From: an uncultured Candidatus Rokubacteria bacterium
Lineage (GTDB): Bacteria > Methylomirabilota > Methylomirabilia > Rokubacteriales > DASRDR01
Length of the DNA: 64,000 nucleotides
Direction: 5' to 3'
NCBI GenBank assembly: GCA_963805625.1
Contig: CAWDVE010000012.1
Coordinates: 134,936 to 198,935, forward strand
Part shown: piece by piece, positions 1 through 64,000 of the stretch
Layout of the letters: each line of letters starts with the position of its first letter
Numbering within the stretch: position 1 is the first letter of the stretch
Translations under genes and position numbers: made by a program
Notes under the pieces: generated by a model
Database searches by the model: none
Told to the model about the DNA's origin: nothing
Seen by the model: the letters and a program-made list of their open reading frames with translations, nothing else

Positions 1-330
1 CTCCTCGAGCGTCAGCTCGTCCGCGGCGGCGGCCGGGCGCTCGATGATGGTACTGCCGCCCACGGCGTTGACGAGGATGTCGATCCGGCCGTGCGCGCGC
101 ACCACCGCGTCGACCGCGGCGGCCACTTTCGCGCCATCGAGCGCATCGGCCACCTGTACCTCGGCCCGGCCGCCGCCCTGGCGGATGCCGTTGACGACCT
201 CCTCGAGCCGGGCCTTGTCGGGATCTACCCCGACGACCACGCCGCCTTCGCGGCCGATGATCTCCGCCGTCGCCCGACCGATCCCGCTGCCCGCCGCCGT
301 GATCAAGGCCACCCTGTCCTGAAACCTCAT
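1..330 (-). CDS. SDR family oxidoreductase (runs off window edge)
   Basis: Manual translation from ATG at 330: MRFQDRVALITAAGSGIGRATA...GRIDILVNAVGG; Rossmann GxxxGIG-like motif. Confidence 0.85.
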   Translation of the reverse strand, partial: MRFQDRVALITAAGSGIGRATAEIIGREGGVVVGVDPDKARLEEVVNGIRQGGGRAEVQVADALDGAKVAAAVDAVVRAHGRIDILVNAVGGSTIIERPAAAADELTLEE

Positions 331-424
331 GGACGGACGCCGCCTCTCCCCGCCACGCCAACACCGGGCGTGGCGAGCATAGGCGCGGCGGCCGCCGTCC
401 TCACTGGCTCTCCTTGGTCGACCC

Positions 425-3400
425 TCATGTCGCCGCCCGCATCTCCGCCTCGGCCTGCTCCAGCCAGAAGGTCATGCCCATCTCGCGGTACATCGTCGTC
501 GCGGCGGCGAGGTGCTCGCGGGCCTCCTCCCGCTTGCCGGCGCGCTGGTAGAGCTTGCCGATGCCGAGGTGGCAGTGGGCGACGAGGGGGCGCATGCCGA
601 GCTCGCCGGCGAGGGCCAGCGCCCCGCGGTAGTGACCTTCAGCCTCGGCAGCGTCCTCGGCGCCGCCGGCGGACGCGACGTCACCGGCGAGGCAGAGGGC
701 GTGGGCCTCGCTGCCCCGCGCCCCTAGCCGGCGGCTGAGCGTCAGCGCCTCTCGAGCGTGGCGGGCGGCCTCGGCGATCCGCCCGGCTGAGAGGCAGGTC
801 ATCCCCGCGCACAGCAGAATGAGCGTCGGCCAGCTGTGAGTCTGGCGTCTGCGGAACTCCTCGACAGCGCCCGCGACCAGCGGGAGCGCCTCGTCAGCCC
901 GGCCGGCGAGGGCGTAGGCGGCGCCGAGGGCCGCGGCGACGACCGGTATCCCGATGACGATCTGCCACGATCGGCAGAGGTCGAGGCTGCGCTCGAGGAC
1001 CCGGATCGCGCGCGGGAGATCCCCGCGACGGAGGTGGACGCGCCCGAGACTGGACAACCCGAAGTGCAGCGTGTAGGGATGATCGGCCGCTTCCGCGATC
1101 TGCACGGCACCCTCGGCGTGCCCGATGGCCTCGTCGAACCGGCCGAGCTGGGAGAGCGCGTCGGCGAGCCAGGCGCCTGACGCCGCCGACTGAATGGCGG
1201 GCCCGCCAAAGCGCTCGGCGCGCAGGTCGCCCTCGAGCGCCACGTTTCGCTCGAGCAAGGTGGCCGCGGCGCTGAACTCGCCCCGGGTGAGGTGCGTCAA
1301 GCCCAGCAAGGTCGTCGCGACCACCTCGATCGAGCGATCGCCGAGGGTGCGCGCGAGGCTCAGGGCCTCCCGCCCGAATCTGAGGGACTCGTCGTACTCG
1401 CCCGTGATCCGGCACTGGGTCACCATGAAGGTGGCGATCCACGCGAGCCGGCGCGGGTCGCCCAGCGTCCGGGCGAGCCCCTCTGCCTCGTGGAGGTACT
1501 CCCCGATGCGCGCATACTCGCCGAGCGGGAGGAGCGCGTTTCGGAGGTCGAGCCGGAAGTCGATGGCCAGCTCGGTCGTCTCTCGGGTCTCGGGGAGATG
1601 GCGGAGGGCCCCGAGGGCCTGCTCCAGGTGGGCCACGGCCTCGCGGTTGGCGCCCCGCGCCATGGCTCGGAGCCCCGCCTGGCGGAGATACGCGACCGCC
1701 TTCTCCCACAACTCCCCGCGCAGGGCGTGATGGGCCAGCTGTTCCGCCTGCTCGGCGAGGCGCTCGGGCGAGAGCCGCTCGAGGGCCTCGGTGATCCGAG
1801 CGTGCAGGGCGCGCTGCCGGTCGTGGAGCAGTCCCTGGTACGCCACCTCGTGCGTGAGTGCGTGCTTGAACGTGTACTCAAGGTCCGGAAAGAGCCGGGT
1901 CTCGTAGAGGAACTCCGCGGCCTGGAGGTGCGCGAGCCCGCGTCGAAGGCCCTCCTCCGGAAGATCGGCCACCGCCTGGAGCAGGGGGAACGCCACCTCT
2001 GTCCCGATGACGGACGCGGTTTGGAGCAGCAGTTTCTCGTCGGCGGGCAGGCGGTCGATGCGGGCGGCCAGAATCGCCTGCACCGTCGTGGGCACCTGGA
2101 TGCTGGGCAGGGCCGTTCCCAGGCGGTAGGCCCCGCGCTCGCCGATCAACGCGTGGGTCTCGACCAGCGTGCGGACGCTCTCCTCCAGGAAGAACGGGTT
2201 CCCTTCCGTCCGCTCGATCAGGAGCGGAGGGAGCGGACGCAGGCTGGGGTCGTCCCCCAGGAGGACGTGCAGGAGGGCCTCCGCGCCCTCGGGCGGCAAC
2301 GGGTCGAGCCGGAGCTGGGTGTAGAACATCCGGCTCCCCCAGCCGTGCTGGTATTCGGGGCGGTAGTTGACGAGGAGAAGGAGCCGGGCGGTCGGGAGGC
2401 CCTCGATGAGACTGTCCAGCAGGGCCTGGGTCTCGGAATCGATCCAGTGCAGGTCCTCGAACACGAGGAGCAGGGGCTGCCCCTGCGCTTCGCGCAGCAG
2501 GAGCCGCTTGATCGCCTCGAGCGTCCGCTGGCGCCGCTGCGGGGGGTCGAGCGCCTCCCACGCACCGTCCTCCACTGACACGTCGAGCAAGGCGAGGAAG
2601 GCGGGGAGGCTCGGCTCCAGGCTGCGGTCGAGCGCGAGGAGCTTGCCCATCACCTTCTCGCGCATCCGTCGCGGGTCGTCACGCGCCTCGATCTGGAAGT
2701 ACGCCTTGAGCAGGTCAACCACGGGCAGATACGGGGTCGCCTGCCCGTACGAGGCCGAGCTGGCGTGCAGGATGAGCCAGCCCGCGCTGCGATGGGAGTG
2801 CGTCACCTCCCAGACGAGCCGGGACTTCCCCACGCCCGGCTCCCCGACGAGGGCCACGACCTGGCCGTGCCCGGAGGCCGCGCGCCCGAGCGCCTGGCGC
2901 AGCTGCTCCACCTCGCGGTCCCGGCCGACGAACGTGGTCAGCCCCCGGGCGGCCGCCGCCTGCAGCCGCGTCCGGACCGGTCCCGCGCCGGTTACCTCGT
3001 AGACCTCGATGGGCGCGCCGAGGCCCTTGACCGACATCGGGCCGAGCGGCGTCACCCCGACGTAGCCCTCGGCCAGCCGGAGCACCTCGGCCGTCAGGAG
3101 GATCGACCCGGGTGCGGCCATCTGTTCCATCCGACCCGCCAGGTGGGTCGTCTGCCCGACGGCCGTGTACTCCATGTGGAGGTCGCTGCCGATCGAGCGG
3201 ACGACGACCTCTCCCGAGTTCAGCCCCACTCGGATCTGGACCAGCACGCCCTCGGCCCGTCGCACAGCCTCGGCGTACTGCTTGACCGAGTCCTGCATCC
3301 GGAGCGCCGCGTAGCACGCGCGCACCGCGTGATCCTCGTGGGCGGCGCCCCGAAGAGGGCCATGATGCCATCGCCCATGACCTGGTTGACGGTGCCCTCG

Positions 3401-3773
3401 TAGCGGTGAACCGCCTCCATCATCCGCTCGAGGACCGGGTCGAGGAGCTTCCGCGCCTCCTCGGGGTCGCGGTCGGCCAGCAGCTCCATCGAGCCCTTCA
3501 GTCGGCGAACAGCACGGTGACCTGCTTGCGCTCACCTTCAAGGGCGTTCCGGGACGTGAGGATCTTCTCGGCGAGGTGCTTCGGGGTATAGACCTGGGGC
3601 GCCAGAGATGGACCGGGTGAAGAGTCTAGCGGCTTGCCGCACTCCAGACAGAACTTCGCGCCGGCCGGCAGCGCGGTGCCGCACTGGGCGCACGTGGGCG
3701 CAAGCCGGCTCCCGCATTCCAGGCAGAGCTTCGCCGGCGGCGGGTTCTCGTGCTGGCACCGGGGGCAGTGCAT
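425..3773 (-). pseudogene. Double zinc ribbon + adenylate/guanylate cyclase + AAA ATPase + TPR protein, split by two frameshifts (~3500, ~3345)
   Basis: CPRC..CLECG/CAQC..CLECG; ERKQVTVLFAD | MELLADRDPEE..GDGIMALFGAP | AHEDHAVRACYAAL in three frames; Walker A GEPGVGKS. Confidence 0.85.
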
Positions 3774-4027
3774 GCCCAACATTTCCCCGCGCAGAGTGCC
3801 GCCAGCCTAGCCCACCGGACCTCGGGGAGCAACCAGGACCTGCCCTGTCCGAGTGTATGCCTTCGCATGCGCCAACAGTCTCCTGTTAGGCGCCGAGCAC
3901 CCCTCCTCTGCCATCACCGGCCGCCATCCCATCCCGGGAACTGGTCCCGAGTCCGCCCGGCCAGGATCCGGCAGCCTGCATCCGGACCGTCCCTTCCGCC
4001 AATTGCCGCCCCGCACCAGGAGCCGCT

Positions 4028-4072
4028 GCCGCCAGACCCTGTCGCCGCCAGACCCTGTCGCCGCCAGACCCT
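4028..4072 (+). repeat. 16-bp tandem repeat GCCGCCAGACCCTGTC x2.8
   Basis: Direct reading; abuts TTGACA at 4072. Confidence 0.9.
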
Positions 4073-4101
4073 TGACAGGGCGCGCGCCAGCCGCGCACCC
4101 T
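4072..4101 (+). promoter_or_regulatory. Putative sigma70 promoter upstream of dif-like site 1
   Basis: TTGACA-18-CACCCT; homologous to TTGACA-18-CACCAT at 44683-44712. Confidence 0.5.
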
Positions 4102-4140
4102 CGGGGCCAAGGGGGGATGTCTGCCAGCCCCCCTGGGGAA

Positions 4141-5276
4141 ACAGCTGAGAACGAGCTTTATTGATCTTTGACTATGTAATGGATACACGACTCACGTCCA
4201 CGGCAGGTCCGATGCGAGGATGCAGGACCACAGGAGGTGCTGGGACCCATGGACCCGACGGAACGACCGCCGTAGGTGGGCATCCAATTGACGAAGGTGT
4301 TCCGGTGCGCCATTGGCCAAGTCATGCTTGAACTTGGTCCAGACGAACTCGTCGGGATTCAGCTCGGGGGCATAGGCCGGGAACCGATGCACGTGCAGCC
4401 GCGTGTGTCGGGTCAAGAACGCCGTGACGTCGGCGCGCCGGTGAATCATGCCACCATCCCAGAGCAGCTCGACCGGTCCGCGGAGGTGCCGCAGGAGGTG
4501 GCGCAGAAACACCACGACCTCCGCCCCGGTGATGTTCACGGGGTGGACGTGCATGTACAAGCCCAGGCGGGCGCGCTGGGGGGACACCGACAGGGCAGAA
4601 ATCGCCGACAGCTTGTCGCGCGTGTAGCTGTGGCGTACCCGCGGCGTACACCCCACCGGCGCCCAGGTCTTCCGCATGTTCGGGATCAACAGGAAGCCGC
4701 TTTCATCGAGAAACACGAGGTGGGCCCCACGTCGGGCGGCGTTTTTTTATATCCGGCCACGTGTGCGTCTTCCAGTGTTCGATGGCCGCCTCGTCCCGCT
4801 GGCGCGCGCGCCGTTCGGGTTTCTGCCAACTCCAATGCAGGCCGTGCCGCAAGAGCTTCCACACGCCGACCGGACTGTAGCGTACGTCGAACTCCGCCTC
4901 GATCAGCGTGCCGATGCGCTTGAGCGTCCACAACTCGGTCGTGTGTCCGGCGGCCCGCGCGCCTTGGAGCAGCAACCGCCGGAGGCGCGCCTTCTGGGTC
5001 TCCGTCAACCGGGGCGGGCGGCCCGGCGTGGGCCGGGCGCGTAATCCGTTCCGCCGGTCGCGCCGATACGCTTGCTTCCAGCGCACGACGGAGCTCACGG
5101 CCGCCCGGACCAAGCGGGCGACTTCGCGATATGGCGTGCCCACCCGCAGGAGCGCGATAGCCCGGCGTCGACGCTTTTCCAGTTGCTCGGCCGTGCCAGA
5201 AGGTCTCATGCCGATCAGCATAGTGAACCACAGGCTAACCGTATGCATTCTTTAGTAAATGGTCAATATGTCGACT
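4141..5276 (+). other. dif/Xer-like site 1, interrupted by IS630 and abutting IS110
   Basis: Restored ACAGCTGAGAA-CGAGCT-TTATGTCGACT (4141-4160 + 5269-5276); right arm 8/11 identical to E. coli XerD arm TTATGTTAAAT. Confidence 0.65.
4161..5266 (-). mobile_element. IS630 family element, copy A1 (two ORFs joined by -1 frameshift)
   Basis: HTH ORF 4703-5248 + DDE ORF 4192-4716 (FLDESG..LNPDE); A7C slippery site ~4741-4748; TA duplication; imperfect IRs TTGATCTTTGACTA/TAGTAAATGGTCAA. Confidence 0.95.
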
Positions 5277-5299
5277 TCTATGAAGCGGCCCCCCGTGTC

Positions 5300-5560
5300 A
5301 AGCGATAGCGGCGTGTGTGGTGTCCCTCTCGTCCTCCCGTCCTAGGTCAGCGGTCCACGGCGATGGGACCTACGGTTCCCGCGAGGTTCAGTCATCCTTC
5401 TATTCGCGCTCGTCAGGGGCGAGCGGGGCTCGCCGGCGCATGAGGGGAGTCGAAGGGTGGGGACGCCATCTATGCAACGGCGCTCGAACAGCGGCCAAGT
5501 CGACATACGCGCTCACCCACCCGTCGAACCTGCGCGAGACCGAGGTGCCGCTCATCTCAC
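5300..5560 (-). ncRNA. Putative bridge/seek RNA of the IS1111-type element (boundaries approximate)
   Basis: Stem GGGTGGG/CCCACCC encloses a loop with TATGTCGACT (5498-5507) matching the target; a second hairpin CGCTCG/CGAGCG lies next to ATAGAAG (5397-5403) matching the element end plus core. Confidence 0.7.
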
Positions 5561-5710
5561 CGACGCGGACTATGCCTGACTTCTCAGGGCTCGGAGCCTG
5601 ACTCGGGTGAATCGCGATCGCCCAGTGGGCCCAGGACGCGTCCGTTGACCTGGACCGCTATCTGGGTATTCCCGAAATCGGCTATTTTCGCGTTCGCCAT
5701 GCGCCGCCCG

Positions 5711-6754
5711 TCAGACGGGAGCAGCCGCCTCGGCCACGTGGCGCGGCACGACCCGTGGAGTATACGTCGTCCCGTCGCGCAGCATCGCGTAAAGGATGCC
5801 GGCCAGGCGACGGGCCAGCGCGACGACGGCGATCTTCTTGCCACGGCGCGTGGCGATGCCCATGGCCCACCGCCGCAAGGCGACCGTCCGGGGATCACGC
5901 AGGCGCAGGATCGACACGGCCGCCTGGACGAGCAACCAGCGCATCCGGGTATTGCCAGCCTTGGTGATCCGCCCGCGTCGTTGACTCTCCCCCGAGCTCA
6001 GCTCCCTCGGGACGAGGCCGAGATACGCTTCCACGTCATGCGCCCGGTGGAAACGCCCGGCGTCGTCGATCGTGGCCACGAAGGCCGCCGCGGTCACCGG
6101 TCCCACACTGGGGACTGTCCGCAGGCGCTGGACTCGCACATCTGGGCGCGTGACGGCCTCGATCACCTCGTCCGAGTAGGCGAGCTGCTGATTGACGGGC
6201 CGCATCACCGCCAGCAGGGGCGCCACCTCCGAGAGCAGGCGGCCCGGCAGCGGCAGCGCCACGACGCGCCGGATGAACGTGTCCGCGCTCCCCGTGGGCA
6301 CGCGCCACCCGTGGCGGCGCAGAAGAGCCCGGATCAGGGCGATGTAGCCGGTGCGCGTCCGAACCAAGGCATCGCGCACCGCCAGGCGCCCCCGCACATG
6401 CCGCTGCGCGTCCGAGAGCCGATGCGCCGGGCGGTACGCCCCCAGCAGGCAGGCCTCCGCCAGCGCCCGGGCATCCCGCCGATCGGTCTTGACCTTCCGG
6501 GTCCGCGTGGCAGACATCGGCGCGAAGTTCGGGTCCGCCACCACGACCTCGTGGCCCAAGGCCTCAAGGCAGCGCGCCACCCACTCGCTCTCCGTTGAGG
6601 CCTCGACGAGGATCCGGGCTCGCGGCCGGCCGCCCAGCACCTCCGCGAACCGCTCGGGCTCGGTGCGGATCCGGCATTCGCTCAATTGGCCCCCCTCGCG
6701 GAGGGTGCAGATCTGGCTTTCCTTCTTGTGCAGGTCGATGCCAACATAGTCCAT
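5711..6754 (-). CDS. IS110 DEDD recombinase/transposase
   Basis: MDYVGIDLHK, KTDRRDA, YLGLVPRELSSG...ITKAGN motifs. Confidence 0.95.
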   Translation of the reverse strand: MDYVGIDLHKKESQICTLREGGQLSECRIRTEPERFAEVLGGRPRARILVEASTESEWVARCLEALGHEVVVADPNFAPMSATRTRKVKTDRRDARALAEACLLGAYRPAHRLSDAQRHVRGRLAVRDALVRTRTGYIALIRALLRRHGWRVPTGSADTFIRRVVALPLPGRLLSEVAPLLAVMRPVNQQLAYSDEVIEAVTRPDVRVQRLRTVPSVGPVTAAAFVATIDDAGRFHRAHDVEAYLGLVPRELSSGESQRRGRITKAGNTRMRWLLVQAAVSILRLRDPRTVALRRWAMGIATRRGKKIAVVALARRLAGILYAMLRDGTTYTPRVVPRHVAEAAAPV

Positions 6755-6875
6755 GGCTGGCCCCCTCGTGCGCCCGTGAGCGCGTGTTCGCTCAGTGGGG
6801 CACTGTATGCCACCACGTCGAGCTGCGGGTCAGCCGCTTCATCCCATCTACCCACGTTCCCCGGGAGGTGTGCCC

Positions 6876-7334
6876 GTGCCAGTCGATCGCACGTATGCAA
6901 CTGAGAACGATGCACAGCGGGAGCGGCTTCGCGCCCTTGTCCGGAGCCTCGGCGACCAGGACCTCGCGCGCCCCATGGAGGCCGGCTGGACGGTGGCGGC
7001 AGTCCTCGCGCACGCCGCCTTCTGGGATCAGCGGATTGTCGTCCTGCTCGACCAGTGGGAGCAACGGGGCCCCTCGTGGACCCCGCCCCTCGAAGTGGAG
7101 CGCGATGGCGACTGGATCAACGATGCCGCGAAGGCGCTCTGCCTGGCCCTCCCGCCTCGCGTGGCGGCCGACCTCGCCGTCTCGGTCGCCGAGGCGGTGG
7201 ATCGGCGGGTGGCCGCGGTGAGCGACGCCATCATCGAGGCGAATGCGCGGGCCGGCTCTCCGCTCAACTGGCACCGCGCGGAACACCGGCGCGAGCACCT
7301 GGACGAGATCGAGCGAGCGCTCCGCGGCGCCTGA
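6876..7334 (+). CDS. DinB/mycothiol-dependent maleylpyruvate isomerase-like protein
   Basis: GWTVAAVLAHAAFWD...HRREHLDEI; GGAGG RBS before GTG. Confidence 0.8.
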   Translation: MPVDRTYATENDAQRERLRALVRSLGDQDLARPMEAGWTVAAVLAHAAFWDQRIVVLLDQWEQRGPSWTPPLEVERDGDWINDAAKALCLALPPRVAADLAVSVAEAVDRRVAAVSDAIIEANARAGSPLNWHRAEHRREHLDEIERALRGA

Positions 7335-7368
7335 TCCCCCGATGCGCTTCTCCGGGCCCCCGGGGGAA

Positions 7369-8470
7369 ACAGCTGAGAACGAGCTCTACTAGTCAGTCCG
7401 ACACTTGGCGCATGAAAGAAGGAGCGAACCAGGCCGGTCGCGCTTGAATACCCGCCAGATCCACCTGGACGCGGCTTCGAAGCGATTCGTCTTTCCGCAA
7501 CGGGGTCTTGCTGACGCCTTGGCGCTTGAGGTGGTTCCAGACGAACTCGTCGGGGTTCAACTCCGGCGCATAGCCGGGCAGGAAATGCAGCTCGAGGCGA
7601 CCGGCAAGCTGCTGGACGTACTGCGCGGCTACGTTGGCGATGTGCGCGGGGTGGCCGTCGAGGACGAGGAACACGGCGCGCTTGCGCCCGCGCATGAAGT
7701 GCGTCAGCAACTCGACGAACCGTGGGGCGTTGAGCCGTTCGGTGTAGATCTCGTACCAGAAGGCGCCGCGGGCGTTGACGGCGGAGATGGCGCTCACGCT
7801 CTGGCGCCGGCCGCTCGTGGGGACCTCGGGCGTCTGCCCCCGCAGACCCCACGTCCGCCCGAGGACTTGGTCGGAACGGACCCCGGCCTCATCGAGGAAG
7901 AAGATCTTCGCGCCGACGCGCTTGGCCCGCGCGCGCAGGCGGGGGAACACCGCCGTTTTCCAGTGCTCGATCGCCACGGGATCGCGCTCGTAGGCGCGGC
8001 GCAACGGTTTCTGGGGCGTGATGTCCAACTCGGTGAGGAGGCGACCGACGGCGGTCACGCCCAGCCGCACGCCGAACTTCTGTGCGATCAGCGCCGCTAC
8101 AATCTGCCGAGTCCAGAGGCCAAAGTCGAAGCCGTACTGGCGCGGGTCCTTGCCATTGATCCATCGCCGGACCTGGAGCTTCTGGCGCGGCGTCAGGGCC
8201 GGCTGCCGCCCCGGATGTGTTCGCGCGGTGAGCGCCGCTGGGCCGCGTCGCCGCACCGCGGTCAGCCATTTGTAGATCGTGGTGCGACACAACCCATAGC
8301 CTTTGATGACGTCGCTCGGCGCTTCGCCTTCCTGCACGCGCCGCACGGCCATGCGCCGGATTGTCTCGGAGGTCTCGTGCGACAGGGTCCGCCCGTCGAT
8401 CCGCATAACCCTTCATATCACAATCCGAGCGCAGTGTAGCCTAAAGACAGGACTGGTTAGTATGTCGACT
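7369..8470 (+). other. dif/Xer-like site 2, interrupted by IS630
   Basis: Restored ACAGCTGAGAA-CGAGCT-CTATGTCGACT; same spacer as site 1. Confidence 0.65.
7389..8460 (-). mobile_element. IS630 family element B (single ORF 7393-8406)
   Basis: FFLDEAG...LDGHPAH...PELNPDE; IRs CTAGTCAGTCC/GGACTGGTTAG; TA duplication at 7387-88 and 8461-62. Confidence 0.95.
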
Positions 8471-8480
8471 ACCCCCAAGC

Positions 8481-8590
8481 TCAGGGTGCTTCGTTGAATG
8501 CCGCGGCGTGGTTGGTCGGCGCGACGTGCCCTCCTCCAGGAATAACAATGAGTCGCGACCCCGGAAATGCAGCGATGGGCCGTCTCCGCC
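8481..8590 (-). pseudogene. Alpha/beta hydrolase C-terminal fragment
   Basis: FPGSRLIVIPGGGHVAPTNHAAAFNEA resembles the catalytic-His region. Confidence 0.45.
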
Positions 8591-8685
8591 GCAAGCGCCG
8601 AGATGCACAGGAACCGCTAGCTACGGTTTCAGCCACGGTGAGCCCGTCGTGACCAAAATGGTGTTCGCTAACTATCGAAAAAGGC

Positions 8686-8730
8686 TGGCGCGCCTGGAGG
8701 GAATCGAACCCCCGACCCACGGCTTAGAAG
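8686..8730. repeat. att site: 45-bp duplicate of the tRNA-Arg 3' half
   Basis: TGGCGCGCCTGG...GGCTTAGAAG identical to 24600-24644; identity ends at the anticodon loop. Confidence 0.95.
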
Positions 8731-8918
8731 TGCGGGAAGGGGTTCCACGACCGCACGGGACCAAGTGCGACGGGGTATGACTGGACAAGGAGTTGCGTCG
8801 AATTCTGACAATACCGATGGTGACCGGACCGTACCTATTTCGACGCTGAACCGGCACTACGACCGGCACCGGCAGTCGCGCCAGGATAGGCGCATATGCC
8901 GCTGATCGAGGCCCCCCA

Positions 8919-8990
8919 CGGTCCGACCCCAACGGGGGGTCGGGGTCGCGACGCTGGGCTGTCGCTGGCAAATTTTGATTTCGCAAAAAA
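8919..8990. repeat. Conserved non-coding cis element (inverted copy at 60260-60329)
   Basis: ~70 bp identical apart from one indel. Confidence 0.9.
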
Positions 8991-9329
8991 GGGGCGAGAC
9001 CCTCCAGCTGGCTAGGTGCCAGGCCCCTCCTGTGATCCCCGCCAATGGGAGCATGTCCCCGCACGGTGCTCCGCGCGGTCAGCGCGTCCGCCTGGGTCTG
9101 CGCTTCGGCCACCGTCCCTACACCCGCGACGATGACGGCTCCTAGGGCGCTGAAGTCCTCCTGACTGTGGGGAGCCCGGAGCGTTTGCGGGCGGCCTCCG
9201 ACGTCAGTCGGCGCTTCCGGCGGGCCCCGATCTCGGTCGCGACCTGGCCCAGCTGCTCCGGCGGGAACAGGGCCCGCATCTCGTGCGCGCCCGTCTGCCA
9301 CCGCCGGACCCCGGGCACCGCCCACAGCC

Positions 9330-9410
9330 GGCCACAACACCGCTGCCCAGCAACAGCAGGCTTGAAGGCTCGGGGACAGAAAAGTACCAAACAATGCTGA
9401 CCCCCATCGT
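9330..9410 (-). pseudogene. Orphan PEP-CTERM sorting-signal fragment
   Basis: WYFSVPEPSSLLLLGSGVVAG. Confidence 0.6.
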
Positions 9411-9439
9411 CATTCCTCGCACTTTCCCATCCGACCTAT

Positions 9440-10384
9440 TCAGCGATGTTCCTTGGCCACGACGATCAATGGATACTGCCCATAGAGGCCAAAGAATCGC
9501 GGGAATAGGCTCTCGGCCACGAACAGCAGGCGAAGTGCGATGCGGACGAGAATTCCGCTCCCGAAACGCTGGAGGTTTCCGAGGGTGCGCCAACCGCGCA
9601 CGTCGTGACGGAATGGCCACTCCTTCCCAAAGAACCACTCCCGGCTATGGGCGTGGTAATAGAGTCCGGCCCCCGCAGTCTTTGGGGCCGGTGGCGCTCC
9701 GAGTCGATTCAGGAGACGGGACAGGCCCGCATTGAGGGGCGAGTAACCCCAAGAGTAGATGATCGCTGCCCTGCCCCCGGGTTTCAGCACGCGATGGAGC
9801 TCCGTGAATGCACGGCCCTGCTCGTCGGCCGGAATGTGATAGATCGTGTGGAATGACACGGCCGCATCGATCACGTCGTCCTGCAAAGGCAGGCGAGTTA
9901 GGTCGGCCAGGAGATACACGCCACGATCGCCGAGCTTCCGTCTGGCCTCGCGAAGCGCCTCGATCGAAAGGTCGAGGCAGAGGCGCCGCTCGAAGTGCTC
10001 GTGGAAGCGCATGTACTCCGGGTAGGGGATCGGGCCACTCGCGGCGTCGAGCAAATACCGCCCTCGCCGTGGAAGGAACTTTCGCACCCGGGCGATGCAG
10101 CGCGCTGTGTAAGACCACGATGACTCGCGCTGGTCGGTGAAGGTCTGCACCTCCTTGTATGAGGCACCGACCGATTGCCAGCCAAACGTGTCGTAGTACC
10201 GCTGGGTCGCCGCTTTCTCATCGCGAAGTGACGCGCCTTCGTCCAGCGTCGAAAGAAAGTCGACAATGCCGTCGATGATCCGGTAGCGATATTTGCCGCT
10301 CGCCGAAACGAGCACATCGCCGTCGAGTCTGAGCTCTTCTCCGGACACGGGGCATCGAAGGATCGAGATGACGTGCTGATTCAT
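9440..10384 (-). CDS. Class I SAM-dependent methyltransferase with Trm112-like N-terminus
   Basis: ILRCPVSGEEL...YRIIDGIVDF; LLDAASG; ADLTRLPL; LHRVLKPGG. Confidence 0.85.
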   Translation of the reverse strand: MNQHVISILRCPVSGEELRLDGDVLVSASGKYRYRIIDGIVDFLSTLDEGASLRDEKAATQRYYDTFGWQSVGASYKEVQTFTDQRESSWSYTARCIARVRKFLPRRGRYLLDAASGPIPYPEYMRFHEHFERRLCLDLSIEALREARRKLGDRGVYLLADLTRLPLQDDVIDAAVSFHTIYHIPADEQGRAFTELHRVLKPGGRAAIIYSWGYSPLNAGLSRLLNRLGAPPAPKTAGAGLYYHAHSREWFFGKEWPFRHDVRGWRTLGNLQRFGSGILVRIALRLLFVAESLFPRFFGLYGQYPLIVVAKEHR

Positions 10385-10637
10385 TGGCACCTCCCTTAGC
10401 GCCGTCGGTATACGCTTGGGTGCCCAGTCGGGAGCCACGGCCTTGTACGCGGCGATAGCACCGCGCATCATGTAGGTACACGCTCCAGGTCCCGTACTGA
10501 AGGCGCGGGCGTGATCGGATTCTTATGATAGCGCGTGGCACACCGGGCGAGAAGGACGAAGCCCGCCCCTCCGGTAGCCGCTGCGCTGTCGCTCGCCTCG
10601 GACTGCCAAATCGTAGCGGCGCTTCGACACACGCGGG

Positions 10638-10907
10638 CTATACTCCGTCCGCCCTGGGCCTCATGGGCCACGTTCTCGCGGCCGAAACCCGGGAACCGAC
10701 GCCCTCGACGTAGCCGAGTCGCCGCAGCTCCCCGAAGAACGCGCGGAGGCTCGGGTTTGCCGACTCCGTCATTTCGCCGCTCGGCGCCGCGGAGTTCACG
10801 ATGGCGATCCGGTACACCTTCGACGCCGGCTGCGCGGCGGCGGCAAGCGGCGCGGCGAGGAGGCCCATGGTGAGGATGGCCGGAAGCGTCAGCCGGGCGA
10901 GCCTCAT
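10638..10907 (-). pseudogene. Truncated ABC substrate-binding protein
   Basis: Signal peptide + AQPASKVYRIAIV...ELRRLGYVEG then diverges; paralog of 26270-27262. Confidence 0.7.
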
Positions 10908-11169
10908 GGGGTCCTCCCTCGTCTCGGAGTCCCCAGAGCAGTCTGGCCCCGCCGTCGGGGTGCCAGGGACCGGCGGCACACCTCGCAGCGCATCCTAGCG
11001 CATCTTCCGACACCCGCCTGAGCATCTCCGCCGGTGAAGTGACGGCCCTGGGGAATCACCGCCCCGGAGTCGGGACACGGTGGCCCCAGGCCGAGGCATG
11101 GGCGCCCCAGCCCCCGCGCCGGTAGGCCGACGGAAGGACTCTGCGATCTTCCGCCCACTGCGGCACTTA

Positions 11170-12475
11170 GGGATTGTCACGAAATAAATGTACCAGATAA
11201 TGGGATCGTGGCTGCTAGGGTATCCCATGGATGGTGGCCGAGCAGGCCATTCGACGACGGTTCCGGCTGATCGAGCCGCACCTGGACGAGCGGCTGCGCC
11301 GGCTGGTGGCCGCGGCGGAAGTCGCGGCCGCGGACAGCGTGTCGGCGGTGGCCCGGGCCACCGGAGTGTCCCGGCGCGCCATTCGCGCTGGGGTCACGGA
11401 GCTGAAGGCCCGTGGCGCAGCGGCCCTGGCCCCGGGGCGGATCCGGCGTCCCGGAGGCGGGCGCAAGCGCACGGTCGACCAGGATCCGACGTTGGTGACG
11501 GACTTGGAAACGCTGATCGAACCCACGACGCGCGGGGATCCGCAGTCCCCGCTGCGGTGGACCTGCAAGAGCGTCCGGCGCCTGGCCGCCGAGCTGACCC
11601 GCCAAGGGCCTCGCACGAGCCATCGGATGGTCGCCGCGTTGCTCCAGCAGTTGGGGTACAGCCTGCAGGCCAATCGGAAGACGATCGAGGGCACCCGGCA
11701 CCCCGATCGCAATGCCCAGTTCGAGCACATCGCCGCCCGCGTCCAGGCCACGCTGCGCCAGGGCCAGCCGGCGATCTCTGTCGATACCAAGAAGAAGGAG
11801 CTCGTGGGGCCGTTCAAGAATGCCGGTCGCGAATGGCGGGCCCACGGGCAGCCTCGGCCGGTGCGGGTCCACGACTTCGTGCAGCCGGAGCTGGGGCGCG
11901 CCATTCCCTACGGGGTCTACGATCTGGGCGCCAACACCGGCTGGGTCAGTGTCGGCATCGACCACGACACGGCGGCGTTTGCCGTCGCGAGCATTCGCCA
12001 CTGGTGGCAGGCCATGGGGCGCCGGGCCTATCCTCACGCCCGGCGGCTGCTGATCACGGCCGACGCCGGCGGGAGCAACGGCGCCCGCCGGCGGTTGTGG
12101 AAGGTCGAGCTGCAGAAACTGGCGGACCGCCTCCACCTGCCCATCACGGTGTGTCATTTCCCGCCCGGCACGAGCAAGTGGAACAAGATCGAACACCGCC
12201 TGTTCTCCTTCATCACTCAGAACTGGCGCGGCCAGCCCCTGCTCAGTCACGCGGTCATTGTGAATCTGATCGCGGCCACCACGACCACCACGGGCCTCCG
12301 CGTGCGGGCGCGGCTGGACACGACCCGGTATCCCTCGGGCCTCAAGGTCAGTCGCGCCACCCTGGAGGCCGTCCGCCTGCGGCCCGATCCGTTTCACGGG
12401 GACTGGAACTACACGATCCTTCCCACCCAGTCGGCAAAGCGATAGCATCTGGTCCATTTATTTCGCACCGGGTCC
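11170..12475 (+). mobile_element. ISAzo13 family element, copy 1 (transposase 11231-12445)
   Basis: ISVDTKKKELVG, PPGTSKWNKIEHRLF; IRs containing CGAAATAAATG; TTA duplication. Confidence 0.95.
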
Positions 12476-12627
12476 TTAGCGGATGGGCCCCGTGGACGAA
12501 ACCATGGGGCTCGGTCCTTGCATAGTCTCGCTCTTCGTGGATAGCGCGCGTTCCTCATAGCCTGCTGCGGCCATAGTGCATTCACATCAACGGGATGATG
12601 TGCCCGCACCGGCCGCTTGGGGGGAGC

Positions 12628-13179
12628 ATGAAACTGATAGCGACAATCGGACTCCTAGTCGTGATCCTCGTCCCCGGCGTAGCGCACGCGACTCCGCTCG
12701 TCGCCACGTGGGGATGGATCGGACTCTATGGGGTCGACACATGGGCCGACTTCGGCGGAGAAGAATTCTCCGTGTTCGTCTCCCAACCAAGTTCGTTTAT
12801 AAGCAACCCTTTCACGATCGCGATAGGCATGAACGGGATGGATGGAGATGGCGGACTCATTCATTTGTATTTCGGGTGGGGTGAGGTATACGGGGCGATC
12901 TGCTCCTCGTACGCGTTGGGGATCGGCGAGACATGCGGTTCGATGACGCTCGCGTATGATCCTCTCGCGACCCTGCCGGCGCCGTTCACCCTGACGGGGC
13001 ATTTGAACGTCGGCGATGGGTTTGACTTTGTGGGACAGGGCACGGTCCGTGCCGGAACGCCAAACCCATACCCATGGTTGCGGTACACAGTACCCGAGCC
13101 CTCGACGCTGCTCTTGGTCATCGCGTCGCTCGGCGCGCTCGGCGCGCTTCACGGCACTCGACGAGGTGCATCGCGGTGA
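12628..13179 (+). CDS. PEP-CTERM sorting domain protein
   Basis: Signal peptide; C-terminal VPEPSTLLL-TM-RR. Confidence 0.9.
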   Translation: MKLIATIGLLVVILVPGVAHATPLVATWGWIGLYGVDTWADFGGEEFSVFVSQPSSFISNPFTIAIGMNGMDGDGGLIHLYFGWGEVYGAICSSYALGIGETCGSMTLAYDPLATLPAPFTLTGHLNVGDGFDFVGQGTVRAGTPNPYPWLRYTVPEPSTLLLVIASLGALGALHGTRRGASR

Positions 13180-13210
13180 CGGCAGCAGCCCACTGTGGGA
13201 GGTGTGTCCG

Positions 13211-13828
13211 ATGAAGCTCATAGCCACGATCGGGCTCCTGATTGTGATCCTCGTCCCCGGCGTAACCCACGCGACGCTCGTTGTCACGGAAGGAAAGGTA
13301 AGCCTGGAAGTGACAGACAGCCTTGCCATCTTTGGCGACAACCTTTCGGGAGATTGGGAGGATGGGTGGTGGGGCGTGGAGCTGTCCTGGCCCTATCAGC
13401 AACCAGCGGACGACGGGACGCTGACGATGCAGATCCAGGGCAACGCCAGCGCCTGGGTCGATGGGACCGGGTGCTCCGCCGTACGGTTCCCGGGAGGCCC
13501 CCTCCCCGAGCCCGCCCCCTCCTGCGGCGTGTTCACGCTGACGCCGGCGCCGCCACCTGTCGAGAGCTTGCCCGTGCCATTCACCGCTACTGGGCATCTG
13601 AACGTCGGCGACGGCTTCGACTTTGTCGGCCAGGGCGTGATCGAGCGTGGTTGCCTGCTACCCCTGGGATGCACCCCCGGACCAGGACGTCCACTCTGGG
13701 TATATAGGTTCACCGTGCCCGAGCCCTCGACCCTCCTGTTGCTCGGAACGTCGCTCGGAGCACTCGCGATTCTTCAGCGACGAAAGAGAGCAGCACGGTC
13801 TCATTCATCGCCTCAACCTGATCGCTGA
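13211..13828 (+). CDS. PEP-CTERM sorting domain protein (paralog)
   Basis: Near-identical signal peptide; shared TGHLNVGDGFDFVGQG; VPEPSTLLL-TM-RRKR. Confidence 0.9.
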   Translation: MKLIATIGLLIVILVPGVTHATLVVTEGKVSLEVTDSLAIFGDNLSGDWEDGWWGVELSWPYQQPADDGTLTMQIQGNASAWVDGTGCSAVRFPGGPLPEPAPSCGVFTLTPAPPPVESLPVPFTATGHLNVGDGFDFVGQGVIERGCLLPLGCTPGPGRPLWVYRFTVPEPSTLLLLGTSLGALAILQRRKRAARSHSSPQPDR

Positions 13829-14523
13829 GCCTCTCGAAAGAGCAGGTTACCGCCGCGGCCGGGGGTGCTCCGCTGAGTCCATAGCGGCGTCGCGGTCGTG
13901 GACCGGCGCCGCGTGGAGGGTTGGAGACCCGGTGCCGAACCGGTGCGGACCCCTCCACGCAGCTCAAGACGCGGTGGTGAACAGGCCGCGCAGGAACCGG
14001 CCCGCCAAGGTCAGGGCCTGGTCGCCACTGGCGACGAGGGACCCATCCCCAGCGCGACCCCGCCCCGCACCGGCACCACCCACCCCCGCATAGTGCGCCT
14101 CCCGTTCCACGAGTTTGTCCGGTTGCCGAGAGCGTCGCGGACTCACTGGGGGCCCTGGGAGTTTCGTGCCGATACCAACGTGCTCATGCTGCTTAGCAAC
14201 CGGGGGGGCAACGGGCGCACCCGGGACGAGTTCGAGGTCGACCTGGACGAATGCACGACACCGGAGCAAACGCTGTGGTGGATTTTCACGGTGTGCGATT
14301 CGGAGCCACACGCCGTGGGCGACCTGGTCGAGGCGTTGCGAGACCGCAGCGAGTGGTGGAAACGAGCGTGGGCACAATTCCCTCATGCGGCACCGCCGGT
14401 CCCTGGGCCCAGTGCCAGCCCCGGCACCATACGAGGCCGGGGCGCCACCAAGACCAAGGTCTCAGCGGCTGGCCCCAACCGGCGCGCCCCGTCGCGGCGG
14501 GCTCCCTCAGCGCGGAGGCCGGG

Positions 14524-14740
14524 ATGAGCCTTAGCTTCGACGGCGTCAACGACGTCGTCACCCTGGCCAGCCAGACGCTCGGCAACGACCTCACCATGGC
14601 CATCCCGGGCATGCGCCTGTACTGGCCCATGGACCGCATCGGCGCCGCCCACGCTACCGACTACAGAGGCAACGGACGCTCGGGCCCCATTAGCGGGGCG
14701 ATAGAGGGCGAGAACCCCCCGGTGCGCCCTGCGGGCGACG
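14524..14740 (+). pseudogene. LamG/concanavalin-like fragment
   Basis: MSLSFDGVNDVV...LYWPMD...DYRGNGRSG; the domain's two ends with the middle apparently deleted. Confidence 0.4.
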
Positions 14741-14947
14741 GGGCTAGCGATGCATTACCAAGCTGCCCGGACGTTGCGGGGGCGGCGTCACAGCGCCTTC
14801 GGCTCGGTCCGCGAGCTGCGCTCGCGACCTCGCCTTGACGTATTCCCAGCGTCACGTTCAATGCCGGCTCCCATTTGACACTCGTTCCTCACTCGCCCTA
14901 CCATCGCGCCACGCCCGCGACTAGTCCTTCAAGGAGGGAGAGCCCCC

Positions 14948-16997
14948 ATGCGACCGCCGTACCTTGGACTAATCGTTCTTGGGCTGGTGGGCGCCAGCGC
15001 TGCGTCTGCCCAGAACGTCAGTTATCCCCCCTACTCGGTCACGGTCAGTGTGCAAATTGAAGCGAGCGGAGGACTCAGGGAAAGAGTCGCTAGCTATCTG
15101 ACTCGGGAGTTGCGGACCCTGCCTGGCGTGAGAGTAGGTGATCAGAGCCCAACCTTCACAATTTACGTTGTGGCGGTCGAGTCCCACAATCGGGGCGGGA
15201 CACCATGCTGTTGGTCCATAAGAATGTCATGGGCTAACTGTTCAGTGAGAGTGTCACCCCATGCCGACATGGGAGCCTCTCACGATGAGTCGCAAGGAAG
15301 TCCCGCGGCCCGGCCTGCTCAAGGCGGCCCTGGCCGGGAAGTTCACCAATGCCGAGGGAGCCGGGGCCTTGCACCTGAGCGTCCGGCAGTTCATCCGGGT
15401 CAAGCATCGCTTCCAGGCCGCCGGGGCGTCGGGCCTGTGCCACCGCCTGCGGGGGCGACCCTCCCCCCGCCGGCTGCCGGCCGACGTCCGGGCGCGGGTG
15501 GCGGCGCTCCTGCAGACCACCTACCTCGATGTCAATGACTGCCACGCCACGGAGAAGCTGCGCGAGGTCGAGGGCCTCCGCGTCAGCCGGGCCTCCGTGC
15601 GGCGGATCCGCCGCGCCCTGGACCTGCCGGCCAAGCATCGCCGCCGGCCCCGCCAGCACCGGGCTCGCCGGACCCCGGAAGCCCGCAGGGGCGTCCTCGT
15701 CCAGCTCGACGGCAGCCCCCACGCGTGGCTCGAAGACCGGGGCCCCGCCCTGACCCTCCACGGCGCGATCGACGACGCCACCGGCACGGTCCTGGCCCTG
15801 CACTTTCGGCCGACCGAGGACCTGCACGGCTACGCCACCGTGCTCCAGCAAATCGGTCTGGCCTACGGCCTCCCGCTGACCCTGTACGGCGATCGTTTCG
15901 GCGTTTTCGTCCGCAACGACCCGCACTGGACGCTCGCGGAAGAACTCCAAGGCCACCAGCACCCCACCCATTTCGGCCAGATCCTCCGAGACCTCGCCAT
16001 CGGCTTCCTGGCGGCGGGCTCCCCCCAGGCCAAGGGGCGCATCGAACGGCTCTGGCGCACCCTGCAAGATCGCCTCGTCGTCGAGCTCCGCCTGCGCGGG
16101 ATCGCGACCCGCGCGGCGGCCAACGCCTTCCTCCCTGAGTTCCTCGCCGATTACAATGGCCGCTTCGCTCATCCCCCCACCGACGCCCACGCCGCCTGGC
16201 GGCCGCGGCCGCGGGACTTCGCCGACCAACTCAGCTGCCGCTACACCCGCGTCGTCGCCCCCGACAACACCGTCCGCCTGGGGACCCGCTGGGCCCAGAT
16301 CCCCCCCGGTCCTTACGGCCGCTCCTCCGCGGGCCGCCGTGTCGACCTCCGCGAGTGTGTCGACGGCCGGCTCCTTGTCGTCCGCGCCGGCGGGCGACTC
16401 GTCAGTCAGCCCTCGCCGGGGCCTGATTTCGTCCTCACGCCCCGCAGCAAGCCCCACGCGGAGCGCACGCGTCGCCTACGCGCCTCCAGGACTGCGTCGG
16501 AGGAGGGGGGCCGCCATCAGAGTATTCCCCAGAAACCGCCTGCGCGCCCCTCGGCGCGCCGCCTCACCCCGACCACCCAGACGGCTCGCCCCGCCGCCAC
16601 GCATCCCTGGCGCCGCTCACTCAACCTCCGTCGCCACACCCCTCACACAGGGGTGACATTCTCACGGAACAGTTAGGGTGACATTTTCACTGGACAGCTA
16701 CATCGGGGCGGGACACCAACGGGGTTCGCCTTAAGCGTTCTCGTCAACAATGCCCGGAATTGCCAACTGCTTGAGCAGTTGAACAGCGGGAAGAGCCCTG
16801 ATCGAAAGATCACCCAGCAGTGGGTGTTTGACCTCTATAGCTCTATGTGCTCCGGTTCTTCGCGGACGACACAGCACGCTTTGTATGTGGTTGGGGACGA
16901 GCAAGAGCTTCGAGAGACGTGCGTTCGGGTTATTGCGGAGTTTGATACCAGAGATTTGGAGCCCCAGCGAAAGGTCTGGGAGATGCTCACTAAGTAA
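14948..16997 (+). pseudogene. Secreted hypothetical protein interrupted by IS1202-like element
   Basis: Removing the IS and one DR joins ...ESHNRGGTP to TGFALSVLVNN...WEMLTK in frame. Confidence 0.75.
15206..16702 (+). mobile_element. IS1202-like (ISNCY/IS481-related) element, transposase 15261-16676
   Basis: LSVRQ..HRLRGRPS, QLDGSPH, SPQAKGRIER; TG..CA ends; 16-bp DR TCGGGGCGGGACACCA. Confidence 0.85.
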
Positions 16998-17036
16998 CCA
17001 TGAGCACGTAGGCTACTCCGGGAAGAGAACGTCAGA

Positions 17037-17973
17037 ATGAAGCGGCCCCGAAAGGTAAAGCGCTCTCAGGCACGAAAACAGAGCGCGGCCGACCCACCAC
17101 AGATTGATGGCATTCGAGCCAAAACATCTACTGAACCCGAGCGCTGGCCGGGCTGGCTACAACACATCGAACGCCGCCTGCAGGCACTCTCTGCGAGTGG
17201 CGAGCCGCCAACTGTAGCGCGAGTGGAGTACATGTTGAAGCACTCCGCGTGGGTGCTCGGCCATCCGCTTGTCTGGAGCGTGGTCCGGCGAGTATTGGTC
17301 GCCCTATGACCGTGGCGAAGAGGTGCAGGAGTTGCGCGTTCGTCTCGCCGCCGCATTAGTCGAAGGCTTGACGGAGGGTGGGTACGCAATCACACGCGCC
17401 AAGGTTCGCCGGGGTGGTGTGGGAGTCGCCCCCGCTCTATTTCCGAATCTCGGCGACACGCTCGGCTGGTGGGACACGGAGGCTGGGGAAGCGGACAGGC
17501 GGGACGCACACCAGTTCTATCGCTTGTACGAGGAGTTGATGGAACGCTTGAAAGCTGTCCCTTGGCGAACGCTTGCGCGGCGATACCGAACGCTCGTCGA
17601 TCGTCGTGAGCATGGGCAGGCGACACGGATGCTGGCCCAGGAGGGTGCGCCAGTCCTGGCAAGAGTGTTCGAGGACTTCAGGGGGGATAGGCTGGTGGGT
17701 GCATCCCTCAACGCCGACGAGTTGACAGAGATCCTGCGTGGAGTGCTCGACCAGCGCAAGGGCGGCACCCCGCGTCATGCCACCGCGTGCGAGTTGATGG
17801 CTCGCTTCCGTTTTGAGACTAGAGATGGCAGGGAACAGAAACTGACCGGCTCGCTGGTCGCGAGCACGCTGCGAACCATCCGTAAGCGCCTACCAGAGCT
17901 TGAGTTCATGCGCCAGCCAACTCGGCGACGCTCGTCCCAAAAGAGGGGCGGAGGCCGGCGCGTAGTCCCCTGA
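17037..17973 (+). CDS. Hypothetical protein(s); two overlapping ORFs, possibly one frameshifted gene
   Basis: ORFs 17037-17309 and 17269-17973. Confidence 0.4.
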
Positions 17974-18050
17974 ACCCCTCGTTGCAGGCCGGCGGTCCGG
18001 CTCCCTCTCCCGTTCTTACCTCTCTCCGTTCGTACACTGAGGCGAATTAG

Positions 18051-19558
18051 CCCCAATCGGCGAATAAATCAGGCCACCAGACGGTGAGCGATCTGCCCAT
18101 ACAGTGTCTCGGTCGCGGGGTTCTGGGTCAGACGGAGCACGTTCCGCCCACCGAGTCGGCTCAGACGCCCGGCCCGGGCGATGAGCAGGAACCGAAGCGT
18201 GCGCATGCTGCGGAAGAGGTAGGCGTAGGTGCGCTTCCGGGACCGGGGCTTCGGTTCGGCGAGGGTTTCGAGTTGGAAGCTGCGGATCAGATTGTGGGCC
18301 AGGATGCTGAGTTGCTGCCAGGCGCTGTTGGCCGCGTAGTGCTTGGTCGGGACCACGTCGAGCGCGAACTCGCCTTTGAGTTCGGCGAAGGTCTTCTCCT
18401 GCGCCCCACGCCCGCAGGCAAAGGCCCACAGCGCCGAGAGTCCCAGCGGCAGGTTCGTGGCCACGGCCGAGTACTCGTAGTGCCCGTCATCGGGAGTGAA
18501 CAGATCGAGTTGGAAGTTCCGGCGCGTTTCGTGGTGGACGTGCTTCCGGTACAGGACCACGCGCAGGCGGAGATTGTTCCACTGTGGGATGACCAGTTCG
18601 GTCTCGTGGCCGGTCACGCCCGGCGCCACCGGGTGCCAGCGTCGGCACGCGGCGGCGATCGCCTTGAGCGGAAGCCAGCTCCAGTACCCCACCTTGATCG
18701 CGTAGCCACAGTCCCGGGCGGCGAGCAGGTGCAGAATCCCGCGCTGGAAGAAGGCGGCGTCCATGCGGAACTCCAGGGCCACGCGCCGGCCGAAGCGGCC
18801 GCGGAGGTCGTCGATGAGGTCCCGCAGGAACGGGATCGCCTGCTTGGAGTCGTGGACGTTCCCGGGCCGGTTCTTCAGGCGAAGGATGTGGCCCGTCTGG
18901 GCCACGTGCGCGACCAGCGGGTAGTAGCTCGGGTCCTTCCGATGATGGGGGTTGAAGCCGCGGAAGGCCCAGCCGACGGTGGCCCCCGTGCGGATGACCG
19001 ACCCATCCACGTCGATCGTCAGGCGCGGCAGCTCGAGCCGGGCCAGCGCCTCGGTCACGAGATCCCGATTCAAGGCGACGAGCGGCGCCAGCGTCTCCTG
19101 CGTGAACTGCCGCAACCAGTCGGCGACCGTCCGGCGGGTGGGCAACCGGGCCAAGCCACAGAAGCGCGTCACCAGCGGATCGCCGCCGAGGTGGCGCAGG
19201 TGCTCGAGGCGCCGGGCCCCGACGTAGAACAGCGCCAGCAGCACCATCGCGATCCGCGCACTGCCGTAGTCGCTGCGCAGTCCTCCGAAGGCCTGACGCA
19301 ACCGCGCCCCCAGATGGATCTGGCGCAGATAGCGCCCGAGCAGCTCCAGGCCGCCGTACGAGGTGAGCGCCTGGGGGACGAACTGGATCGTGAGATCACC
19401 CTTGACCACCCGCCGCAGGGTCGCTATCGTCAAACGCATCAGAGGGGCCTCCAGTGTGCGAGGGAGCGCATTGGCGTGTTCTCCCTTGAGACCGCATTGG
19501 AAGCCTCTCTGATTCATGTTTCCCGCTGTTTCCCGTCCCGCTTATTCGCCGATTGGGG
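18051..19558 (-). mobile_element. IS1380 family element
   Basis: TIDVDGS, RPGNVHDS, RMDAAFF motifs; perfect 17-bp IR CCCCAATCGGCGAATAA; TTAG duplication. Confidence 0.95.
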
Positions 19559-19640
19559 TTAGCCCCACCCGGTATTCGTCGCCGTGAAGAGAGAGATGAG
19601 ACCGGTACGCTTGGGTACAACTCAAGCACGAGGAGGCGCT

Positions 19641-21104
19641 ATGCGACAAGGCGAAGAGAGCGGACCGGGGCCAGAGGACCGTGAAGGCGCGACACGGGAA
19701 TTGCGGCAGGGGGTAGACCGGGCACGCGGCTTGGTCGAGGAACACTTCCCGGGGCTCTGGCCCGCGGTGGAGGTGGGATTGTCCGTCTGCGCCACGGTGC
19801 TGCTCGCGGATAACAGCAACCCGGTTGCGGTGATCTACGAGGGACCCGCAAGCGGCGGGAAGACGACGGTGATCAACATGTTTTCCAGCCATCCGCTGTG
19901 CTACCGCTCGGACAACTTCACGCCAGCGGCATTCGTCAGCCACGCGGCCAATCGGACCATGACAGACCTGGGCAAGACGGACCTCTTGCCTCGCATTCGG
20001 CATAGGGTCCTGGTCACCCCCGAATTGGCGCCGATATTCCGTGGCAAGGAGACGGATCTCACCAGGACCTTCAGTACGTTGACGCGCGTGATGGACGGCC
20101 AGGGATATGTGACGGACAGTGGGACGCACGGCCAGCGCGGGTACAAGGGCGACTACATGTTTGCTTGGCTAGGCGGCACGACGCCTTTCGAGGACCCCGT
20201 GTGGCGGCTGATGGCCCAACTGGGGTCGCGGCTGTTCTTCCTGACGATGGAGGCGCAACAGGACACGTCGGAGGACGCGTTGGTCGCGTCCGTCAAGGGC
20301 CTGTCGTATCAGGAGCGAGTGCGGGAGTGTCAGCGAGTCGTGGCAGATGTGCTCAATGAGTTGATCGCCCCGCATCGAGGCAAGTGTCCAGAGGCGCACC
20401 CAGACTGCCCAGCGCGCGCGGTGCAATGGCCGGCGGGAGCGGACCCGGAGACAGTGGTACGAGGGATTGCCCGATGGGCGCGTCTGGTGGCGGCTCTACG
20501 AAGCATCCCGGTACGGGAGGGCGACGAGGACCGGGGCCGGTCGAGTTACGCGCCCGCGCAGGACGAGGCCCCCCAGCGCGCCTTCGCCGTGCTGCGGAAC
20601 CTTGCCGGAGGCCATGCCTTGCTGATGGAGCGACGCCAGCTCGCGGTGGAGGACTTGCCACCGGTCGCCCGCGTGGCCCTCTCGTCGGTGGGGCGCACGG
20701 CCTCCCGGGTGCTGCGGGGCATGATCGCTCGGGGCGTCGCTGCGCTGAGCGCCAAAGACGTGCAGGGGTTGTTGGGCGCCAGGCACCACGAGACGGCCAG
20801 GCGCGTGATGGAGGACCTGGGGCAGCGGGACGTGTTCACGTACGTGGCCGGCTCGCCCATCCAACTCTGCCTGGCCGAGGAGTGGACCTGGCTCGTGGCG
20901 CGAGAGTTTCGCACGTTGCTGGCCGGCAATGTCAGTGAAGAGGGACTGTGTGGCGACGTCACTTCCTTACCTACCTCAACGTTAGAAGGAGAGAAAGAGG
21001 GGGAGAGCAGCACACAACCCCCGCCGGGTGACATCGAGCAGGGTTGTGTCGCTGACGGGGCGTCAGACGAGCCTGTGGATCAACGCGAGGTATCCCGTGG
21101 CTGA
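19641..21104 (+). CDS. P-loop ATPase, probable replication/primase-associated helicase of island 1
   Basis: Walker A GPASGGKT; RVMDGQGY; position upstream of xis-XRE-int. Confidence 0.65.
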   Translation: MRQGEESGPGPEDREGATRELRQGVDRARGLVEEHFPGLWPAVEVGLSVCATVLLADNSNPVAVIYEGPASGGKTTVINMFSSHPLCYRSDNFTPAAFVSHAANRTMTDLGKTDLLPRIRHRVLVTPELAPIFRGKETDLTRTFSTLTRVMDGQGYVTDSGTHGQRGYKGDYMFAWLGGTTPFEDPVWRLMAQLGSRLFFLTMEAQQDTSEDALVASVKGLSYQERVRECQRVVADVLNELIAPHRGKCPEAHPDCPARAVQWPAGADPETVVRGIARWARLVAALRSIPVREGDEDRGRSSYAPAQDEAPQRAFAVLRNLAGGHALLMERRQLAVEDLPPVARVALSSVGRTASRVLRGMIARGVAALSAKDVQGLLGARHHETARRVMEDLGQRDVFTYVAGSPIQLCLAEEWTWLVAREFRTLLAGNVSEEGLCGDVTSLPTSTLEGEKEGESSTQPPPGDIEQGCVADGASDEPVDQREVSRG

Positions 21105-21456
21105 TCGGGCCTGGAAACAGGAAGAGCGCCACGCGGCGCGTCTCCTTGGGGGCCAGCGCTATCCAGCCAACGGAGGCGGCCTAGTCGACTGTGAGTCGCC
21201 GTGGGCCGTCGCGCAGTGTAAGCACGTCCGCCGACTGAGCCTGGCCGAGCTAGAGCGGCTGGCTATCGAGGCCGAGCGGGAAGGCGCTGCACGCGGCAAG
21301 ACTGGGCTGGTGGTCGTTAAGCGACGCGCGGGCCGTGGTTGCTACACGCCGCGACTTTTCGTAATGACGGCGGGTACTTGGGTAAGTGTTGTAGGGCGGC
21401 GGATCAACCAAATTCAACCTATTCAAAGGGGGACGGATCGGTGGAGCGGCTATTGA
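21097..21456 (+). CDS. Small PD-(D/E)XK, Holliday-resolvase-like protein
   Basis: WKQEER...VD...AQCK...LVVVKR pattern; coupled to the ATPase stop. Confidence 0.5.
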   Translation: MADRAWKQEERHAARLLGGQRYPANGGGLVDCESPWAVAQCKHVRRLSLAELERLAIEAEREGAARGKTGLVVVKRRAGRGCYTPRLFVMTAGTWVSVVGRRINQIQPIQRGTDRWSGY

Positions 21457-23111
21457 GTGTCAAGGACGCGGCGGCACTATTGGGATGCAGCGAGGCGGCC
21501 ATCCGCAGGTGGCTCTCCCAGCGCAAGCTTCAGACCTTCAAGGTTGGGCGGCTGGGCCGTGTCCCGAATGATGTGGAAAAGGCTTCTCGGGGATCGGAGC
21601 ACGTTGGGCTCGGATCGCGGGCGACGCCCGATTTCGGGGGATACCAGGATATGGGTCGCCCCGTCAAACGGGATCCTGAGGCAATTGTGCGATTGCGGAA
21701 TTGAGGCCATTGGCGTCAGGCGGCCTCTTCCGCCTTCGGCGCCGGGATCGTGAACGCGAGGGCCATGTCGTGCCAGCCCTCGAGCTTCCGGAAGGAGATC
21801 TGCCCTGAGGCCATGAGGCCATAGAGCAGAGCCAGGGCGGCATCCGCCGTGGGAAAGCTCCCTTGAGTCTTCACCCGACGCCGGAACTCGAGATGCAGAC
21901 GCTCAATGCTGTTCGTCGTGCGCCAGCTCTTCCACTGGCTCCGGGGGTAGCGGAAGAACGTGAGCAACTCGGCCCCCGCCTCCTCCAGGCTGGTGACAGC
22001 CGCCAGGCAACCCTTGGTCCACTTCTTCACGAAGGCCAGGTACGCGCGCCGGGCGGCGGCCCCGTCTTCGGCGAAGACGATCGCGTGGTAGTCGTCGCGG
22101 AGCTCGTCATGGAGCCGCCGCGGGGCATGGGTCAGCAGGTTCCGGAGCTTGTGGACGGTACACCGCTGGATCGCCGCCGCCGGCCACGTCCGTTCGACCG
22201 CGGCGCGCAGCCCCTTGCCCCCATCGAGGACGCAGAGCTGGGGCGCGCGCACGCCCCGAGCGGCCAGGTCCTCGCAGACCGCCGCCCAGGCCTCGGCACT
22301 CTCGCTCCCGCGGAGCGACAGATGCACCAGGACCTTCTGGCCGCTCCGCTGCACTCCCAGGACGGCCAGCACCGGGACCGGGCTCACGCGCCCGCCCAGC
22401 CGCACCCGCAGGTGAAAGCCATCCAGGTAGAGGGCGACGAGATCGAGATCGGACAGCGTCCGCGCCCGCCAGGCCTCGAGCTGGGCTTTCAACCCCTGGA
22501 CGATCCGGCTGATCGCGCTCTTCGACAAGGCCCGGCCCTGCAGCAACGGTTTCAGGGCGCCACGGATCCGGCGTGTGTTCGCCCCGCACAGGTAGGCCTG
22601 CAGGACGGCCTCGTTGACCTGCCGCATCCGCCGAGCGTAGGCCGGCAGGACCTGGCTCTGCCATTCGGTGGCGGCGCTGGCTCCGGCCTGCAGACGGGCC
22701 CGGGGCACGGTCAGCGTCACGGCGCCCACCGGGCTGGTGATCGTGCGCACCTTCGACCCGTGGCGATACCCCACCCGGCTCCCGCCACGCGCGTACGGGG
22801 GACCGAGCACCGCGGCGAGCTCCACGGCCACGAGGTGTTCAATGGCCTGCCGCACCACGCTCAGCATGTCGGCCTGCAGGGCGGTGGCCCAATCGATGTC
22901 GGCCGGCTTGTCCGCGGTCGTCTTCTGTGGCAACGTCGGCATCGGCGTATCTCCTCTCGGTGCGCCCCGCCAAGGGCGTCAACGGTTGGTGGTCTCCAAT
23001 CCACCGAGAAGATACGCCATTTCTCTTTTCCACAACTATCGGGACGCCGCCGGGCGGCTGACCCGGGTGCGAGTCTCCGACCTGGAGGCATTCGTCCAGG
23101 CGCGCCGTTGA
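21441..23111 (+). pseudogene. Excisionase-like HTH protein interrupted by IS256
   Basis: VERLLSVKDAAALLG...KVGRL | TRVRVSDLEAFV; intact homolog at 43204-43368. Confidence 0.9.
21555..23051 (-). mobile_element. IS256 family element (transposase 21716-22942)
   Basis: LYLDG, QRCTVHK, TTNSIER; 9-bp DR GGGCGGCTG; imperfect IRs GG..GTCCCGA..TGTGGAAAA. Confidence 0.95.
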
Positions 23112-23222
23112 CGCCCCGCCAGCAGCGGCTCCTGAGTGGCGCTAGGAGCCCGTAGGAGCCGCCTTCTCCCCCTGAGCCATGGCGCGGGGCCGCCCCCGAT
23201 GGGGCCCCGCGTCTCAGGGGAC

Positions 23223-23251
23223 TTGTGTACTGGTATATGATACGATACCAT
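23223..23251 (+). promoter_or_regulatory. Promoter/operator of XRE-integrase
   Basis: TTGTGT-17-TACCAT with inverted TGGTAT/ATACCA; equivalent TTGCGC-17-TACCAT in island 2. Confidence 0.6.
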
Positions 23252-23260
23252 ATGCGACAG

Positions 23261-23476
23261 ATGATCCTCCTTCGCTACTGGCGGGAGCGGCGAGGCTACT
23301 CGGTGCGCGGGCTGGCGAAGGTGGCCGGCGTGGGTTACGTCAGCATCGTGCGGATCGAGAACGGCCACATGAGCCCGACCGTCGCCATGCTGGAGAAGCT
23401 GGCCGAGGCGCTGGGGATCAGCGTGCGCGATTTCTTCCCGGTGGAGAAGCCTACTGGCAAGAGGAGGGCACAGTGA
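23261..23476 (+). CDS. XRE-family HTH regulator
   Basis: LRYWRERRGYSVRGLA...RIENGHMSPTVAMLEKLA. Confidence 0.9.
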   Translation: MILLRYWRERRGYSVRGLAKVAGVGYVSIVRIENGHMSPTVAMLEKLAEALGISVRDFFPVEKPTGKRRAQ

Positions 23477-24564
23477 TGAAGCGGGGTCGGAAGGTGCGAG
23501 GCGTATTTCTGCGAGAGGGGCAGTGGTGGATTCGCTATGCGTGCACGCTCGGGCACGATCATCGGAAGCCTAGTGGCGACCTGAAGACCGCAGCAACCGA
23601 GGAACACAAGGCCAAGCGCGCAGAGATGCGCGAAGCGCGCAAGGCAGGGCGCGAGTGCTGCCCCCGACTGGTGCAACGGGAGCGCCCGGTGCTGTTCGAT
23701 CAGATCGTGGACGACTACATGGAGTACAGCGAGCGTAGCAAGCGCTCGTACCGGGACGACAAGTTTCGCAAGGCCAGGCTCGTGGCATCGTTCGGTGGCC
23801 GGCTTGCCAGTGACATTCGCGCCAAGGATGTCGAGGACTTCAAGGCGGCGCTTGCCGAATCCCGCAAGGTGGCGACCGTGAATCACCATCTCAAGCTGCT
23901 GAAGGCCGTCTTCAACCGAGCGATCCGGCAGGGCCGACTCACCTTCAACCCAGTCACCGCCGTCAAGCTCTTCCAGGAGCACAATGCTCGCAACCGGTGC
24001 CTCAGTCGTGAGGAGGAGGGTCGGCTCCTGAAGGCCCTCCCGGAGCGGCTTCGCCCGCTCGTGGCAGTCGCGCTCAACACGGGGATGCGCCGGGGCGAAC
24101 TCCAGGCGCTCCGTTGGTCGGATGTGGACTTCGCCACCGGAACGCTCCATATCCGTCGCGACAAGGCCGGCGAGGGCCGCTGGGTCGCCTTGAACAGCGC
24201 GGCCCGAGATGCCCTCCTGGCCGTCAAACGGGAGCAGAAGGTGCTCGGCTCCTACGTGTTCTGCTCCCCGGAAGGTCGGTTCCTCCACAACCTGGAGCGT
24301 GACTGGCGGCCCGCCCTGGAGACGGCGAAGATCCCGGACTTCCGATTCCACGACTGCCGGCACACGTTCGCGTCCCGATTGGCCATGACTCCAGGCGTCG
24401 ACCTGTACACGGTCCAGCGAGCGGGAGGGTGGAAGAGTCAGGCCATGGTGCAGCGGTACGCCCACCTCAGCCCCGACTACGTGAGGGCCGCCGTCGAGCG
24501 GATGGCCAGGGGTGAATCCGAGGGTGGAACCGGCACGAAAACCGGCACTGGGCAGCCCGCCTGA
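23476..24564 (+). CDS. Tyrosine integrase
   Basis: TGMRRGEL, HDCRHTFASRL, MVQRYAH; adjacent to tRNA. Confidence 0.95.
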   Translation: MKRGRKVRGVFLREGQWWIRYACTLGHDHRKPSGDLKTAATEEHKAKRAEMREARKAGRECCPRLVQRERPVLFDQIVDDYMEYSERSKRSYRDDKFRKARLVASFGGRLASDIRAKDVEDFKAALAESRKVATVNHHLKLLKAVFNRAIRQGRLTFNPVTAVKLFQEHNARNRCLSREEEGRLLKALPERLRPLVAVALNTGMRRGELQALRWSDVDFATGTLHIRRDKAGEGRWVALNSAARDALLAVKREQKVLGSYVFCSPEGRFLHNLERDWRPALETAKIPDFRFHDCRHTFASRLAMTPGVDLYTVQRAGGWKSQAMVQRYAHLSPDYVRAAVERMARGESEGGTGTKTGTGQPA

Positions 24565-24599
24565 GAACGGACCAGACGACGTAAGTACGCGGAAAGTCA

Positions 24600-24676
<77 letters not shown>

Positions 24677-24746
24677 ACGCCTCTTACCGTAGCACGGCCC
24701 TCTCGGCGTTCAGGCGGGAACGAGACGGCCGAGCGGGTGGGAAGGG

Positions 24747-24823
24747 TGGTCGGGGCGAGCCGATTTGAACGGCCGACCTCCTGCTCCCAAGGCAGGCGCG
24801 CTACCCGGCTGCGCCACGCCCCG
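24747..24823 (-). tRNA. tRNA-Pro(TGG)
   Basis: CCTGC-CTTGGGA-GCAGG, GTTCAAATC, CCA. Confidence 0.97.
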
Positions 24824-24953
24824 ACCCGCTTATCTTACAACACCTTACCGACAGGGCGGCCGGCGGCCTCAAAGTCCTGCGGACGTTTGGCGGACGGTCC
24901 GGTCACCCTGAGTCAGCAACGCATTATATATAGGAAGGCGTCGAAGCTCCGCC

Positions 24954-25178
24954 CTAGGCACCGTCGCTGAACTCCGACCCCCACTCGGCCGTTCCTCCAC
25001 AAGTCGGGCACCGGTACTCCACCTCACCGTGGCCCTGCTCGATGATCAGCTTCCCCCGAGGGGCAACGTGGCTCATCTGCCAGTTGGTTATCTCTTCGAA
25101 GTAGTCCGGCTGTTCCTTACAGGATGGACAATAGAGTCGATCGTCCTCGTAGCGCTCGTGCACCCCGCTCCGCTTCAT
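24954..25178 (-). CDS. Small zinc-ribbon protein
   Basis: CPSC...CPTCG. Confidence 0.55.
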   Translation of the reverse strand: MKRSGVHERYEDDRLYCPSCKEQPDYFEEITNWQMSHVAPRGKLIIEQGHGEVEYRCPTCGGTAEWGSEFSDGA

Positions 25179-25307
25179 CTCGTGCTGCCGCCCCTATCCA
25201 GGTTTGCCGCCAAGAGCTTCCCGTCCTGCCGGATCAGGTTCGGCACGCCAACGATCCGGGCTTAGATCGGTCTGATCCAGGAACAGGCAGGTCATGTCCG
25301 CTGACGT

Positions 25308-25760
25308 TCAGCGCTGGGCCGGCTCGCCACCACCGTACGAGCGTTCCGAAACAATGCCAACCTGCTGCAGCCAACTCAGGCGGTCGTGGCAGTTCCAGCG
25401 TTCCACAATCTGGCCGTCGACGAACCGGAGAATATCAACCCCCTTGGTAGACGACTGACTTTCCAGTAGGGGCCGTGCCAAGGAATACTCCGCGGTGGGT
25501 ACCGCGCGCAGTGTACCGGACCACGACCTTGTCACCTTCGGCGATTAACGTAGATCCTCGATCGTCACGTGATAGTCGGGAAACGCGGCGAAGAGAGGCT
25601 CGAGCCGCTCCTTCAGCCCACCCATACCGGCGGGCGCCGCGGAGTAGCCATAGTACACCCAGTTCGGGGCAAGCACTTCGTTGAAGACGGCGTGGTCGCG
25701 TCGGTTCCAGCCATCCTCGAAGAAGCGCCGCGCCGTGGCCCTATTCCGGCCCACGCTCAT
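25308..25760 (-). pseudogene. SnoaL-like ester cyclase, frameshifted
   Basis: AAFPDYHVTIED; DILRFVDGQIVERW in another frame. Confidence 0.7.
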
Positions 25761-25823
25761 GGCCGACTCCTTCCATGCGAGAACTCCTCAACTGGGCGCG
25801 GCTCTGCAAATGTCTCAGCCTGC

Positions 25824-26150
25824 TCACATATCGACGTGCGGCTTTGGAAGGGCGACGAACAGGACTCCGCCGGTGTCCGAGTACACGTCGTCCATGCTTC
25901 CAGGCGGAGAGTAAAGATAGTAGCCAGCCTCGTACCAGGAGTCTTCGAAACGCACTCGGCCTTCCAAGACGAACACCTCCTCGCCGGCGGGGTGCATGTG
26001 CCGCGGCAAGTGGGAGTTGGGTTCGAACTTGAGGAGACCGGCCCGCGTCCCTGTTTGCTCATCTCTCCGGAGTGCTTTTCGGGAGATACCCGGCCATTGT
26101 GTGGGTGTCCATGGAGCTTTGTTGGTGTCGATCTCAATCTCTCTCGCCAT
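25824..26150 (-). CDS. ChrR-like cupin protein
   Basis: LPRHMHPAGEEVFVLEG...YSPPGS. Confidence 0.8.
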   Translation of the reverse strand: MAREIEIDTNKAPWTPTQWPGISRKALRRDEQTGTRAGLLKFEPNSHLPRHMHPAGEEVFVLEGRVRFEDSWYEAGYYLYSPPGSMDDVYSDTGGVLFVALPKPHVDM

Positions 26151-26269
26151 GCTGTGTCTCCTTCGGGGGCATCTCAGGCATCGTCTCAACCCGACCGACC
26201 TTCCGCCTCATCTGGTCCATTCTATGAACGTCCCCCAAACGCTCTCATCTAGGAACACTATCGGCCTTC

Positions 26270-27262
26270 CTACTGGATGAACTCATCGGCCCGCGCCAGC
26301 ACCGAGGGCGGGATGGTAACGCCGAGGGCCTTGGCGGTCTTGAGGTTGACCAGGAACTCGAACTTGGCGGGCTGCTCCACGGGCAGGTCTGCCGGCGTCG
26401 CCCCGCGGAAGATCTTATCGAGGTACATGGCGGCCCGACGGTAGGAGTCCACAAGATCCGGACCATAGGAAAGCAGGCCGCCACGCTCGGCAAAGATCCG
26501 CGCGCCATAGACGGCGGGGAGCCGATGGCGCAGCGCGAAGGCCGTGATGTCCCCGGCGCGCCGAACGGTCACCGAGGACAGGAATACAAACAAGCCGTCC
26601 GTGCCCTCGCGGGCAATACGCTCGAACGCCGCGTCGAGGTCCGCCCCGTGCCGGAGCTCGAAGGAGCGGAGGGCAAGCCGCAGGGGCACGGCCGCGCGCT
26701 GCGTCGCCTGCCAGTAGCTGGGGGACCAGGACAGGGCGGGCTCCCACAGGACGGCGATACGGGCGATACCGGGCGCCGCGTCCTTCAGCAAGGCCAGTCG
26801 CTTTCCGGCGATGTCGGGAGTGACATCGACGGCGAGCCCGGTGATATTGCCCCCGGGCCGGGCGAGGCTCGCCACGAAGCCCGCGCCCACGGGATCCGCC
26901 GCGACCGTCATGACGATCGGGATGGTCGTCGTCGCCCGCTTGGCGAGGGCGACGGTCTGGTTGCTCCCCGCCACGATCGCATCGACGTTCAGATGAACGA
27001 GTTCCGCGACCAGGGCAGGCAGTCGCTCGACCTGGCCGTCGGCGAATCGATGCTCGAACCGGAGATTCAGCCCGTCGACGTAGCCCAGTCGCCTGAGCCC
27101 GTCCTGGAGCGCCTGCAAGACCTCCGCGTTCTGGTCTCGGGTTCCCGACATCACGTGGCCGACACGATACACTTTCCCGGTTGGCTGCGCCTCGGCGACA
27201 AGCGGCGCGGCGAAGAGGCTGAGGATTAGCGCAACGGCAAACTTGGTGCCCGTTCGCTTCAT
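26270..27262 (-). CDS. ABC transporter substrate-binding protein
   Basis: SLARPGGNITG, PADLPVEQP, NLKTAKALG. Confidence 0.9.
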   Translation of the reverse strand: MKRTGTKFAVALILSLFAAPLVAEAQPTGKVYRVGHVMSGTRDQNAEVLQALQDGLRRLGYVDGLNLRFEHRFADGQVERLPALVAELVHLNVDAIVAGSNQTVALAKRATTTIPIVMTVAADPVGAGFVASLARPGGNITGLAVDVTPDIAGKRLALLKDAAPGIARIAVLWEPALSWSPSYWQATQRAAVPLRLALRSFELRHGADLDAAFERIAREGTDGLFVFLSSVTVRRAGDITAFALRHRLPAVYGARIFAERGGLLSYGPDLVDSYRRAAMYLDKIFRGATPADLPVEQPAKFEFLVNLKTAKALGVTIPPSVLARADEFIQ

Positions 27263-27399
27263 GGGCGGCCTCCGGATGGCGGGATGCTACGCCGGAGGTG
27301 GGGCAACGTCAATGTCCGAAAGATACCTTTCTACTCAGATGCCGCTCTCCTTCTTCACTCCCTGGATCGCCCGCTTTGAGGAACATTCCCGGCCCACAG

Positions 27400-28219
27400 T
27401 CCAACCTACCCGCTGCGCGACGCGCGAGCCCAAGTCTGCACCAGCATGAACGTGGTGCCCCAACGGCCCGGCTGACCGATCTCGGCCTCGGCCCGTTGCC
27501 AAGGTCCTCAAGTTCAGGCCGGGAAACGAACCGGAGCAGCCGAGGTTCCAGGGACACGCTGAACTGCACGGGAAGGCGCAGGTAGGGATGTCCGGGGGCA
27601 AGCGCGTAGACCTCCGCCCGGACCTCGGGGTCGAGACCGGCCTCGCGCAGGAGTTCGAACTGCCTCCGACCGGCATTCAAATCACCCCGGCCGCAATGAA
27701 CGCCTCGGCGAAGAGCGCGATGAGCCGTTCCGCAGCAGGCGCGGGAGGATTGAAGTGCCACGATCCGAGGTCGGGGTCTTCTAGGATCACCCACCCGCCT
27801 GGAGTGACCAGACGGAGATAACTCGCCAGCTGGTCCGCGGCGCGCCACAAGGGCCCGATCTCGAACCGGCTATGCACGAGATTAAAAGTGTGCGGCTCAA
27901 GCTTGCTGTCGAACAGATCGTCATGCACGAGCGTCACGTTCCCGAGTCTGTCTTCCTTGATTAACGCGCGAGCCGCATCCAACAGCTTGGCATCAACATC
28001 GATGCCCGTGACGGAGCCGTCGGGACCGACCCACTGACTCAACAGGCAAAGCCAACCCAAGCAACCACAGCCGACGTCGAGCGTCCTCAGGCCCTGGCCG
28101 CCCCCGAGACGATCGAGCAGTGCACGCCCGGCCGGCTCCCACACGCGGGACTGGATTTGGAGGCGTTCGAGTTCCGACAGCTGACCGGCCAGGAGATAGG
28201 CTGAGCCGGAGGTTGCCAT
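27400..28219 (-). pseudogene. SAM-dependent methyltransferase, frameshifted near 27680
   Basis: ELERLQIQSRVWE, LDVGCG; C-terminus continues in other frames. Confidence 0.7.
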
Positions 28220-28289
28220 AATCCATTCTCCTTCCGACTGTTCGACCTCCGACGCGATACTTCTCTTGCACTGTCTCGACTTGAACTGT

Positions 28290-28463
28290 CTCCTAAGCGA
28301 CGCTAGCTCTTCTTCGTCTGCCCCATAAAATGCGCCAAGCTGTGGCACGACTCTCGTGCTCTTACACGTCGGGCACCGGACTTTCCCCTTCTCATACTCC
28401 GAGACGGTCATGCTCAACTCGAACGGCTTCTGGCATCTCGCAGAGGAACTCGTACCGTGGCAT
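28290..28463 (-). pseudogene. FmdB-like zinc-ribbon protein, frameshifted
   Basis: MPRYEFLC | ..CPTCKSTRV. Confidence 0.6.
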
Positions 28464-28551
28464 CGCGTCCCTCCTCACCTCACTGAGCGCGCCGCCCAAT
28501 CACCGGCACGATGCCACCGGCCAGCGCCAGCGCACAGTTGGGTCTCCTCCC

Positions 28552-28695
28552 TCATATTCGGCCCATTAGGACCAAGATGAGGAGAATGAGCACCACCAGA
28601 CCGACGCCACCTCCCATGTACGGGCCGCCGTAACGCCAACCGCCAGGCACACCGACAAGAAGCAGCACGATAAGTATGATGAGCAGTGGACTCAT
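28552..28695 (-). CDS. Small membrane protein (DUF3309-like), 47 aa
   Basis: MSPLLIILIVLLLVGVPGGWRYGGPYMGGGVGLVVLILLILVLMGRI with GGAGG RBS. Confidence 0.7.
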   Translation of the reverse strand: MSPLLIILIVLLLVGVPGGWRYGGPYMGGGVGLVVLILLILVLMGRI

Positions 28696-28803
28696 GGCTT
28701 GCCCTCCTTTAAGGCAGGTTATCGAATCGGGACGTCGACCAGCCCGACCGCGAGATTAACGGTTATCCCGTTGCCGTCTCGATCAGCCTCTTTGGGCGCG
28801 GGA

Positions 28804-29041
28804 TCAATGCTCGGTGTCCCGCCTTGGCGACTCGTTCCCGTAGCTGTCCTTGCTTCGAATCTTGCCATCGCGCCCGTGGACGACTAGGTCGACGCGGTCC
28901 CTCACAGCCCGCGCCTTTCCCTTCTTGATCGCGTTCGCCTGCGTTCGGCTCGTAGAGAGAACCCGGCTGCTCTTCCGAGCGTCCCCAGCCCCCGTCCCGG
29001 TTCTTGACCACGTGAATATCCTTGCCACCCTTCTTCGCCAT
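28804..29041 (-). pseudogene. DUF2188-like protein, frameshifted
   Basis: DIHVVKNRDGGW | TQANAI...VVHGRDGKIRSKDSYG. Confidence 0.65.
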
Positions 29042-29357
29042 GGAACCACTCCTCTCTTCTACGCGGTCACCTTCTTCGGCCTCCTCCGTCGCTTCGAGGT
29101 AGTCGTGCTGTCGGCCGTTCCCTCTGCAGTCACCTGGGATTTCTTGTTCTTGCTCTCAGGAGGACGGCCGCGCCGCTTCCCTCCTCGGGCTGGAGTCTTC
29201 TTGGCGCCGGGCACGATCTCCTGGAGCACCCGGACGCCCTCCTTGGCAACCGCGATCACGGAGCCGGTGACGGAATCTCAGTAGTAGCGGACTGCAGATT
29301 TGCGGCCTCGGGGCATCGTCGTCGCTCCTTCGCGGTTCGGGTGTCGCTGTCCGTGGT

Positions 29358-29627
29358 TCAGAGACTCTTCGCGATGCGATTGTACAGCCAGGCCCACGCA
29401 TATCCTATGACCCACGACATACCGACCACGATGACGAACGTTACGAGAGACACGGCGGAAGGCGTCACCTTCGGGAGCAGCGCCGCCACGTCAGCACCGA
29501 AAAACTGGGCGTTGAACAGAAGCTGAAAGGCGCGCGGTGACACCAGAGCGAGGACGCCAAACAGAACGTAGAGCGTCGCAGTGAGGACCGCCAATGAGTG
29601 CGCGAAAGCGGGTTGGTTGAGCATTAC
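29358..29627 (-). CDS. Small two-TM membrane protein
   Basis: Hydrophobic ORF ending WLYNRIAK. Confidence 0.55.
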   Translation of the reverse strand, partial: VMLNQPAFAHSLAVLTATLYVLFGVLALVSPRAFQLLFNAQFFGADVAALLPKVTPSAVSLVTFVIVVGMSWVIGYAWAWLYNRIAKSL

Positions 29628-29675
29628 ATCCCTCTCAGTCTCCCTGGATCTCTTGCTTCCAAGAACCTTCACATT

Positions 29676-29984
29676 CTAGAGGAACCCGATCCGCCCGGCG
29701 CCTCCGCCCTCCGCACCGATTTCCAGAATCGCGACCACATACGACCACGGGACGAGAATCTCGAACCCCTCGTGCTTTCCGCCCTCGCCGTCCCAGCTAT
29801 TATGGGCTCTCGCCACTACGCCCGCCTGATGGCCCAAGTTCACCACAGTGCATGCGATGGCGAAAGCGGGCGCTCCGCGTTCCTGGCCGAGTTCCGGATC
29901 CAGGAGTTGCCGGCTCCATGAAAACTTCTCGAACCAGGCACCCTCGACCACAAGCTCTGCACGTTCGCCGATCTTGATTGCCAT
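29676..29984 (-). CDS. Hypothetical protein
   Basis: ORF with RBS, ending GRIGFL. Confidence 0.5.
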   Translation of the reverse strand: MAIKIGERAELVVEGAWFEKFSWSRQLLDPELGQERGAPAFAIACTVVNLGHQAGVVARAHNSWDGEGGKHEGFEILVPWSYVVAILEIGAEGGGAGRIGFL

Positions 29985-30106
29985 ACCTCATACCCCTTGT
30001 CCTTGGATCACTTGGTTCTAGAAACGCCGGTACGACAAGATCCGTCCCTCAATGGCACCGGAGTTGAACAGGCCAATTGGCGCCGATTCTCGGATGACCT
30101 CGACGC

Positions 30107-30562
30107 TCACCGGCTACTTTCCTTCGAACGCGTCTCGATCAGTCGCTTCGTCATCAGCACAAGTCCGAACACCTGCGTCCATTCTGAAACGATGTTGCCA
30201 ACTACCTGTCCCCATTTAGACTCGGAGTCCATCCACCAGTACAGCGCAATCCACCCGAGCCCTGTAGTCAATAGAAAGATACTCAGCGAGTGATCGCGCA
30301 GACGTAGCCACACCGGACCCAGCACATTTCGAGGAGGTCGTCGGCTCTCAGCCGAGCCTCTCTCATACAAGTACTTCGTCGCAAGCACCATGACGACAAC
30401 ACCGGTCCAGTCGGCTATGGCATTCCCAAAAAAGGAACCCAGATGCGTACCCGGGCCGAAAACCCTATACAACCCAATCCAGAGGCCGAGAAGACCTATT
30501 GAAGCCAGGCTCAGTGAATGCCGACGAACGAAGCTCTGTTTGCGCCCTCGCCCTCCTGTCAT
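30107..30562 (-). CDS. Membrane protein with internal duplication
   Basis: Repeats HSLSL..GNAIADWT / HSLSI..GNIVSEWT. Confidence 0.7.
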   Translation of the reverse strand: MTGGRGRKQSFVRRHSLSLASIGLLGLWIGLYRVFGPGTHLGSFFGNAIADWTGVVVMVLATKYLYERGSAESRRPPRNVLGPVWLRLRDHSLSIFLLTTGLGWIALYWWMDSESKWGQVVGNIVSEWTQVFGLVLMTKRLIETRSKESSR

Positions 30563-30622
30563 TCAGTCAGGACTCCTCTCGAGACGCTGGTGAAATGGCC
30601 TCTACCTGGAATGTGAGAGGTC

Positions 30623-31078
30623 CTACCGCCCCGGGACCGTGAGCACCGAACACGAGGCCCCAGCGACGACCCGTGCCGCCACGCTGCCCAGCAGGAACCG
30701 ACGGACGCCAGTTCGCCCGTGCGTGCCGATCACGATCATGTCGGCGTGCACGGCCTTCGCAGTCCGCACGATTCGTTCGTCTACCGGCTCTCCCTCCACG
30801 AGACGACTCGACACGCGTACACCGGCCTGCTTCGCCCGCGCGACGAGCCGGTTCAAGTGTCGCTGAGCCACGGTCCGAGCGGTCCGCTCGAGGTCCTCCA
30901 GCGTCGTCGCCGGGAGGTACCCCTCCGCCATCATCATCGGCACGACGACAAACGGGAGGACGTGCACGAGCACCAAGTCGCCTCGCAGAGACTTTGCCAG
31001 GTCCACAGCCTTCCGAAAGGCAGGGCGCGAGGCCGAGGAAAAGTCTGACGGATGGAGGACTCGCCGAAAAGCAGGCAT
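30623..31078 (-). CDS. Universal stress protein
   Basis: VLHPSDFS, IGTHGRTG..LLGSVA. Confidence 0.92.
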   Translation of the reverse strand: MPAFRRVLHPSDFSSASRPAFRKAVDLAKSLRGDLVLVHVLPFVVVPMMMAEGYLPATTLEDLERTARTVAQRHLNRLVARAKQAGVRVSSRLVEGEPVDERIVRTAKAVHADMIVIGTHGRTGVRRFLLGSVAARVVAGASCSVLTVPGR

Positions 31079-31264
31079 CAGAGGCTCCCTCCTCATCGAG
31101 TGAGCGGATCACACCCCGATCAGGGCTGTCAGTTGGGTGTCGTGTTGACGCGCCAAACCAGAAGGGTACCGCGAGAGCACTCCCGTGTTCGCGTCATCCA
31201 GAGTCTCCTCTTCGGAGAGCAGTGTATTGCTCTTCGTCAAACTTCTTCTCCCTGGATCACTTAG

Positions 31265-31454
31265 CCTTGAACGGTGAATCTTGCAGGCCCGAGAGTCATC
31301 CGAGGCCCGCTCTAGTCGCGTGATTAGCGCACCCTCGTGGTCTGTTCCAGCCGCCCTCCGAGGGGCGGTGGTGATGGGTCACCTGGGGACGCGGTGGAAG
31401 CGTGATGACAATGGTTTCCATGTCCATCACCGTCCTCCGAATCGCCGATTGGGG
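31265..31454. mobile_element. Putative IS1380-derived MITE (190 bp)
   Basis: TTAG on both sides; right end TCGCCGATTGGGG matches the IS1380 IR; left end is a degenerate IR. Confidence 0.55.
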
Positions 31455-31508
31455 TTAGTTCTCGGTATGTTCGGCGCACTCGGTTATCCCGTTACATACA
31501 ACAAAATA

Positions 31509-32614
31509 TTGATCTTTGACTATGTAATGGATACACGACTCACGTCCACGGCAGGTCCGATGCGAGGATGCAGGACCACAGGAGGTGCTGGGACCCATGG
31601 ACCCGACGGAACGACCGCCGTAGGTGGGCATCCAATTGACGAAAGTGTTCCGGTGCGCCATTGGCCAAGTCATGCTTGAACTTGGTCCAGACGAACTCGT
31701 CGGGATTCAGCTCGGGGGCATAGGCCGGGAACCGATGCACGTGCAGCCGCGTGTGTCGGGTCAAGAACGCCGTGACGTCGGCGCGCCGGTGAATCATGCC
31801 ACCATCCCAGAGCAGCTCGACCGGTCCGCGGAGGTGCCGCAGGAGGTGGCGCAGAAACACCACGACCTCCGCCCCGGTGATGTTCACGGGGTGGACGTGC
31901 ATGTACAAGCCCAGGCGGGCGCGCTGGGGGGACACCGACAGGGCAGAAATCGCCGACAGCTTGTCGCGCGTGTAGCTGTGGCGTACCCGCGGCGTACACC
32001 CCACCGGCGCCCAGGTCTTCCGCATGTTCGGGATCAACAGGAAGCCGCTTTCATCGAGAAACACGAGGTGGGCCCCACGTCGGGCGGCGTTTTTTTATAT
32101 CCGGCCACGTGTGCGTCTTCCAGTGTTCGATGGCCGCCTCGTCCCGCTGGCGCGCGCGCCGTTCGGGTTTCTGCCAACTCCAATGCAGGCCGTGCCGCAA
32201 GAGCTTCCACACGCCGACCGGACTGTAGCGTACGTCGAACTCCGCCTCGATCAGCGTGCCGATGCGCTTGAGCGTCCACAACTCGGTCGTGTGTCCGGCG
32301 GCCCGCGCGCCTTGGAGCAGCAACCGCCGGAGGCGCGCCTTCTGGGTCTCCGTCAACCGGGGCGGGCGGCCCGGCGTGGGCCGGGCGCGTAATCCGTTCC
32401 GCCGGTCGCGCCGATACGCTTGCTTCCAGCGCACGACGGAGCTCACGGCCGCCCGGACCAAGCGGGCGACTTCGCGATATGGCGTGCCCACCCGCAGGAG
32501 CGCGATAGCCCGGCGTCGACGCTTTTCCAGTTGCTCGGCCGTGCCAGAAGGTCTCATGCCGATCAGCATAGTGAACCACAGGCTAACCGTATGCATTCTT
32601 TAGTAAATGGTCAA
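31509..32614 (-). mobile_element. IS630 element, copy A2 (near-identical to 4161-5266)
   Basis: Same 1106-bp element, TA duplication, one visible SNP. Confidence 0.95.
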
Positions 32615-32619
32615 TAACG

Positions 32620-33629
32620 CTACCAAGGGAAGCGTGTCCTCGAATCACTGAACGCGCCATGAATCTGGCTTCGCGTGAGGCCTATGCCCCCAGTCAGATT
32701 CGCCCCTTCCAAATGCGCTCCCCGTAGGTCCCTCACTTCCAGACGAGCCCCATTGAGGTTCGCATCCTCTAGGCGAGCCCCTTGCAGATTCGCCCCAACA
32801 AGATCCGCACCCTGAAGGGGTGCTCCTTCGAGATTCGCACCCTGTAGGTGCGCTTCCTGAAACACGGCTCTTTCTAGATATACTCCTCGCAGATTTGCTC
32901 CCTCCAGGTGGGCCTGCCGAAAGTTCGTGCCCTCCAGGTGCGCGCCTGTTTTGATGGGGGCCCCGCGAAGGTCTGTTCCTCTCAAGTCAGCAATTCATCG
33001 TCCCACCTCCAGTCACGCCGGCTGAGAACCATAAGAATTCCTTGGATGTCGATCGCAGGCCTTGGCGGTTTTGCAGAATCTCGCCGTCTGCTCGGTATCC
33101 AATGGGGTCGTTCTCGCACAAACGCTGTCAGGACACTCATTATCGGGCCGTGGTCCCTTGCAGAGTCTCGGGCAATACGCTCCAGGGCATAGATACCTCC
33201 AATCCGCACCTCGAGCTTACTACTACCCAGTTGCTCGATCGCCTTGGTGAAGCGCTCCGTGATCTGACCTTCTTGATTGACCCGCAATGTCTCCTGCCCG
33301 ATTCTCAAGGTCTGCGCCGTGAAGTACAGCCCAGCCAGAACGACTGCGAGCATCTCCGCCATGCTCTTGCCCTTCGACTTCTCCACGAACCCGAAACGAT
33401 CGAACGGCGAGAACACCGCAGGTTCGCCGTGCGCGATCAAGTGTCGCACACGGGGAATCCAGTTGGTTCCCTCCGCCTCGATGAGGTGCCCGATGACGTC
33501 GAAGCTCGACCAGGTGTCCGGACCCTCGTCCTCGCGAACCCACGGATCCGGAAGCTCATGGAGCAGGACATCGAGGACGTCTGGCGTGCGCCGGAGGCGG
33601 GTCTTAGTCTCCTCGAGATCAAGGGGCAT
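32620..33629 (-). pseudogene. Chimera: DinB N-terminus fused to a frameshifted pentapeptide-repeat gene
   Basis: WSSFDVIGHLI..NWIPR then GQITERFTKAIEQLG..GGIYALERIA, then A[NH]LxGA repeats. Confidence 0.7.
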
Positions 33630-33850
33630 GGCCGCCTCCTCCCTCTCCAGAGGGTCCGATCTCGGATACGCCCGCCCGCGTCAGCTTCACGACGAAGGGC
33701 GCCTCGTGGCTGAACATGATCGAAGCCTGTTCGCGCTCCTGACCCGGAAGCCGGGGCGTCGAGGCTCCTCCGACACCGTCCGCGCGCTGATCCGCCACAG
33801 CTATCTCCCACGGCAAACGCGCGAGCCGGCTGCGCCACACCCCGGCGCTC

Positions 33851-34588
33851 TTATCCTATGCCAGCCGACCGGCTCTCTGGACGTACGGCCCGGACCAACG
33901 GCTTCAGGCGCGGCGAGCCGGGAGACTCCGCGCGCCAGCGGAGGATCTGGACGCCCTCCCACCACCAAGGTTGGCCGCGGTCCTTGCCGCCGAGGGTGAC
34001 GAGATGCTCCGCGTGCGGCTGACCAGCGAGATAGTCGCGCATCGCGCGGGCGACCTGCTCCCAGTCCGTGTCGTCGACGATCATCAGGGCGCCGTCGGCG
34101 AGATAGGACTCGACCAGCCGGAGGCCCCGGACCTGGGATCGGTAGTCGTGCGCGGCATCGTAGTAGTAGACGCCCACGCGCCGGTCTGCGAGCGCGCCGC
34201 CGCGCAGGAGCGCGAAGGCGTCGCCCTCCAGCATGGTGTGGCCGGCGAGGCCGTACCGGCGAAGGTTCGCCTCGAGCAGCGCCCGGTTGCCGTCGTCCAG
34301 GGAGAAGTTGTCGATGCCGACGAAGTCGCCGGTGTTCCCGAGCATCGCCGCGATCAGGCTGAGACCCTTGAACGAGCCCACCTCGACATAGCTCTCGCCC
34401 GCGCCGAGGAGCGACGCGGCGAGATTCAGGAGGGCGAGGTTGTTCTCCCGCGCGAGCCCGCCGACGTCGGCCAGCATCGGCGCGAAGCGCCGGTCCCGCG
34501 GGTGCTCCGAGCGTGGGTAGTCGTCGAAGAGCTGCGGCAAGGCGCGCACGAATCCATCGGAGTCCACGGCCAGAGCAGATCGTATCAC
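33851..34588 (-). CDS. Class I SAM methyltransferase (Methyltransf_24-like)
   Basis: YVEVGSFKG, YYDAAHDY, IVDD. Confidence 0.8.
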   Translation of the reverse strand: MIRSALAVDSDGFVRALPQLFDDYPRSEHPRDRRFAPMLADVGGLARENNLALLNLAASLLGAGESYVEVGSFKGLSLIAAMLGNTGDFVGIDNFSLDDGNRALLEANLRRYGLAGHTMLEGDAFALLRGGALADRRVGVYYYDAAHDYRSQVRGLRLVESYLADGALMIVDDTDWEQVARAMRDYLAGQPHAEHLVTLGGKDRGQPWWWEGVQILRWRAESPGSPRLKPLVRAVRPESRSAGIG

Positions 34589-34717
34589 CGGGGCCGGGAC
34601 AGGCTCGCCGATTCGGGATAATGCCTCTCCGGGGTAGAGTTGGAGCGTGGCGGAACCCGCTCTGCGCGAGCCAGACGGTCACCGAGTGCCGCCGCGATGG
34701 CGGGCGGGCGTCGCCGG

Positions 34718-35539
34718 ATGACCGGGTTCGACGCGACTGCCAGCGTTACGCGCTGGCGCGCGCGGCTCCTCATCGCGCTCAGCGTCCTCATGGTCGCGGT
34801 GGCGGCTCTGGTGACGCCCGTCGCCCAGGATCCCGCGTACCACCACTTCGCCGATCAGCGCGCGCTCCACGACGTGCCGAACTTCCTCAACGTGGCCTCC
34901 AACCTGCCGTTCCTCCTCGCCGGCGCGCTGGGGCTCACGTTCCTGGCCCGGAATCGCCGCGACGGCCGGGCCGACACCTTCGTCACCCCGGCGGACCGAC
35001 GGCCCTACTGGCCCTTTTTCACGGGCGTCGCGCTCACCGGACTCGGCTCCGCCTACTATCACTGGCAGCCGGACAACGCGACCCTCTTCTGGGACCGCCT
35101 GCCGATGACCATCGCGTTCATGGCGCTCCTCGCGAGCGTGATCGGGGAGCGGATCAGCCGGCGCGGTGGCGCCCGTGGCTTGTGGCCGCTGCTGATCGTA
35201 GGCGTCGGGAGCACGCTCTACTGGCACCTCGGCGAGATGCGGGGCGCGGGAGACCTGCGGGCCTATGGCCTCGTCCAGTTCGGGAGTATGGTGTTGGTCC
35301 CGCTGATCCTGGTCCTCTTTCCGGCGCGCTACACGGGAACGCCCGACCTCTGGATATCGATGGGCTGGTACGGGCTCGCGAAGGGGTTTGAGTACCTCGA
35401 CCACGGCCTCCTGCGGCTGACCGCGGTAAGCGGGCACACCTGGAAGCACCTCGCGTCGGCGGCGAGCGCCTACTGGATCCTCCGCATGCTCGCGCGGCGG
35501 CGCCCCTTAGGGTCGCGGGCACCCAGCGCCCCGATCTAG
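34718..35539 (+). CDS. Ceramidase-like (CREST) membrane protein
   Basis: QDPAYHHFAD, NVASN, GSAYYH, WDRLPM, SGHTWKH. Confidence 0.8.
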   Translation: MTGFDATASVTRWRARLLIALSVLMVAVAALVTPVAQDPAYHHFADQRALHDVPNFLNVASNLPFLLAGALGLTFLARNRRDGRADTFVTPADRRPYWPFFTGVALTGLGSAYYHWQPDNATLFWDRLPMTIAFMALLASVIGERISRRGGARGLWPLLIVGVGSTLYWHLGEMRGAGDLRAYGLVQFGSMVLVPLILVLFPARYTGTPDLWISMGWYGLAKGFEYLDHGLLRLTAVSGHTWKHLASAASAYWILRMLARRRPLGSRAPSAPI

Positions 35540-35842
35540 TCACTCCTGATCAGTCGCCGCCTCCATGGCCCTCGGCCTCGGCACCCTTCGAAGCTCAGGC
35601 TATCGCGCACCCGGCTGCGCGTCGCACTCCGTGCGCTGGTCGGTGACCGCGCCGCCAATCGCTGCCCGAACTGGGGCAGACGCTGCTCGCGCTCGGTCGG
35701 TTCACCTTCGCAGACGACACCAACCCAGGGCGGCGTCTGGTCGAGAGGGCCCGGGCGATCTTTGACGAGATCGGCGCGACGGGTTGGTCCCGCGAGGCGG
35801 TGGAGACGCTGTAGCTCTCGCGCCTGCCACGCTGCCCCAAGA

Positions 35843-36457
35843 CTAGGGCGTGGCCCCCAGTCGCGTGGCCCAGCGGGCGAGGATGGGCCGCGCTGCCACG
35901 GTGGCCCGGGCGCGATGGCTCAGCCGGTCCTTCTCGGCGTCCGAGAGCTCCCCGAACGTTCGCCCGAGGGCGGGCACCAGGAAGATGGGATCGTACCCGA
36001 ACCCGTGGGTCCCGCGTGGCCCGTCGATGAGAACGCCCTCCACGATGCCCTCCACCACGGCTTCCTCGCCCCACGGGGCGCGCAGGGCGAGGACGCACCG
36101 GAAGCGGGCCCCGCGGCCCGGGGTGCCCCTGATCTCGGCCAGGAGCCGCGTCACGCGCTCGGCGTCACTGAGCCCCGGCCCCCCGTAGCGAGCCGAGGCC
36201 ACACCCGGCCGGCCGCCGAGCGCGTCCACCTCGAGCCCCGAGTCATCGCCGAGCGCCACGGCCGCCGGTGCGGCCACGGCCGCCGCGCGGGCCTTCTCGA
36301 GGGCGTTCTCCCGGTAGCTCGTCTCACCCTCCGGCGGGAGCCGCACGCCGGCGTGGTCGTCGAGCGAGGTGATCGCGTAACCGAGGCCGTCGAGGAGGAG
36401 GGTGAACTCGCGCACCTTGCCGGCGTTCGCCGTGGCCAGGAGGAGGCGCGGCGTCAC
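35843..36457 (-). CDS. rdgB: dITP/XTP pyrophosphatase
   Basis: ATANAGK, DDSGL, GFGYDP, SHRARA. Confidence 0.95.
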
Positions 36458-37194
36458 GGCAGGGTGAAGACGGCCGTCGTCCGGTCGGCGAGGACCCGCC
36501 GCTGGAAGGCGAGGAGCCGCGCCACCCCTTGACGGGCGAGCCCGAGCAGCCCGTCGAGCTGCGCCTGATCGAAAGGCGTGCGCTCGGCGGTCCCCTGGAC
36601 CTCGACGAAGCGCTCGGCCCCCGTCATCACGACGTTCATGTCCACCTCGGCCGTCGAGTCCTCCACGTAGTCCAGATCGACGACCGGGGTGCCGAGGACG
36701 ACCCCGACACTGGTCGCGGCGACCAGGTCCCGCAAGGGCTCCGACAGGAGGCGGCCACTCTCACGGAGATGCTGGAGGGCATCGGCGAGGGCGACGTACC
36801 CGCCCGTGATCGCGGCCGTCCGGGTTCCGCCATCAGCCTGAATGACGTCGCAATCGACGGTGATCGTGCGCTCGCCGAGCTGGATGAGCTGTACCACTGC
36901 GCGCAAGGAGCGTCCGACCAGCCGTTGGATCTCGTGCGTCCGGCCGCCGGTCCGGCTCGCCTCGCGGCCCGTCCGGGTCGACGTCGCGCGGGGCAGCATG
37001 CCGTACTCCGCGGTGACCCAGCCCTGCCCGCTGCCGCGCAGGAACGGGGGCACGCGGTCCTCGACCGACGCGGTGCAGATCACGCGGGTGTCGCCGACCT
37101 CGACCAGAACGGCGCCCTCGGCGTGGCGCGTGTAGCGGCGCGTGAGCCGCACCGGCCGGAGGTCCCCGGGCGCCCTGCCGTCGCGGCGCGTCAT
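36454..37194 (-). CDS. rph: Ribonuclease PH
   Basis: [35 protein letters not shown]. Confidence 0.97.
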
Positions 37195-38885
37195 CGCTTC
37201 GCCACCGCGCCCACGCGCTGGTCGTAGCTCCGCTTGTAGGCGGTGACGCCGGCCACGAGGGCCCGCGCGATCCGGTCGCGGTAGCCGTCGTCCCGGAGCC
37301 GCTGCTCCTCCTGCGGGTTCGAAATGAACCCGATCTCGACGAGGACGGCAGGCATCGCCGCACCGCCGAGCACGTAGAAGGGGGCCTGCTTGACGCCCCG
37401 GCTCGGGCGCCGGAGCGCGCGGTCGAGGTTGTTCTGAAGCGCCTCCGCCATCCGGCTCGACTCCTGCTGGAAGTCCGACTGCGCGAGGTCCCAGAGGATC
37501 GATCGCAGGACGTCCGGTGCGCCGCCGCGCGCCCCCGTGTCGGCCCCGATCAGGCGGTTCTCGTACTCCGCCGCCCGGCGCGCCGCGCCGTCCGTCGCCT
37601 CGTTCGACAGGAAGTAGGTCTCCGTCCCGGTCGCGGCGCCGTCAGGCGCGGCGTTGACGTGGATCGACAGGAACAGATCCGCCCGCTCCCGGTTGGCCAA
37701 GGCCGTGCGCTCCCGGAGTCCCACGAACTGGTCCCGCGCGCGGGTGAGCACGGCGCGGACGCCGAGCTCCTCCTGGAGCAGCGCGGCGACGCGCCGGGCG
37801 ATGTCGAGCGAGAGCTCCTTTTCCTGGAGGCCGCCCGGGCCCACGGCGCCCGCGTCGTGCCCCCCGTGCCCGGGATCGATCACGATCGTGTGGAGCGGCT
37901 CCGGCCCGGCCCCAGCCGGCGGCGACGCAGAGGCCTGGAGCGTCTGGCGGTGAAAGTCGAGCACCACGCGCGGCGGATCCTCCAGGCGGAACACCTTGCG
38001 GGCCGCCGGAGGGCGTTCGAACGCCACGCGGAGCGCGGCGGCGCCGCGGGCCTCGCCGAGCTCAGCGGTCGCCACCAACCCGTCCCGGACCGTGCGGGTG
38101 CCCGTCCAGCCGCGGGGGCTCACATCGGGAAACGCGATGGTCAAGCCGCCCCCCTCCGTCTCGACGAGCCTGGGCTCGATCGGCACGTCCGCCTCGAGGA
38201 CTACCCGCGTGTAGGTGGGGTACGAGCGGACGCGGAGCTCGACGCGCGCGGCGGATGGAGTCGCGGGCCGCGCAGCCGCCGGCGGCGGCTCCGGGTCCGT
38301 TCGCGGCGTCTCGGCTGGGCGCGCGGGGGCAGCCACAGTCGGCGGCGGCGGGCTCGGCAGCTCCGGCCGGGGTGGCGCGACGGCGGGCACGGCGATGGTG
38401 CGCTGAGGCGCGGCGACGGCGGGCCGGACAACGGGCTTCTCGCCCCCTGGCGGGATGGCCCGCGCCTCACGAACCTCGGCCGGCATGACCCGTACCCCGG
38501 TGCCGATGAGCGTGGGGAGGGCCCGCGCGAGGAGATCGCTCGGCACGCGCCAGGTGCCCTGGCGCACGCGAACGGGCGCGGCCAGCGACACCGGGCGCCC
38601 GTCCACGGTGATCCGCCGGGCGTCCCTCGCCACCTGGACCACGCCGTGGCGACTGACCAAGCTTACCCGGTCGCCGCGAGGTCCGCGCCGGGTGCTCGCG
38701 CTCGCGAGGCGAGCGACGTCGGCCAGAAAATAGTAGGTCACGCCGGCTTGCGGCTCGCCGACGAGACGACCGAGGCGCACGCCGGCCGCCGTGCTGACCT
38801 CGATGGTCACGGATCCGGCGGCCGCGCCCGCCGGCAGGGCCAGCAGAAGCCCCAGCACCCAGAACGGGACGAGCCACCTGCGCAT
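37191..38885 (-). CDS. N-acetylmuramoyl-L-alanine amidase (AMIN + Amidase_3)
   Basis: [25 protein letters not shown]. Confidence 0.93.
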
Positions 38886-39084
38886 AGGAGAGCCCTCATT
38901 CTAGCCGCTGGACCCGAGGAGCCCAAGATTTCCCCGTGGGGATGTCGCATGGCGGAGTTCGTCGGCCTCGCCCTCCCCGTGGACGGGTGACCTCGAGGAA
39001 TATCTCGGCGAGAGCCCGGCGGGGCTCGAGGTGGACGGCGTTCGCCCTGCGAGGCGGACGCTCTGGTGGGAGAGACCGGAAGGA

Positions 39085-39441
39085 TGGTGGAGGCGGTGGG
39101 AATTGAACCCACGTCCGAAGACCGTCAGCCCGAGCCCGCTACACCCATAGTCCGCGGTTTAAGTCTCGCCAGCCGACGCTCCCACGGACGGGATCGTGGC
39201 CGGACCAGCCTGATCGATCTCGCGCCGCGTTGCCCAGGCACGCTCGCGGCGCCAGCCTGCAGAATTATGACGCCCGGCCCCCTCCCCTGCTGGCGCGAGA
39301 AGGGCGGACGTCGCCGCTAGTTAGGCGGCGAGAGCTAGCTCGTTGTCGGCAGCTATAGCCGACCCACCTTTTGACGAGGTGATGGGCGCCCTCGAGGTGC
39401 TGACTCGAACGTCGTGATCCCCGTCGAAACCGATCGCCCCC
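39085..39441 (-). ncRNA. ssrA: tmRNA, tag (A)DNELALAA
   Basis: 5' GGGGGCGA, 3' TTCAATTCCCACCGCCTCCACCA; tag ends in ALAA; next to smpB. Confidence 0.95.
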
Positions 39442-39454
39442 ATGCCCTCCTTCT

Positions 39455-39925
39455 TCACCGGGTCCGCTCGCGGAGCGCCCGCTGAACCTCGCGCTGCTCC
39501 TCACGCTCGCGGATCGCGTGCCGCTTGTCCAGGGTCTTCCGGCCCCGGGCGAGCCCGATCTCGACCTTGGCGCGGCCTCGCTTGAAGTATAGGCGCAGGG
39601 GTACGAGGGTCAACCCCTTCTCCATGATCTTCCCGAGCAGTCGGTTGAGCTCCCCGCGATGGAGCAGGAGCTTCCGGGGCCGGAGCGGGTCGTGATTGGC
39701 CCGATTGCCCTGGGCGTAGGGGCTGATGTGGAGCCCGAGGAGCCAGGCCTCGTTCCCGTCGATCCGGGCGTACGACTCCTTCAGGTCCGCGCGACTGGCC
39801 CGGAGCGATTTGACCTCGGTCCCCTGGAGGACGAGGCCCGCCTCGTGGGTCTCGAGGATGTCGAAGTTGTGATACGCGCGTCGATTCGACGCGACGAGCT
39901 TCTCGCCGGCGTCGGGCTGCCTCAC
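39455..39925 (-). CDS. smpB: SsrA-binding protein
   Basis: NRRAYH, GTEVKSLR, RKLLLH, DKR. Confidence 0.97.
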   Translation of the reverse strand: MRQPDAGEKLVASNRRAYHNFDILETHEAGLVLQGTEVKSLRASRADLKESYARIDGNEAWLLGLHISPYAQGNRANHDPLRPRKLLLHRGELNRLLGKIMEKGLTLVPLRLYFKRGRAKVEIGLARGRKTLDKRHAIREREEQREVQRALRERTR

Positions 39926-39988
39926 GTCAGCGGTTCCTCGTCTTGACGGGCTTCGGACCCGGTGATAGCGTTATCGCCGCTCGACAGC

Positions 39989-40075
39989 GCCGAAGTGGCG
40001 GAATTGGCAGACGCGCTAGATTCAGGGTCTAGTGCCCGCAAGGGTGTGGGGGTTCGAGTCCCCCCTTCGGCACCA
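39989..40075 (+). tRNA. tRNA-Leu(CAG)
   Basis: CTAGA-TTCAGGG-TCTAG, long variable arm, CCA. Confidence 0.97.
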
Positions 40076-40091
40076 TCGAATTCTCGCATAC

Positions 40092-41241
40092 TTAGCCCGC
40101 AGTAGCTACAGCACGCTCGCGGTTCGTCGCTTGGCCGGTGCCACTCTGAGTGCCACTTGGCTGAATGCCGGTCCGCTCCAGCCGTTCCCCCCGGGCCAGG
40201 GCCTCTACCGCCTCCCGCTTGTGTCCAGCCGCCACGTGAGCGTACCGCTCGACCATGGCGAGGCCGCCCTTTGCCCCCCATCCCCCCAGGTCGCGGACGG
40301 TCAGCAGGTCCACCCCGGCCATGACCAGGCGCGAGGCAAAGGTGTGGCGGAGGGTGTGGAGCGTTACCCTGCCAGGCAGCTTCGCCTCCGTCGCCCACGC
40401 CGGGAAGCGATGGGTCACCTTCCGGCAGTCGGGGAAGATCAGAGGGCTGCCCAGGTGACGCGGGACACGCTCCAGCGCACTCAGCACCAGGCTCGATAGC
40501 TCGATGTGCCGGGGCCTCCCGCTCTTGGATGTGGGCAGCGTTAGCATCCCCCGCTTCGCGTCCACCTGGTCCCACCGGGCGGCCAGCAACTCTCCCCGGC
40601 GAGCCCCCGTGTAGAGTGCGACCTTGCAGAAGGCCCGATAGGGCTCCGGTATCACACTAAACAACTGGCCCTCTTCCTCGGCCGTCAGCCACCGGGTCCG
40701 CGTGTTCTCCTCGCGGAAGAGTCCCACGACAGACACGGGATTCCGACCGGCGAAGGCCCCCCGCCTGATGACCCGGTTAAACAGGTGGCGCAGACAGGCC
40801 AGGTGGCGATTGACGGTCGCCTTGGTCCGCTCCTCGGCCAAGGACTGCTTGAACCGTTCGACCGCCTCCCGGGGTGATTTCCGCCAGCGTCTTACCGGCG
40901 AACACGAGCTTGAGGCGATTGAGCCAATGTTCGTCGGTCTGGTGGCTCTTCTTGTGAGCCTCGCTCCACTCCTGGTATTCCTTCGCCGCGTCCTCGAAGA
41001 GCAGCGGCTTCGCGCTCCTGTCCAAGCGGGGACAGTAGTCCTTGCGCCGGACCTGCAGCCGCAGGCGGTGATGCTCCTCGATGGCTAAGCTCTTCGGCCC
41101 GACCTTCTCCCGGTGGCGGTGCCCGAGCGCACACTTGTCGGACACCCACCAGTCACCCAGGATGCCCCCAAGGAGTCGCTGGCTACCTCGCGGGTGGGGT
41201 CGGAAGAGCACGCCTCGGCGCTTACCGGGTGCCTCGCGCAT
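40092..41241 (-). pseudogene. Tyrosine integrase, frameshifted near 40870
   Basis: TGARRGEL, HTLRHTFASRL, MVERYAH; N-terminus in another frame. Confidence 0.88.
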
Positions 41242-41452
41242 GTTGGCCTCCTGTGCCTCTCGGTCGGTTGGGCGGGAAGAAATCGCGCACACCAATCCCT
41301 AGGGCATTTGCGAGCTTCTCCAGCATTGCCACGGTGGGGGACAGACGCCCCATCTCGATGCGGACCACAGTCACGTAGGACACTCCGGCCCGTTCAGCCA
41401 GGCCCCGGACTGAATAGCCCCGTCGCTCCCGCCAGTGGCGAAGGAGAATCAT
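41222..41452 (-). CDS. XRE-family HTH regulator
   Basis: Close paralog of 23261-23476. Confidence 0.9.
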   Translation of the reverse strand: MILLRHWRERRGYSVRGLAERAGVSYVTVVRIEMGRLSPTVAMLEKLANALGIGVRDFFPPNRPRGTGGQHARGTR

Positions 41453-41568
41453 TGGTCATGTATGGTAGCGTATCCGCATCCAGAGCGCAAGTATCCCTCT
41501 GAGACACGGGGCCCCTCGGGCGGGCCTCCGGCTCAGGTGGAAAGGGTGGCTCCTGGGGGCTCCGCTAG

Positions 41569-43162
41569 GAGCCTGTCGGAGAAAAGGCCTTTGAGTCAAC
41601 CGAGCCGCTGGTTAAGCTCGGGGCTATGAGCAAGACGTTTCGAGCGTACGACTTGAACCAGCGGTTGCTGTTGCCCCCGGATCTGCGGGAGTGGCTCCCC
41701 GAGGACCACCTGGCGCTGTTCATCAGCGACGTGGTCGACGAGCTGGATCTGTCAGCCATCGTGGGGGCCTATGAAGACGGGGATGGGCGGGGCCAGCCGC
41801 CCTACCACCCGGCGATGATGGTCAAGCTGCTGCTGTACGCCTACTGCGTCGGCCGGCCGTCGTCGCGGAAGATCGAGCGGGCGACGTACGAGGATGTCGC
41901 CTTCCGGATCCTGGCCGCCGACCAGCACCCCGACCATGACAGCTTGGCGGAGTTTCGGAAGCGCCACCTCGCCGCGCTGGCCGGGCTGTTTGTCCAGGTC
42001 CTTCGCCTCTGCCAGGCGGCGGGCCTGGTCAAGCTCGGGCACGTGGCCCTGGACGGCACGAAGCTCAAGGCCAATGCCTCGAAACACCAAGCGATGAGCT
42101 ACGGCCGGATGGAAGAAACGGAGCGGCGCCTGGAGCAGGAGGTGCAGGCCCTGCTGCGGCAGGCCGAGCAGGTGGATGCGGCGGAGGACGCCGAGTACGG
42201 CCCGGGCCGGCGGGGCGACGAGCTGCCGGCCGAGCTGGCGCGGCGCGAGAGCCGGCTGGCCAAGATCCGGGCCGCCAAGGCCGCGCTGGAGGCGGCGGCG
42301 AAGGCCCAGGCGGCCGAGACAGCGGCGAGCGGGCGCGCGAAGCTGGCGGCGCGGGAGCAGCGCGTGGGGAGCGCCAAGGGCGGGGTGCCGACGATTCCGG
42401 ACCCCGAGCAGGCGCGCCCCGCGCCGACCGCCCAACGCAACTTCACCGATCCGGACTCGCGCATCATGAAGGACGGGGCCACGAAGAGCTTCGAGCCAGC
42501 CTACAACGCGCAGGCGGCCGTGGATGGCCCCCACCAGATCATCGTGGCGTGCGGCGTGACGCAAGCGGCGGCCGACGTCGAGCAGTTCGTCCCGATGGTG
42601 GAGCAGGTCGCGGCGAATACCGGCCAGTCGCCCACCGCCGTGGTGGCCGACGCGGGGTATTTCAGCGAGAGCAATCTGACCGCGCCCAGCCTGGCCGGCA
42701 TTGCGCTGTACGTGCCGCCGGACCGGCAGACGCACGGCGGGATGCCGTCCGTGGCGGGGCGACCGCAGAGCCCGACCGCCGAGCAGATGCGTACGACGCT
42801 GCGGAGCGCCGCGGGCCACGCGGTCTACGCGCTCCGCAAGGCGATCGTCGAGCCGGTCTTCGGGCAGATCAAAGAGGGGCGCGGCTTTCGCCGCTTCTCC
42901 TGCCGCGGCCTGCCCACGGTGACGGCGGAGTGGGGGCTGATCTGCCTGACGCACAACCTGCTCAAGCTGTTCCGCGCCCGCGCCGGCCTGCAACCGGCCT
43001 GACGGGAGGGCTCGATGCGTCATCTGCTCTCTCTGCCACCTCGATTCCCGTCTGCCGGGCTCCGTCGCGGCCACTGGCCGGGGCGTTTCTCTCACGACCG
43101 GGTGTCGCCGACGCCCATTGGCCGCTCATGATGGTCTCGGCGGTCGATAAGCCGACAGGCTC
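41569..43162 (+). mobile_element. IS1182 family element (transposase 41626-43002)
   Basis: GQPPYHP, ALDGTKLKANAS, TDPDSRIM; IR GAGCCTGTCGG; CTAG duplication. Confidence 0.93.
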
Positions 43163-43203
43163 CTAGGCGACCCTCAGGGCCAACGGGCGGGCCCTGGGGC
43201 CCG

Positions 43204-43368
43204 TCAGCGCCCAGGCCGTACGAACGCCTCCAAATCCGTGACCCGAACCCGGGTCAACCGACCGACCTTCACGGCTCGGAGCCTGCGCTGACCCACCCAC
43301 TTCCTGACAGCTCCTTGTGAGCACCCCAGCAATGCCGCCGCGTCCTTGACACTCAATAGCCGCTCCAC
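43204..43368 (-). CDS. Excisionase-like HTH protein
   Basis: VERLLSVKDAAALLGCS...KVGRLTRVRVTDLEAFV. Confidence 0.88.
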   Translation of the reverse strand: MERLLSVKDAAALLGCSQGAVRKWVGQRRLRAVKVGRLTRVRVTDLEAFVRPGR

Positions 43369-43449
43369 CGTTTCGCCCCCCTTTGAATAGGTTGAATTTG
43401 GTTGATCCGCCCGCCCGACACACTTATCCAAGTGCCCGCCATCATTGAT

Positions 43450-44671
43450 TAAAATGCGCTCGGTTGATTAGCCGCGGTCCGCACGACGCTTAACGACCGG
43501 AGGCCCGTCTTGCCGCGTCCGATACGGGTGGCGCGGCAGTCGTGGGTGGGGCTCCTGCGCAAGGGGCGGCGCGTGCTCGTGGACGCGGTGGCCCAGGTCG
43601 ATGGCCCGCGCGCCGCCACGCTGCGGGCGCAGTTCGTGCCGCCCGCCGAGGAGGCCGAACCGCGGGACGACGGCGCGCTGCCGCGCGAGAGCGAACGGAC
43701 GGCGGCGCTGGTAGCGGCGGTGGCCGACGTGGCGGACGCGGCAGTCCAGGCGCGGGTGGCCCAAGTGCAGACGCTCCTCCGCGGCGAGGGCGATCGAGTG
43801 GTGAGCTTCGACGATCCGGACGCGCGGGGGGGGTATAAGGCGGCGGACAAGCCCTTCCTGGGGGACAAGGCGCACGAGAGTCTGGATCCGGACAGCCGCC
43901 TGATCACCGCGGTGGACGTGGTCCCAGGGAATGCGAACGAGGCCGTGCGCACGGACACGGTGCTGGCCAGCGAACCGACGCCTCGCACGCCGGGGGCGGT
44001 GATCATCGGCGACGGGCTGTACTCCAACGCGACCACCGTCGCGCAAGTCGAGCAGGCCGGGGGCCGCCCCTGTTTCAGCGGGCTGAAGGCCGAGCGCGTG
44101 AGCGATGCCTTCACCAACCGGGCCGAGACGGACCAGATGGAGTGCCCGGAGGGGAAGCGGTCGGTGGGCAAGGTCCGGGTGACGCAGGGCGATCTCTATT
44201 ACTTCTCGATGCGGGACTGCGGACCGTGTCCCCGGGCGGTCACGTGCCTGACCCGCGGGGAGCAGGTGGGGCGAGCGAAACGGCGCCGGCGCGTGTATCT
44301 GTCCGACGTGCGCAAGGCGCGGGTCGTGGCGGGTGAGGCGGGCCGGGTGTGGCGGAAGACGCACGCGAAGCTGCGGCCCCGAATCGAAGCGAAGTTCGAC
44401 GAGCAGATGAACCGGCATGGGCTTCGCCACGCGCGCTACTGGGGCCTGGCCAAGGTCACCGCCCAGGTCCTGCTCAACGCCCTCACGGTCAACGCCAAGC
44501 GGGCGGTCAAGCTCCTGGCGCGCCGCCCTCAACCGCCCGATCCGGTCCCGATCCTGGCGTAAAGGCGCGAGCGCAGACACGGAGCCGACGGAGCGCGCCA
44601 GGCCGAAGCCCAGGGGCGGACCCGTCGCCGCGGGAATGCGCCCGTCCCGGCCGCACTTTGTCAGCGGCCTC
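43450..44671 (+). mobile_element. 5'-truncated IS1182-like transposase (43510-44562)
   Basis: VSFDDPDAR, CPEG..CxxC, RIEAKF..HGLRHARYWG. Confidence 0.7.
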
Positions 44672-44682
44672 CGGTGCCGTTC

Positions 44683-44712
44683 TTGACACCGTCCGCGCCG
44701 GCCGCGCACCAT
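44683..44712 (+). promoter_or_regulatory. Putative promoter upstream of dif-like site 3
   Basis: TTGACA-18-CACCAT. Confidence 0.55.
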
Positions 44713-44761
44713 CGAGGTCGAGTGGGTCAGGGCGGCCTTCGTCCGCCAGCCCCCGGGGGAA

Positions 44762-44789
44762 ACGGCCGAGAAGAGCCACTAGGTCGACT
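44762..44789 (+). other. dif/Xer-like site 3 (uninterrupted)
   Basis: ACGGCCGAGAA-GAGCCA-CTAGGTCGACT with the GGGGAA and ACCC flanks of sites 1 and 2. Confidence 0.65.
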
Positions 44790-44927
44790 ACCCTCCCGGC
44801 CCGGACCGCTGGAGGGTAACGCTCCAGTGACGAGCTGGGTCACGCTGCGCTGTCTCTGGAAAGGAGCGACCGCTCGCGAGGCCGTCCGAAGCGTGGAGGC
44901 ACGCTCTGGTGCTGTAGAGTTGGAAGC

Positions 44928-46393
44928 ATGGAGCCGGGGGAGCCTTCGCGCGGCTGCTTCTCCTGCGACCTTTCCGGGCCCGGAAGGGACCTCTCGCACT
45001 TCTGGGAGCACGTGATTGGCAGCGACCACGCCCCGGTCGCGCTGCGGGCCGACTGGCAGGCCCAGCTCCGGCGGTGCCGGCGCGAGTTGGGCCTGTGCGC
45101 GGTGCGCTTTCACGGGCTGTCGGCACGTTCATCGTCCACGACCAGGCGCCACTCTATTCGTTCTTCAACGCCGACCAGATCGTGGACTTCCTGCTCTCGA
45201 TCGGCATGCGGCCCTTCGTGGAGTTGAGCTTCATGCCCGCGGCCCTCGCGTCGGGCGACAGGACCGTCTTCCGCTATCGCGGCAACGTCACCCCACCCAT
45301 CGACTACGGAGCGTGGGGGGAGCTCGTCCGCGGGCTCGTCGCCCACTGGAAGCAACGCTACGGAACCGAGGAGGTGGAGCGCTGGCACTTCGAGGTCTGG
45401 AATGAGCCTAACCTCGAGGACTTCTGGGCAGGGACGCAGCAGGACTACTGGCGGCTGTATCGCCACGCGGCGCAGGCCGTCAAGTCGGTCGATCCCTCGT
45501 TCCGAGTCGGTGGGCCGGCCACGGCCAGGAACGAGTGGATCGCCGAGTTCCTCGACTTCTGCGAGCGGGAGGCCGTGCCCGCGGACTTCGTCAGCACCCA
45601 TCACTACCCCACCGACGCGCTCGGGAACGAGAAGGACGACACCGAGAGCCCGCTTTCGCAGGGTCGCCGCGGCCTTCTCCGCGACCAGGCGCGCAGAGCG
45701 CGCCAGGAGGCGGGCCAGCGGCCGCTCCTGTACACCGAGTGGAACACCTCCTCGAACCCGCGCGACCGCCTCCATGACCAGCCCTACGCCGCGGCCTTCA
45801 TCGTCAAGACCGTGATGGAGATGAGCGGGCTGGTCGAGAGCTACGGCTTCTGGACCTTCACCGACCTGTTCGCCGAGAACTACTTCCCCTCGGTTCCCTT
45901 CCACGGAGGCTTCGGCCTCCTCAACCTCCACGGGATCGCGAAGCCCTCCTACCGTGCCTTCGAGCTGCTGCACCGGCTCGGTCGCCGCGAGCTGCGCGTC
46001 GAGGGCGCTCATCCGACGGTGGACGTCTGGGTCGTGCGCAAGGGCCAAGCGCTCACCGTGCTGCTCACCAACCACGCTCTGCCCCGCCACTCGATCGCGA
46101 CCGAGTCGATCGAGGTCCGGCTGGGGAACGCGCCCGCGCCGCACGGGGCGCGGATCGAACGGATCGACGAAGACCACGCCAATGCCAGGGTCGAGTGGCT
46201 CCACATGGGGAGCCCCGAATACCTTCGGCGCGCGGACATCGAGCGCTTGCAGGAGGCCTCGGTAATGACGACGCAGAGCTGTCCGCTCAGCTACGCCGAT
46301 GGCACGATCGTCTTGCGGGTCGAGCTTCCGCCGCACGCCGTGGCCGCGGTCACGCTGGAGCTGGCCGCCGGCGTTAGGAGAGCGAGACGGTGA
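44928..46393 (+). pseudogene. GH39 beta-xylosidase, frameshifted near 45120
   Basis: VRFHGL | ..RPFVELSFMP, FEVWNEPN, YTEWN. Confidence 0.85.
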
Positions 46394-47703
46394 GGATCTC
46401 GCGCTCAGACCAGCGCTACCTCGACAAGCTGCAGCGCGACACATTCCAGTACTTCTGGAAGGAAGCCGATCCTCGAAGCGGCCTTGTGCCCGACAACACG
46501 AGCAAGGGTGCGCCCTCGAGCATCGCGGCCGTGGGACTGGCTCTCGCCACCTACACGGTCGGTGTCGAACGTCATTGCATCAGCCGCAAGCAGGGCATCG
46601 AGCGGACGCTGGCGACTCTGCGCTTCTTCGTCGAGAGTCCCCAAGGGCCTCAGGCCGACGCCACCGGCTACAGGGGCTTCTACTACCATTTCCTCGACAT
46701 GCGGAGCGGACGCAGGGTGTGGAAGTGCGAGCTGTCCACGATCGACACCACGATCCTGCTCGCCGGCGGGCTCACCGCGGCTCGGTACTTCGACCGGCCG
46801 GCCGCCGCGGAGCGGGCCATCCGCGACCTGGCCGAAGAGCTGTACCGGCGCGCCGACTGGTCGTGGGCGCTCAATGGTGGACCCACGGTCTCGCACGGGT
46901 GGCGACCGGAGAGAGGGTTCATCCGTTACCGGTGGCAGGGCTACAATGAAGCGCTGATCCTGTACGTCCTGGGTCTGGGCTCGCCGACGCACCCCTTGCC
47001 CGAATCGAGCTATCCCGCCTGGACGTCGACGTACGTCTGGAAGAGGGTCTACGGACACGAGTACCTCTACGGCGCGCCGCTCTTCATCCATCAGTTGTCG
47101 CATCTCTGGCTCGACCTCCGCGGGATCCAGGACGATTACATGCGCCGCAGGGACAGCGACTACTTCGTCAACAGCCGCCGAGCGACTCACGTGCAGCAGC
47201 AGTACGCGGTCCGCAACCCCAGGAAGTTCGAGGGCTACAGCGCCTGTTCGTGGGGGTTCACGGCCAGCGATGGGCCCGGTCCGGCACGCCGCCGCATCCG
47301 CGGCGTGGCGCGCCTCTTCCACGCCTACAAGGCCCGCGGCGTGCCCTGGGGCCCCGACGACGGGACGCTGGCTCCGTGGGCGGCGGCGGCCTCGCTGCCG
47401 TTCGTACCGGACGTCGTCCTGTCCACGCTGCGCTACTTCGACGAGGCCTTTCCCGAGATGGTCAGCCGGTACGGCTTCAAGTGCAGCTTCAATCCTACGT
47501 TTCCCGCACGGACGGCCAAGGGCTGGATTTCGAAAGGCTACTACGGCCTCGACCAGGGCCCGGTCGTCCTCATGATCGAGAACCAGCGCTCGGAGCTGAT
47601 CTGGCGGCTCATGCGCGGGTGTCCGCACGTCGTGAGGGGGCTGCAACGGGCGGGGTTCGACGGAGGCTGGCTGGCCGCCACGACCCCGAGGTTGGCATCA
47701 TAG
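46390..47703 (+). CDS. Glucoamylase-like/GH144 family glycosidase
   Basis: SSIAAVG, GFYYHFLD, GYNEA, DQGP. Confidence 0.85.
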   Translation: MRISRSDQRYLDKLQRDTFQYFWKEADPRSGLVPDNTSKGAPSSIAAVGLALATYTVGVERHCISRKQGIERTLATLRFFVESPQGPQADATGYRGFYYHFLDMRSGRRVWKCELSTIDTTILLAGGLTAARYFDRPAAAERAIRDLAEELYRRADWSWALNGGPTVSHGWRPERGFIRYRWQGYNEALILYVLGLGSPTHPLPESSYPAWTSTYVWKRVYGHEYLYGAPLFIHQLSHLWLDLRGIQDDYMRRRDSDYFVNSRRATHVQQQYAVRNPRKFEGYSACSWGFTASDGPGPARRRIRGVARLFHAYKARGVPWGPDDGTLAPWAAAASLPFVPDVVLSTLRYFDEAFPEMVSRYGFKCSFNPTFPARTAKGWISKGYYGLDQGPVVLMIENQRSELIWRLMRGCPHVVRGLQRAGFDGGWLAATTPRLAS

Positions 47704-47755
47704 GCCGGACCACCGGCCACAGGTGCTAACATCCGCCCCTTGGGGAACGGGGGAA

Positions 47756-47783
47756 ACGGCCGAGAAGGCTCCATACGAGGAGC
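47756..47783 (+). other. dif/Xer-like half site 4 fused to yihY sequence
   Basis: GGGGGAA-ACGGCCGAGAA then degenerate GGCTCC-ATACGAGGAGC. Confidence 0.55.
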
Positions 47784-47968
47784 CGATGCTGGCCCGGCCG
47801 AGGTATAGGCCGATCAAGACGCCGAAGAGCAGTGACGTGATGACCGCCCCGACCCATACGTCCGGCCAGTCGAGCCGAACATCGGGCAGGACCCGATACA
47901 CCATCGCGATCAGAACCGAGATCACGAGCAACGAGACGAGTAAGTTCAGGATCTGCCACACTGTGCCA
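47767..47968 (-). pseudogene. YihY/BrkB family internal fragment
   Basis: YRVLPDVRLDWPDVWVGAVITSLLF...SSYGA, cut at site 4. Confidence 0.75.
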
Positions 47969-48021
47969 CCGCCCGGGTTCGCTGCCGGCCGAGACCTGGT
48001 GTCGCCGAGAGGAGATCGCCG

Positions 48022-48636
48022 ATGAAGAAGTATGTGCTGCCTGACCTGGCATACGAGTACTCCGCACTGGAGCCGCACTACGCCGCGCGGCCGCTCGAGG
48101 TGCATCATCGCAAGCATCACGCGGCGTACGTCGCTGGCGCGAACACGACGCTCGAGAAGCTCGCGACGGCCCGTGAGCGCCGGAATTTCGAAGCGATCAA
48201 CCAGCTGCAGAAGAGTCTCGCCTTTCATGTCTCCGGGCACGTGCTGCACTCACTCTTCTGGCGCAACATGAGCCCGCACGGTGGTGGGCAGCCCGGGGGC
48301 GAGGTGACCGCCGCCATCCAAGAGTCGTTCGGTTCGTTCGACGCCCTCAAGAGCCAGCTGACCGAAGCGGCGCTCAACGTTCAAGGCTCCGGCTGGGGGG
48401 CCCTGGCGTGGGAGCCCGTCGGTCAGCGCTTGGTCGTGGAGCAGGTCTACGACCACCAAGGCAATATCGGCAACGGCACGGTGCCGCTGCTCGTGCTCGA
48501 CATGTGGGAACATGCCTACTACCTGCAGTATCAACACGCGAAGGGCGATTGGGTCACGGCCTTCTGGAAGGTGGTCAATTGGGAGGACGTCGCGCAGCGC
48601 TTTCAGAAGGTGCGCACACTGGACCTCGGGCTGTAG
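48022..48636 (+). CDS. Fe/Mn superoxide dismutase
   Basis: LPDLAYEYSALEP, HHRKHH, DMWEHAYY. Confidence 0.95.
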   Translation: MKKYVLPDLAYEYSALEPHYAARPLEVHHRKHHAAYVAGANTTLEKLATARERRNFEAINQLQKSLAFHVSGHVLHSLFWRNMSPHGGGQPGGEVTAAIQESFGSFDALKSQLTEAALNVQGSGWGALAWEPVGQRLVVEQVYDHQGNIGNGTVPLLVLDMWEHAYYLQYQHAKGDWVTAFWKVVNWEDVAQRFQKVRTLDLGL

Positions 48637-48938
48637 CCTGGTTCCCCGGGCGCCGGCTCGCTTTGGTAGCGACTTCAGCGGGTGGGAGGGATCGGCCGCC
48701 ACGTCGCCCTCAGGCGTGGGTTCCGAGGCTCTAGCGGTTCAACCGAGGCAGTGGGCGAGTACATTAGTCAGAGAAAGCACTCTCCGACATGCGGCGGCTC
48801 TACCGTCTGGGCTACGAGGCGGCGTTCCGCCTGCGCGTGAATACCCCGCCGTTCGACGAGGCGCGCTCGGTCCTCCGGGACCGGCACGGGACGGCTGTCG
48901 CCCCGCCTTGAATCACGGGCGGCCCGACGAGCCGTCGC

Positions 48939-50687
48939 TTAGATCAGTTCGCGCACCCGGTCCTTGAGCACCGTCAGCGCGATCTTTCCCCGGTTCGGCT
49001 CGCCCCGCGCCAGCGACTCGGCAAACTTCATCGCCTGCTTGGCGGTGATCTTCGGCGGCAGCGGTGGCTCGAAGGGGTCCACGACCGCCTCCACGACTAC
49101 CGGCCCGCGCGTTCCCAACGCCTGGTCCAGCACGGCGCCGCACTGGGCGGGGTCCTCGATCCGGAAGCCGGCGCCCCCGCAGGCCCGGGCGAACGCCGCG
49201 AAGTCGATGGGGTGCAGGTCGCACCCGTACTCGGGGTTGCCGAGGAAGACCATCTGCTCCCACTTGATCTGGCCCAGGGTGTTGTTCTTGATGACGACCA
49301 CCTTGATCGGCAGTTCGTACTTCACCGCGGTGGCGAACTCGGCCATGAGCATCGAGAAGCCGCCGTCGCCGACGAACGCCACGCACTGGCGGTCAGGGTA
49401 GGCGAGCTGCGCCGCGATTGCATAGGGGAGGCCGTTGCCCATGGTGGCGAGGGTTCCCGACAGCGAGTGCATCTGGCCGCGCCGCGCGGGAATCTGCCGG
49501 GCGAACCAGGTGGTGATCGTCCCCGAGTCGCAGGAGACGATGGCGGTGGACGATAGGCGCTTGCCCAGCTCCCAGGCGACCACCTGCGGCTTCATCGGCG
49601 TGTCCGGCCGGGTGCCGCGCTCCTCCATCAGCGCCCGCCACTTCGTCATGCCCTCCTGGGCCGTGGCCAGGAAGCTCCGCTCTTCCGTCCGCTGGAGGAG
49701 CGGTAGCAGCGCCTGGAGCGTGCGCCGGCTGTCACCGACCAGCCCAACTTCGACGGGATAGCGGAGGCCGATCCGGGCCGGGTCGAGGTCGATCTGCACC
49801 CCGCGCGCCTGCCCCGGCTTCGGGTAGAACTCGATGTACGGGAACGAGCTGCCCACGATCAGGAGCGTGTCGCACTCCTCCAGGGCCTCCTGCGAGGGCT
49901 TGCTTCCGAGGAGGCCGATCCCGCCGGTCGTGTAGGGGCTGTCGTCGGGGACGGCGGCCTTGCCGAGCAGCGCCTTGACGATCGGCGCCGCCAGATACTC
50001 GGCAAGCTGCTCCAGCTCGTCCGTGGCCTGCAGGGCGCCCTGCCCGGCCAGGATCGCCACCTTGCGGCCGGCAGCGAGGATCTCCGCGGCCCGGCGGAGG
50101 TCGGCCTCGTCCGGCAGCCGCGCGCTTTGGGCGTGGACGTCGGCGTTGTGGCCGGGCACGTTGCGTCGAGAGCGCTCGCCCCCGGCCTGCTCCTGGAGAT
50201 CGACCGGGAAGGTGATGTGGGCCACGCCCTGGTAGGCGAGGGCCGTGCGGCAGGCCAGGTCGGTCACATTCTCGACGTGCGCCGGCCCCATCATGCGCGC
50301 GTTGTAGACGCTCACATCCTCGAACACGCGGTCGAGATCGACGTCCTGCTGGGCGTGGGTGTCGATGAGGTCGTGGTAGTGGTGGCCCGTGATGGCCAGG
50401 ACGGGCTGGCGATCCATCTTGGCGTCGTAGAGACCGTTCAGGAGGTGGAGACCGCCGGGACCCGAGGTGGCCAGGCAGACGCCGAGCTTGCCCGTGTACT
50501 TCGCGTAGGCGCAGGCCATGAAGGCGGCGGCCTCCTCGTGGCGCACCTGGACGAACCGGATCGTCTCCTGCCGCATGCGAAGCGCCTCCATGATGCCGTT
50601 GATACCGTCGCCGGGCAGCCCGAAGACCACCTCGACGCCCCAGTCGTGGAGGGTCTCAATGAGTATGTCGGCGGCGGTGTTGGCCAT
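48939..50687 (-). CDS. ThDP-dependent pyruvate oxidase/dehydrogenase-like enzyme
   Basis: FGLPGDG, RHEE, GDGGF..NN. Confidence 0.9.
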   Translation of the reverse strand: MANTAADILIETLHDWGVEVVFGLPGDGINGIMEALRMRQETIRFVQVRHEEAAAFMACAYAKYTGKLGVCLATSGPGGLHLLNGLYDAKMDRQPVLAITGHHYHDLIDTHAQQDVDLDRVFEDVSVYNARMMGPAHVENVTDLACRTALAYQGVAHITFPVDLQEQAGGERSRRNVPGHNADVHAQSARLPDEADLRRAAEILAAGRKVAILAGQGALQATDELEQLAEYLAAPIVKALLGKAAVPDDSPYTTGGIGLLGSKPSQEALEECDTLLIVGSSFPYIEFYPKPGQARGVQIDLDPARIGLRYPVEVGLVGDSRRTLQALLPLLQRTEERSFLATAQEGMTKWRALMEERGTRPDTPMKPQVVAWELGKRLSSTAIVSCDSGTITTWFARQIPARRGQMHSLSGTLATMGNGLPYAIAAQLAYPDRQCVAFVGDGGFSMLMAEFATAVKYELPIKVVVIKNNTLGQIKWEQMVFLGNPEYGCDLHPIDFAAFARACGGAGFRIEDPAQCGAVLDQALGTRGPVVVEAVVDPFEPPLPPKITAKQAMKFAESLARGEPNRGKIALTVLKDRVRELI

Positions 50688-50774
50688 TACGTGGCCTCCT
50701 TTCCTCGGCGAGCGCTCTCGAGCTTGGGAAGGACCTCGCGCTCGCTAATCATTCTCTGGCCCCTTCCTACTGCG

Positions 50775-50945
50775 GCGTCAGCGCGTTGATCAGGCGCAGG
50801 AATCCTGGGCGCTTGGCGAACTCCGCGCCGCTGATTCCGTCCTCGACGTAGACGTACTCCGTCGTGACTGCCCAACCCTTCATCGCGGCGTAGCTGGTCG
50901 CGTGCGCGACCTGGCGGGTGACGGACCTCTCGTCGTCATTCCCCT
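50775..50945 (-). pseudogene. Large serine recombinase N-terminal remnant
   Basis: SVTRQ..GW..YVEDGISGAEFAKRPGF. Confidence 0.65.
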
Positions 50946-51271
50946 CCCGGACACAGATTGCCCATAGCCATTACAGTCTCCGAACAGCGTCAGCCGGAGC
51001 GCGCAGACAACCCGACTGCAAGAAGGGCACCCAGGAGGATCCGGCGATGCGCTGTCTTCGGCCGTGCTGATGTGTGGTCGATTGGGCACTGCATTTTAGG
51101 ACCGGCTGATGCCTGATCCGGCACGCCCTCCAACGGCCGAGAGCCGCCGACCGAGAGCCTGTCTGTCTTTTGTCCAAACTCCGTCCGGCGGGCCAGCGGT
51201 TGATCCTTTGCGCTGATCCTGAGATAGAGCCCGGTCCACACGTCTTAAACGGTCTTGACTGGGAGAGATGT

Positions 51272-53519
51272 CTAGCCCGGCGAGGCGCGGTGGCGACGGT
51301 GCGTTAGCTCGAACGCGCCAAACATGAGGCTGCCAATGACGAAGGGGATCAGGAAATAGATCGTGCGAAACGCGATCAGGGCGCCGATCACGTTGGCGCC
51401 CGGCACGAGCGACAGGATCACGGCCTCAATCACCCCGAGCCCGCCCGGCACGTGGCTCACGATCGCCGCGGTGTTGGCCATCACGTAGACGGCCGCCACC
51501 GGGAAGAAGCCGATTTCAGCTGAGGCCGAGAGCATCTGGTGCAGGACCGCCGAGACTAAGAGGAAGTCGCAGGTCCCGACCAGGATCTGACCGATGGCGA
51601 GCGTGAGCGGTGGCAAGGGCAGGGTGAAGTGGCGGATGTGGATCGGCCGGCGTACGAATGTCGTGAGGGCAAGATAGGCGGCCAGTAGGACCAGGAGCAC
51701 GATGCCTGCGGCGATCACCAGGCCGGAGCCCACACCGATCATGCGCGCGACCAGCGGCGGCTCCGTCAGGGCCGCGATGGCGCCGAGGGTGGTCAGACCA
51801 ACCAGCACGGTCGCGCCGCAGAACAGGATGATCCGGCCGACGTCGCCGGCCGAGAGGCCCCAGGCGGTGTAAAAGCGATAGCGCACGGCACCGCTACTGA
51901 ATGCGGCCAGGCCCAGGGTATGGCCGATCGACAGGCTGATCAGCGAGGCGAGCGCGATCCTCCGATATGGGAGGGCGCCCTTAGGACCCGGTGCGAAATA
52001 AATGGACCAGATGCTATCGCTTTGCCGACTGGGTGGGAAGGATCGTGTAGTTCCAGTCCCCGTGAAACGGATCGGGCCGCAGGCGGACGGCCTCCAGGGT
52101 GGCGCGACTGACCTTGAGGCCCGAGGGATACCGGGTCGTGTCCAGCCGCGCCCGCACGCGGAGGCCCGTGGTGGTCGTGGTGGCCGCGATCAGATTCACA
52201 ATGACCGCGTGACTGAGCAGGGGCTGGCCGCGCCAGTTCTGAGTGATGAAGGAGAACAGGCGGTGTTCGATCTTGTTCCACTTGCTCGTGCCGGGCGGGA
52301 AATGACACACCGTGATGGGCAGGTGGAGGCGGTCCGCCAGTTTCTGCAGCTCGACCTTCCACAACCGCCGGCGGGCGCCGTTGCTCCCGCCGGCGTCGGC
52401 CGTGATCAGCAGCCGCCGGGCGTGAGGATAGGCCCGGCGCCCCATGGCCTGCCACCAGTGGCGAATGCTCGCGACGGCAAACGCCGCCGTGTCGTGGTCG
52501 ATGCCGACACTGACCCAGCCGGTGTTGGCGCCCAGATCGTAGACCCCGTAGGGAATGGCGCGCCCCAGCTCCGGCTGCACGAAGTCGTGGACCCGCACCG
52601 GCCGAGGCTGCCCGTGGGCCCGCCATTCGCGACCGGCATTCTTGAACGGCCCCACGAGCTCCTTCTTCTTGGTATCGACAGAGATCGCCGGCTGGCCCTG
52701 GCGCAGCGTGGCCTGGACGCGGGCGGCGATGTGCTCGAACTGGGCATTGCGATCGGGGTGCCGGGTGCCCTCGATCGTCTTCCGATTGGCCTGCAGGCTG
52801 TACCCCAACTGCTGGAGCAACGCGGCGACCATCCGATGGCTCGTGCGATGCCCTTGGCGGGTCAGCTCGGCGGCCAGGCGCCGGACGCTCTTGCAGGTCC
52901 ACCGCAGCGGGGACTGCGGATCCCCGCGCGTCGTGGGTTCGATCAGCGTTTCCAAGTCCGTCACCAACGTCGGATCCTGGTCGACCGTGCGCTTGCGCCC
53001 GCCTCCGGGACGCCGGATCCGCCCCGGGGCCAGGGCCGCTGCGCCACGGGCCTTCAGCTCCGTGACCCCAGCGCGAATGGCGCGCCGGGACACTCCGGTG
53101 GCCCGGGCCACCGCCGACACGCTGTCCGCGGCCGCGACTTCCGCCGCGGCCACCAGCCGGCGCAGCCGCTCGTCCAGGTGCGGCTCGATCAGCCGGAACC
53201 GTCGTCGAATGGCCTGCTCGGCCACCATCCATGGGATACCCTAGCAGCCACGATCCCATTATCTGGTACATTTATTTCGTGACAATCCCTTAGTGTAGCG
53301 GATGGCTAACGTGTCGTTGGCGGTGAGGCACAAGTAGCTGCCGGCGGTGAAGGCTGCGCCGAGCGCCAGATGGGTCGAAGAAATCGCGCCCAGCGACTGG
53401 ACAATTGCCTCCAGGCTGTGGCCTCTCAGCGCGCGATAGATCAGGAATGCGGCCAGACCGAACACCGTCACGCCAATCCAGAGATACAAGCGCTTGAGGG
53501 AGGACGATTTGTCACTCAT
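51272..53519 (-). pseudogene. Lysylphosphatidylglycerol synthase TM-domain protein interrupted by ISAzo13
   Basis: SYLCLTANDTLAIRYT | ..VRYRFY, SHVPGGLGVIEA. Confidence 0.85.
51984..53289 (-). mobile_element. ISAzo13 element, copy 2
   Basis: 1306 bp, near-identical to 11170-12475; TTA duplication. Confidence 0.95.
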
Positions 53520-54050
53520 TTGCCGGCCGGGCTATCAGCGAGTTCGCGGAGCGGAACGTGCAGGAGGGGACCAGCGGCACGCGGGAGAGATGAGGCGGAT
53601 AGACACGAAGTTGGAGATTGTCAGACACTAGTAGCGCCGTGCGGCTCACTGCGAATAGATGAACGAAGCCCGTCATGATGGCGGACCGTGTGGCGTGGTT
53701 CGCGCGTGGATGCGGCGGCCGACAGTCCTTGCAGGAACTGTGAATCGTGAGGAGGTCGGCGCCGGTCGTGGTGCAGGGCTCATCGATCGGACTAAGATGA
53801 AAGTGCTTCAATTGGTAACAGTGTGCCGGACGCTGACGCACGTGTAAATCACGAGCGAGAATCGGGTCGGGCAACTGTAAGTCCTCGCCATTCCCCGTCT
53901 AGCATCGGGCGCGAAGGTTCGGCATCGTGAGGCCAACGAAAGGAGGCGCACGATGGACGACCGGGTTCGACGACTACGCCGCCGGACAGTGTGTCATAAG
54001 GGGAACCGCCTTCCGCGGGGCCGCCCGCCATCCCCCTGGGACGACGGCCT

Positions 54051-56465
54051 TTACTCTGCGGCCCGGACCCGATCCCGGCCCTCGGCTTTCGCTCGGTAGA
54101 GCGCGGCGTCCGCAGCCTGAAGAAGGCCTTCGGAGGTCTTGCCATGGTCGGGGAAGGCGGCGACCCCCGCCGAAACGGTGATGGGCCCGATGACCCGACC
54201 CCGGTGTGACACGCGGAGTTGGCGCATCGCTTCTCTGATCTCCTCGGCTCGATGCCGGGCCAGGTCGAGAGCCGCCTCCGGCAGAATCAGGATGAACTCC
54301 TCGCCTCCGAAGCGGCACGCGATATCGCCTTCGCGCACCCGCGTCCTGAGCAGCCCTGCCAGGGCGCGCAGCAGCGCATCGCCGGCGTCGTGGCCGCAGG
54401 AGTCGTTGAGCGATTTGAAGTGATCGATGTCCAGCATGATGATCCCGATCTCACGCCGACCACGCGTGGCCCGGGCGAGTTCGAGGTCGAGGGTCTCCTC
54501 CATATAGCGGCGGTTGAAGAGCCCTGTGAGGCCATCCACGATGGACTGGCTCCGCAGGCTGTCGCGCAGCCGCACGTTGGCCAGCGCCAGCGAGAGGCGC
54601 TCGGCCACGGTCACCGCGAGCCGTTGCTGAGCGTCGGGAGGAGGCTTGTGAACCCGATCGACCTGCTCCGGCTCTGGGCCGCCGTGCAGATGCAGGACGC
54701 CGAGCGGCTCGCCAAGCGCCACCATGGGAACGCAGAGGTAGCCCGTCGGCGGAGACAGGCCCAGATGGCCGCAGACGAGCCCCGAGTCCGCGGCGGCCAC
54801 GCGATATGGTCGCCCCCGTCGCAGAGCCCAGCAACGGTCCGGAGCGAAAAGCTGGTCTGGTGGAGGCGAGTCCCCCCAGAAGGCGACGACCTCCACGAGG
54901 TTCCTCGACGCGTGGAGCACGCCCAGCATACCGGACCCCGAGGGGAAGAGCTTCGGGCTGAACGCGCGGATGACGGCGTAGGCCTCCTCGGCGGTGAGAC
55001 AGCTCTGCAGCAGGTCGGCCATCTCGCCGAGCAACGTGGTCTCCCGGGTGCGCTGTTCGAGCTCGTTCACCCATTCGGAGAGGTTTCGGTTGGACTGCTC
55101 CAGGGCCAGCTCGGTCTGCTTGCGGCTGGTGATATCGTTGATGAACGCCATGATCCGGATCCCTTCGTCGGTCTCGGTGAAGCTCAGGCTGATCTCGACA
55201 GGGAACTCGGATCCGTCTTTTCGCCGACCGGCCAGGTCGAGGTCGAGCCCCATCGGGCGGATGCGGGGTGTGGACGTATAAGCCGCGCGATGTCCGATGT
55301 GGACATCACGAAAGCGCTCCGGAAGCAGGACTTCGACGTTCTGCTTGAGCAGCTCCTCCCGGCGGTAGCCGAACATCTGCTCGATCTTGACGTTGGCGTA
55401 CACGATCCGGCCGTTGCGATCGACGATCAGTATCCCTTCGCCCGCGGACTCCAGGAACGCCCTCGCCCGTCCTTCGCTCTTTCGCAGGTTCTCCTCGACC
55501 CGACGGCGTCCGCCCATGGCCGCGCCCAGGATCAGGGCGGTCACCGCGACCACGCTCATGAAGATCTGCAGCAGGAGGAAGCTCTCCGTGGGTGTCTTGC
55601 CCGCGAACGGGCCGACCGCTCGCGCAGTGTTCCAGACCGCGATCGCGGATACGACGAGCGTGGCCATTGCGGCTTCGCGCTGGCTGAAGCGCATCGCCGC
55701 CCAGATCGAGAAGGGGAAGATGGCGAAGGCCAGTGGTGACTCGATCGCGGCCGCCACCAGCCAGCCACCGAACACCATCTGGCTGACGAGGCCGAGCGAG
55801 GCCAGCAACGCGCCGGCCTCGGCGATCCGGCCGAGGCTCCAGGTGATCTCCCGGCGCGCGCCCCACGTGAGCAGCACCGGGGCGACGATCAGGGCTCCCA
55901 TGGCGTCGCCGAGCCACCACTGCCACCAGAGCGTCGCGTAGAGACGCCACGGAGCCGCCCCGCCCAGACAGAGGCTGAGGACGCCGATGGTGGCGCTGAC
56001 CGAGGTGGAGAGCCCCGCCGCCAGCGCGACGAATCCGAAGACGTCCTGGGGCCGCTCGAGAGACTCACGGAACCGCGTGAGGCGTCGAAGGAGGAAGGCG
56101 CCGGCGAGCGCCTCGAGAGTGTTGCCCATCGCGATCGCCGCTCCCACCGCCAGGCCGACGCCCGTGAACGCGTTGATGAGGAACGCTCCCAGCGCGATCC
56201 CCGGCCAGATCCGGGACCCGAGGAGCAGCACGGCGGCCAACGCGATTCCCGTCGGCGGCCACACCAAGGACACGTTCTGGTGCATGGGCGCCAAGGACAG
56301 GCCGAACTTGGCCGCGGCGAAGTAGACGACGGCGAGAATGCCGATGAGCGTGAGGGAGGAAACGGCGAGCGCCGCGTGCGTCGCCGCTCGCGATGCGTCA
56401 TCGCGCGAGCCCTCGCCGTCCGACTCGTCGGACCTGTCGTCAGTGGGACTCTTCGGCCACGCCAT
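54051..56465 (-). CDS. Diguanylate cyclase (MASE1-PAS-GAF-GGDEF)
   Basis: WPPTGI, WWLGD, RKDGSEFPVEISL, DIDHFK, RFGGEEF. Confidence 0.93.
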   Translation of the reverse strand: MAWPKSPTDDRSDESDGEGSRDDASRAATHAALAVSSLTLIGILAVVYFAAAKFGLSLAPMHQNVSLVWPPTGIALAAVLLLGSRIWPGIALGAFLINAFTGVGLAVGAAIAMGNTLEALAGAFLLRRLTRFRESLERPQDVFGFVALAAGLSTSVSATIGVLSLCLGGAAPWRLYATLWWQWWLGDAMGALIVAPVLLTWGARREITWSLGRIAEAGALLASLGLVSQMVFGGWLVAAAIESPLAFAIFPFSIWAAMRFSQREAAMATLVVSAIAVWNTARAVGPFAGKTPTESFLLLQIFMSVVAVTALILGAAMGGRRRVEENLRKSEGRARAFLESAGEGILIVDRNGRIVYANVKIEQMFGYRREELLKQNVEVLLPERFRDVHIGHRAAYTSTPRIRPMGLDLDLAGRRKDGSEFPVEISLSFTETDEGIRIMAFINDITSRKQTELALEQSNRNLSEWVNELEQRTRETTLLGEMADLLQSCLTAEEAYAVIRAFSPKLFPSGSGMLGVLHASRNLVEVVAFWGDSPPPDQLFAPDRCWALRRGRPYRVAAADSGLVCGHLGLSPPTGYLCVPMVALGEPLGVLHLHGGPEPEQVDRVHKPPPDAQQRLAVTVAERLSLALANVRLRDSLRSQSIVDGLTGLFNRRYMEETLDLELARATRGRREIGIIMLDIDHFKSLNDSCGHDAGDALLRALAGLLRTRVREGDIACRFGGEEFILILPEAALDLARHRAEEIREAMRQLRVSHRGRVIGPITVSAGVAAFPDHGKTSEGLLQAADAALYRAKAEGRDRVRAAE

Positions 56466-56484
56466 CGGTCACTCCGCTTCCGGC

Positions 56485-56730
56485 TTACGGTAGGAGGAGT
56501 CGCGTCACGACCGTCTGGCCGGTGCTCGGGTCGCGGTACCCCGCAACCACGACCTGGACACCGAGTTCCAACCCCATGGTGGGTACGTGGGGCGCAAGCC
56601 GCAGGTCTTGGCTGCGAATGGACAGCTCACGCGTGGCGACCATCCAATACGTGATCGGTCCGGCCAGGGTAAACGGCATACGCTCCCCGGGGGCCAGACG
56701 GGCGAGTTTGCGGGCGGCTTCATCGAGCAT
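56485..56730 (-). CDS. Small OB-fold-like (DUF5666-like) protein
   Basis: FTLAGPI..GVQVVVAGYR..VVT; paralog at 58191-58508. Confidence 0.5.
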   Translation of the reverse strand: MLDEAARKLARLAPGERMPFTLAGPITYWMVATRELSIRSQDLRLAPHVPTMGLELGVQVVVAGYRDPSTGQTVVTRLLLP

Positions 56731-57093
56731 CGCGAGTGGGCCTCAGCATGCGCCCCCGCCGAACGGGATCCCCATGCCATGGGAGACAGGCGGAGCCAGA
56801 TGCCAAAGGGCCAAGACGTCCAGTGCGTCTACCCGGCGACCCCGTGGAAGGCACCTCCGACTATACGCCCGGGATGCGGCCGCGGCGTCAGAATCCGTCT
56901 GGCGCCCTGGCGCCCGGGGCCGAGGCGCGGTAGGGTCGGGGCCGGGATGACCCTCGGGTGAGCTCGCAGCGCGTCCGTGAGCAGCGCATCGACGAACGGC
57001 TTCAGCGCGGCGTGTTGGGCCGTGCGCACCCGTTCGACACGGTCTCGCCGAGTTCGACCGGAGATGTCCCCTGTCACGGCTGCCTGGAGCCGA

Positions 57094-57695
57094 ATGCAGA
57101 CACGCACGTGGGAGATCACCCGTGGCACAGCCTCTGCGTCCTCTATTGGCAAGGGCGGAGTGAGACGGCCCGGAGCGAGCGGATCCCACACAGGCAGCCG
57201 GGCCCCGGCATCAGTCCCGCCCGGTCGCGGTGGGTCATCGTCGTACCGATCGGTCGGGCGGACACGTATGCGATCCTCCGCCGCCGTTTCGCGCGCTCGC
57301 CCTGGGTCGATGTGGTGATGGACCGCCGCCACCGTGGGGAACGTCGGCAGCCGCAAGAGAATGTCCCGCCGGTCGAGCGATGCACCGCGCAGCGCCGCAA
57401 AGCGGCCAGGGAGGACCTCGTGTCTGAGCCCGGCGCCTTTCGATTAGCCTATCAGGTCGACGGATGCGATGTGTATGAGTCCACGGCGCCAGAGGCCGGG
57501 CGCTGTCCCGACTGTGGGATCCTGGTGAGCCTCGAGCTTCCGCGCTTCGCCGAGCCCCCTGTCCGCCTGGAGGTCGTGGTACGGCACGAAGAGATGCCGA
57601 GCGGGACGCGCCACGTCGGGGAACTACAGTCTCTCTCCCCGACCGGTCGGATCCTGCTAGCGACGCGACTGACCGGCCGGGACGTGGCTGACTAA
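57094..57695 (+). CDS. Hypothetical protein with DRR/ERR motif and CxxC (start uncertain)
   Basis: VVMDRRHRGERR; CPDCG. Confidence 0.5.
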
Positions 57696-57937
57696 TGGTC
57701 CCGCCCCCGATCTGGCTCGACGCCGCCGGCCGCCCGCGCCCCACCCCGGGCCTGCTGGACCTGTGGGCGCGAGACTCGACGCGTACCTCCGTGACTACCC
57801 CGCGCTGTATGGCCGAGACCGGCCGCGCCTGCTCGGTCTCCGCGCCCACATGGCCGCGGTCCAGGCCGCGCTCGACGCCCCACCCGCCAGGCTCCCCCGG
57901 CTGGCGCCCGGCGACGCGGGCAGGCGGCGTGATCCGC

Positions 57938-58198
57938 CTAGTCGAACTTCGTCCGCTCGAGTTCCCACACGGCGAAGCACCGCAGATGCAGGCGGTACTT
58001 GTCCAGGCCTGGGTTCGCGTCGTCGTGGGCGAACTGAATCTCCCACTCGACCCGGTCGGCCGTGACAGGCCTCTCACAGACCGCGCAGAGGGCCCCGACG
58101 CCCGGCCTGCTCAGGGTGCGATCGGCTTCCCGCCGAGGCAGCGCCCCACGGCGGATGGCCAGGCGAGCGAACTCGCGGAGGACGGCCTCATCAGGCAT
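57938..58198 (-). CDS. Small CxxC...HxxC putative zinc-binding protein
   Basis: CAVCE...LHLRCFAVWE. Confidence 0.6.
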   Translation of the reverse strand: MPDEAVLREFARLAIRRGALPRREADRTLSRPGVGALCAVCERPVTADRVEWEIQFAHDDANPGLDKYRLHLRCFAVWELERTKFD

Positions 58199-58508
58199 TT
58201 GGCAGGCCCCCTTCCCACGGACCCGGACACCGATGCGGCGAGGAGCCCTGTGGCGTCAGGCTGGGGAAAAGCGGCGAGTGACGCGTGATGTACGTAACCA
58301 CCCAGCGGCCGTTCGGCTTCTCCCGGTGCCCGACCACGGTGACCGAGATTCCCGCGACTGGGATGGGAACCGAGATCCCCGGGGGCACCCACAAGGGGCG
58401 CTCATCGAGCCACAGCCACCGCTCCGCGGGATCCCACATCTTGATCGGGCCGGAAATGGCAAACCAAAGGGGAGCTGGATCACCGGCGGACGGCACCGAC
58501 ATCCCCAC
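58191..58508 (-). CDS. Small OB-fold-like protein (paralog of 56485-56730)
   Basis: FAISGPI..GISVTVVGHR..VVT. Confidence 0.5.
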   Translation of the reverse strand: MGMSVPSAGDPAPLWFAISGPIKMWDPAERWLWLDERPLWVPPGISVPIPVAGISVTVVGHREKPNGRWVVTYITRHSPLFPSLTPQGSSPHRCPGPWEGGLPNA

Positions 58509-58623
58509 CTCGCAATCGGCTCCAGGTGCTGGGACGAGCCCGGTCGATCGGATCTCGTAGGCGTGTATACTTCACTCACAATGCTTTATTCAAGTACGTA
58601 CTCAAAGGTATGGTACCTCCCAT

Positions 58624-59010
58624 ATGGCACGTAAGAAGCTGCCCGCCGACATCCTCGACGTCCAAGAGATCATGGGCAGCATCTGTGACAAGTGGGCGTT
58701 GCTGATCCTCCATCAACTGTCCCACGGAACAAAACGTCATGGCGAGCTGCATCGGGGGATTCGCGGCATCTCCCAAAAGATGCTGACGCAGACACTCCGG
58801 AAGCTCGAGCGGGATCGGCTCGTCCGGCGCACGGTCCATCCCGTCGTGCCGCCCCGCGTCGACTATGCGCTGACCCAGCTCGGCGGGACGCTGACGAACC
58901 CGCTGCTCGCACTCTACCGATGGACCGAGGCGCACCTCGCGGAGATTCATCGCGCTCGGCGCGTGGCGCCAACGTCCACGTCCGGCGCCAAGCCAACCGC
59001 GTCAACGTGA
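58624..59010 (+). CDS. HxlR-family transcriptional regulator
   Basis: DKWALLIL, GISQKMLTQTLRKLERD, PPRVDYALT. Confidence 0.92.
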   Translation: MARKKLPADILDVQEIMGSICDKWALLILHQLSHGTKRHGELHRGIRGISQKMLTQTLRKLERDRLVRRTVHPVVPPRVDYALTQLGGTLTNPLLALYRWTEAHLAEIHRARRVAPTSTSGAKPTAST

Positions 59011-59202
59011 GCCGGCGGGACCGGCCTATCTGGCGCCCGGGGGCGGGGACTTGGTAGGTTCACTCCTTGCTAAGAATCTCGCGGCGCCTTCCACTGTCCG
59101 GAAAATGACAACGGCCCGCCAGTTTGTCCGTGGCTGGTAGTTTGGTACTGGCGGTGGACCCTTGGTAGTGTCGGGCGTTGCCGCGATCGGGAGGGATCTC
59201 AG

Positions 59203-59631
59203 GTGCGCTTGATTATCAGTAACCCCGCGGGCGACGTCTGGGGCCGGCTCGAGCCGGAAACGGCGGAAGAGATTGTGGTCCTCGACGAGAGCGCGGCCCG
59301 GGGGGAGTGGACGATCGCACGTGGGACGAAGGCCATCACCGAGCTCCGCGCGCTGGCCACCCGCTTGGGGTATCCGGTCCGGGTGACCGAGACACTCGGA
59401 CCCCCGCGGCCCCCGCCGCCGCGGCTCGTGGTCGTCCAGCGGGGTGAGACGGCGCTCGCCGAGCAGTTGCGGGGGATCGTGGTGCCTAGCGTGCCGGTGA
59501 TCTGGGATCGGCGGGAGCGCGACCGCCGGACTGCCTACCGCCCGGACTCGATAGATCGGCGCGGCCCGCAGTCCGCGACGTTGGGCACGCTGCGCTTCCT
59601 CGTCCTACGCGCCCCGGGCCAGACCCCGTGA
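59203..59631 (+). CDS. Hypothetical protein with DRR repeats
   Basis: VIWDRRERDRR..IDRR; GGGAGG RBS. Confidence 0.55.
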   Translation: MRLIISNPAGDVWGRLEPETAEEIVVLDESAARGEWTIARGTKAITELRALATRLGYPVRVTETLGPPRPPPPRLVVVQRGETALAEQLRGIVVPSVPVIWDRRERDRRTAYRPDSIDRRGPQSATLGTLRFLVLRAPGQTP

Positions 59632-59897
59632 CCCCGCCCATCTGGCTCGACGCCGCCGGCCGCCCGCGCCTGCTGGACCTGTGGCCGCGAGGTCGCGCCG
59701 ATGCGGCCCCGGGCCGGCGACTCCGCCCGCACGGCTGGACGCCTCCGCAGACCCTCTACGTCCCTGATTGGTGCGGCTGCACGACGGAGTACCTCCCGGT
59801 GCCGGTGGGCGACGGCTGGTGGCAGCTCGTGCCGATCTGGGAGCCGGATCAGACGGTGAACCCGCTGCGGCGGTACGAGTCCGCGGCGCCGCGCTGA
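59628..59897 (+). CDS. Hypothetical protein (PPIWLDAAGRPR family)
   Basis: GTGA-coupled to the upstream gene; N-terminus repeated at 57695. Confidence 0.5.
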   Translation: MTPPIWLDAAGRPRLLDLWPRGRADAAPGRRLRPHGWTPPQTLYVPDWCGCTTEYLPVPVGDGWWQLVPIWEPDQTVNPLRRYESAAPR

Positions 59898-60259
59898 CGA
59901 CCATGGCGATTCGACGTCTCCCGGGCCCGGCGCACATTGTGTCCCGGTTAGCGGGGGGCACGATAATGTACCGAGTCGCCCTCAACGCGGCGCCCTCACC
60001 CGACTGGACTACGGCCTTCTACCGACCACCGCGGGTCCGACTCGCCATCGCCAGGCCAGCGGGAAAGCTCAAGCCGATGGTGGCCATGGGGTTCTTTGGG
60101 TCCATTCCGCCACCAAAGGCCATCGTGTTATTTCGGACCACGCCGCCCCGGGTCACGTTCTGGCTGCGCCGGATCGACGGCCGAATCGAGTACGCCAACT
60201 CGGTGGTGGAGGAATGACGCACACCGGCCCTGCGGCACTGAACCGGCGCCCGCCCCGCC

Positions 60260-60329
60260 TTTTTGCGAAATCAAAATTTGCCAGCGACAGCCCAGCGTCG
60301 CGACCCCGACCCCCCTTGGGGTCGGACCG
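60260..60329. repeat. Conserved cis element, inverted copy of 8919-8990
   Basis: TTTTTGCGAAATCAAAATTTGCCAGCGACAGCCCAGCGTCGCGACCCCGACCCCCC..GGGGTCGGACCG. Confidence 0.9.
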
Positions 60330-60465
60330 GGGGGGCTTGGTCCCGGTCGCTGCCGGCCTCCTACACGGGCCCAGCGCCGGTGCCACTCTGGGTGCCACTT
60401 CGTCAGCGATCCCCGGAGATATGGGTCGCCTCCGGTAGCAAGCCCCGCAAAGCGGAATCGCTGCT

Positions 60466-62510
60466 CTAGACCGAAGTTCCCCTGCCAGCACGCGAGGTAA
60501 GTCCGCATTACCGTGTCGAAAACTGTCGGTTCCGGTTTGATAAGTGTAGCCAAGAGTATAGGCGAGATGTGAGACATCTGCCCCCTTGGACTGCCATTCT
60601 GAGTGGCAAGCGATGTAGCCAAGATTGCGCTTGACTTCCCGCCGGCTCGCCGCGTAGGGTCCCGGTATGGCGCGCGCCTCCGGGGCCTGTCACGTCGCCG
60701 AGATCACGCGCACGCACGGCGGCCGGCGCTATCGCTCGTACCTCCTGCGGCGCACCTATCGCCAGGACGGCCAGGTCAAGCACGAAACCCTCGGAAATCT
60801 CTCCCGCCTCCCGGCCGCGACCATTGAGCTGATTCGCCGCGCCGTGCGCGGCGACGCGCTGGTTTCGCCCGACGACGCGTTCGAGGTCATCCGCTCCCGG
60901 CCCCATGGCCACGTCGCCGCGGTCGTGGGCACGGCGCGGAAGTTGGGGCTCCCCGCGCTCCTCGCGGCCACGCGCCGCCGGGAGCGGGATCTCGTCGAGG
61001 CCCTGATGGCGGCGCGCCTCCTGGATCCGTGTTCCAAGCTCGCCACGGCGCGGGCGCTCGGGGCGGAGACCGAGGAGTCCTCCCTCGGCGAGAGCCTCGG
61101 CGTCGCCGACGCCGACGAGGACGCGCTCTACGCGGCGATGGATTGGCTCCTGGCGCGGCAAGGGCGCGTCGAGCAGGGCCTGGCGCGGCGGCATCTGACC
61201 GACGGCGGTCTCATCCTCTACGATGTGACCTCGACGTATTTCGAAGGCCGCCAGTGCCCCTTAGCGAAGTTCGGCCACTCGCGCGACGGGCGGCGGGACA
61301 AGCTTCAGATCGTCTTCGGGCTCCTGACCAACGGGGACGGCTGCCCGGTCGCGGTCGAAGTGTTCGAAGGCAACACCGGGGATCCCAAGACCCTCCCGGC
61401 GCAGATCAAGAAGATCCGCGAGCGGTTCGGGATCGCGCGCGTGGTGCTGGTCGGCGACCGCGGGATGCTCACGGACGCCCGCCTGCGGGAGGATCTGCGG
61501 CCCATTGAGGGGCTCGACTGGATTACCGCGCTGCGCGCCCCGGCGATTCAGGCCCTGGCCGCGGGCGGGGTCCTGCCGCTGTCGCTCTTTGATCAGCAGG
61601 ACCTGGCCGAGATCACCCATCCTGACTACCCCGGCGAGCGGCTCATCGTCTGTAAGAACCCCCTCTTGGCCGAGGAGCGGGCTCGCAAGCGTGGGGAGCT
61701 CCTGGAGGCGACCGAACCCGAGCTGGCCAAGATCGCGGCCGCCACCGCGCGCGCGACGCGGCCGCTCCGCGGCCAAGCCCGCATCGCGCTCCGGGTCGGC
61801 AAGGTGCTCGGGCGGCGGAAGGTCGGCAAGCACTTCACGCTCGAGATCACCGACACGACCTTCCGGGCCGCGCGCGACGAGGCGGCCATCGCGCGCGAGG
61901 CCGCCCTCGATGGGATCTACGTCCTCCGGACGAGTGTCGAGGTCGACCGACTCCCGACGGCCGAGGCCGTGCGCAGCTACAAGCGGCTTGCCGCCATCGA
62001 GCGCGCCTTCCGGAGCCTCAAGACCGTCGACTTGAAGGTGCGCCCCATCCATCATCGCAAGGCCGACCGCGTCCGCGCGCACGTCTTTCTGTGCATGCTG
62101 GCCTACTACGTGGAATGGCACATGCGGCGCGCGTTGGCCCCCATGCTCTTCGACGACGACGCCCCGGCGGCCGCCGAGGCCGAGCGCCGCTCGGTGGTGG
62201 CGCCGGCCCAGCGGTCGCCCCGGGCGAAGGCCAAAGCGGTGACGAAGCGGACCGACGAGGGGGACCCCGTCCACAGCTTCCAGTCGCTCCTGCGCCATCT
62301 GCGGACGATCGTGAAGAATCGCATGCGCGTGAAGTCAGACGCGGCGATCGAGTTCGACACCATCACGACACCGACCCCGCTCCAGCAGCGCGCTCTCGAT
62401 CGGCTCGGGGTCTCCCTCACCCTGTAGCCAGAACGCCCAGGCACTGAGACATGCCTTCGCCAAGAAAATCAACGCCATCCCCTATAGCGACAGGCGGAAC
62501 TTCGGTCTAG
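60466..62510 (+). mobile_element. IS1634 family element (transposase 60667-62427)
   Basis: LYDVTSTYFEG, FGHSRD, VGDRGM, IERAFRSLK; IR (CTAG)ACCGAAGTTCC. Confidence 0.93.
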
Positions 62511-62636
62511 CACGGCTCAGCAGGACACGGTACTTGTTGAGCAGGTACTGCTGTTTGACGGTCGGTCCGCGAGCCCGAGCCGTCGGGATCGGTCCGGCGG
62601 CTCAGCGAGCCGAACTTCCGGAGTGCGGAGCTGTGG

Positions 62637-63746
62637 TCAGGGTCTGCGGGCGTGTCCCGCTGAGACCTCCTGGAACAGGTCGAGATAACGGACGTTGCGC
62701 TCTTCCGGCCGCGGACGCGCGAGGCCTACCCGGATCAGCTCGGCGTTCAGCATGCGGCCGCTCGGCAGGTAGACATAGGCTAGCCAGTCCCCGTCCGGGG
62801 CGTATCGCTGTCGGTCGAACTCGAGGTGGATCAGGAGCCCGTGGTCGAGGGAGGCCCACGGATCCTCGAGAGCGCGGTCGCCGGTCACGGGCTCGACGCC
62901 TACCAGACGAATGCGCTGCACGCCCTGGCCCACGCGGACCTCCAGGCGATCAGGGGCCAGCCGGCGGACGAATCGAGCCGCCAGGCGCCCGCCGATCGGC
63001 TCGACTTCCTGCGGGAGGAACCGAGCGATCTCGGAGAGTGCGAACCCCACGACCCCGCCGAGGCGCTGGAAGCGGATCTCTCCGCCCTCGACCCAGAAGC
63101 CCTCCACCTGGACCACGACGCCGTTGGCGAGCTGGAGGAGATGCGGCCGATCGGTGAGGGTGGGCGGTGGGGCGCTGAGTCGGGTGTCCGACCCCGCCGT
63201 CGGTTGGGCGGCGGCGCCGCTTCCGTCCTCGAAGCCCCAGAGGGTGATCCAGGCCTCCGGTGCCGCGGGAGCGGCGGGGATGCGCAAGACGCCGACCAGG
63301 TCCGTGCGGTGGAAGGTGAGCGAGCCCTCGGCGGTGCTGACGCGAACTTCCGAGCCCGTCTCGCCGACGCTGGTGGCTCGCATGGTCGCTCCGCTCCGCG
63401 TGGCGACGTAGAGGGAGGCGGCGTCCGGGGTTTCCACCCTAGTGGGTGCAGGCAGCGTCCCCACCGCGTCCTCCGAGTTGTCGGGAACGATCCGGAGAAC
63501 CTCGTAGCTCGGGATCGCGACCACGCCTCCGTACTTCTCGAACCGGATCTGTCCGTCCTCTTCCGTGTACTTCTGGACCACGATCGGGTCGCCACCGTCG
63601 ATCAGGTGGATGAGATAAGCGCGGGGTTTCGCGGCACGCGCGCGCTCGGGCGCGGTGGCGGGCGCCGCGGCGGCCGATCCTCCCAGCGTTGCGGCCAGCG
63701 CGAAGCCCGTCCCGATCGCGGCTAGCCGTCGCGTGGCCCACTGCAT
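62637..63746 (-). CDS. Exported protein with repeated beta domains and a C-terminal thermonuclease-like domain
   Basis: Signal peptide; IRLVGVE, LAYVYL..GRMLNAELIRVGLA. Confidence 0.7.
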   Translation of the reverse strand: MQWATRRLAAIGTGFALAATLGGSAAAAPATAPERARAAKPRAYLIHLIDGGDPIVVQKYTEEDGQIRFEKYGGVVAIPSYEVLRIVPDNSEDAVGTLPAPTRVETPDAASLYVATRSGATMRATSVGETGSEVRVSTAEGSLTFHRTDLVGVLRIPAAPAAPEAWITLWGFEDGSGAAAQPTAGSDTRLSAPPPTLTDRPHLLQLANGVVVQVEGFWVEGGEIRFQRLGGVVGFALSEIARFLPQEVEPIGGRLAARFVRRLAPDRLEVRVGQGVQRIRLVGVEPVTGDRALEDPWASLDHGLLIHLEFDRQRYAPDGDWLAYVYLPSGRMLNAELIRVGLARPRPEERNVRYLDLFQEVSAGHARRP

Positions 63747-64000
63747 GGCCCCACTATACCGAGGCGCGTCGCGGGGTCCAACGACAGTGAGCGGGCCGGA
63801 ACCGACGGCGCGACGCGCGTTTGCGGTTCACCGACGTTGACAAGCTCGGAGCGGCGGATCGCCGGGACGGACTCGGGGAGACGTGGGTGAGGACCGGCCT
63901 CCGCGGGTCGCCGGACACACGGGCACGGATGTGGCCTGGGGCGGCCGCGATCGACAGGAGGTCAGGCGGCGGGACGGGCCGCCCTGGCGGCGGCTGGACC

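Follow-up and report, generated by a model that had tools for sequence, protein, structure and literature searches.

Sites in the window

The window analysed here comprises 64,000 nucleotides from an uncultured Candidatus Rokubacteria bacterium and carries, all on the plus strand, three genuine repeats that can be read directly from the sequence (sites 1 to 3) and a fourth site consisting of a left half alone. An earlier note on this DNA had described four shared sites in one orientation, forming a single system from 4072 to 47783; sites 1 to 3 and the reality of the repeats are confirmed, but site 4 keeps its left half only, and sites 1/2 and 3/4 belong to two separate and unrelated loci, with rph, smpB, the tmRNA and three tRNAs in between. 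The sites have an 11-6-11 layout of left arm, spacer and right arm, and the conserved stretch extends 6 nt beyond this 28-mer and up to ~250 nt upstream.

Site 1 starts with a head (4061–4160, plus strand) composed of a promoter-like TTGACA (4072), a leader, a C-run/G-run, the dif-like left arm ACAGCTGAGAA (4141–4151), the spacer CGAGCT (4152–4157) and the first three right-arm bases, TTA. At the right-arm TA, duplicated at 4159–4160 and 5267–5268, an IS630-family element is inserted (4159–5268, minus strand), a second copy of which lies in another target at 31507–32616. The remainder of the right arm, TGTCGACT (5269–5276, plus strand, as read from the sequence), ends in a CT that received an IS110/IS1111-type element with a CT core (5277–6849, minus strand; transposase 5711–6754), beyond which the hexamer of site 1, ACCCAC, starts at 6850. 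Over 10 nt (about 5498–5507), the non-coding region downstream of this transposase matches the right arm of the site, and this match is predicted to act as a target guide against it. A candidate cassette at 6850–7388 (plus strand) comprises the hexamer and a DinB-like gene (6876–7334, MDMPI_N) together with the left part of site 2. Site 2 is a headless mini-end beginning at the C-run (7356–7388, plus strand; left arm 7369–7379, spacer 7380–7385, then CTA), and at the same TA position it holds a second, different IS630-family element (7389–8462, minus strand). Its right-arm remainder, again TGTCGACT (8463–8470), is followed by the hexamer ACCCCC and a flank, the whole segment (8463–8730, plus strand) ending at a 3′ fragment of tRNA-Arg (8686–8730). 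These insertions now interrupt both site 1 and site 2.

At the other locus, a head whose left side is cut off by an IS1182-like element precedes the intact site 3 (44668–44795, plus strand), with a promoter-like TTGACA (44683), a leader and a core at 44762–44795 that consists of the left arm (44762–44772), the spacer, the right arm (44779–44789) and the hexamer ACCCTC. The promoter-like TTGACA of the heads was negative in a generic sigma-70 scan. Site 4 (47735–47772, plus strand) retains the C-run/G-run, the left arm (47756–47766) and the spacer, having lost the right arm and hexamer. GH39 and glucoamylase-like (PF10091) genes lie between the two (45074–47703, plus strand), and this GH39+GH144 stretch had been taken for a second cassette. 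However, it is included in a 4.2-kb duplication (44668–48841, repeated at C10:1733479–1737665) that extends ~1 kb beyond site 4, so that sites 3 and 4 are unsupported as borders of a mobile unit and the stretch is no demonstrated cassette. Nor is the spacer as freely variable as had been proposed, sites 1 and 2 being identical in it and the site family having the consensus GGGGCT. The window lacks xerC and xerD, as had been stated; two phage-type integrases, adjoining tRNA-Arg and tRNA-Leu, are nevertheless present.

Likeness to dif and to ISCR/IS91 ends

The host genome encodes xerC/xerD-like genes (C10:550736–551635 and 422219–423127) and FtsK, and has a single-copy dif (C10:379400–379427) 4 kb from the switch in KOPS polarity, with flanks common to 11 of 12 other family loci; the dif locus is syntenic and unoccupied. 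Localization by GC skew and KOPS, as had been recommended, succeeded for KOPS but not for the skew, whose maxima (490–521 kb) are more than 100 kb away: the first scans of C10 430–550 kb gave no dif at the skew maximum, and it was KOPS polarity together with synteny that led to 379 kb. The element at C10 522–535 kb is a tRNA-integrated prophage-like island. The proposed resemblance to dif is borne out, the site consensus matching host dif at 8/11 and 9/11 arm positions; this level of 17/22 is reached by only two 28-mers of the genome, dif itself and one of the sites. Single sites of the window match at 15, 14, 15 and 11 of 22 arm bases, scores that 68 and 574 28-mers of the genome attain, and the right part of site 4 agrees at 3/11. 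Unlike the single terminus dif, the sites are multi-copy and dispersed. The matrix scan that had been suggested indeed revealed a family, with 15 genome matches above 20 bits against 1 in the shuffled genome, while a longer-element profile gave 25 matches at E<0.01 (5 of which had themselves built the profile) against none. The genome contains ~25 related pieces, many of them decayed solo copies. Two other leads were discarded, since a 20-copy array (L111) turned out to be CRISPR-like repeats matching the pattern by chance and a phage origin had a single match in viral contigs, devoid of element context.

The promoter-like sequence upstream and the short C-run/G-run might also be expected of a structured RNA or an attC-like folded site, the former having been named as an alternative that would overturn a recombination site. 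Rfam matches are confined to tRNA and tmRNA, and folding z-scores of four pieces (+1.65, +0.74, +1.28 and −0.24) give no folding signal, leaving this possibility with hardly any likelihood.

Judged from its sequence, each site represents the outermost 45–130 nt of an ISCR/IS91-type element at its oriIS end. The heads in the window align with the 3′ ends of transposase elements, and in relatives the same end sequence is found 80–260 nt behind ISCR-like transposase genes. It trails Y2_Tnp/Zn_Tnp_IS91 genes at L074, L224 and L228 and, outside Rokubacteria, at L097 and L098, the only sites there that are tied to a transposase, some exact-pattern matches in other groups being chance occurrences inside genes or, probably, true dif sites. 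The transposases at L074 and L224 pass the Pfam cut-offs PF04986 and PF14319; the associated transposase is 41–44% identical to ISCR transposases and has ISCR clade Ia as best NCBIfam match, although naming by curated models failed, scores being below the NF052416 and NF033538 cut-offs (384/925 and 92/125 bits). Among 30 transposase loci at the order level, 22 reach the C-terminus and 18 of these have at least 200 nt downstream; the site pattern follows in 7 of the 18 and is missing from 11, some visibly degenerate, and it occurs in 0/21 loci within 700 nt upstream of the transposase. Intact elements carry the site at a single end only, their left ends being variable with a conserved motif upstream of the transposase gene. 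In plasmid records, the oriIS of ISCR elements, ISCR1 and ISCR2 among them, lies 221–233 nt behind the stop codon and aligns with the sites gap-free, with 16/28 bases identical, counted by eye, in ISVsa3 (ISCR2). In 42 multi-copy sites the conserved stretch includes ACCCTC, whereas 17 dif sites are conserved up to base 28; beyond base 34, where IS91/ISCR elements would have a target tetranucleotide beside oriIS, conservation is weak or none.

A dif-like core is encountered in 0/4 enterobacterial or pseudomonad ISCR ends, and at L097, L117 and L119 it lies upstream of, and separate from, the oriIS motif, which makes it an added module. Both dif arms are retained across the order and also in other phyla. 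The host assembly holds the transposase as fragments only, with no intact copy.

These observations bear on the original proposal of pdif-like chromosomal sites that are free-standing and not derived from a transposon, or else are served by a dedicated Xer-like integrase. Such a proposal would accommodate the dif likeness, the direct repeats and the internal exchange described below, but does not account for the extra hexamer, the fixed left boundary or the homology with ISCR oriIS and the 3′ ends of transposase elements; in the loci read, moreover, no tyrosine recombinase is a regular neighbour of heads or arrays. The two integrases of the window score 55 and 45 bits against an integron-integrase cut-off of 265, and the 24 Phage_integrase matches of the genome, considered as candidates, include none tied to heads. 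The transposase link largely refutes the free-standing sites, and we regard this reading as highly improbable.

Cassette arrays and the point of exchange

Other Ca. Rokubacteria contain arrays of such sites in direct repeat, mostly with one gene per unit, as at L235 with four sites and one gene each. Leaving out window site 2, neighbouring sites are in direct repeat in 16/17 pairs, units hold one gene in 11/16 cases and genes are co-oriented in 17/21, in line with the distinction from pdif drawn earlier. The cargo includes GNAT, glyoxalase, cupin, RibD and DinB genes, and no integrase adjoins the arrays in the loci read, as expected from the recombinase-free cassettes that had been postulated. 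The DinB-like gene of the window recurs in another array and, in swapped order, in a third (DinB-RibD in L069 versus RibD-DinB in L107/L239). As to the empty-site alleles that were to be looked for, a DinB-free allele exists in G003 (L072), where the flank of window site 2, found in only 1/20 family genomes, comes after a site. The sequence comparisons support a cassette-like behaviour of the DinB-like gene, as the earlier note had it, even if most of its relatives are without a flanking site. Circle junctions were absent from the contigs of 8 runs, contigs being unable to show absence.

The hexamers are informative as to what moves. ACCCAC precedes the DinB-like gene behind three different left parts, in the window, in L069 and in L213/L221, the last being junction-like, though its right arm has a gap of 4 nt and its DinB flank spans no more than 16 nt; in the window and in the DinB-free L072 alike, the site-2 flank comes after ACCCCC. 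We have analysed linkage along 40 intact sites, sorted into types defined on the left arm and including kin that are not independent, and found mismatches within and between types of 0.14/0.41 at spacer bases 12–14, 0.31/0.35 at bases 15–17 and 0.205/0.223 in the right arm. Linkage across the spacer hence drops from ~65% to ~10%, collapsing after base 14, and the exchange point is bounded to bases 15–32. Residual linkage to the left-arm type is seen in the right arm (26/1000 permutations) and in the hexamer (0.18/0.24; 0/1000 permutations) of the same 40 sites, suggesting that many sites travel whole. With all 49 sites, window site 2 left out, there is no right-arm linkage, and weak linkage appears on removing 9 indel-bearing or decayed sites. 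The mid-spacer collapse fits the prediction for a Xer crossover, and some linkage persists.

A different account needs the transposase only: an HUH transposase would start at one oriIS and stop at the previous one, the gene leaving as a single-stranded circle that reinserts beside another end, with the dif likeness otherwise used (e.g. in multimer resolution) or a relic. Besides the homology of the ends to ISCR oriIS, this agrees with the residual whole-site linkage, with G009 type-A sites, in which two derived right-arm bases are common to three different flanks, and with L234, where a truncated ABC gene adjoins a site and regains its homology directly past the hexamer, placing the de novo junction after it. 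A 'sandwich' capture, with the gene held between two oriIS, is reported for ISCR28 in the accessible part of PMC12772301, citing Yuan et al. Neighbouring sites are often unlike at 1–3 spacer bases; spacer mismatch hinders the full XerCD reaction, and under a transposase-only process these mismatches need no explaining. However, it predicts that the hexamer goes with the upstream unit, whereas ACCCAC stays with DinB and ACCCCC with the site-2 flank, and it sits poorly with the fall in linkage over the spacer, with an assembly lacking an intact transposase and with the keeping of both arms, which it leaves unexplained. We consider it unlikely, albeit a contender to be taken seriously.

Passive relics are a further option, in which one-ended transposition spreads mini-ends and the genes owe their movement solely to ordinary recombination of the 45-bp repeats, a scheme proposed for IS801 fragments, which the available portion of PMC3189936 argues mainly supply homology. 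The many decayed solo copies in the host genome are consistent with this, and the data would fit an exchange at any point of the 18 nt shared on the right; yet the repeats are very short and mismatched, the units have one gene and co-oriented genes, both dif arms are kept across the order and other phyla, and the predicted guide of an IS follows the right arm, suggesting that this target has persisted. We regard the option as rather improbable.

Proposed mechanism and related systems

The explanation that we favour, with slightly better than even confidence, is that the sites are ISCR/IS91 oriIS ends whose final 34 bases resemble dif, likely seeded by the transposase, and that crossovers, likely by XerCD, shuffle the genes between them. 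The site is the oriIS end behind ISCR-like transposases, which one-ended rolling-circle transposition, by analogy with IS801 and from one clean junction, may drop into new DNA either as full ends of ~130–250 nt with outward promoter-like sequence or as mini-ends of ~45–55 nt from the C-run, the junction falling after the hexamer. Two ends in direct repeat bracket one or two genes, the same gene occurring between different ends and in different orders. Exchange would take place either in the right arm or in the half of the 6-bp spacer next to it, with XerCD as likeliest catalyst, so that a cassette takes a right arm and hexamer at its 5′ side and a left arm and spacer at its 3′ side; the first cassettes would be expressed from the promoter of the head. 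A broader formulation, about which we are slightly more doubtful than confident, is that of an integron without integrase: a fusion of oriIS and dif mimic whose promoter-bearing heads and 50-nt mini-sites, scattered by the transposase, would make cassettes of adjacent genes. Host XerCD would excise these and stack them into arrays in Rokubacteria, and probably in further soil phyla, and an IS1111-type element, guided by RNA, would have been programmed to live on the site as a parasite.

To our knowledge, the origin of the cassette sites beside genes is unknown both for integrons (attC) and for Acinetobacter pdif modules. A concrete source is visible here, namely a transposon end carrying the site, so that the birth of a cassette becomes open to testing with three proteins (XerC, XerD and the transposase) and one sequence of 50 nt. 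If true, this would be an extra gene-collecting system in an abundant soil group, missed by integron finders, and would join ISCR elements, known from the spread of resistance, to Xer recombination. Among the matches listed in a search of mostly open-access papers, we found no published account of IS91/ISCR ends with dif-like or Xer sites, or of Rokubacteria IS91.

ISCR1 and ISCR2/ISVsa3 share with the present elements the oriIS motif, its distance behind the stop and the variable left ends, and ISCR1 also an outward promoter on the oriIS side, according to the accessible text of PMC6218425, here a sequence motif alone; unlike ISCR, the ends described here carry a dif-like core and most copies are transposase-free ends in arrays. 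Right-end miniatures of IS801 (229, 360 and 679 nt) move by one-ended transposition, as stated in the portion of PMC3189936 available. Compared with the IS801 miniatures and the ISCR28 sandwich, the sites here are much shorter (45–55 nt) and their left boundary is fixed; they also form multi-gene arrays, show exchange within the site and mimic dif.

Acinetobacter pdif/xrs modules, chromosomal dif-module islands included, are described in the accessible parts of PMC12907356 and 10.1101/2022.12.17.520857 as additional dif-like sites that enclose a single gene or a few, in arrays, with host XerCD presumed and with dedicated IS targeting the sites, all features that recur here. In these accounts the pdif modules have opposed C/D and D/C pairs, unlike the direct neighbours found here, and the present site forms part of a rolling-circle transposon end. 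The IMEX CTX, VGJ and TLC integrate successively at dif into direct-repeat arrays, mismatched overlaps being resolved by replication (10.64898/2026.06.12.731946, in the part available), and thus likewise combine a dif-like site on a rolling-circle-related element with such arrays; the sites here differ in being dispersed off dif, with single-gene cargo and one site per intact element, and no activator gene like that of IMEX was identified.

Integrons resemble the present arrays in the promoter (here a motif only), the first site, the co-oriented one-gene cassettes and the shuffled order, and differ in their integron integrase and folded attC. Finally, in the accessible text of PMC11187229, ISKpn4 and ISPst6 are IS1111-attC elements aimed at attC, much as the IS1111-type element of site 1 is aimed at the cassette site.

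Sites in the window and in the genome

The four motifs of the earlier note, which when complete comprise a 28-mer (left arm of 11, spacer of 6 and right arm of 11 bases) and a following hexamer, are present in the window sequence at 4141, 7369, 44762 and 47756 (sites 1 to 4). Site 3 is intact and site 4 no longer has its right part; the right arm of site 1 is broken at TA by an IS630-family element and at the arm-ending CT by an IS110/IS1111 element, and that of site 2 at the same TA by a different IS630-family element. The feature is real: the matrix scan of the genome that had been proposed returned 15 matches above 20 bits versus 1 in the shuffled genome. A profile built on the longer element gave 25 at E<0.01 versus 0. 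Loci with the same sites occur in records from Ca. Rokubacteria. The sites thus stand, but not the single four-site system into which they had been joined: sites 1 and 2 are flanked by 3' fragments of tRNA-Arg (window 8686-8730; C12:131866-131909, on a contig of the same genome), and 36 kb further on, past core genes, come sites 3 and 4, within a 4.2-kb duplication extending beyond site 4, which indicates two loci of a dispersed family.

Several other features were observed around these loci. Tandem islands at tRNA-Arg are marked by three 3' fragments (window 8686-8730, 24600-24676; C12:131866-131909, 122799-122842), with more fragments on contig C17. A 16-nt unit is repeated three times in tandem at 4024-4071, immediately before the site 1 head, and is shorter in public contigs. 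The adenylate/guanylate cyclase-AAA-TPR gene at 425-3541 is one of a family with more than 12 genomic copies, frequently close to islands. Two tandem paralogous ORFs at 12595-13828 have signal-peptide-like starts and VPEP-type C-terminal repeats, which we take to be of the PEP-CTERM kind, and gave no Pfam match at 1e-5. Elsewhere in this genome, nitrile hydratase genes have a head on one side and a degenerate site downstream (L024:12122-14750; G000:C10:2017120-2019720).

Sites as ISCR/IS91-type ends

Judged by homology, the sites are ISCR-like ends, and it is very probable that they are transposon ends. Indeed, in loci L074 and L224 a complete head (promoter-like sequence and leader before the site) and site lie 3' of an intact Y2_Tnp/Zn_Tnp_IS91 gene, and the window heads align with both; a site also stands behind the transposase in L228, one acidobacterial locus and one deltaproteobacterial locus. 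Among 30 order-level transposase loci, 18 extended far enough past the gene, and 7 of these had the pattern downstream; none of 21 had it upstream. The transposase is 41-44% identical to those of ISCR1/ISVsa3, scores under the cut-offs of NCBIfam models, and is retained in the own genome as fragments only. In plasmid records of four ISCR elements, the rolling-circle end oriIS lies 221-233 nt past the stop codon and aligns gap-free to the site spacer, right arm and following hexamer. Conservation extends through ACCCTC in 42 multi-copy sites, a count including about three probable chance matches, whereas in 17 dif sites (dif being the XerCD chromosome-separation site) it ends at base 28. In L234 the site adjoins a truncated ABC-transporter gene and homology to an intact paralogue restarts exactly past the hexamer, marking where the element ends within newly entered DNA; this is the one clear junction, two others being weaker. 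Headless sites all start at the C-run, by eye some 45-55 nt from the end.

IS91 elements are reported to initiate at oriIS, often with one-ended transposition (PMC13181058), IS801 produces mobile right-end miniatures (PMC3189936), ISCR1 carries outward promoters at oriIS (PMC6218425), and the nearest reported case is a gene captured between two ISCR28 oriIS (PMC12772301). Upstream of the transposases in L114-L137, 50-130 nt before the start, lies a conserved motif, GTATCCATC...GGCATTG, which resembles GGCAATGTC before ISCR genes and is a candidate terIS or promoter.

Likeness to the host dif

The resemblance to dif that had been anticipated is seen in the consensus, which shares 17 of 22 arm bases with the host site, a level reached in the genome only by dif and one site; taken singly, sites 1 to 4 share 15, 14, 15 and 11, not beyond chance. 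We consider it likely that the sites mimic dif. A dif-like core was found in none of the four ISCR ends examined, in L097, L117 and L119 it is separate from the oriIS motif, and our literature search found no publication linking ISCR ends to dif.

As for dif itself, a looser site pattern had matches in 43 of 61 related genomes, with 1 control match, mostly in single copy and with GATAA in the left arm, versus GAGAA in multi-copy sites; the dif pattern was matched in 15 of 21 genomes of the family. The own copy lies at C10:379400-379427, with flanks common to 11 of 12 other loci. KOPS polarity switches nearby, at 375,488 on C10, but the GC-skew maxima (490-521 kb) disagree with this position. 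Two Xer-like genes are found in the genome, at about 304 bits each (cut-off 329.6), as is a single FtsK gamma domain.

Two unrelated regions may be mentioned. G000:C10:1-140000 has a G+C of 49-53% versus about 69% elsewhere and may be a chimeric join, contamination or an island of unusual size. In a Planctomycetota record (L111:2500-5850) a CRISPR-like array, in which at least 20 repeats follow one another with a period of about 74 nt, matches the left arm and spacer pattern by chance.

Cassettes and the point of exchange

The direct-repeat orientation described earlier was found in 16 of 17 neighbour pairs closer than 5 kb, counting the duplicated GH39 locus twice and leaving out the window's site 1-2 pair. 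Units between neighbouring sites hold a single gene in 11 of 16 cases, cargo genes are co-oriented with the sites in 17 of 21 (their products include GNAT, glyoxalase, cupin, RibD, SDR and YCII proteins), and in L235 four sites each come with a single gene. In its working the system resembles integron and IMEX arrays but belongs to neither: for an integron, intI and a folded site are missing, and for an IMEX, dif is unoccupied and each element has one site. Nor do the units count as pdif modules of the Acinetobacter kind (PMC12907356; 10.1101/2022.12.17.520857), since the present sites are direct repeats.

The DinB-like gene of the unit at 6850-7388 recurs in L069 at 97% identity, behind a different head and ahead of a RibD unit, and in L107/L239 RibD comes first, followed by a DinB relative at 82%; most of the more distant DinB relatives are without a site. 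A DinB-free allele was found in L072, where a site runs into the site-2 flank with an IS of the same kind in between. Public soil-run contigs cover the unit from 6848, one of 546 nt spanning 6848-7385, and two runs have an IS-free right arm ahead of it; contigs of 8 runs revealed no circle junction of the unit. In L213 and L221 the DinB 3' site is fused, with a 4-nt gap, to 16 nt of DinB's own 5' flank, as a cut-short tandem would be. In run X11 a contig has site 2 (window 7358-7388), 18 letters and a second site copy, with no gene between.

Action of the transposase alone would leave the entire site, hexamer included, attached to the upstream DNA. What is seen is that hexamers go with the downstream unit: the left part preceding ACCCAC and DinB takes three different forms, and ACCCCC leads into the site-2 flank whether or not DinB is present, the spacer travelling with the left arm in these comparisons. 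We have grouped sites by left-arm type and compared mismatch within and between types. For 49 sites the values were 0.17/0.38 at spacer bases 12-14, 0.33/0.38 at 15-17 and 0.255/0.253 in the right arm; for the 40 intact sites, 0.14/0.41, 0.31/0.35 and 0.205/0.223 (26/1000 permutations), with 0.18/0.24 in the hexamer (0/1000), where the permutation counts overstate the significance because kin are not independent. Genome of origin explains none of the difference. Linkage between site halves collapses mid-spacer and a residue remains, which suggests that numerous sites are brought in whole, with later exchange in some of them between bases 15 and 32. Taking IMEX reactions as the analogy (10.64898/2026.06.12.731946), this pattern fits crossover by Xer at the XerD side, replication then resolving mismatched spacers; ordinary recombination between short repeats is compatible with it too. 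On balance we lean slightly towards XerCD as the driver of cassette shuffling.

Elements of the IS110/IS1111 group that breaks site 1 were found in six distinct insertions, in five of which the site is clear and the insertion lies at its CT; the sixth is in a degenerate site. The non-coding region behind the transposase of the window copy (5277-5710) holds a 10-nt match to the site right arm, and the same region of the copy in the related genome G019 holds TGTGTTGACT instead, a variant that is the common right-arm form there. By analogy with IS1111 seekRNAs and attC-targeting elements (PMC11187229), the match is a predicted guide that covaries with its target form in G019, and the element a predicted parasite of the site.

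Follow-up and report, generated by a model that had tools for sequence, protein, structure and literature searches.

The window analysed here is the whole stretch of 64,000 nt of Candidatus Rokubacteria DNA (GCA_963805625.1, contig CAWDVE010000012.1, positions 134,936-198,935). It belongs to a 7.27-Mb assembly, called G000 below; fetched loci, genomes and sequencing-run contigs carry the letters L, G and X, respectively. Judged from its ends and its gene, the IS1111-group IS110 element at 5277-6849 is intact, and it is the sole full copy in the assembly (Table 1). The recombinase, which scored 248.5 bits against NF033542 (cut-off 140) and can be aligned to the IS621 recombinase, joins a DEDD RuvC-like domain to a Tnp20 domain with the G--P----SG motif of the IS1111 group. 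The gene is followed by the long non-coding region expected for the group (434 nt on the 3' side), in which two segments match the target, the complement of the top strand coming first, an order described for IS1111 seekRNAs in PMC11187229. The subterminal repeats form a perfect 10-bp pair, leaving the short terminal extensions (7 and 3 nt) characteristic of the group. Among the PDB matches, only IS621 and ISCro4 were represented, with no solved structure for the IS1111 subfamily.

Table 1. Features of the IS1111 element and of the related sites in the window (window positions)
Feature	Position	Strand	Remarks
Site 1, left part	4141..4160	+	11-bp left arm, 6-bp spacer and start of right arm; end of a truncated ISCR ori region
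IS630 element at TA of site 1	4161..5266	-	Likely later than IS1111
Site 1, right arm and CT core (long-guide target)	5267..5276	+	Exact TATGTCGACT
IS1111-group IS110 element, 1573 bp	5277..6849	-	CT core counted at 6848-6849; the other CT (5275-5276) is target
Subterminal inverted repeat	5280..5289	+	3 nt inside right end; kept in homologues
TTGACA, predicted -35 box of circle-junction promoter	5296..5301	-	
Predicted bridge/seekRNA core	5389..5527	-	Target-binding loop, then donor-binding module
Predicted donor guide ATAGAAG (RDG)	5397..5403	-	Matches right end and core
Handshake-like ATGG after RTG	5469-5466	-	Complementary to the element's own left end
Predicted short target guide (RTG), GCAT+AG	5470..5475	-	Programmed for CT-ATGC
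Predicted long target guide (LTG, IS621 convention), 8 nt and core	5498..5507	-	Covariation
DEDD recombinase, 347 aa	5711..6754	-	Pfam PF01548+PF02371; D7, E51, D91, D94; S254 in GLVP...SSG motif
Subterminal inverted repeat	6833..6842	+	7 nt inside left end; kept in homologues
Terminal 6 nt of putative ori end, ACCCAC	6850..6855	+	Cut off from the remainder by IS1111
DinB-family gene unit between sites 1 and 2	6870..7334	+	
Site 2, left part	7369..7388	+	Split by IS630
Second, different IS630	7389-8460		Splits site 2 at TA
Site 2, right part and terminus	8461..8476	+	Perfect long-guide match, TATGTCGACT at 8461-8470
Site 3, apparent intact ori-end remnant	44762..44795	+	Ori-region DNA upstream
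Site 4, left arm only	47756..47766	+	

An earlier note, made from the letters of the window, had placed the insertion at a CT, and the element ends and CT core are as it described them. The empty allele with a single CT was found in a contig of run X2, where positions 4161 and 6848 are joined across five letters (a single contig, in which the shorter side of the joint has 40 bases); this is a site free of both IS1111 and IS630. The relative G146 (L181) likewise holds an empty site with a single CT, together with the same DinB unit. Since the empty alleles have one CT, the insertion of IS1111 adds no bases beyond the core. A joint of 4158 to 5267, free of IS630 and retaining IS1111, was seen in X1 and in X4 (one contig each; across the joint contigs the shorter side has 27-40 bases), and for this reason IS1111 likely entered an intact site that IS630 split later at a TA. 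Targeting of the sites by IS630 was rejected, because second copies of both IS630 elements lie at unrelated TA sites. The IS630 at 4161-5266 has split ORFs, suggesting a programmed frameshift, and its second copy lies at about 31507-32616. In 55 of 66 homologues the predicted -35 box TTGACA begins at the same distance, 25 nt, from the right end; across a circle junction it would stand 17 nt from GAAGAT, a spacing that the earlier note had given correctly; as a -10 box GAAGAT is weak, matching at 3 of 6 bases. No circle junction was among the joints listed for eight runs, which were available as contigs; the three RNA runs were also contigs, mostly of relatives at 85-95% identity.

A tRNA-like remnant after site 2 (8686-8760), a phage-type integrase (23179-24564) and smpB beside a second, apparently split, integrase (39458-41295) mark a region rich in islands and insertion sequences (ISAzo13, IS481-like, IS1380-like, IS256, IS5/IS1182-like). 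The window also encodes two tandem small PEP-CTERM proteins (12595-13828).

Guide slots of the predicted RNA

The exact TATGTCGACT occurs in the window at 5267-5276 (+), 5498-5507 (-) and 8461-8470 (+), with a one-mismatch copy at 44780. Such a window-wide count is weak alone (4 matches against 1.32 expected, with 4 reached in 7 of 100 shuffles); the expectation of an exact 10-mer within the 434-nt non-coding end is about 9e-5 under an order-3 Markov model. The family was sampled through 156 homologous loci and the window, the right end being found in 101 and both ends in 85 (near-duplicates: L033/L034, L296/L299 and L297/L298), and across the homologues the 10-mer occupies a constant position within a conserved scaffold. 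With one locus taken for each distinct guide (41 loci), the long guide matched its own flank at 4.71 of 7 positions, compared with 2.34 after permutation (0/5000), a score lowered by several rows of that guide set being read out of register. The short guide matched the other flank at 2.85 of 4 positions against 1.57 permuted (0/5000; 34 pairs). Within the clade of at least 72% identity (49 distinct pairs, one locus unparsed), the long-guide figures were 6.33 of 8 and 4.92 (0/5000); all these permutation figures overstate independence, since the homologues are kin. Among the 42 TATGT-type guides of that clade, 39 are at TATGT-type sites and three at non-matching flanks, while all seven other guides lie at other sites. 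The slot of the donor guide tracks the right end, with a match of the terminal 4-mer in 85 of 86 loci and in four variants. This covariation argues that the 10-nt match is a genuine guide slot. For a left donor guide, only a match of 6 of 7 bases without covariation was found, and CCCATC at about 5363-5368 was rejected as a donor guide because it is not conserved. The handshake-like segment is named after the concept introduced for IS621 (PMC11208158).

In the consensus fold of 31 sequences, the internal loop stays open between GCGC and GGCC stems, and 6 of 19 pairs show compensatory changes. The single-sequence minimum-energy fold pairs both guide strands shut and is no better than that of shuffles (z -0.98), and an Rfam scan of the RNA region gave no significant family. 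Much of what had been proposed for this region was borne out: the exact 10-mer does lie in the non-coding end, ATAGAAG (5403-5397, -) matches the donor end and core and covaries with the right end, and the identification as an IS1111-type bridge/seekRNA recombinase with a guide matching its target has been strengthened by the family tests and by the proposed alignment and folding of homologous non-coding ends, in which covariation was seen. The remark that only TAG matches on the opposite side was also correct, because the short guide GCAT+AG agrees with the flank ACCC of the window copy at 2 of 4 bases. Of the two stems described around the 10-mer, both are present, GGGTGGG/CCCACCC as an outer stem; CGCT/AGCG, however, is an apical hairpin of the window copy, the loop of the family being closed by GCGC and GGCC. 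The note would have given up guide-directed insertion if other copies lay at sites lacking the 10-mer, and this was found in part: L082 has the identical long guide and a site with two mismatches, yet still in an ISCR ori end.

The clade comprises about 50 elements in records labelled Rokubacteria, Myxococcota, Chloroflexota, Planctomycetota and Deferrimicrobiota, the close relatives of the window element being labelled Candidatus Rokubacteria. Reprogrammed branches are scattered over a quick tree, and since this is unrooted no order of target switches is claimed. Two further branches were observed. One, at 57-65% identity and mostly in Gemmatimonadota records, shares the RNA scaffold and has attC-like targets (eight loci: L109, L126, L128, L130, L142, L145, L147 and L148), and the other, acidobacterial (L112, L115, L116, L125, L131, L132, L133 and L143), has a different core dinucleotide and covarying guides.

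The repeated target and its dif-like layout

By its position and its similarity to annotated ends, the repeated target of the IS1111 element is the ori end of ISCR/IS91-like rolling-circle elements. The DNA upstream of the sites holds the C-terminus of an ISCR-type transposase. In L254, the transposase is intact (491 aa, PF04986/PF14319) and 41-44% identical to those of ISCR1 and ISVsa3, and a site with the exact 10-mer lies 265 nt after its stop; the site is placed in the same way, some 230-300 nt behind a co-oriented Y2/HUH transposase, in L257, L262, L250 and L249. Of 70 flanks upstream of the site at IS1111 insertions, nine had matches to IS91-like transposases (8 of them co-oriented), compared with none of 69 control flanks, the nine including the near-duplicates L033/L034 and L082, whose match is its own locus; many genome-wide matches of the L256 query in this search were ABC-protein artefacts and were ignored. 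Starting from the other side, 36 ISCR loci were fetched; the C-terminus was covered in 25 of them, and in 20 the DNA downstream was long enough. A matrix built from 35 IS1111 targets only had its best match +290 to +400 behind residue 469 in 15 of these 20 3' regions (10 of 14 from Rokubacteriales and 5 of 6 from plasmids), and in the remaining five the motif was just outside the range (two), absent (two) or in a region cut by IS256 (one). Where ISCR1 and ISVsa3 are annotated (L295, L296 and L299), the matches coincide in register with their ends, and the best antisense score was 2.5. The 'reprogrammed' guides of L006, L085, L104 and L141 are also found downstream of ISCR-type transposase ends. 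These results, together with the dozens of relatives whose insertions were mapped as the earlier note had advised, do not support its suggestion that the element is programmed against Xer-like sites. In L278, the ISCR ori region downstream of the transposase contains an IS1111-like terminal repeat, but not at the usual position.

With the site itself excluded, DNA of the ori region was detected upstream of 21 of 49 targets and of 2 of 39 controls, the other 28 targets having none detectable. Among the 16 sites of G000 it was found at five, including window site 1, and at none of the other 11. Site 1 has no ISCR transposase beside it; it is a remnant whose left half was displaced from the right half by IS630, and over 37 nt the DNA upstream of it shares 81% identity with the ori region of the intact ISCR-like L265. 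Conservation of the targets reaches 6 nt past the CT (+7 included), beyond the 4-nt guide, and ends sharply. Since it stops six bases past the CT, as the ISCR1 and ISVsa3 ends do, the IS would insert 6 bp inside the terminus, and from this conservation and homology we infer the ori terminus of the Rokubacterial elements. The distances are in line with the 232 bp given for the oriIS region of ISCR1 in PMC6218425; transposition of ISCR elements is itself described as unproven in PMC13393415. That the site is present in many copies, as had been supposed, agrees with 23 matches in G000 against 1 in the reversed-genome control, and with 5 to 12 pattern matches per genome in four genomes of the same genus and none in controls. 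Integron attC was rejected as the target: no attC-like hairpin was found in seven site regions (z -2.1 to +1.2) in which ends of the form RYYYAAC...GTTRRRY were sought.

The target has an 11-6-11 layout with XerC- and XerD-like arms, compared here with the XerD consensus as printed in PMC10132070. The likely chromosomal dif of the host lies on contig C10 (379406-379427, -), at the switch of KOPS polarity (375.5-379.9 kb), and is found once in 8 of 9 genomes of the same family, 8 of the 9 having its unusual TTCTG start of the right arm; it differs from the long guide at 2 of 10 bases. Chromosomal dif was rejected as the target, because the sites are multi-copy and the likely dif lies elsewhere. 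Site 1 agrees with this likely dif at 6 of 11 and 9 of 11 bases in the two arms, and the L272 ori end agrees with the ACTTCCGATAA-type left arm of the relatives' dif at 10 of 11. Among the 44 TATGT-type targets with full context, another dif-like motif lies 50-75 nt upstream in 17, in most cases at -63. This second motif (L017, L020, L039, L046, L053, L268, L274, L284 and others) is more canonical, often has a 7-nt spacer and belongs to the ori region of one ISCR lineage. Candidates for XerD and XerC are encoded in G000 (C10:422222-423463 and 550739-551977, respectively). A dedicated tyrosine recombinase was sought beside the arrays and found at 3 of 38 loci, in no fixed position; the 1.5 kb upstream of 26 sites contained none. 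Replichore polarity of the sites was dropped as an argument, most strong sites of G000 pointing one way relative to KOPS, those of G146:C5 the opposite way and the arrays of G152 and G146 both ways. The resemblance of the sites to dif is real; their role as XerCD substrates is putative.

Short remnants of ori ends also flank single genes (DinB, RibD-like, amidase, SDR) in several Rokubacterial genomes, G000 and its relatives, forming arrays (L189:11708-12900, L243, L244, L245, L246 and window 4141-8476) in which adjacent sites are mostly direct repeats, with a few inverted neighbours (L052, L153 and L244). The inversely oriented flanks that mark xrs/pdif modules are thus not found here as a rule. 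A copy of the DinB unit at 96.9% lies in G146 between two intact sites, with neighbours that differ from those in G000. In L083, the left part of site 1 of the window is continuous with the DNA that lies behind site 2. In both cases the breakpoints fall within the motif. Such breakpoints show exchange at the site, with which either HUH nicking or XerCD would be compatible. A 4.2-kb GH39/glucoamylase/SOD block (about 44668-48841) has a 99.5% duplicate on contig C10, the window contig being C12, and was rejected as a site-bounded mobile module because sites 3 and 4 do not bound it.

Competing explanations

A standard IS1111 cycle, aimed by RNA at the oriIS ends of ISCR/IS91-like elements and their remnants, very probably accounts for these observations. 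The element boundaries, the empty site, the covariation of guide and flank and the identity of the targets as ISCR ori ends can be read from the DNA itself; the circle, the promoter, the RNA and the catalysis are modelled on what is known of the IS1111 family. The element would excise as a circle, whose junction would form the TTGACA-17-GAAGAT promoter, and the 3' non-coding region would give an RNA whose target loop pairs 8 nt and CT of one strand and 4 nt and CT of the other, a second module reading the right donor end. A DEDD/serine tetramer would swap strands at the CT, placing the element 6 bp inside the ori terminus. The insertion would likely inactivate or alter the ori end, the IS gaining a multi-copy safe haven in accessory DNA, and by changes of guide the clade has probably tracked different ISCR lineages. 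Because the target across dozens of relatives is the ori end of ISCR/IS91-like elements, it is these that the element likely parasitises, rather than the chromosomal dif.

As an extension compatible with this cycle, it is possible, if rather unlikely, that the ori end of ISCR-like elements also is, or contains, a working XerCD site, at which the host's XerCD moves gene units in and out between direct repeats of the end while IS1111 rides along with these cassettes. The 11-6-11 layout, the arm matches of site 1 and L272 to dif, the second upstream motif, the direct-repeat arrays, the changed neighbours of the DinB unit with breakpoints inside the site, and the XerC and XerD candidates with no dedicated tyrosine recombinase beside the sites would all suit such a role. 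Conservation, however, runs 6 nt past the 28-mer and, on its upstream side, continues into ori DNA, while the flanks of dif are described as variable in PMC2731167; the ends of ISCR1, ISVsa3 and ISCR3-like elements resemble the XerD arm only in the inner TTAT/TTGA; site orientation is inconsistent relative to replication; the pdif modules of Acinetobacter are flanked by inverted, not direct, sites; and HUH nicking inside the motif would give such breakpoints too. That the sites are stand-alone dif-like (xrs) sequences unrelated to ISCR, with an IS that hunts dif like the ISAjo2/ISAba32 group, is very improbable despite the strong dif resemblance, the multiple copies and the lack of an adjacent ISCR transposase at most window sites. 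It is largely refuted by the fixed distance of the motif behind ISCR transposases and its alignment with the ISCR1 and ISVsa3 ends, and guides without dif resemblance land at ISCR ends too; moreover, none of the 43 reconstructed targets was recognised as a chromosomal-type dif (L024, which has a GATAA left arm, is not assigned to a chromosome). Scarcely credible is a 10-nt match that arose by chance or as a scar, with targeting directed by protein: the weak short-guide match of the window copy and the single-sequence fold that closes the loop would fit it, but they have to be set against covariation in three separate slots, the low expectation of the match and the RNA guidance reported for four IS1111 members in PMC11187229.

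Beyond the RNA-aimed IS1111 cycle at ISCR ends, a wider idea, which we regard as quite doubtful, is that ISCR ori ends are disguised Xer-type sites that seed XerCD-shuffled cassette arrays in Rokubacteria and other soil bacteria, and that a multi-phylum IS1111 clade chased them by reprogramming its guides as the ISCR elements diversified. If true, the guides would map functional ori ends and offer a handle on how ISCR elements move genes.

Relation to known systems

The origin end of rolling-circle ISCR elements would constitute a new class of target for RNA-guided IS110/IS1111 recombinases. The boundaries and mobility of ISCR elements are still debated in PMC9376610 and PMC13393415, and the guides and insertion points given here may define the ori terminus to the base while exposing an overlooked dif-like layout. 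The clade also provides a small, ready-made set of IS1111 guides reprogrammed in nature, in which the target, donor and handshake slots covary. In the largely open full-text literature covered, we found no report of an IS1111 element aimed at ISCR ori ends, nor of an IS1111/IS110 element targeting dif, pdif, XerC or Xer sites; in the supplements of PMC11208160, the rows listed with the 10-mer were only IS110 donor or alignment rows.

The elements ISEc11, ISKpn4 and ISPa11, described with seekRNA or bridge RNA in PMC11187229 and PMC11208160, resemble the window element in several respects: a protein of 330-350 aa with DEDD and Tnp20 domains, subterminal repeats set 7 and 3 nt in from the termini, a long non-coding region on the 3' side with two target guides in the order usual for IS1111, a junction promoter (predicted here) and insertion without extra bases. 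The window element differs in that its closest plasmid-borne relatives are less than 40% identical and that it has no Rfam model. IS1111 elements that target Tn21 repeats, attC or REP have been described (PMC11187229, PMC5034289), and ISCR ori ends are not among the target classes that we found described. IS4321/IS5075, at the inverted repeats of Tn21, and the IS1111-attC elements ISKpn4, ISPst6 and ISPa25 are likewise programmed to enter another mobile element at its end or recombination site, but the victim here is apparently a rolling-circle HUH element rather than a Tn3-family repeat or an integron cassette site. The ISAjo2/ISAba32 group of the IS1202 family also inserts repeatedly at dif-like sites in one orientation, with a 5-bp duplication, 5 bp from the XerC arm and by a mechanism given as unknown in PMC10132070 and bioRxiv 10.1101/2022.12.17.520857; unlike these, the window element has a predicted RNA guide, lies at the outer edge of the other arm and occupies an ISCR end. 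With the oriIS ends of ISCR1 and ISVsa3 (ISCR2-type), described in PMC6218425 and PMC13393415, the target aligns in register, some 230-280 nt behind a 41-44% identical transposase, whereas the Rokubacterial ends have arms far more dif-like and are found as short remnants that lack a transposase and flank single genes. Finally, the + strand layout equals that of IS621 in PMC11208158, with a CT core, a long LTG, a short RTG, handshake bases and an RDG, but the predicted RNA of the window element lies in the right end, its gene runs in the opposite sense and it has no clear left donor guide.
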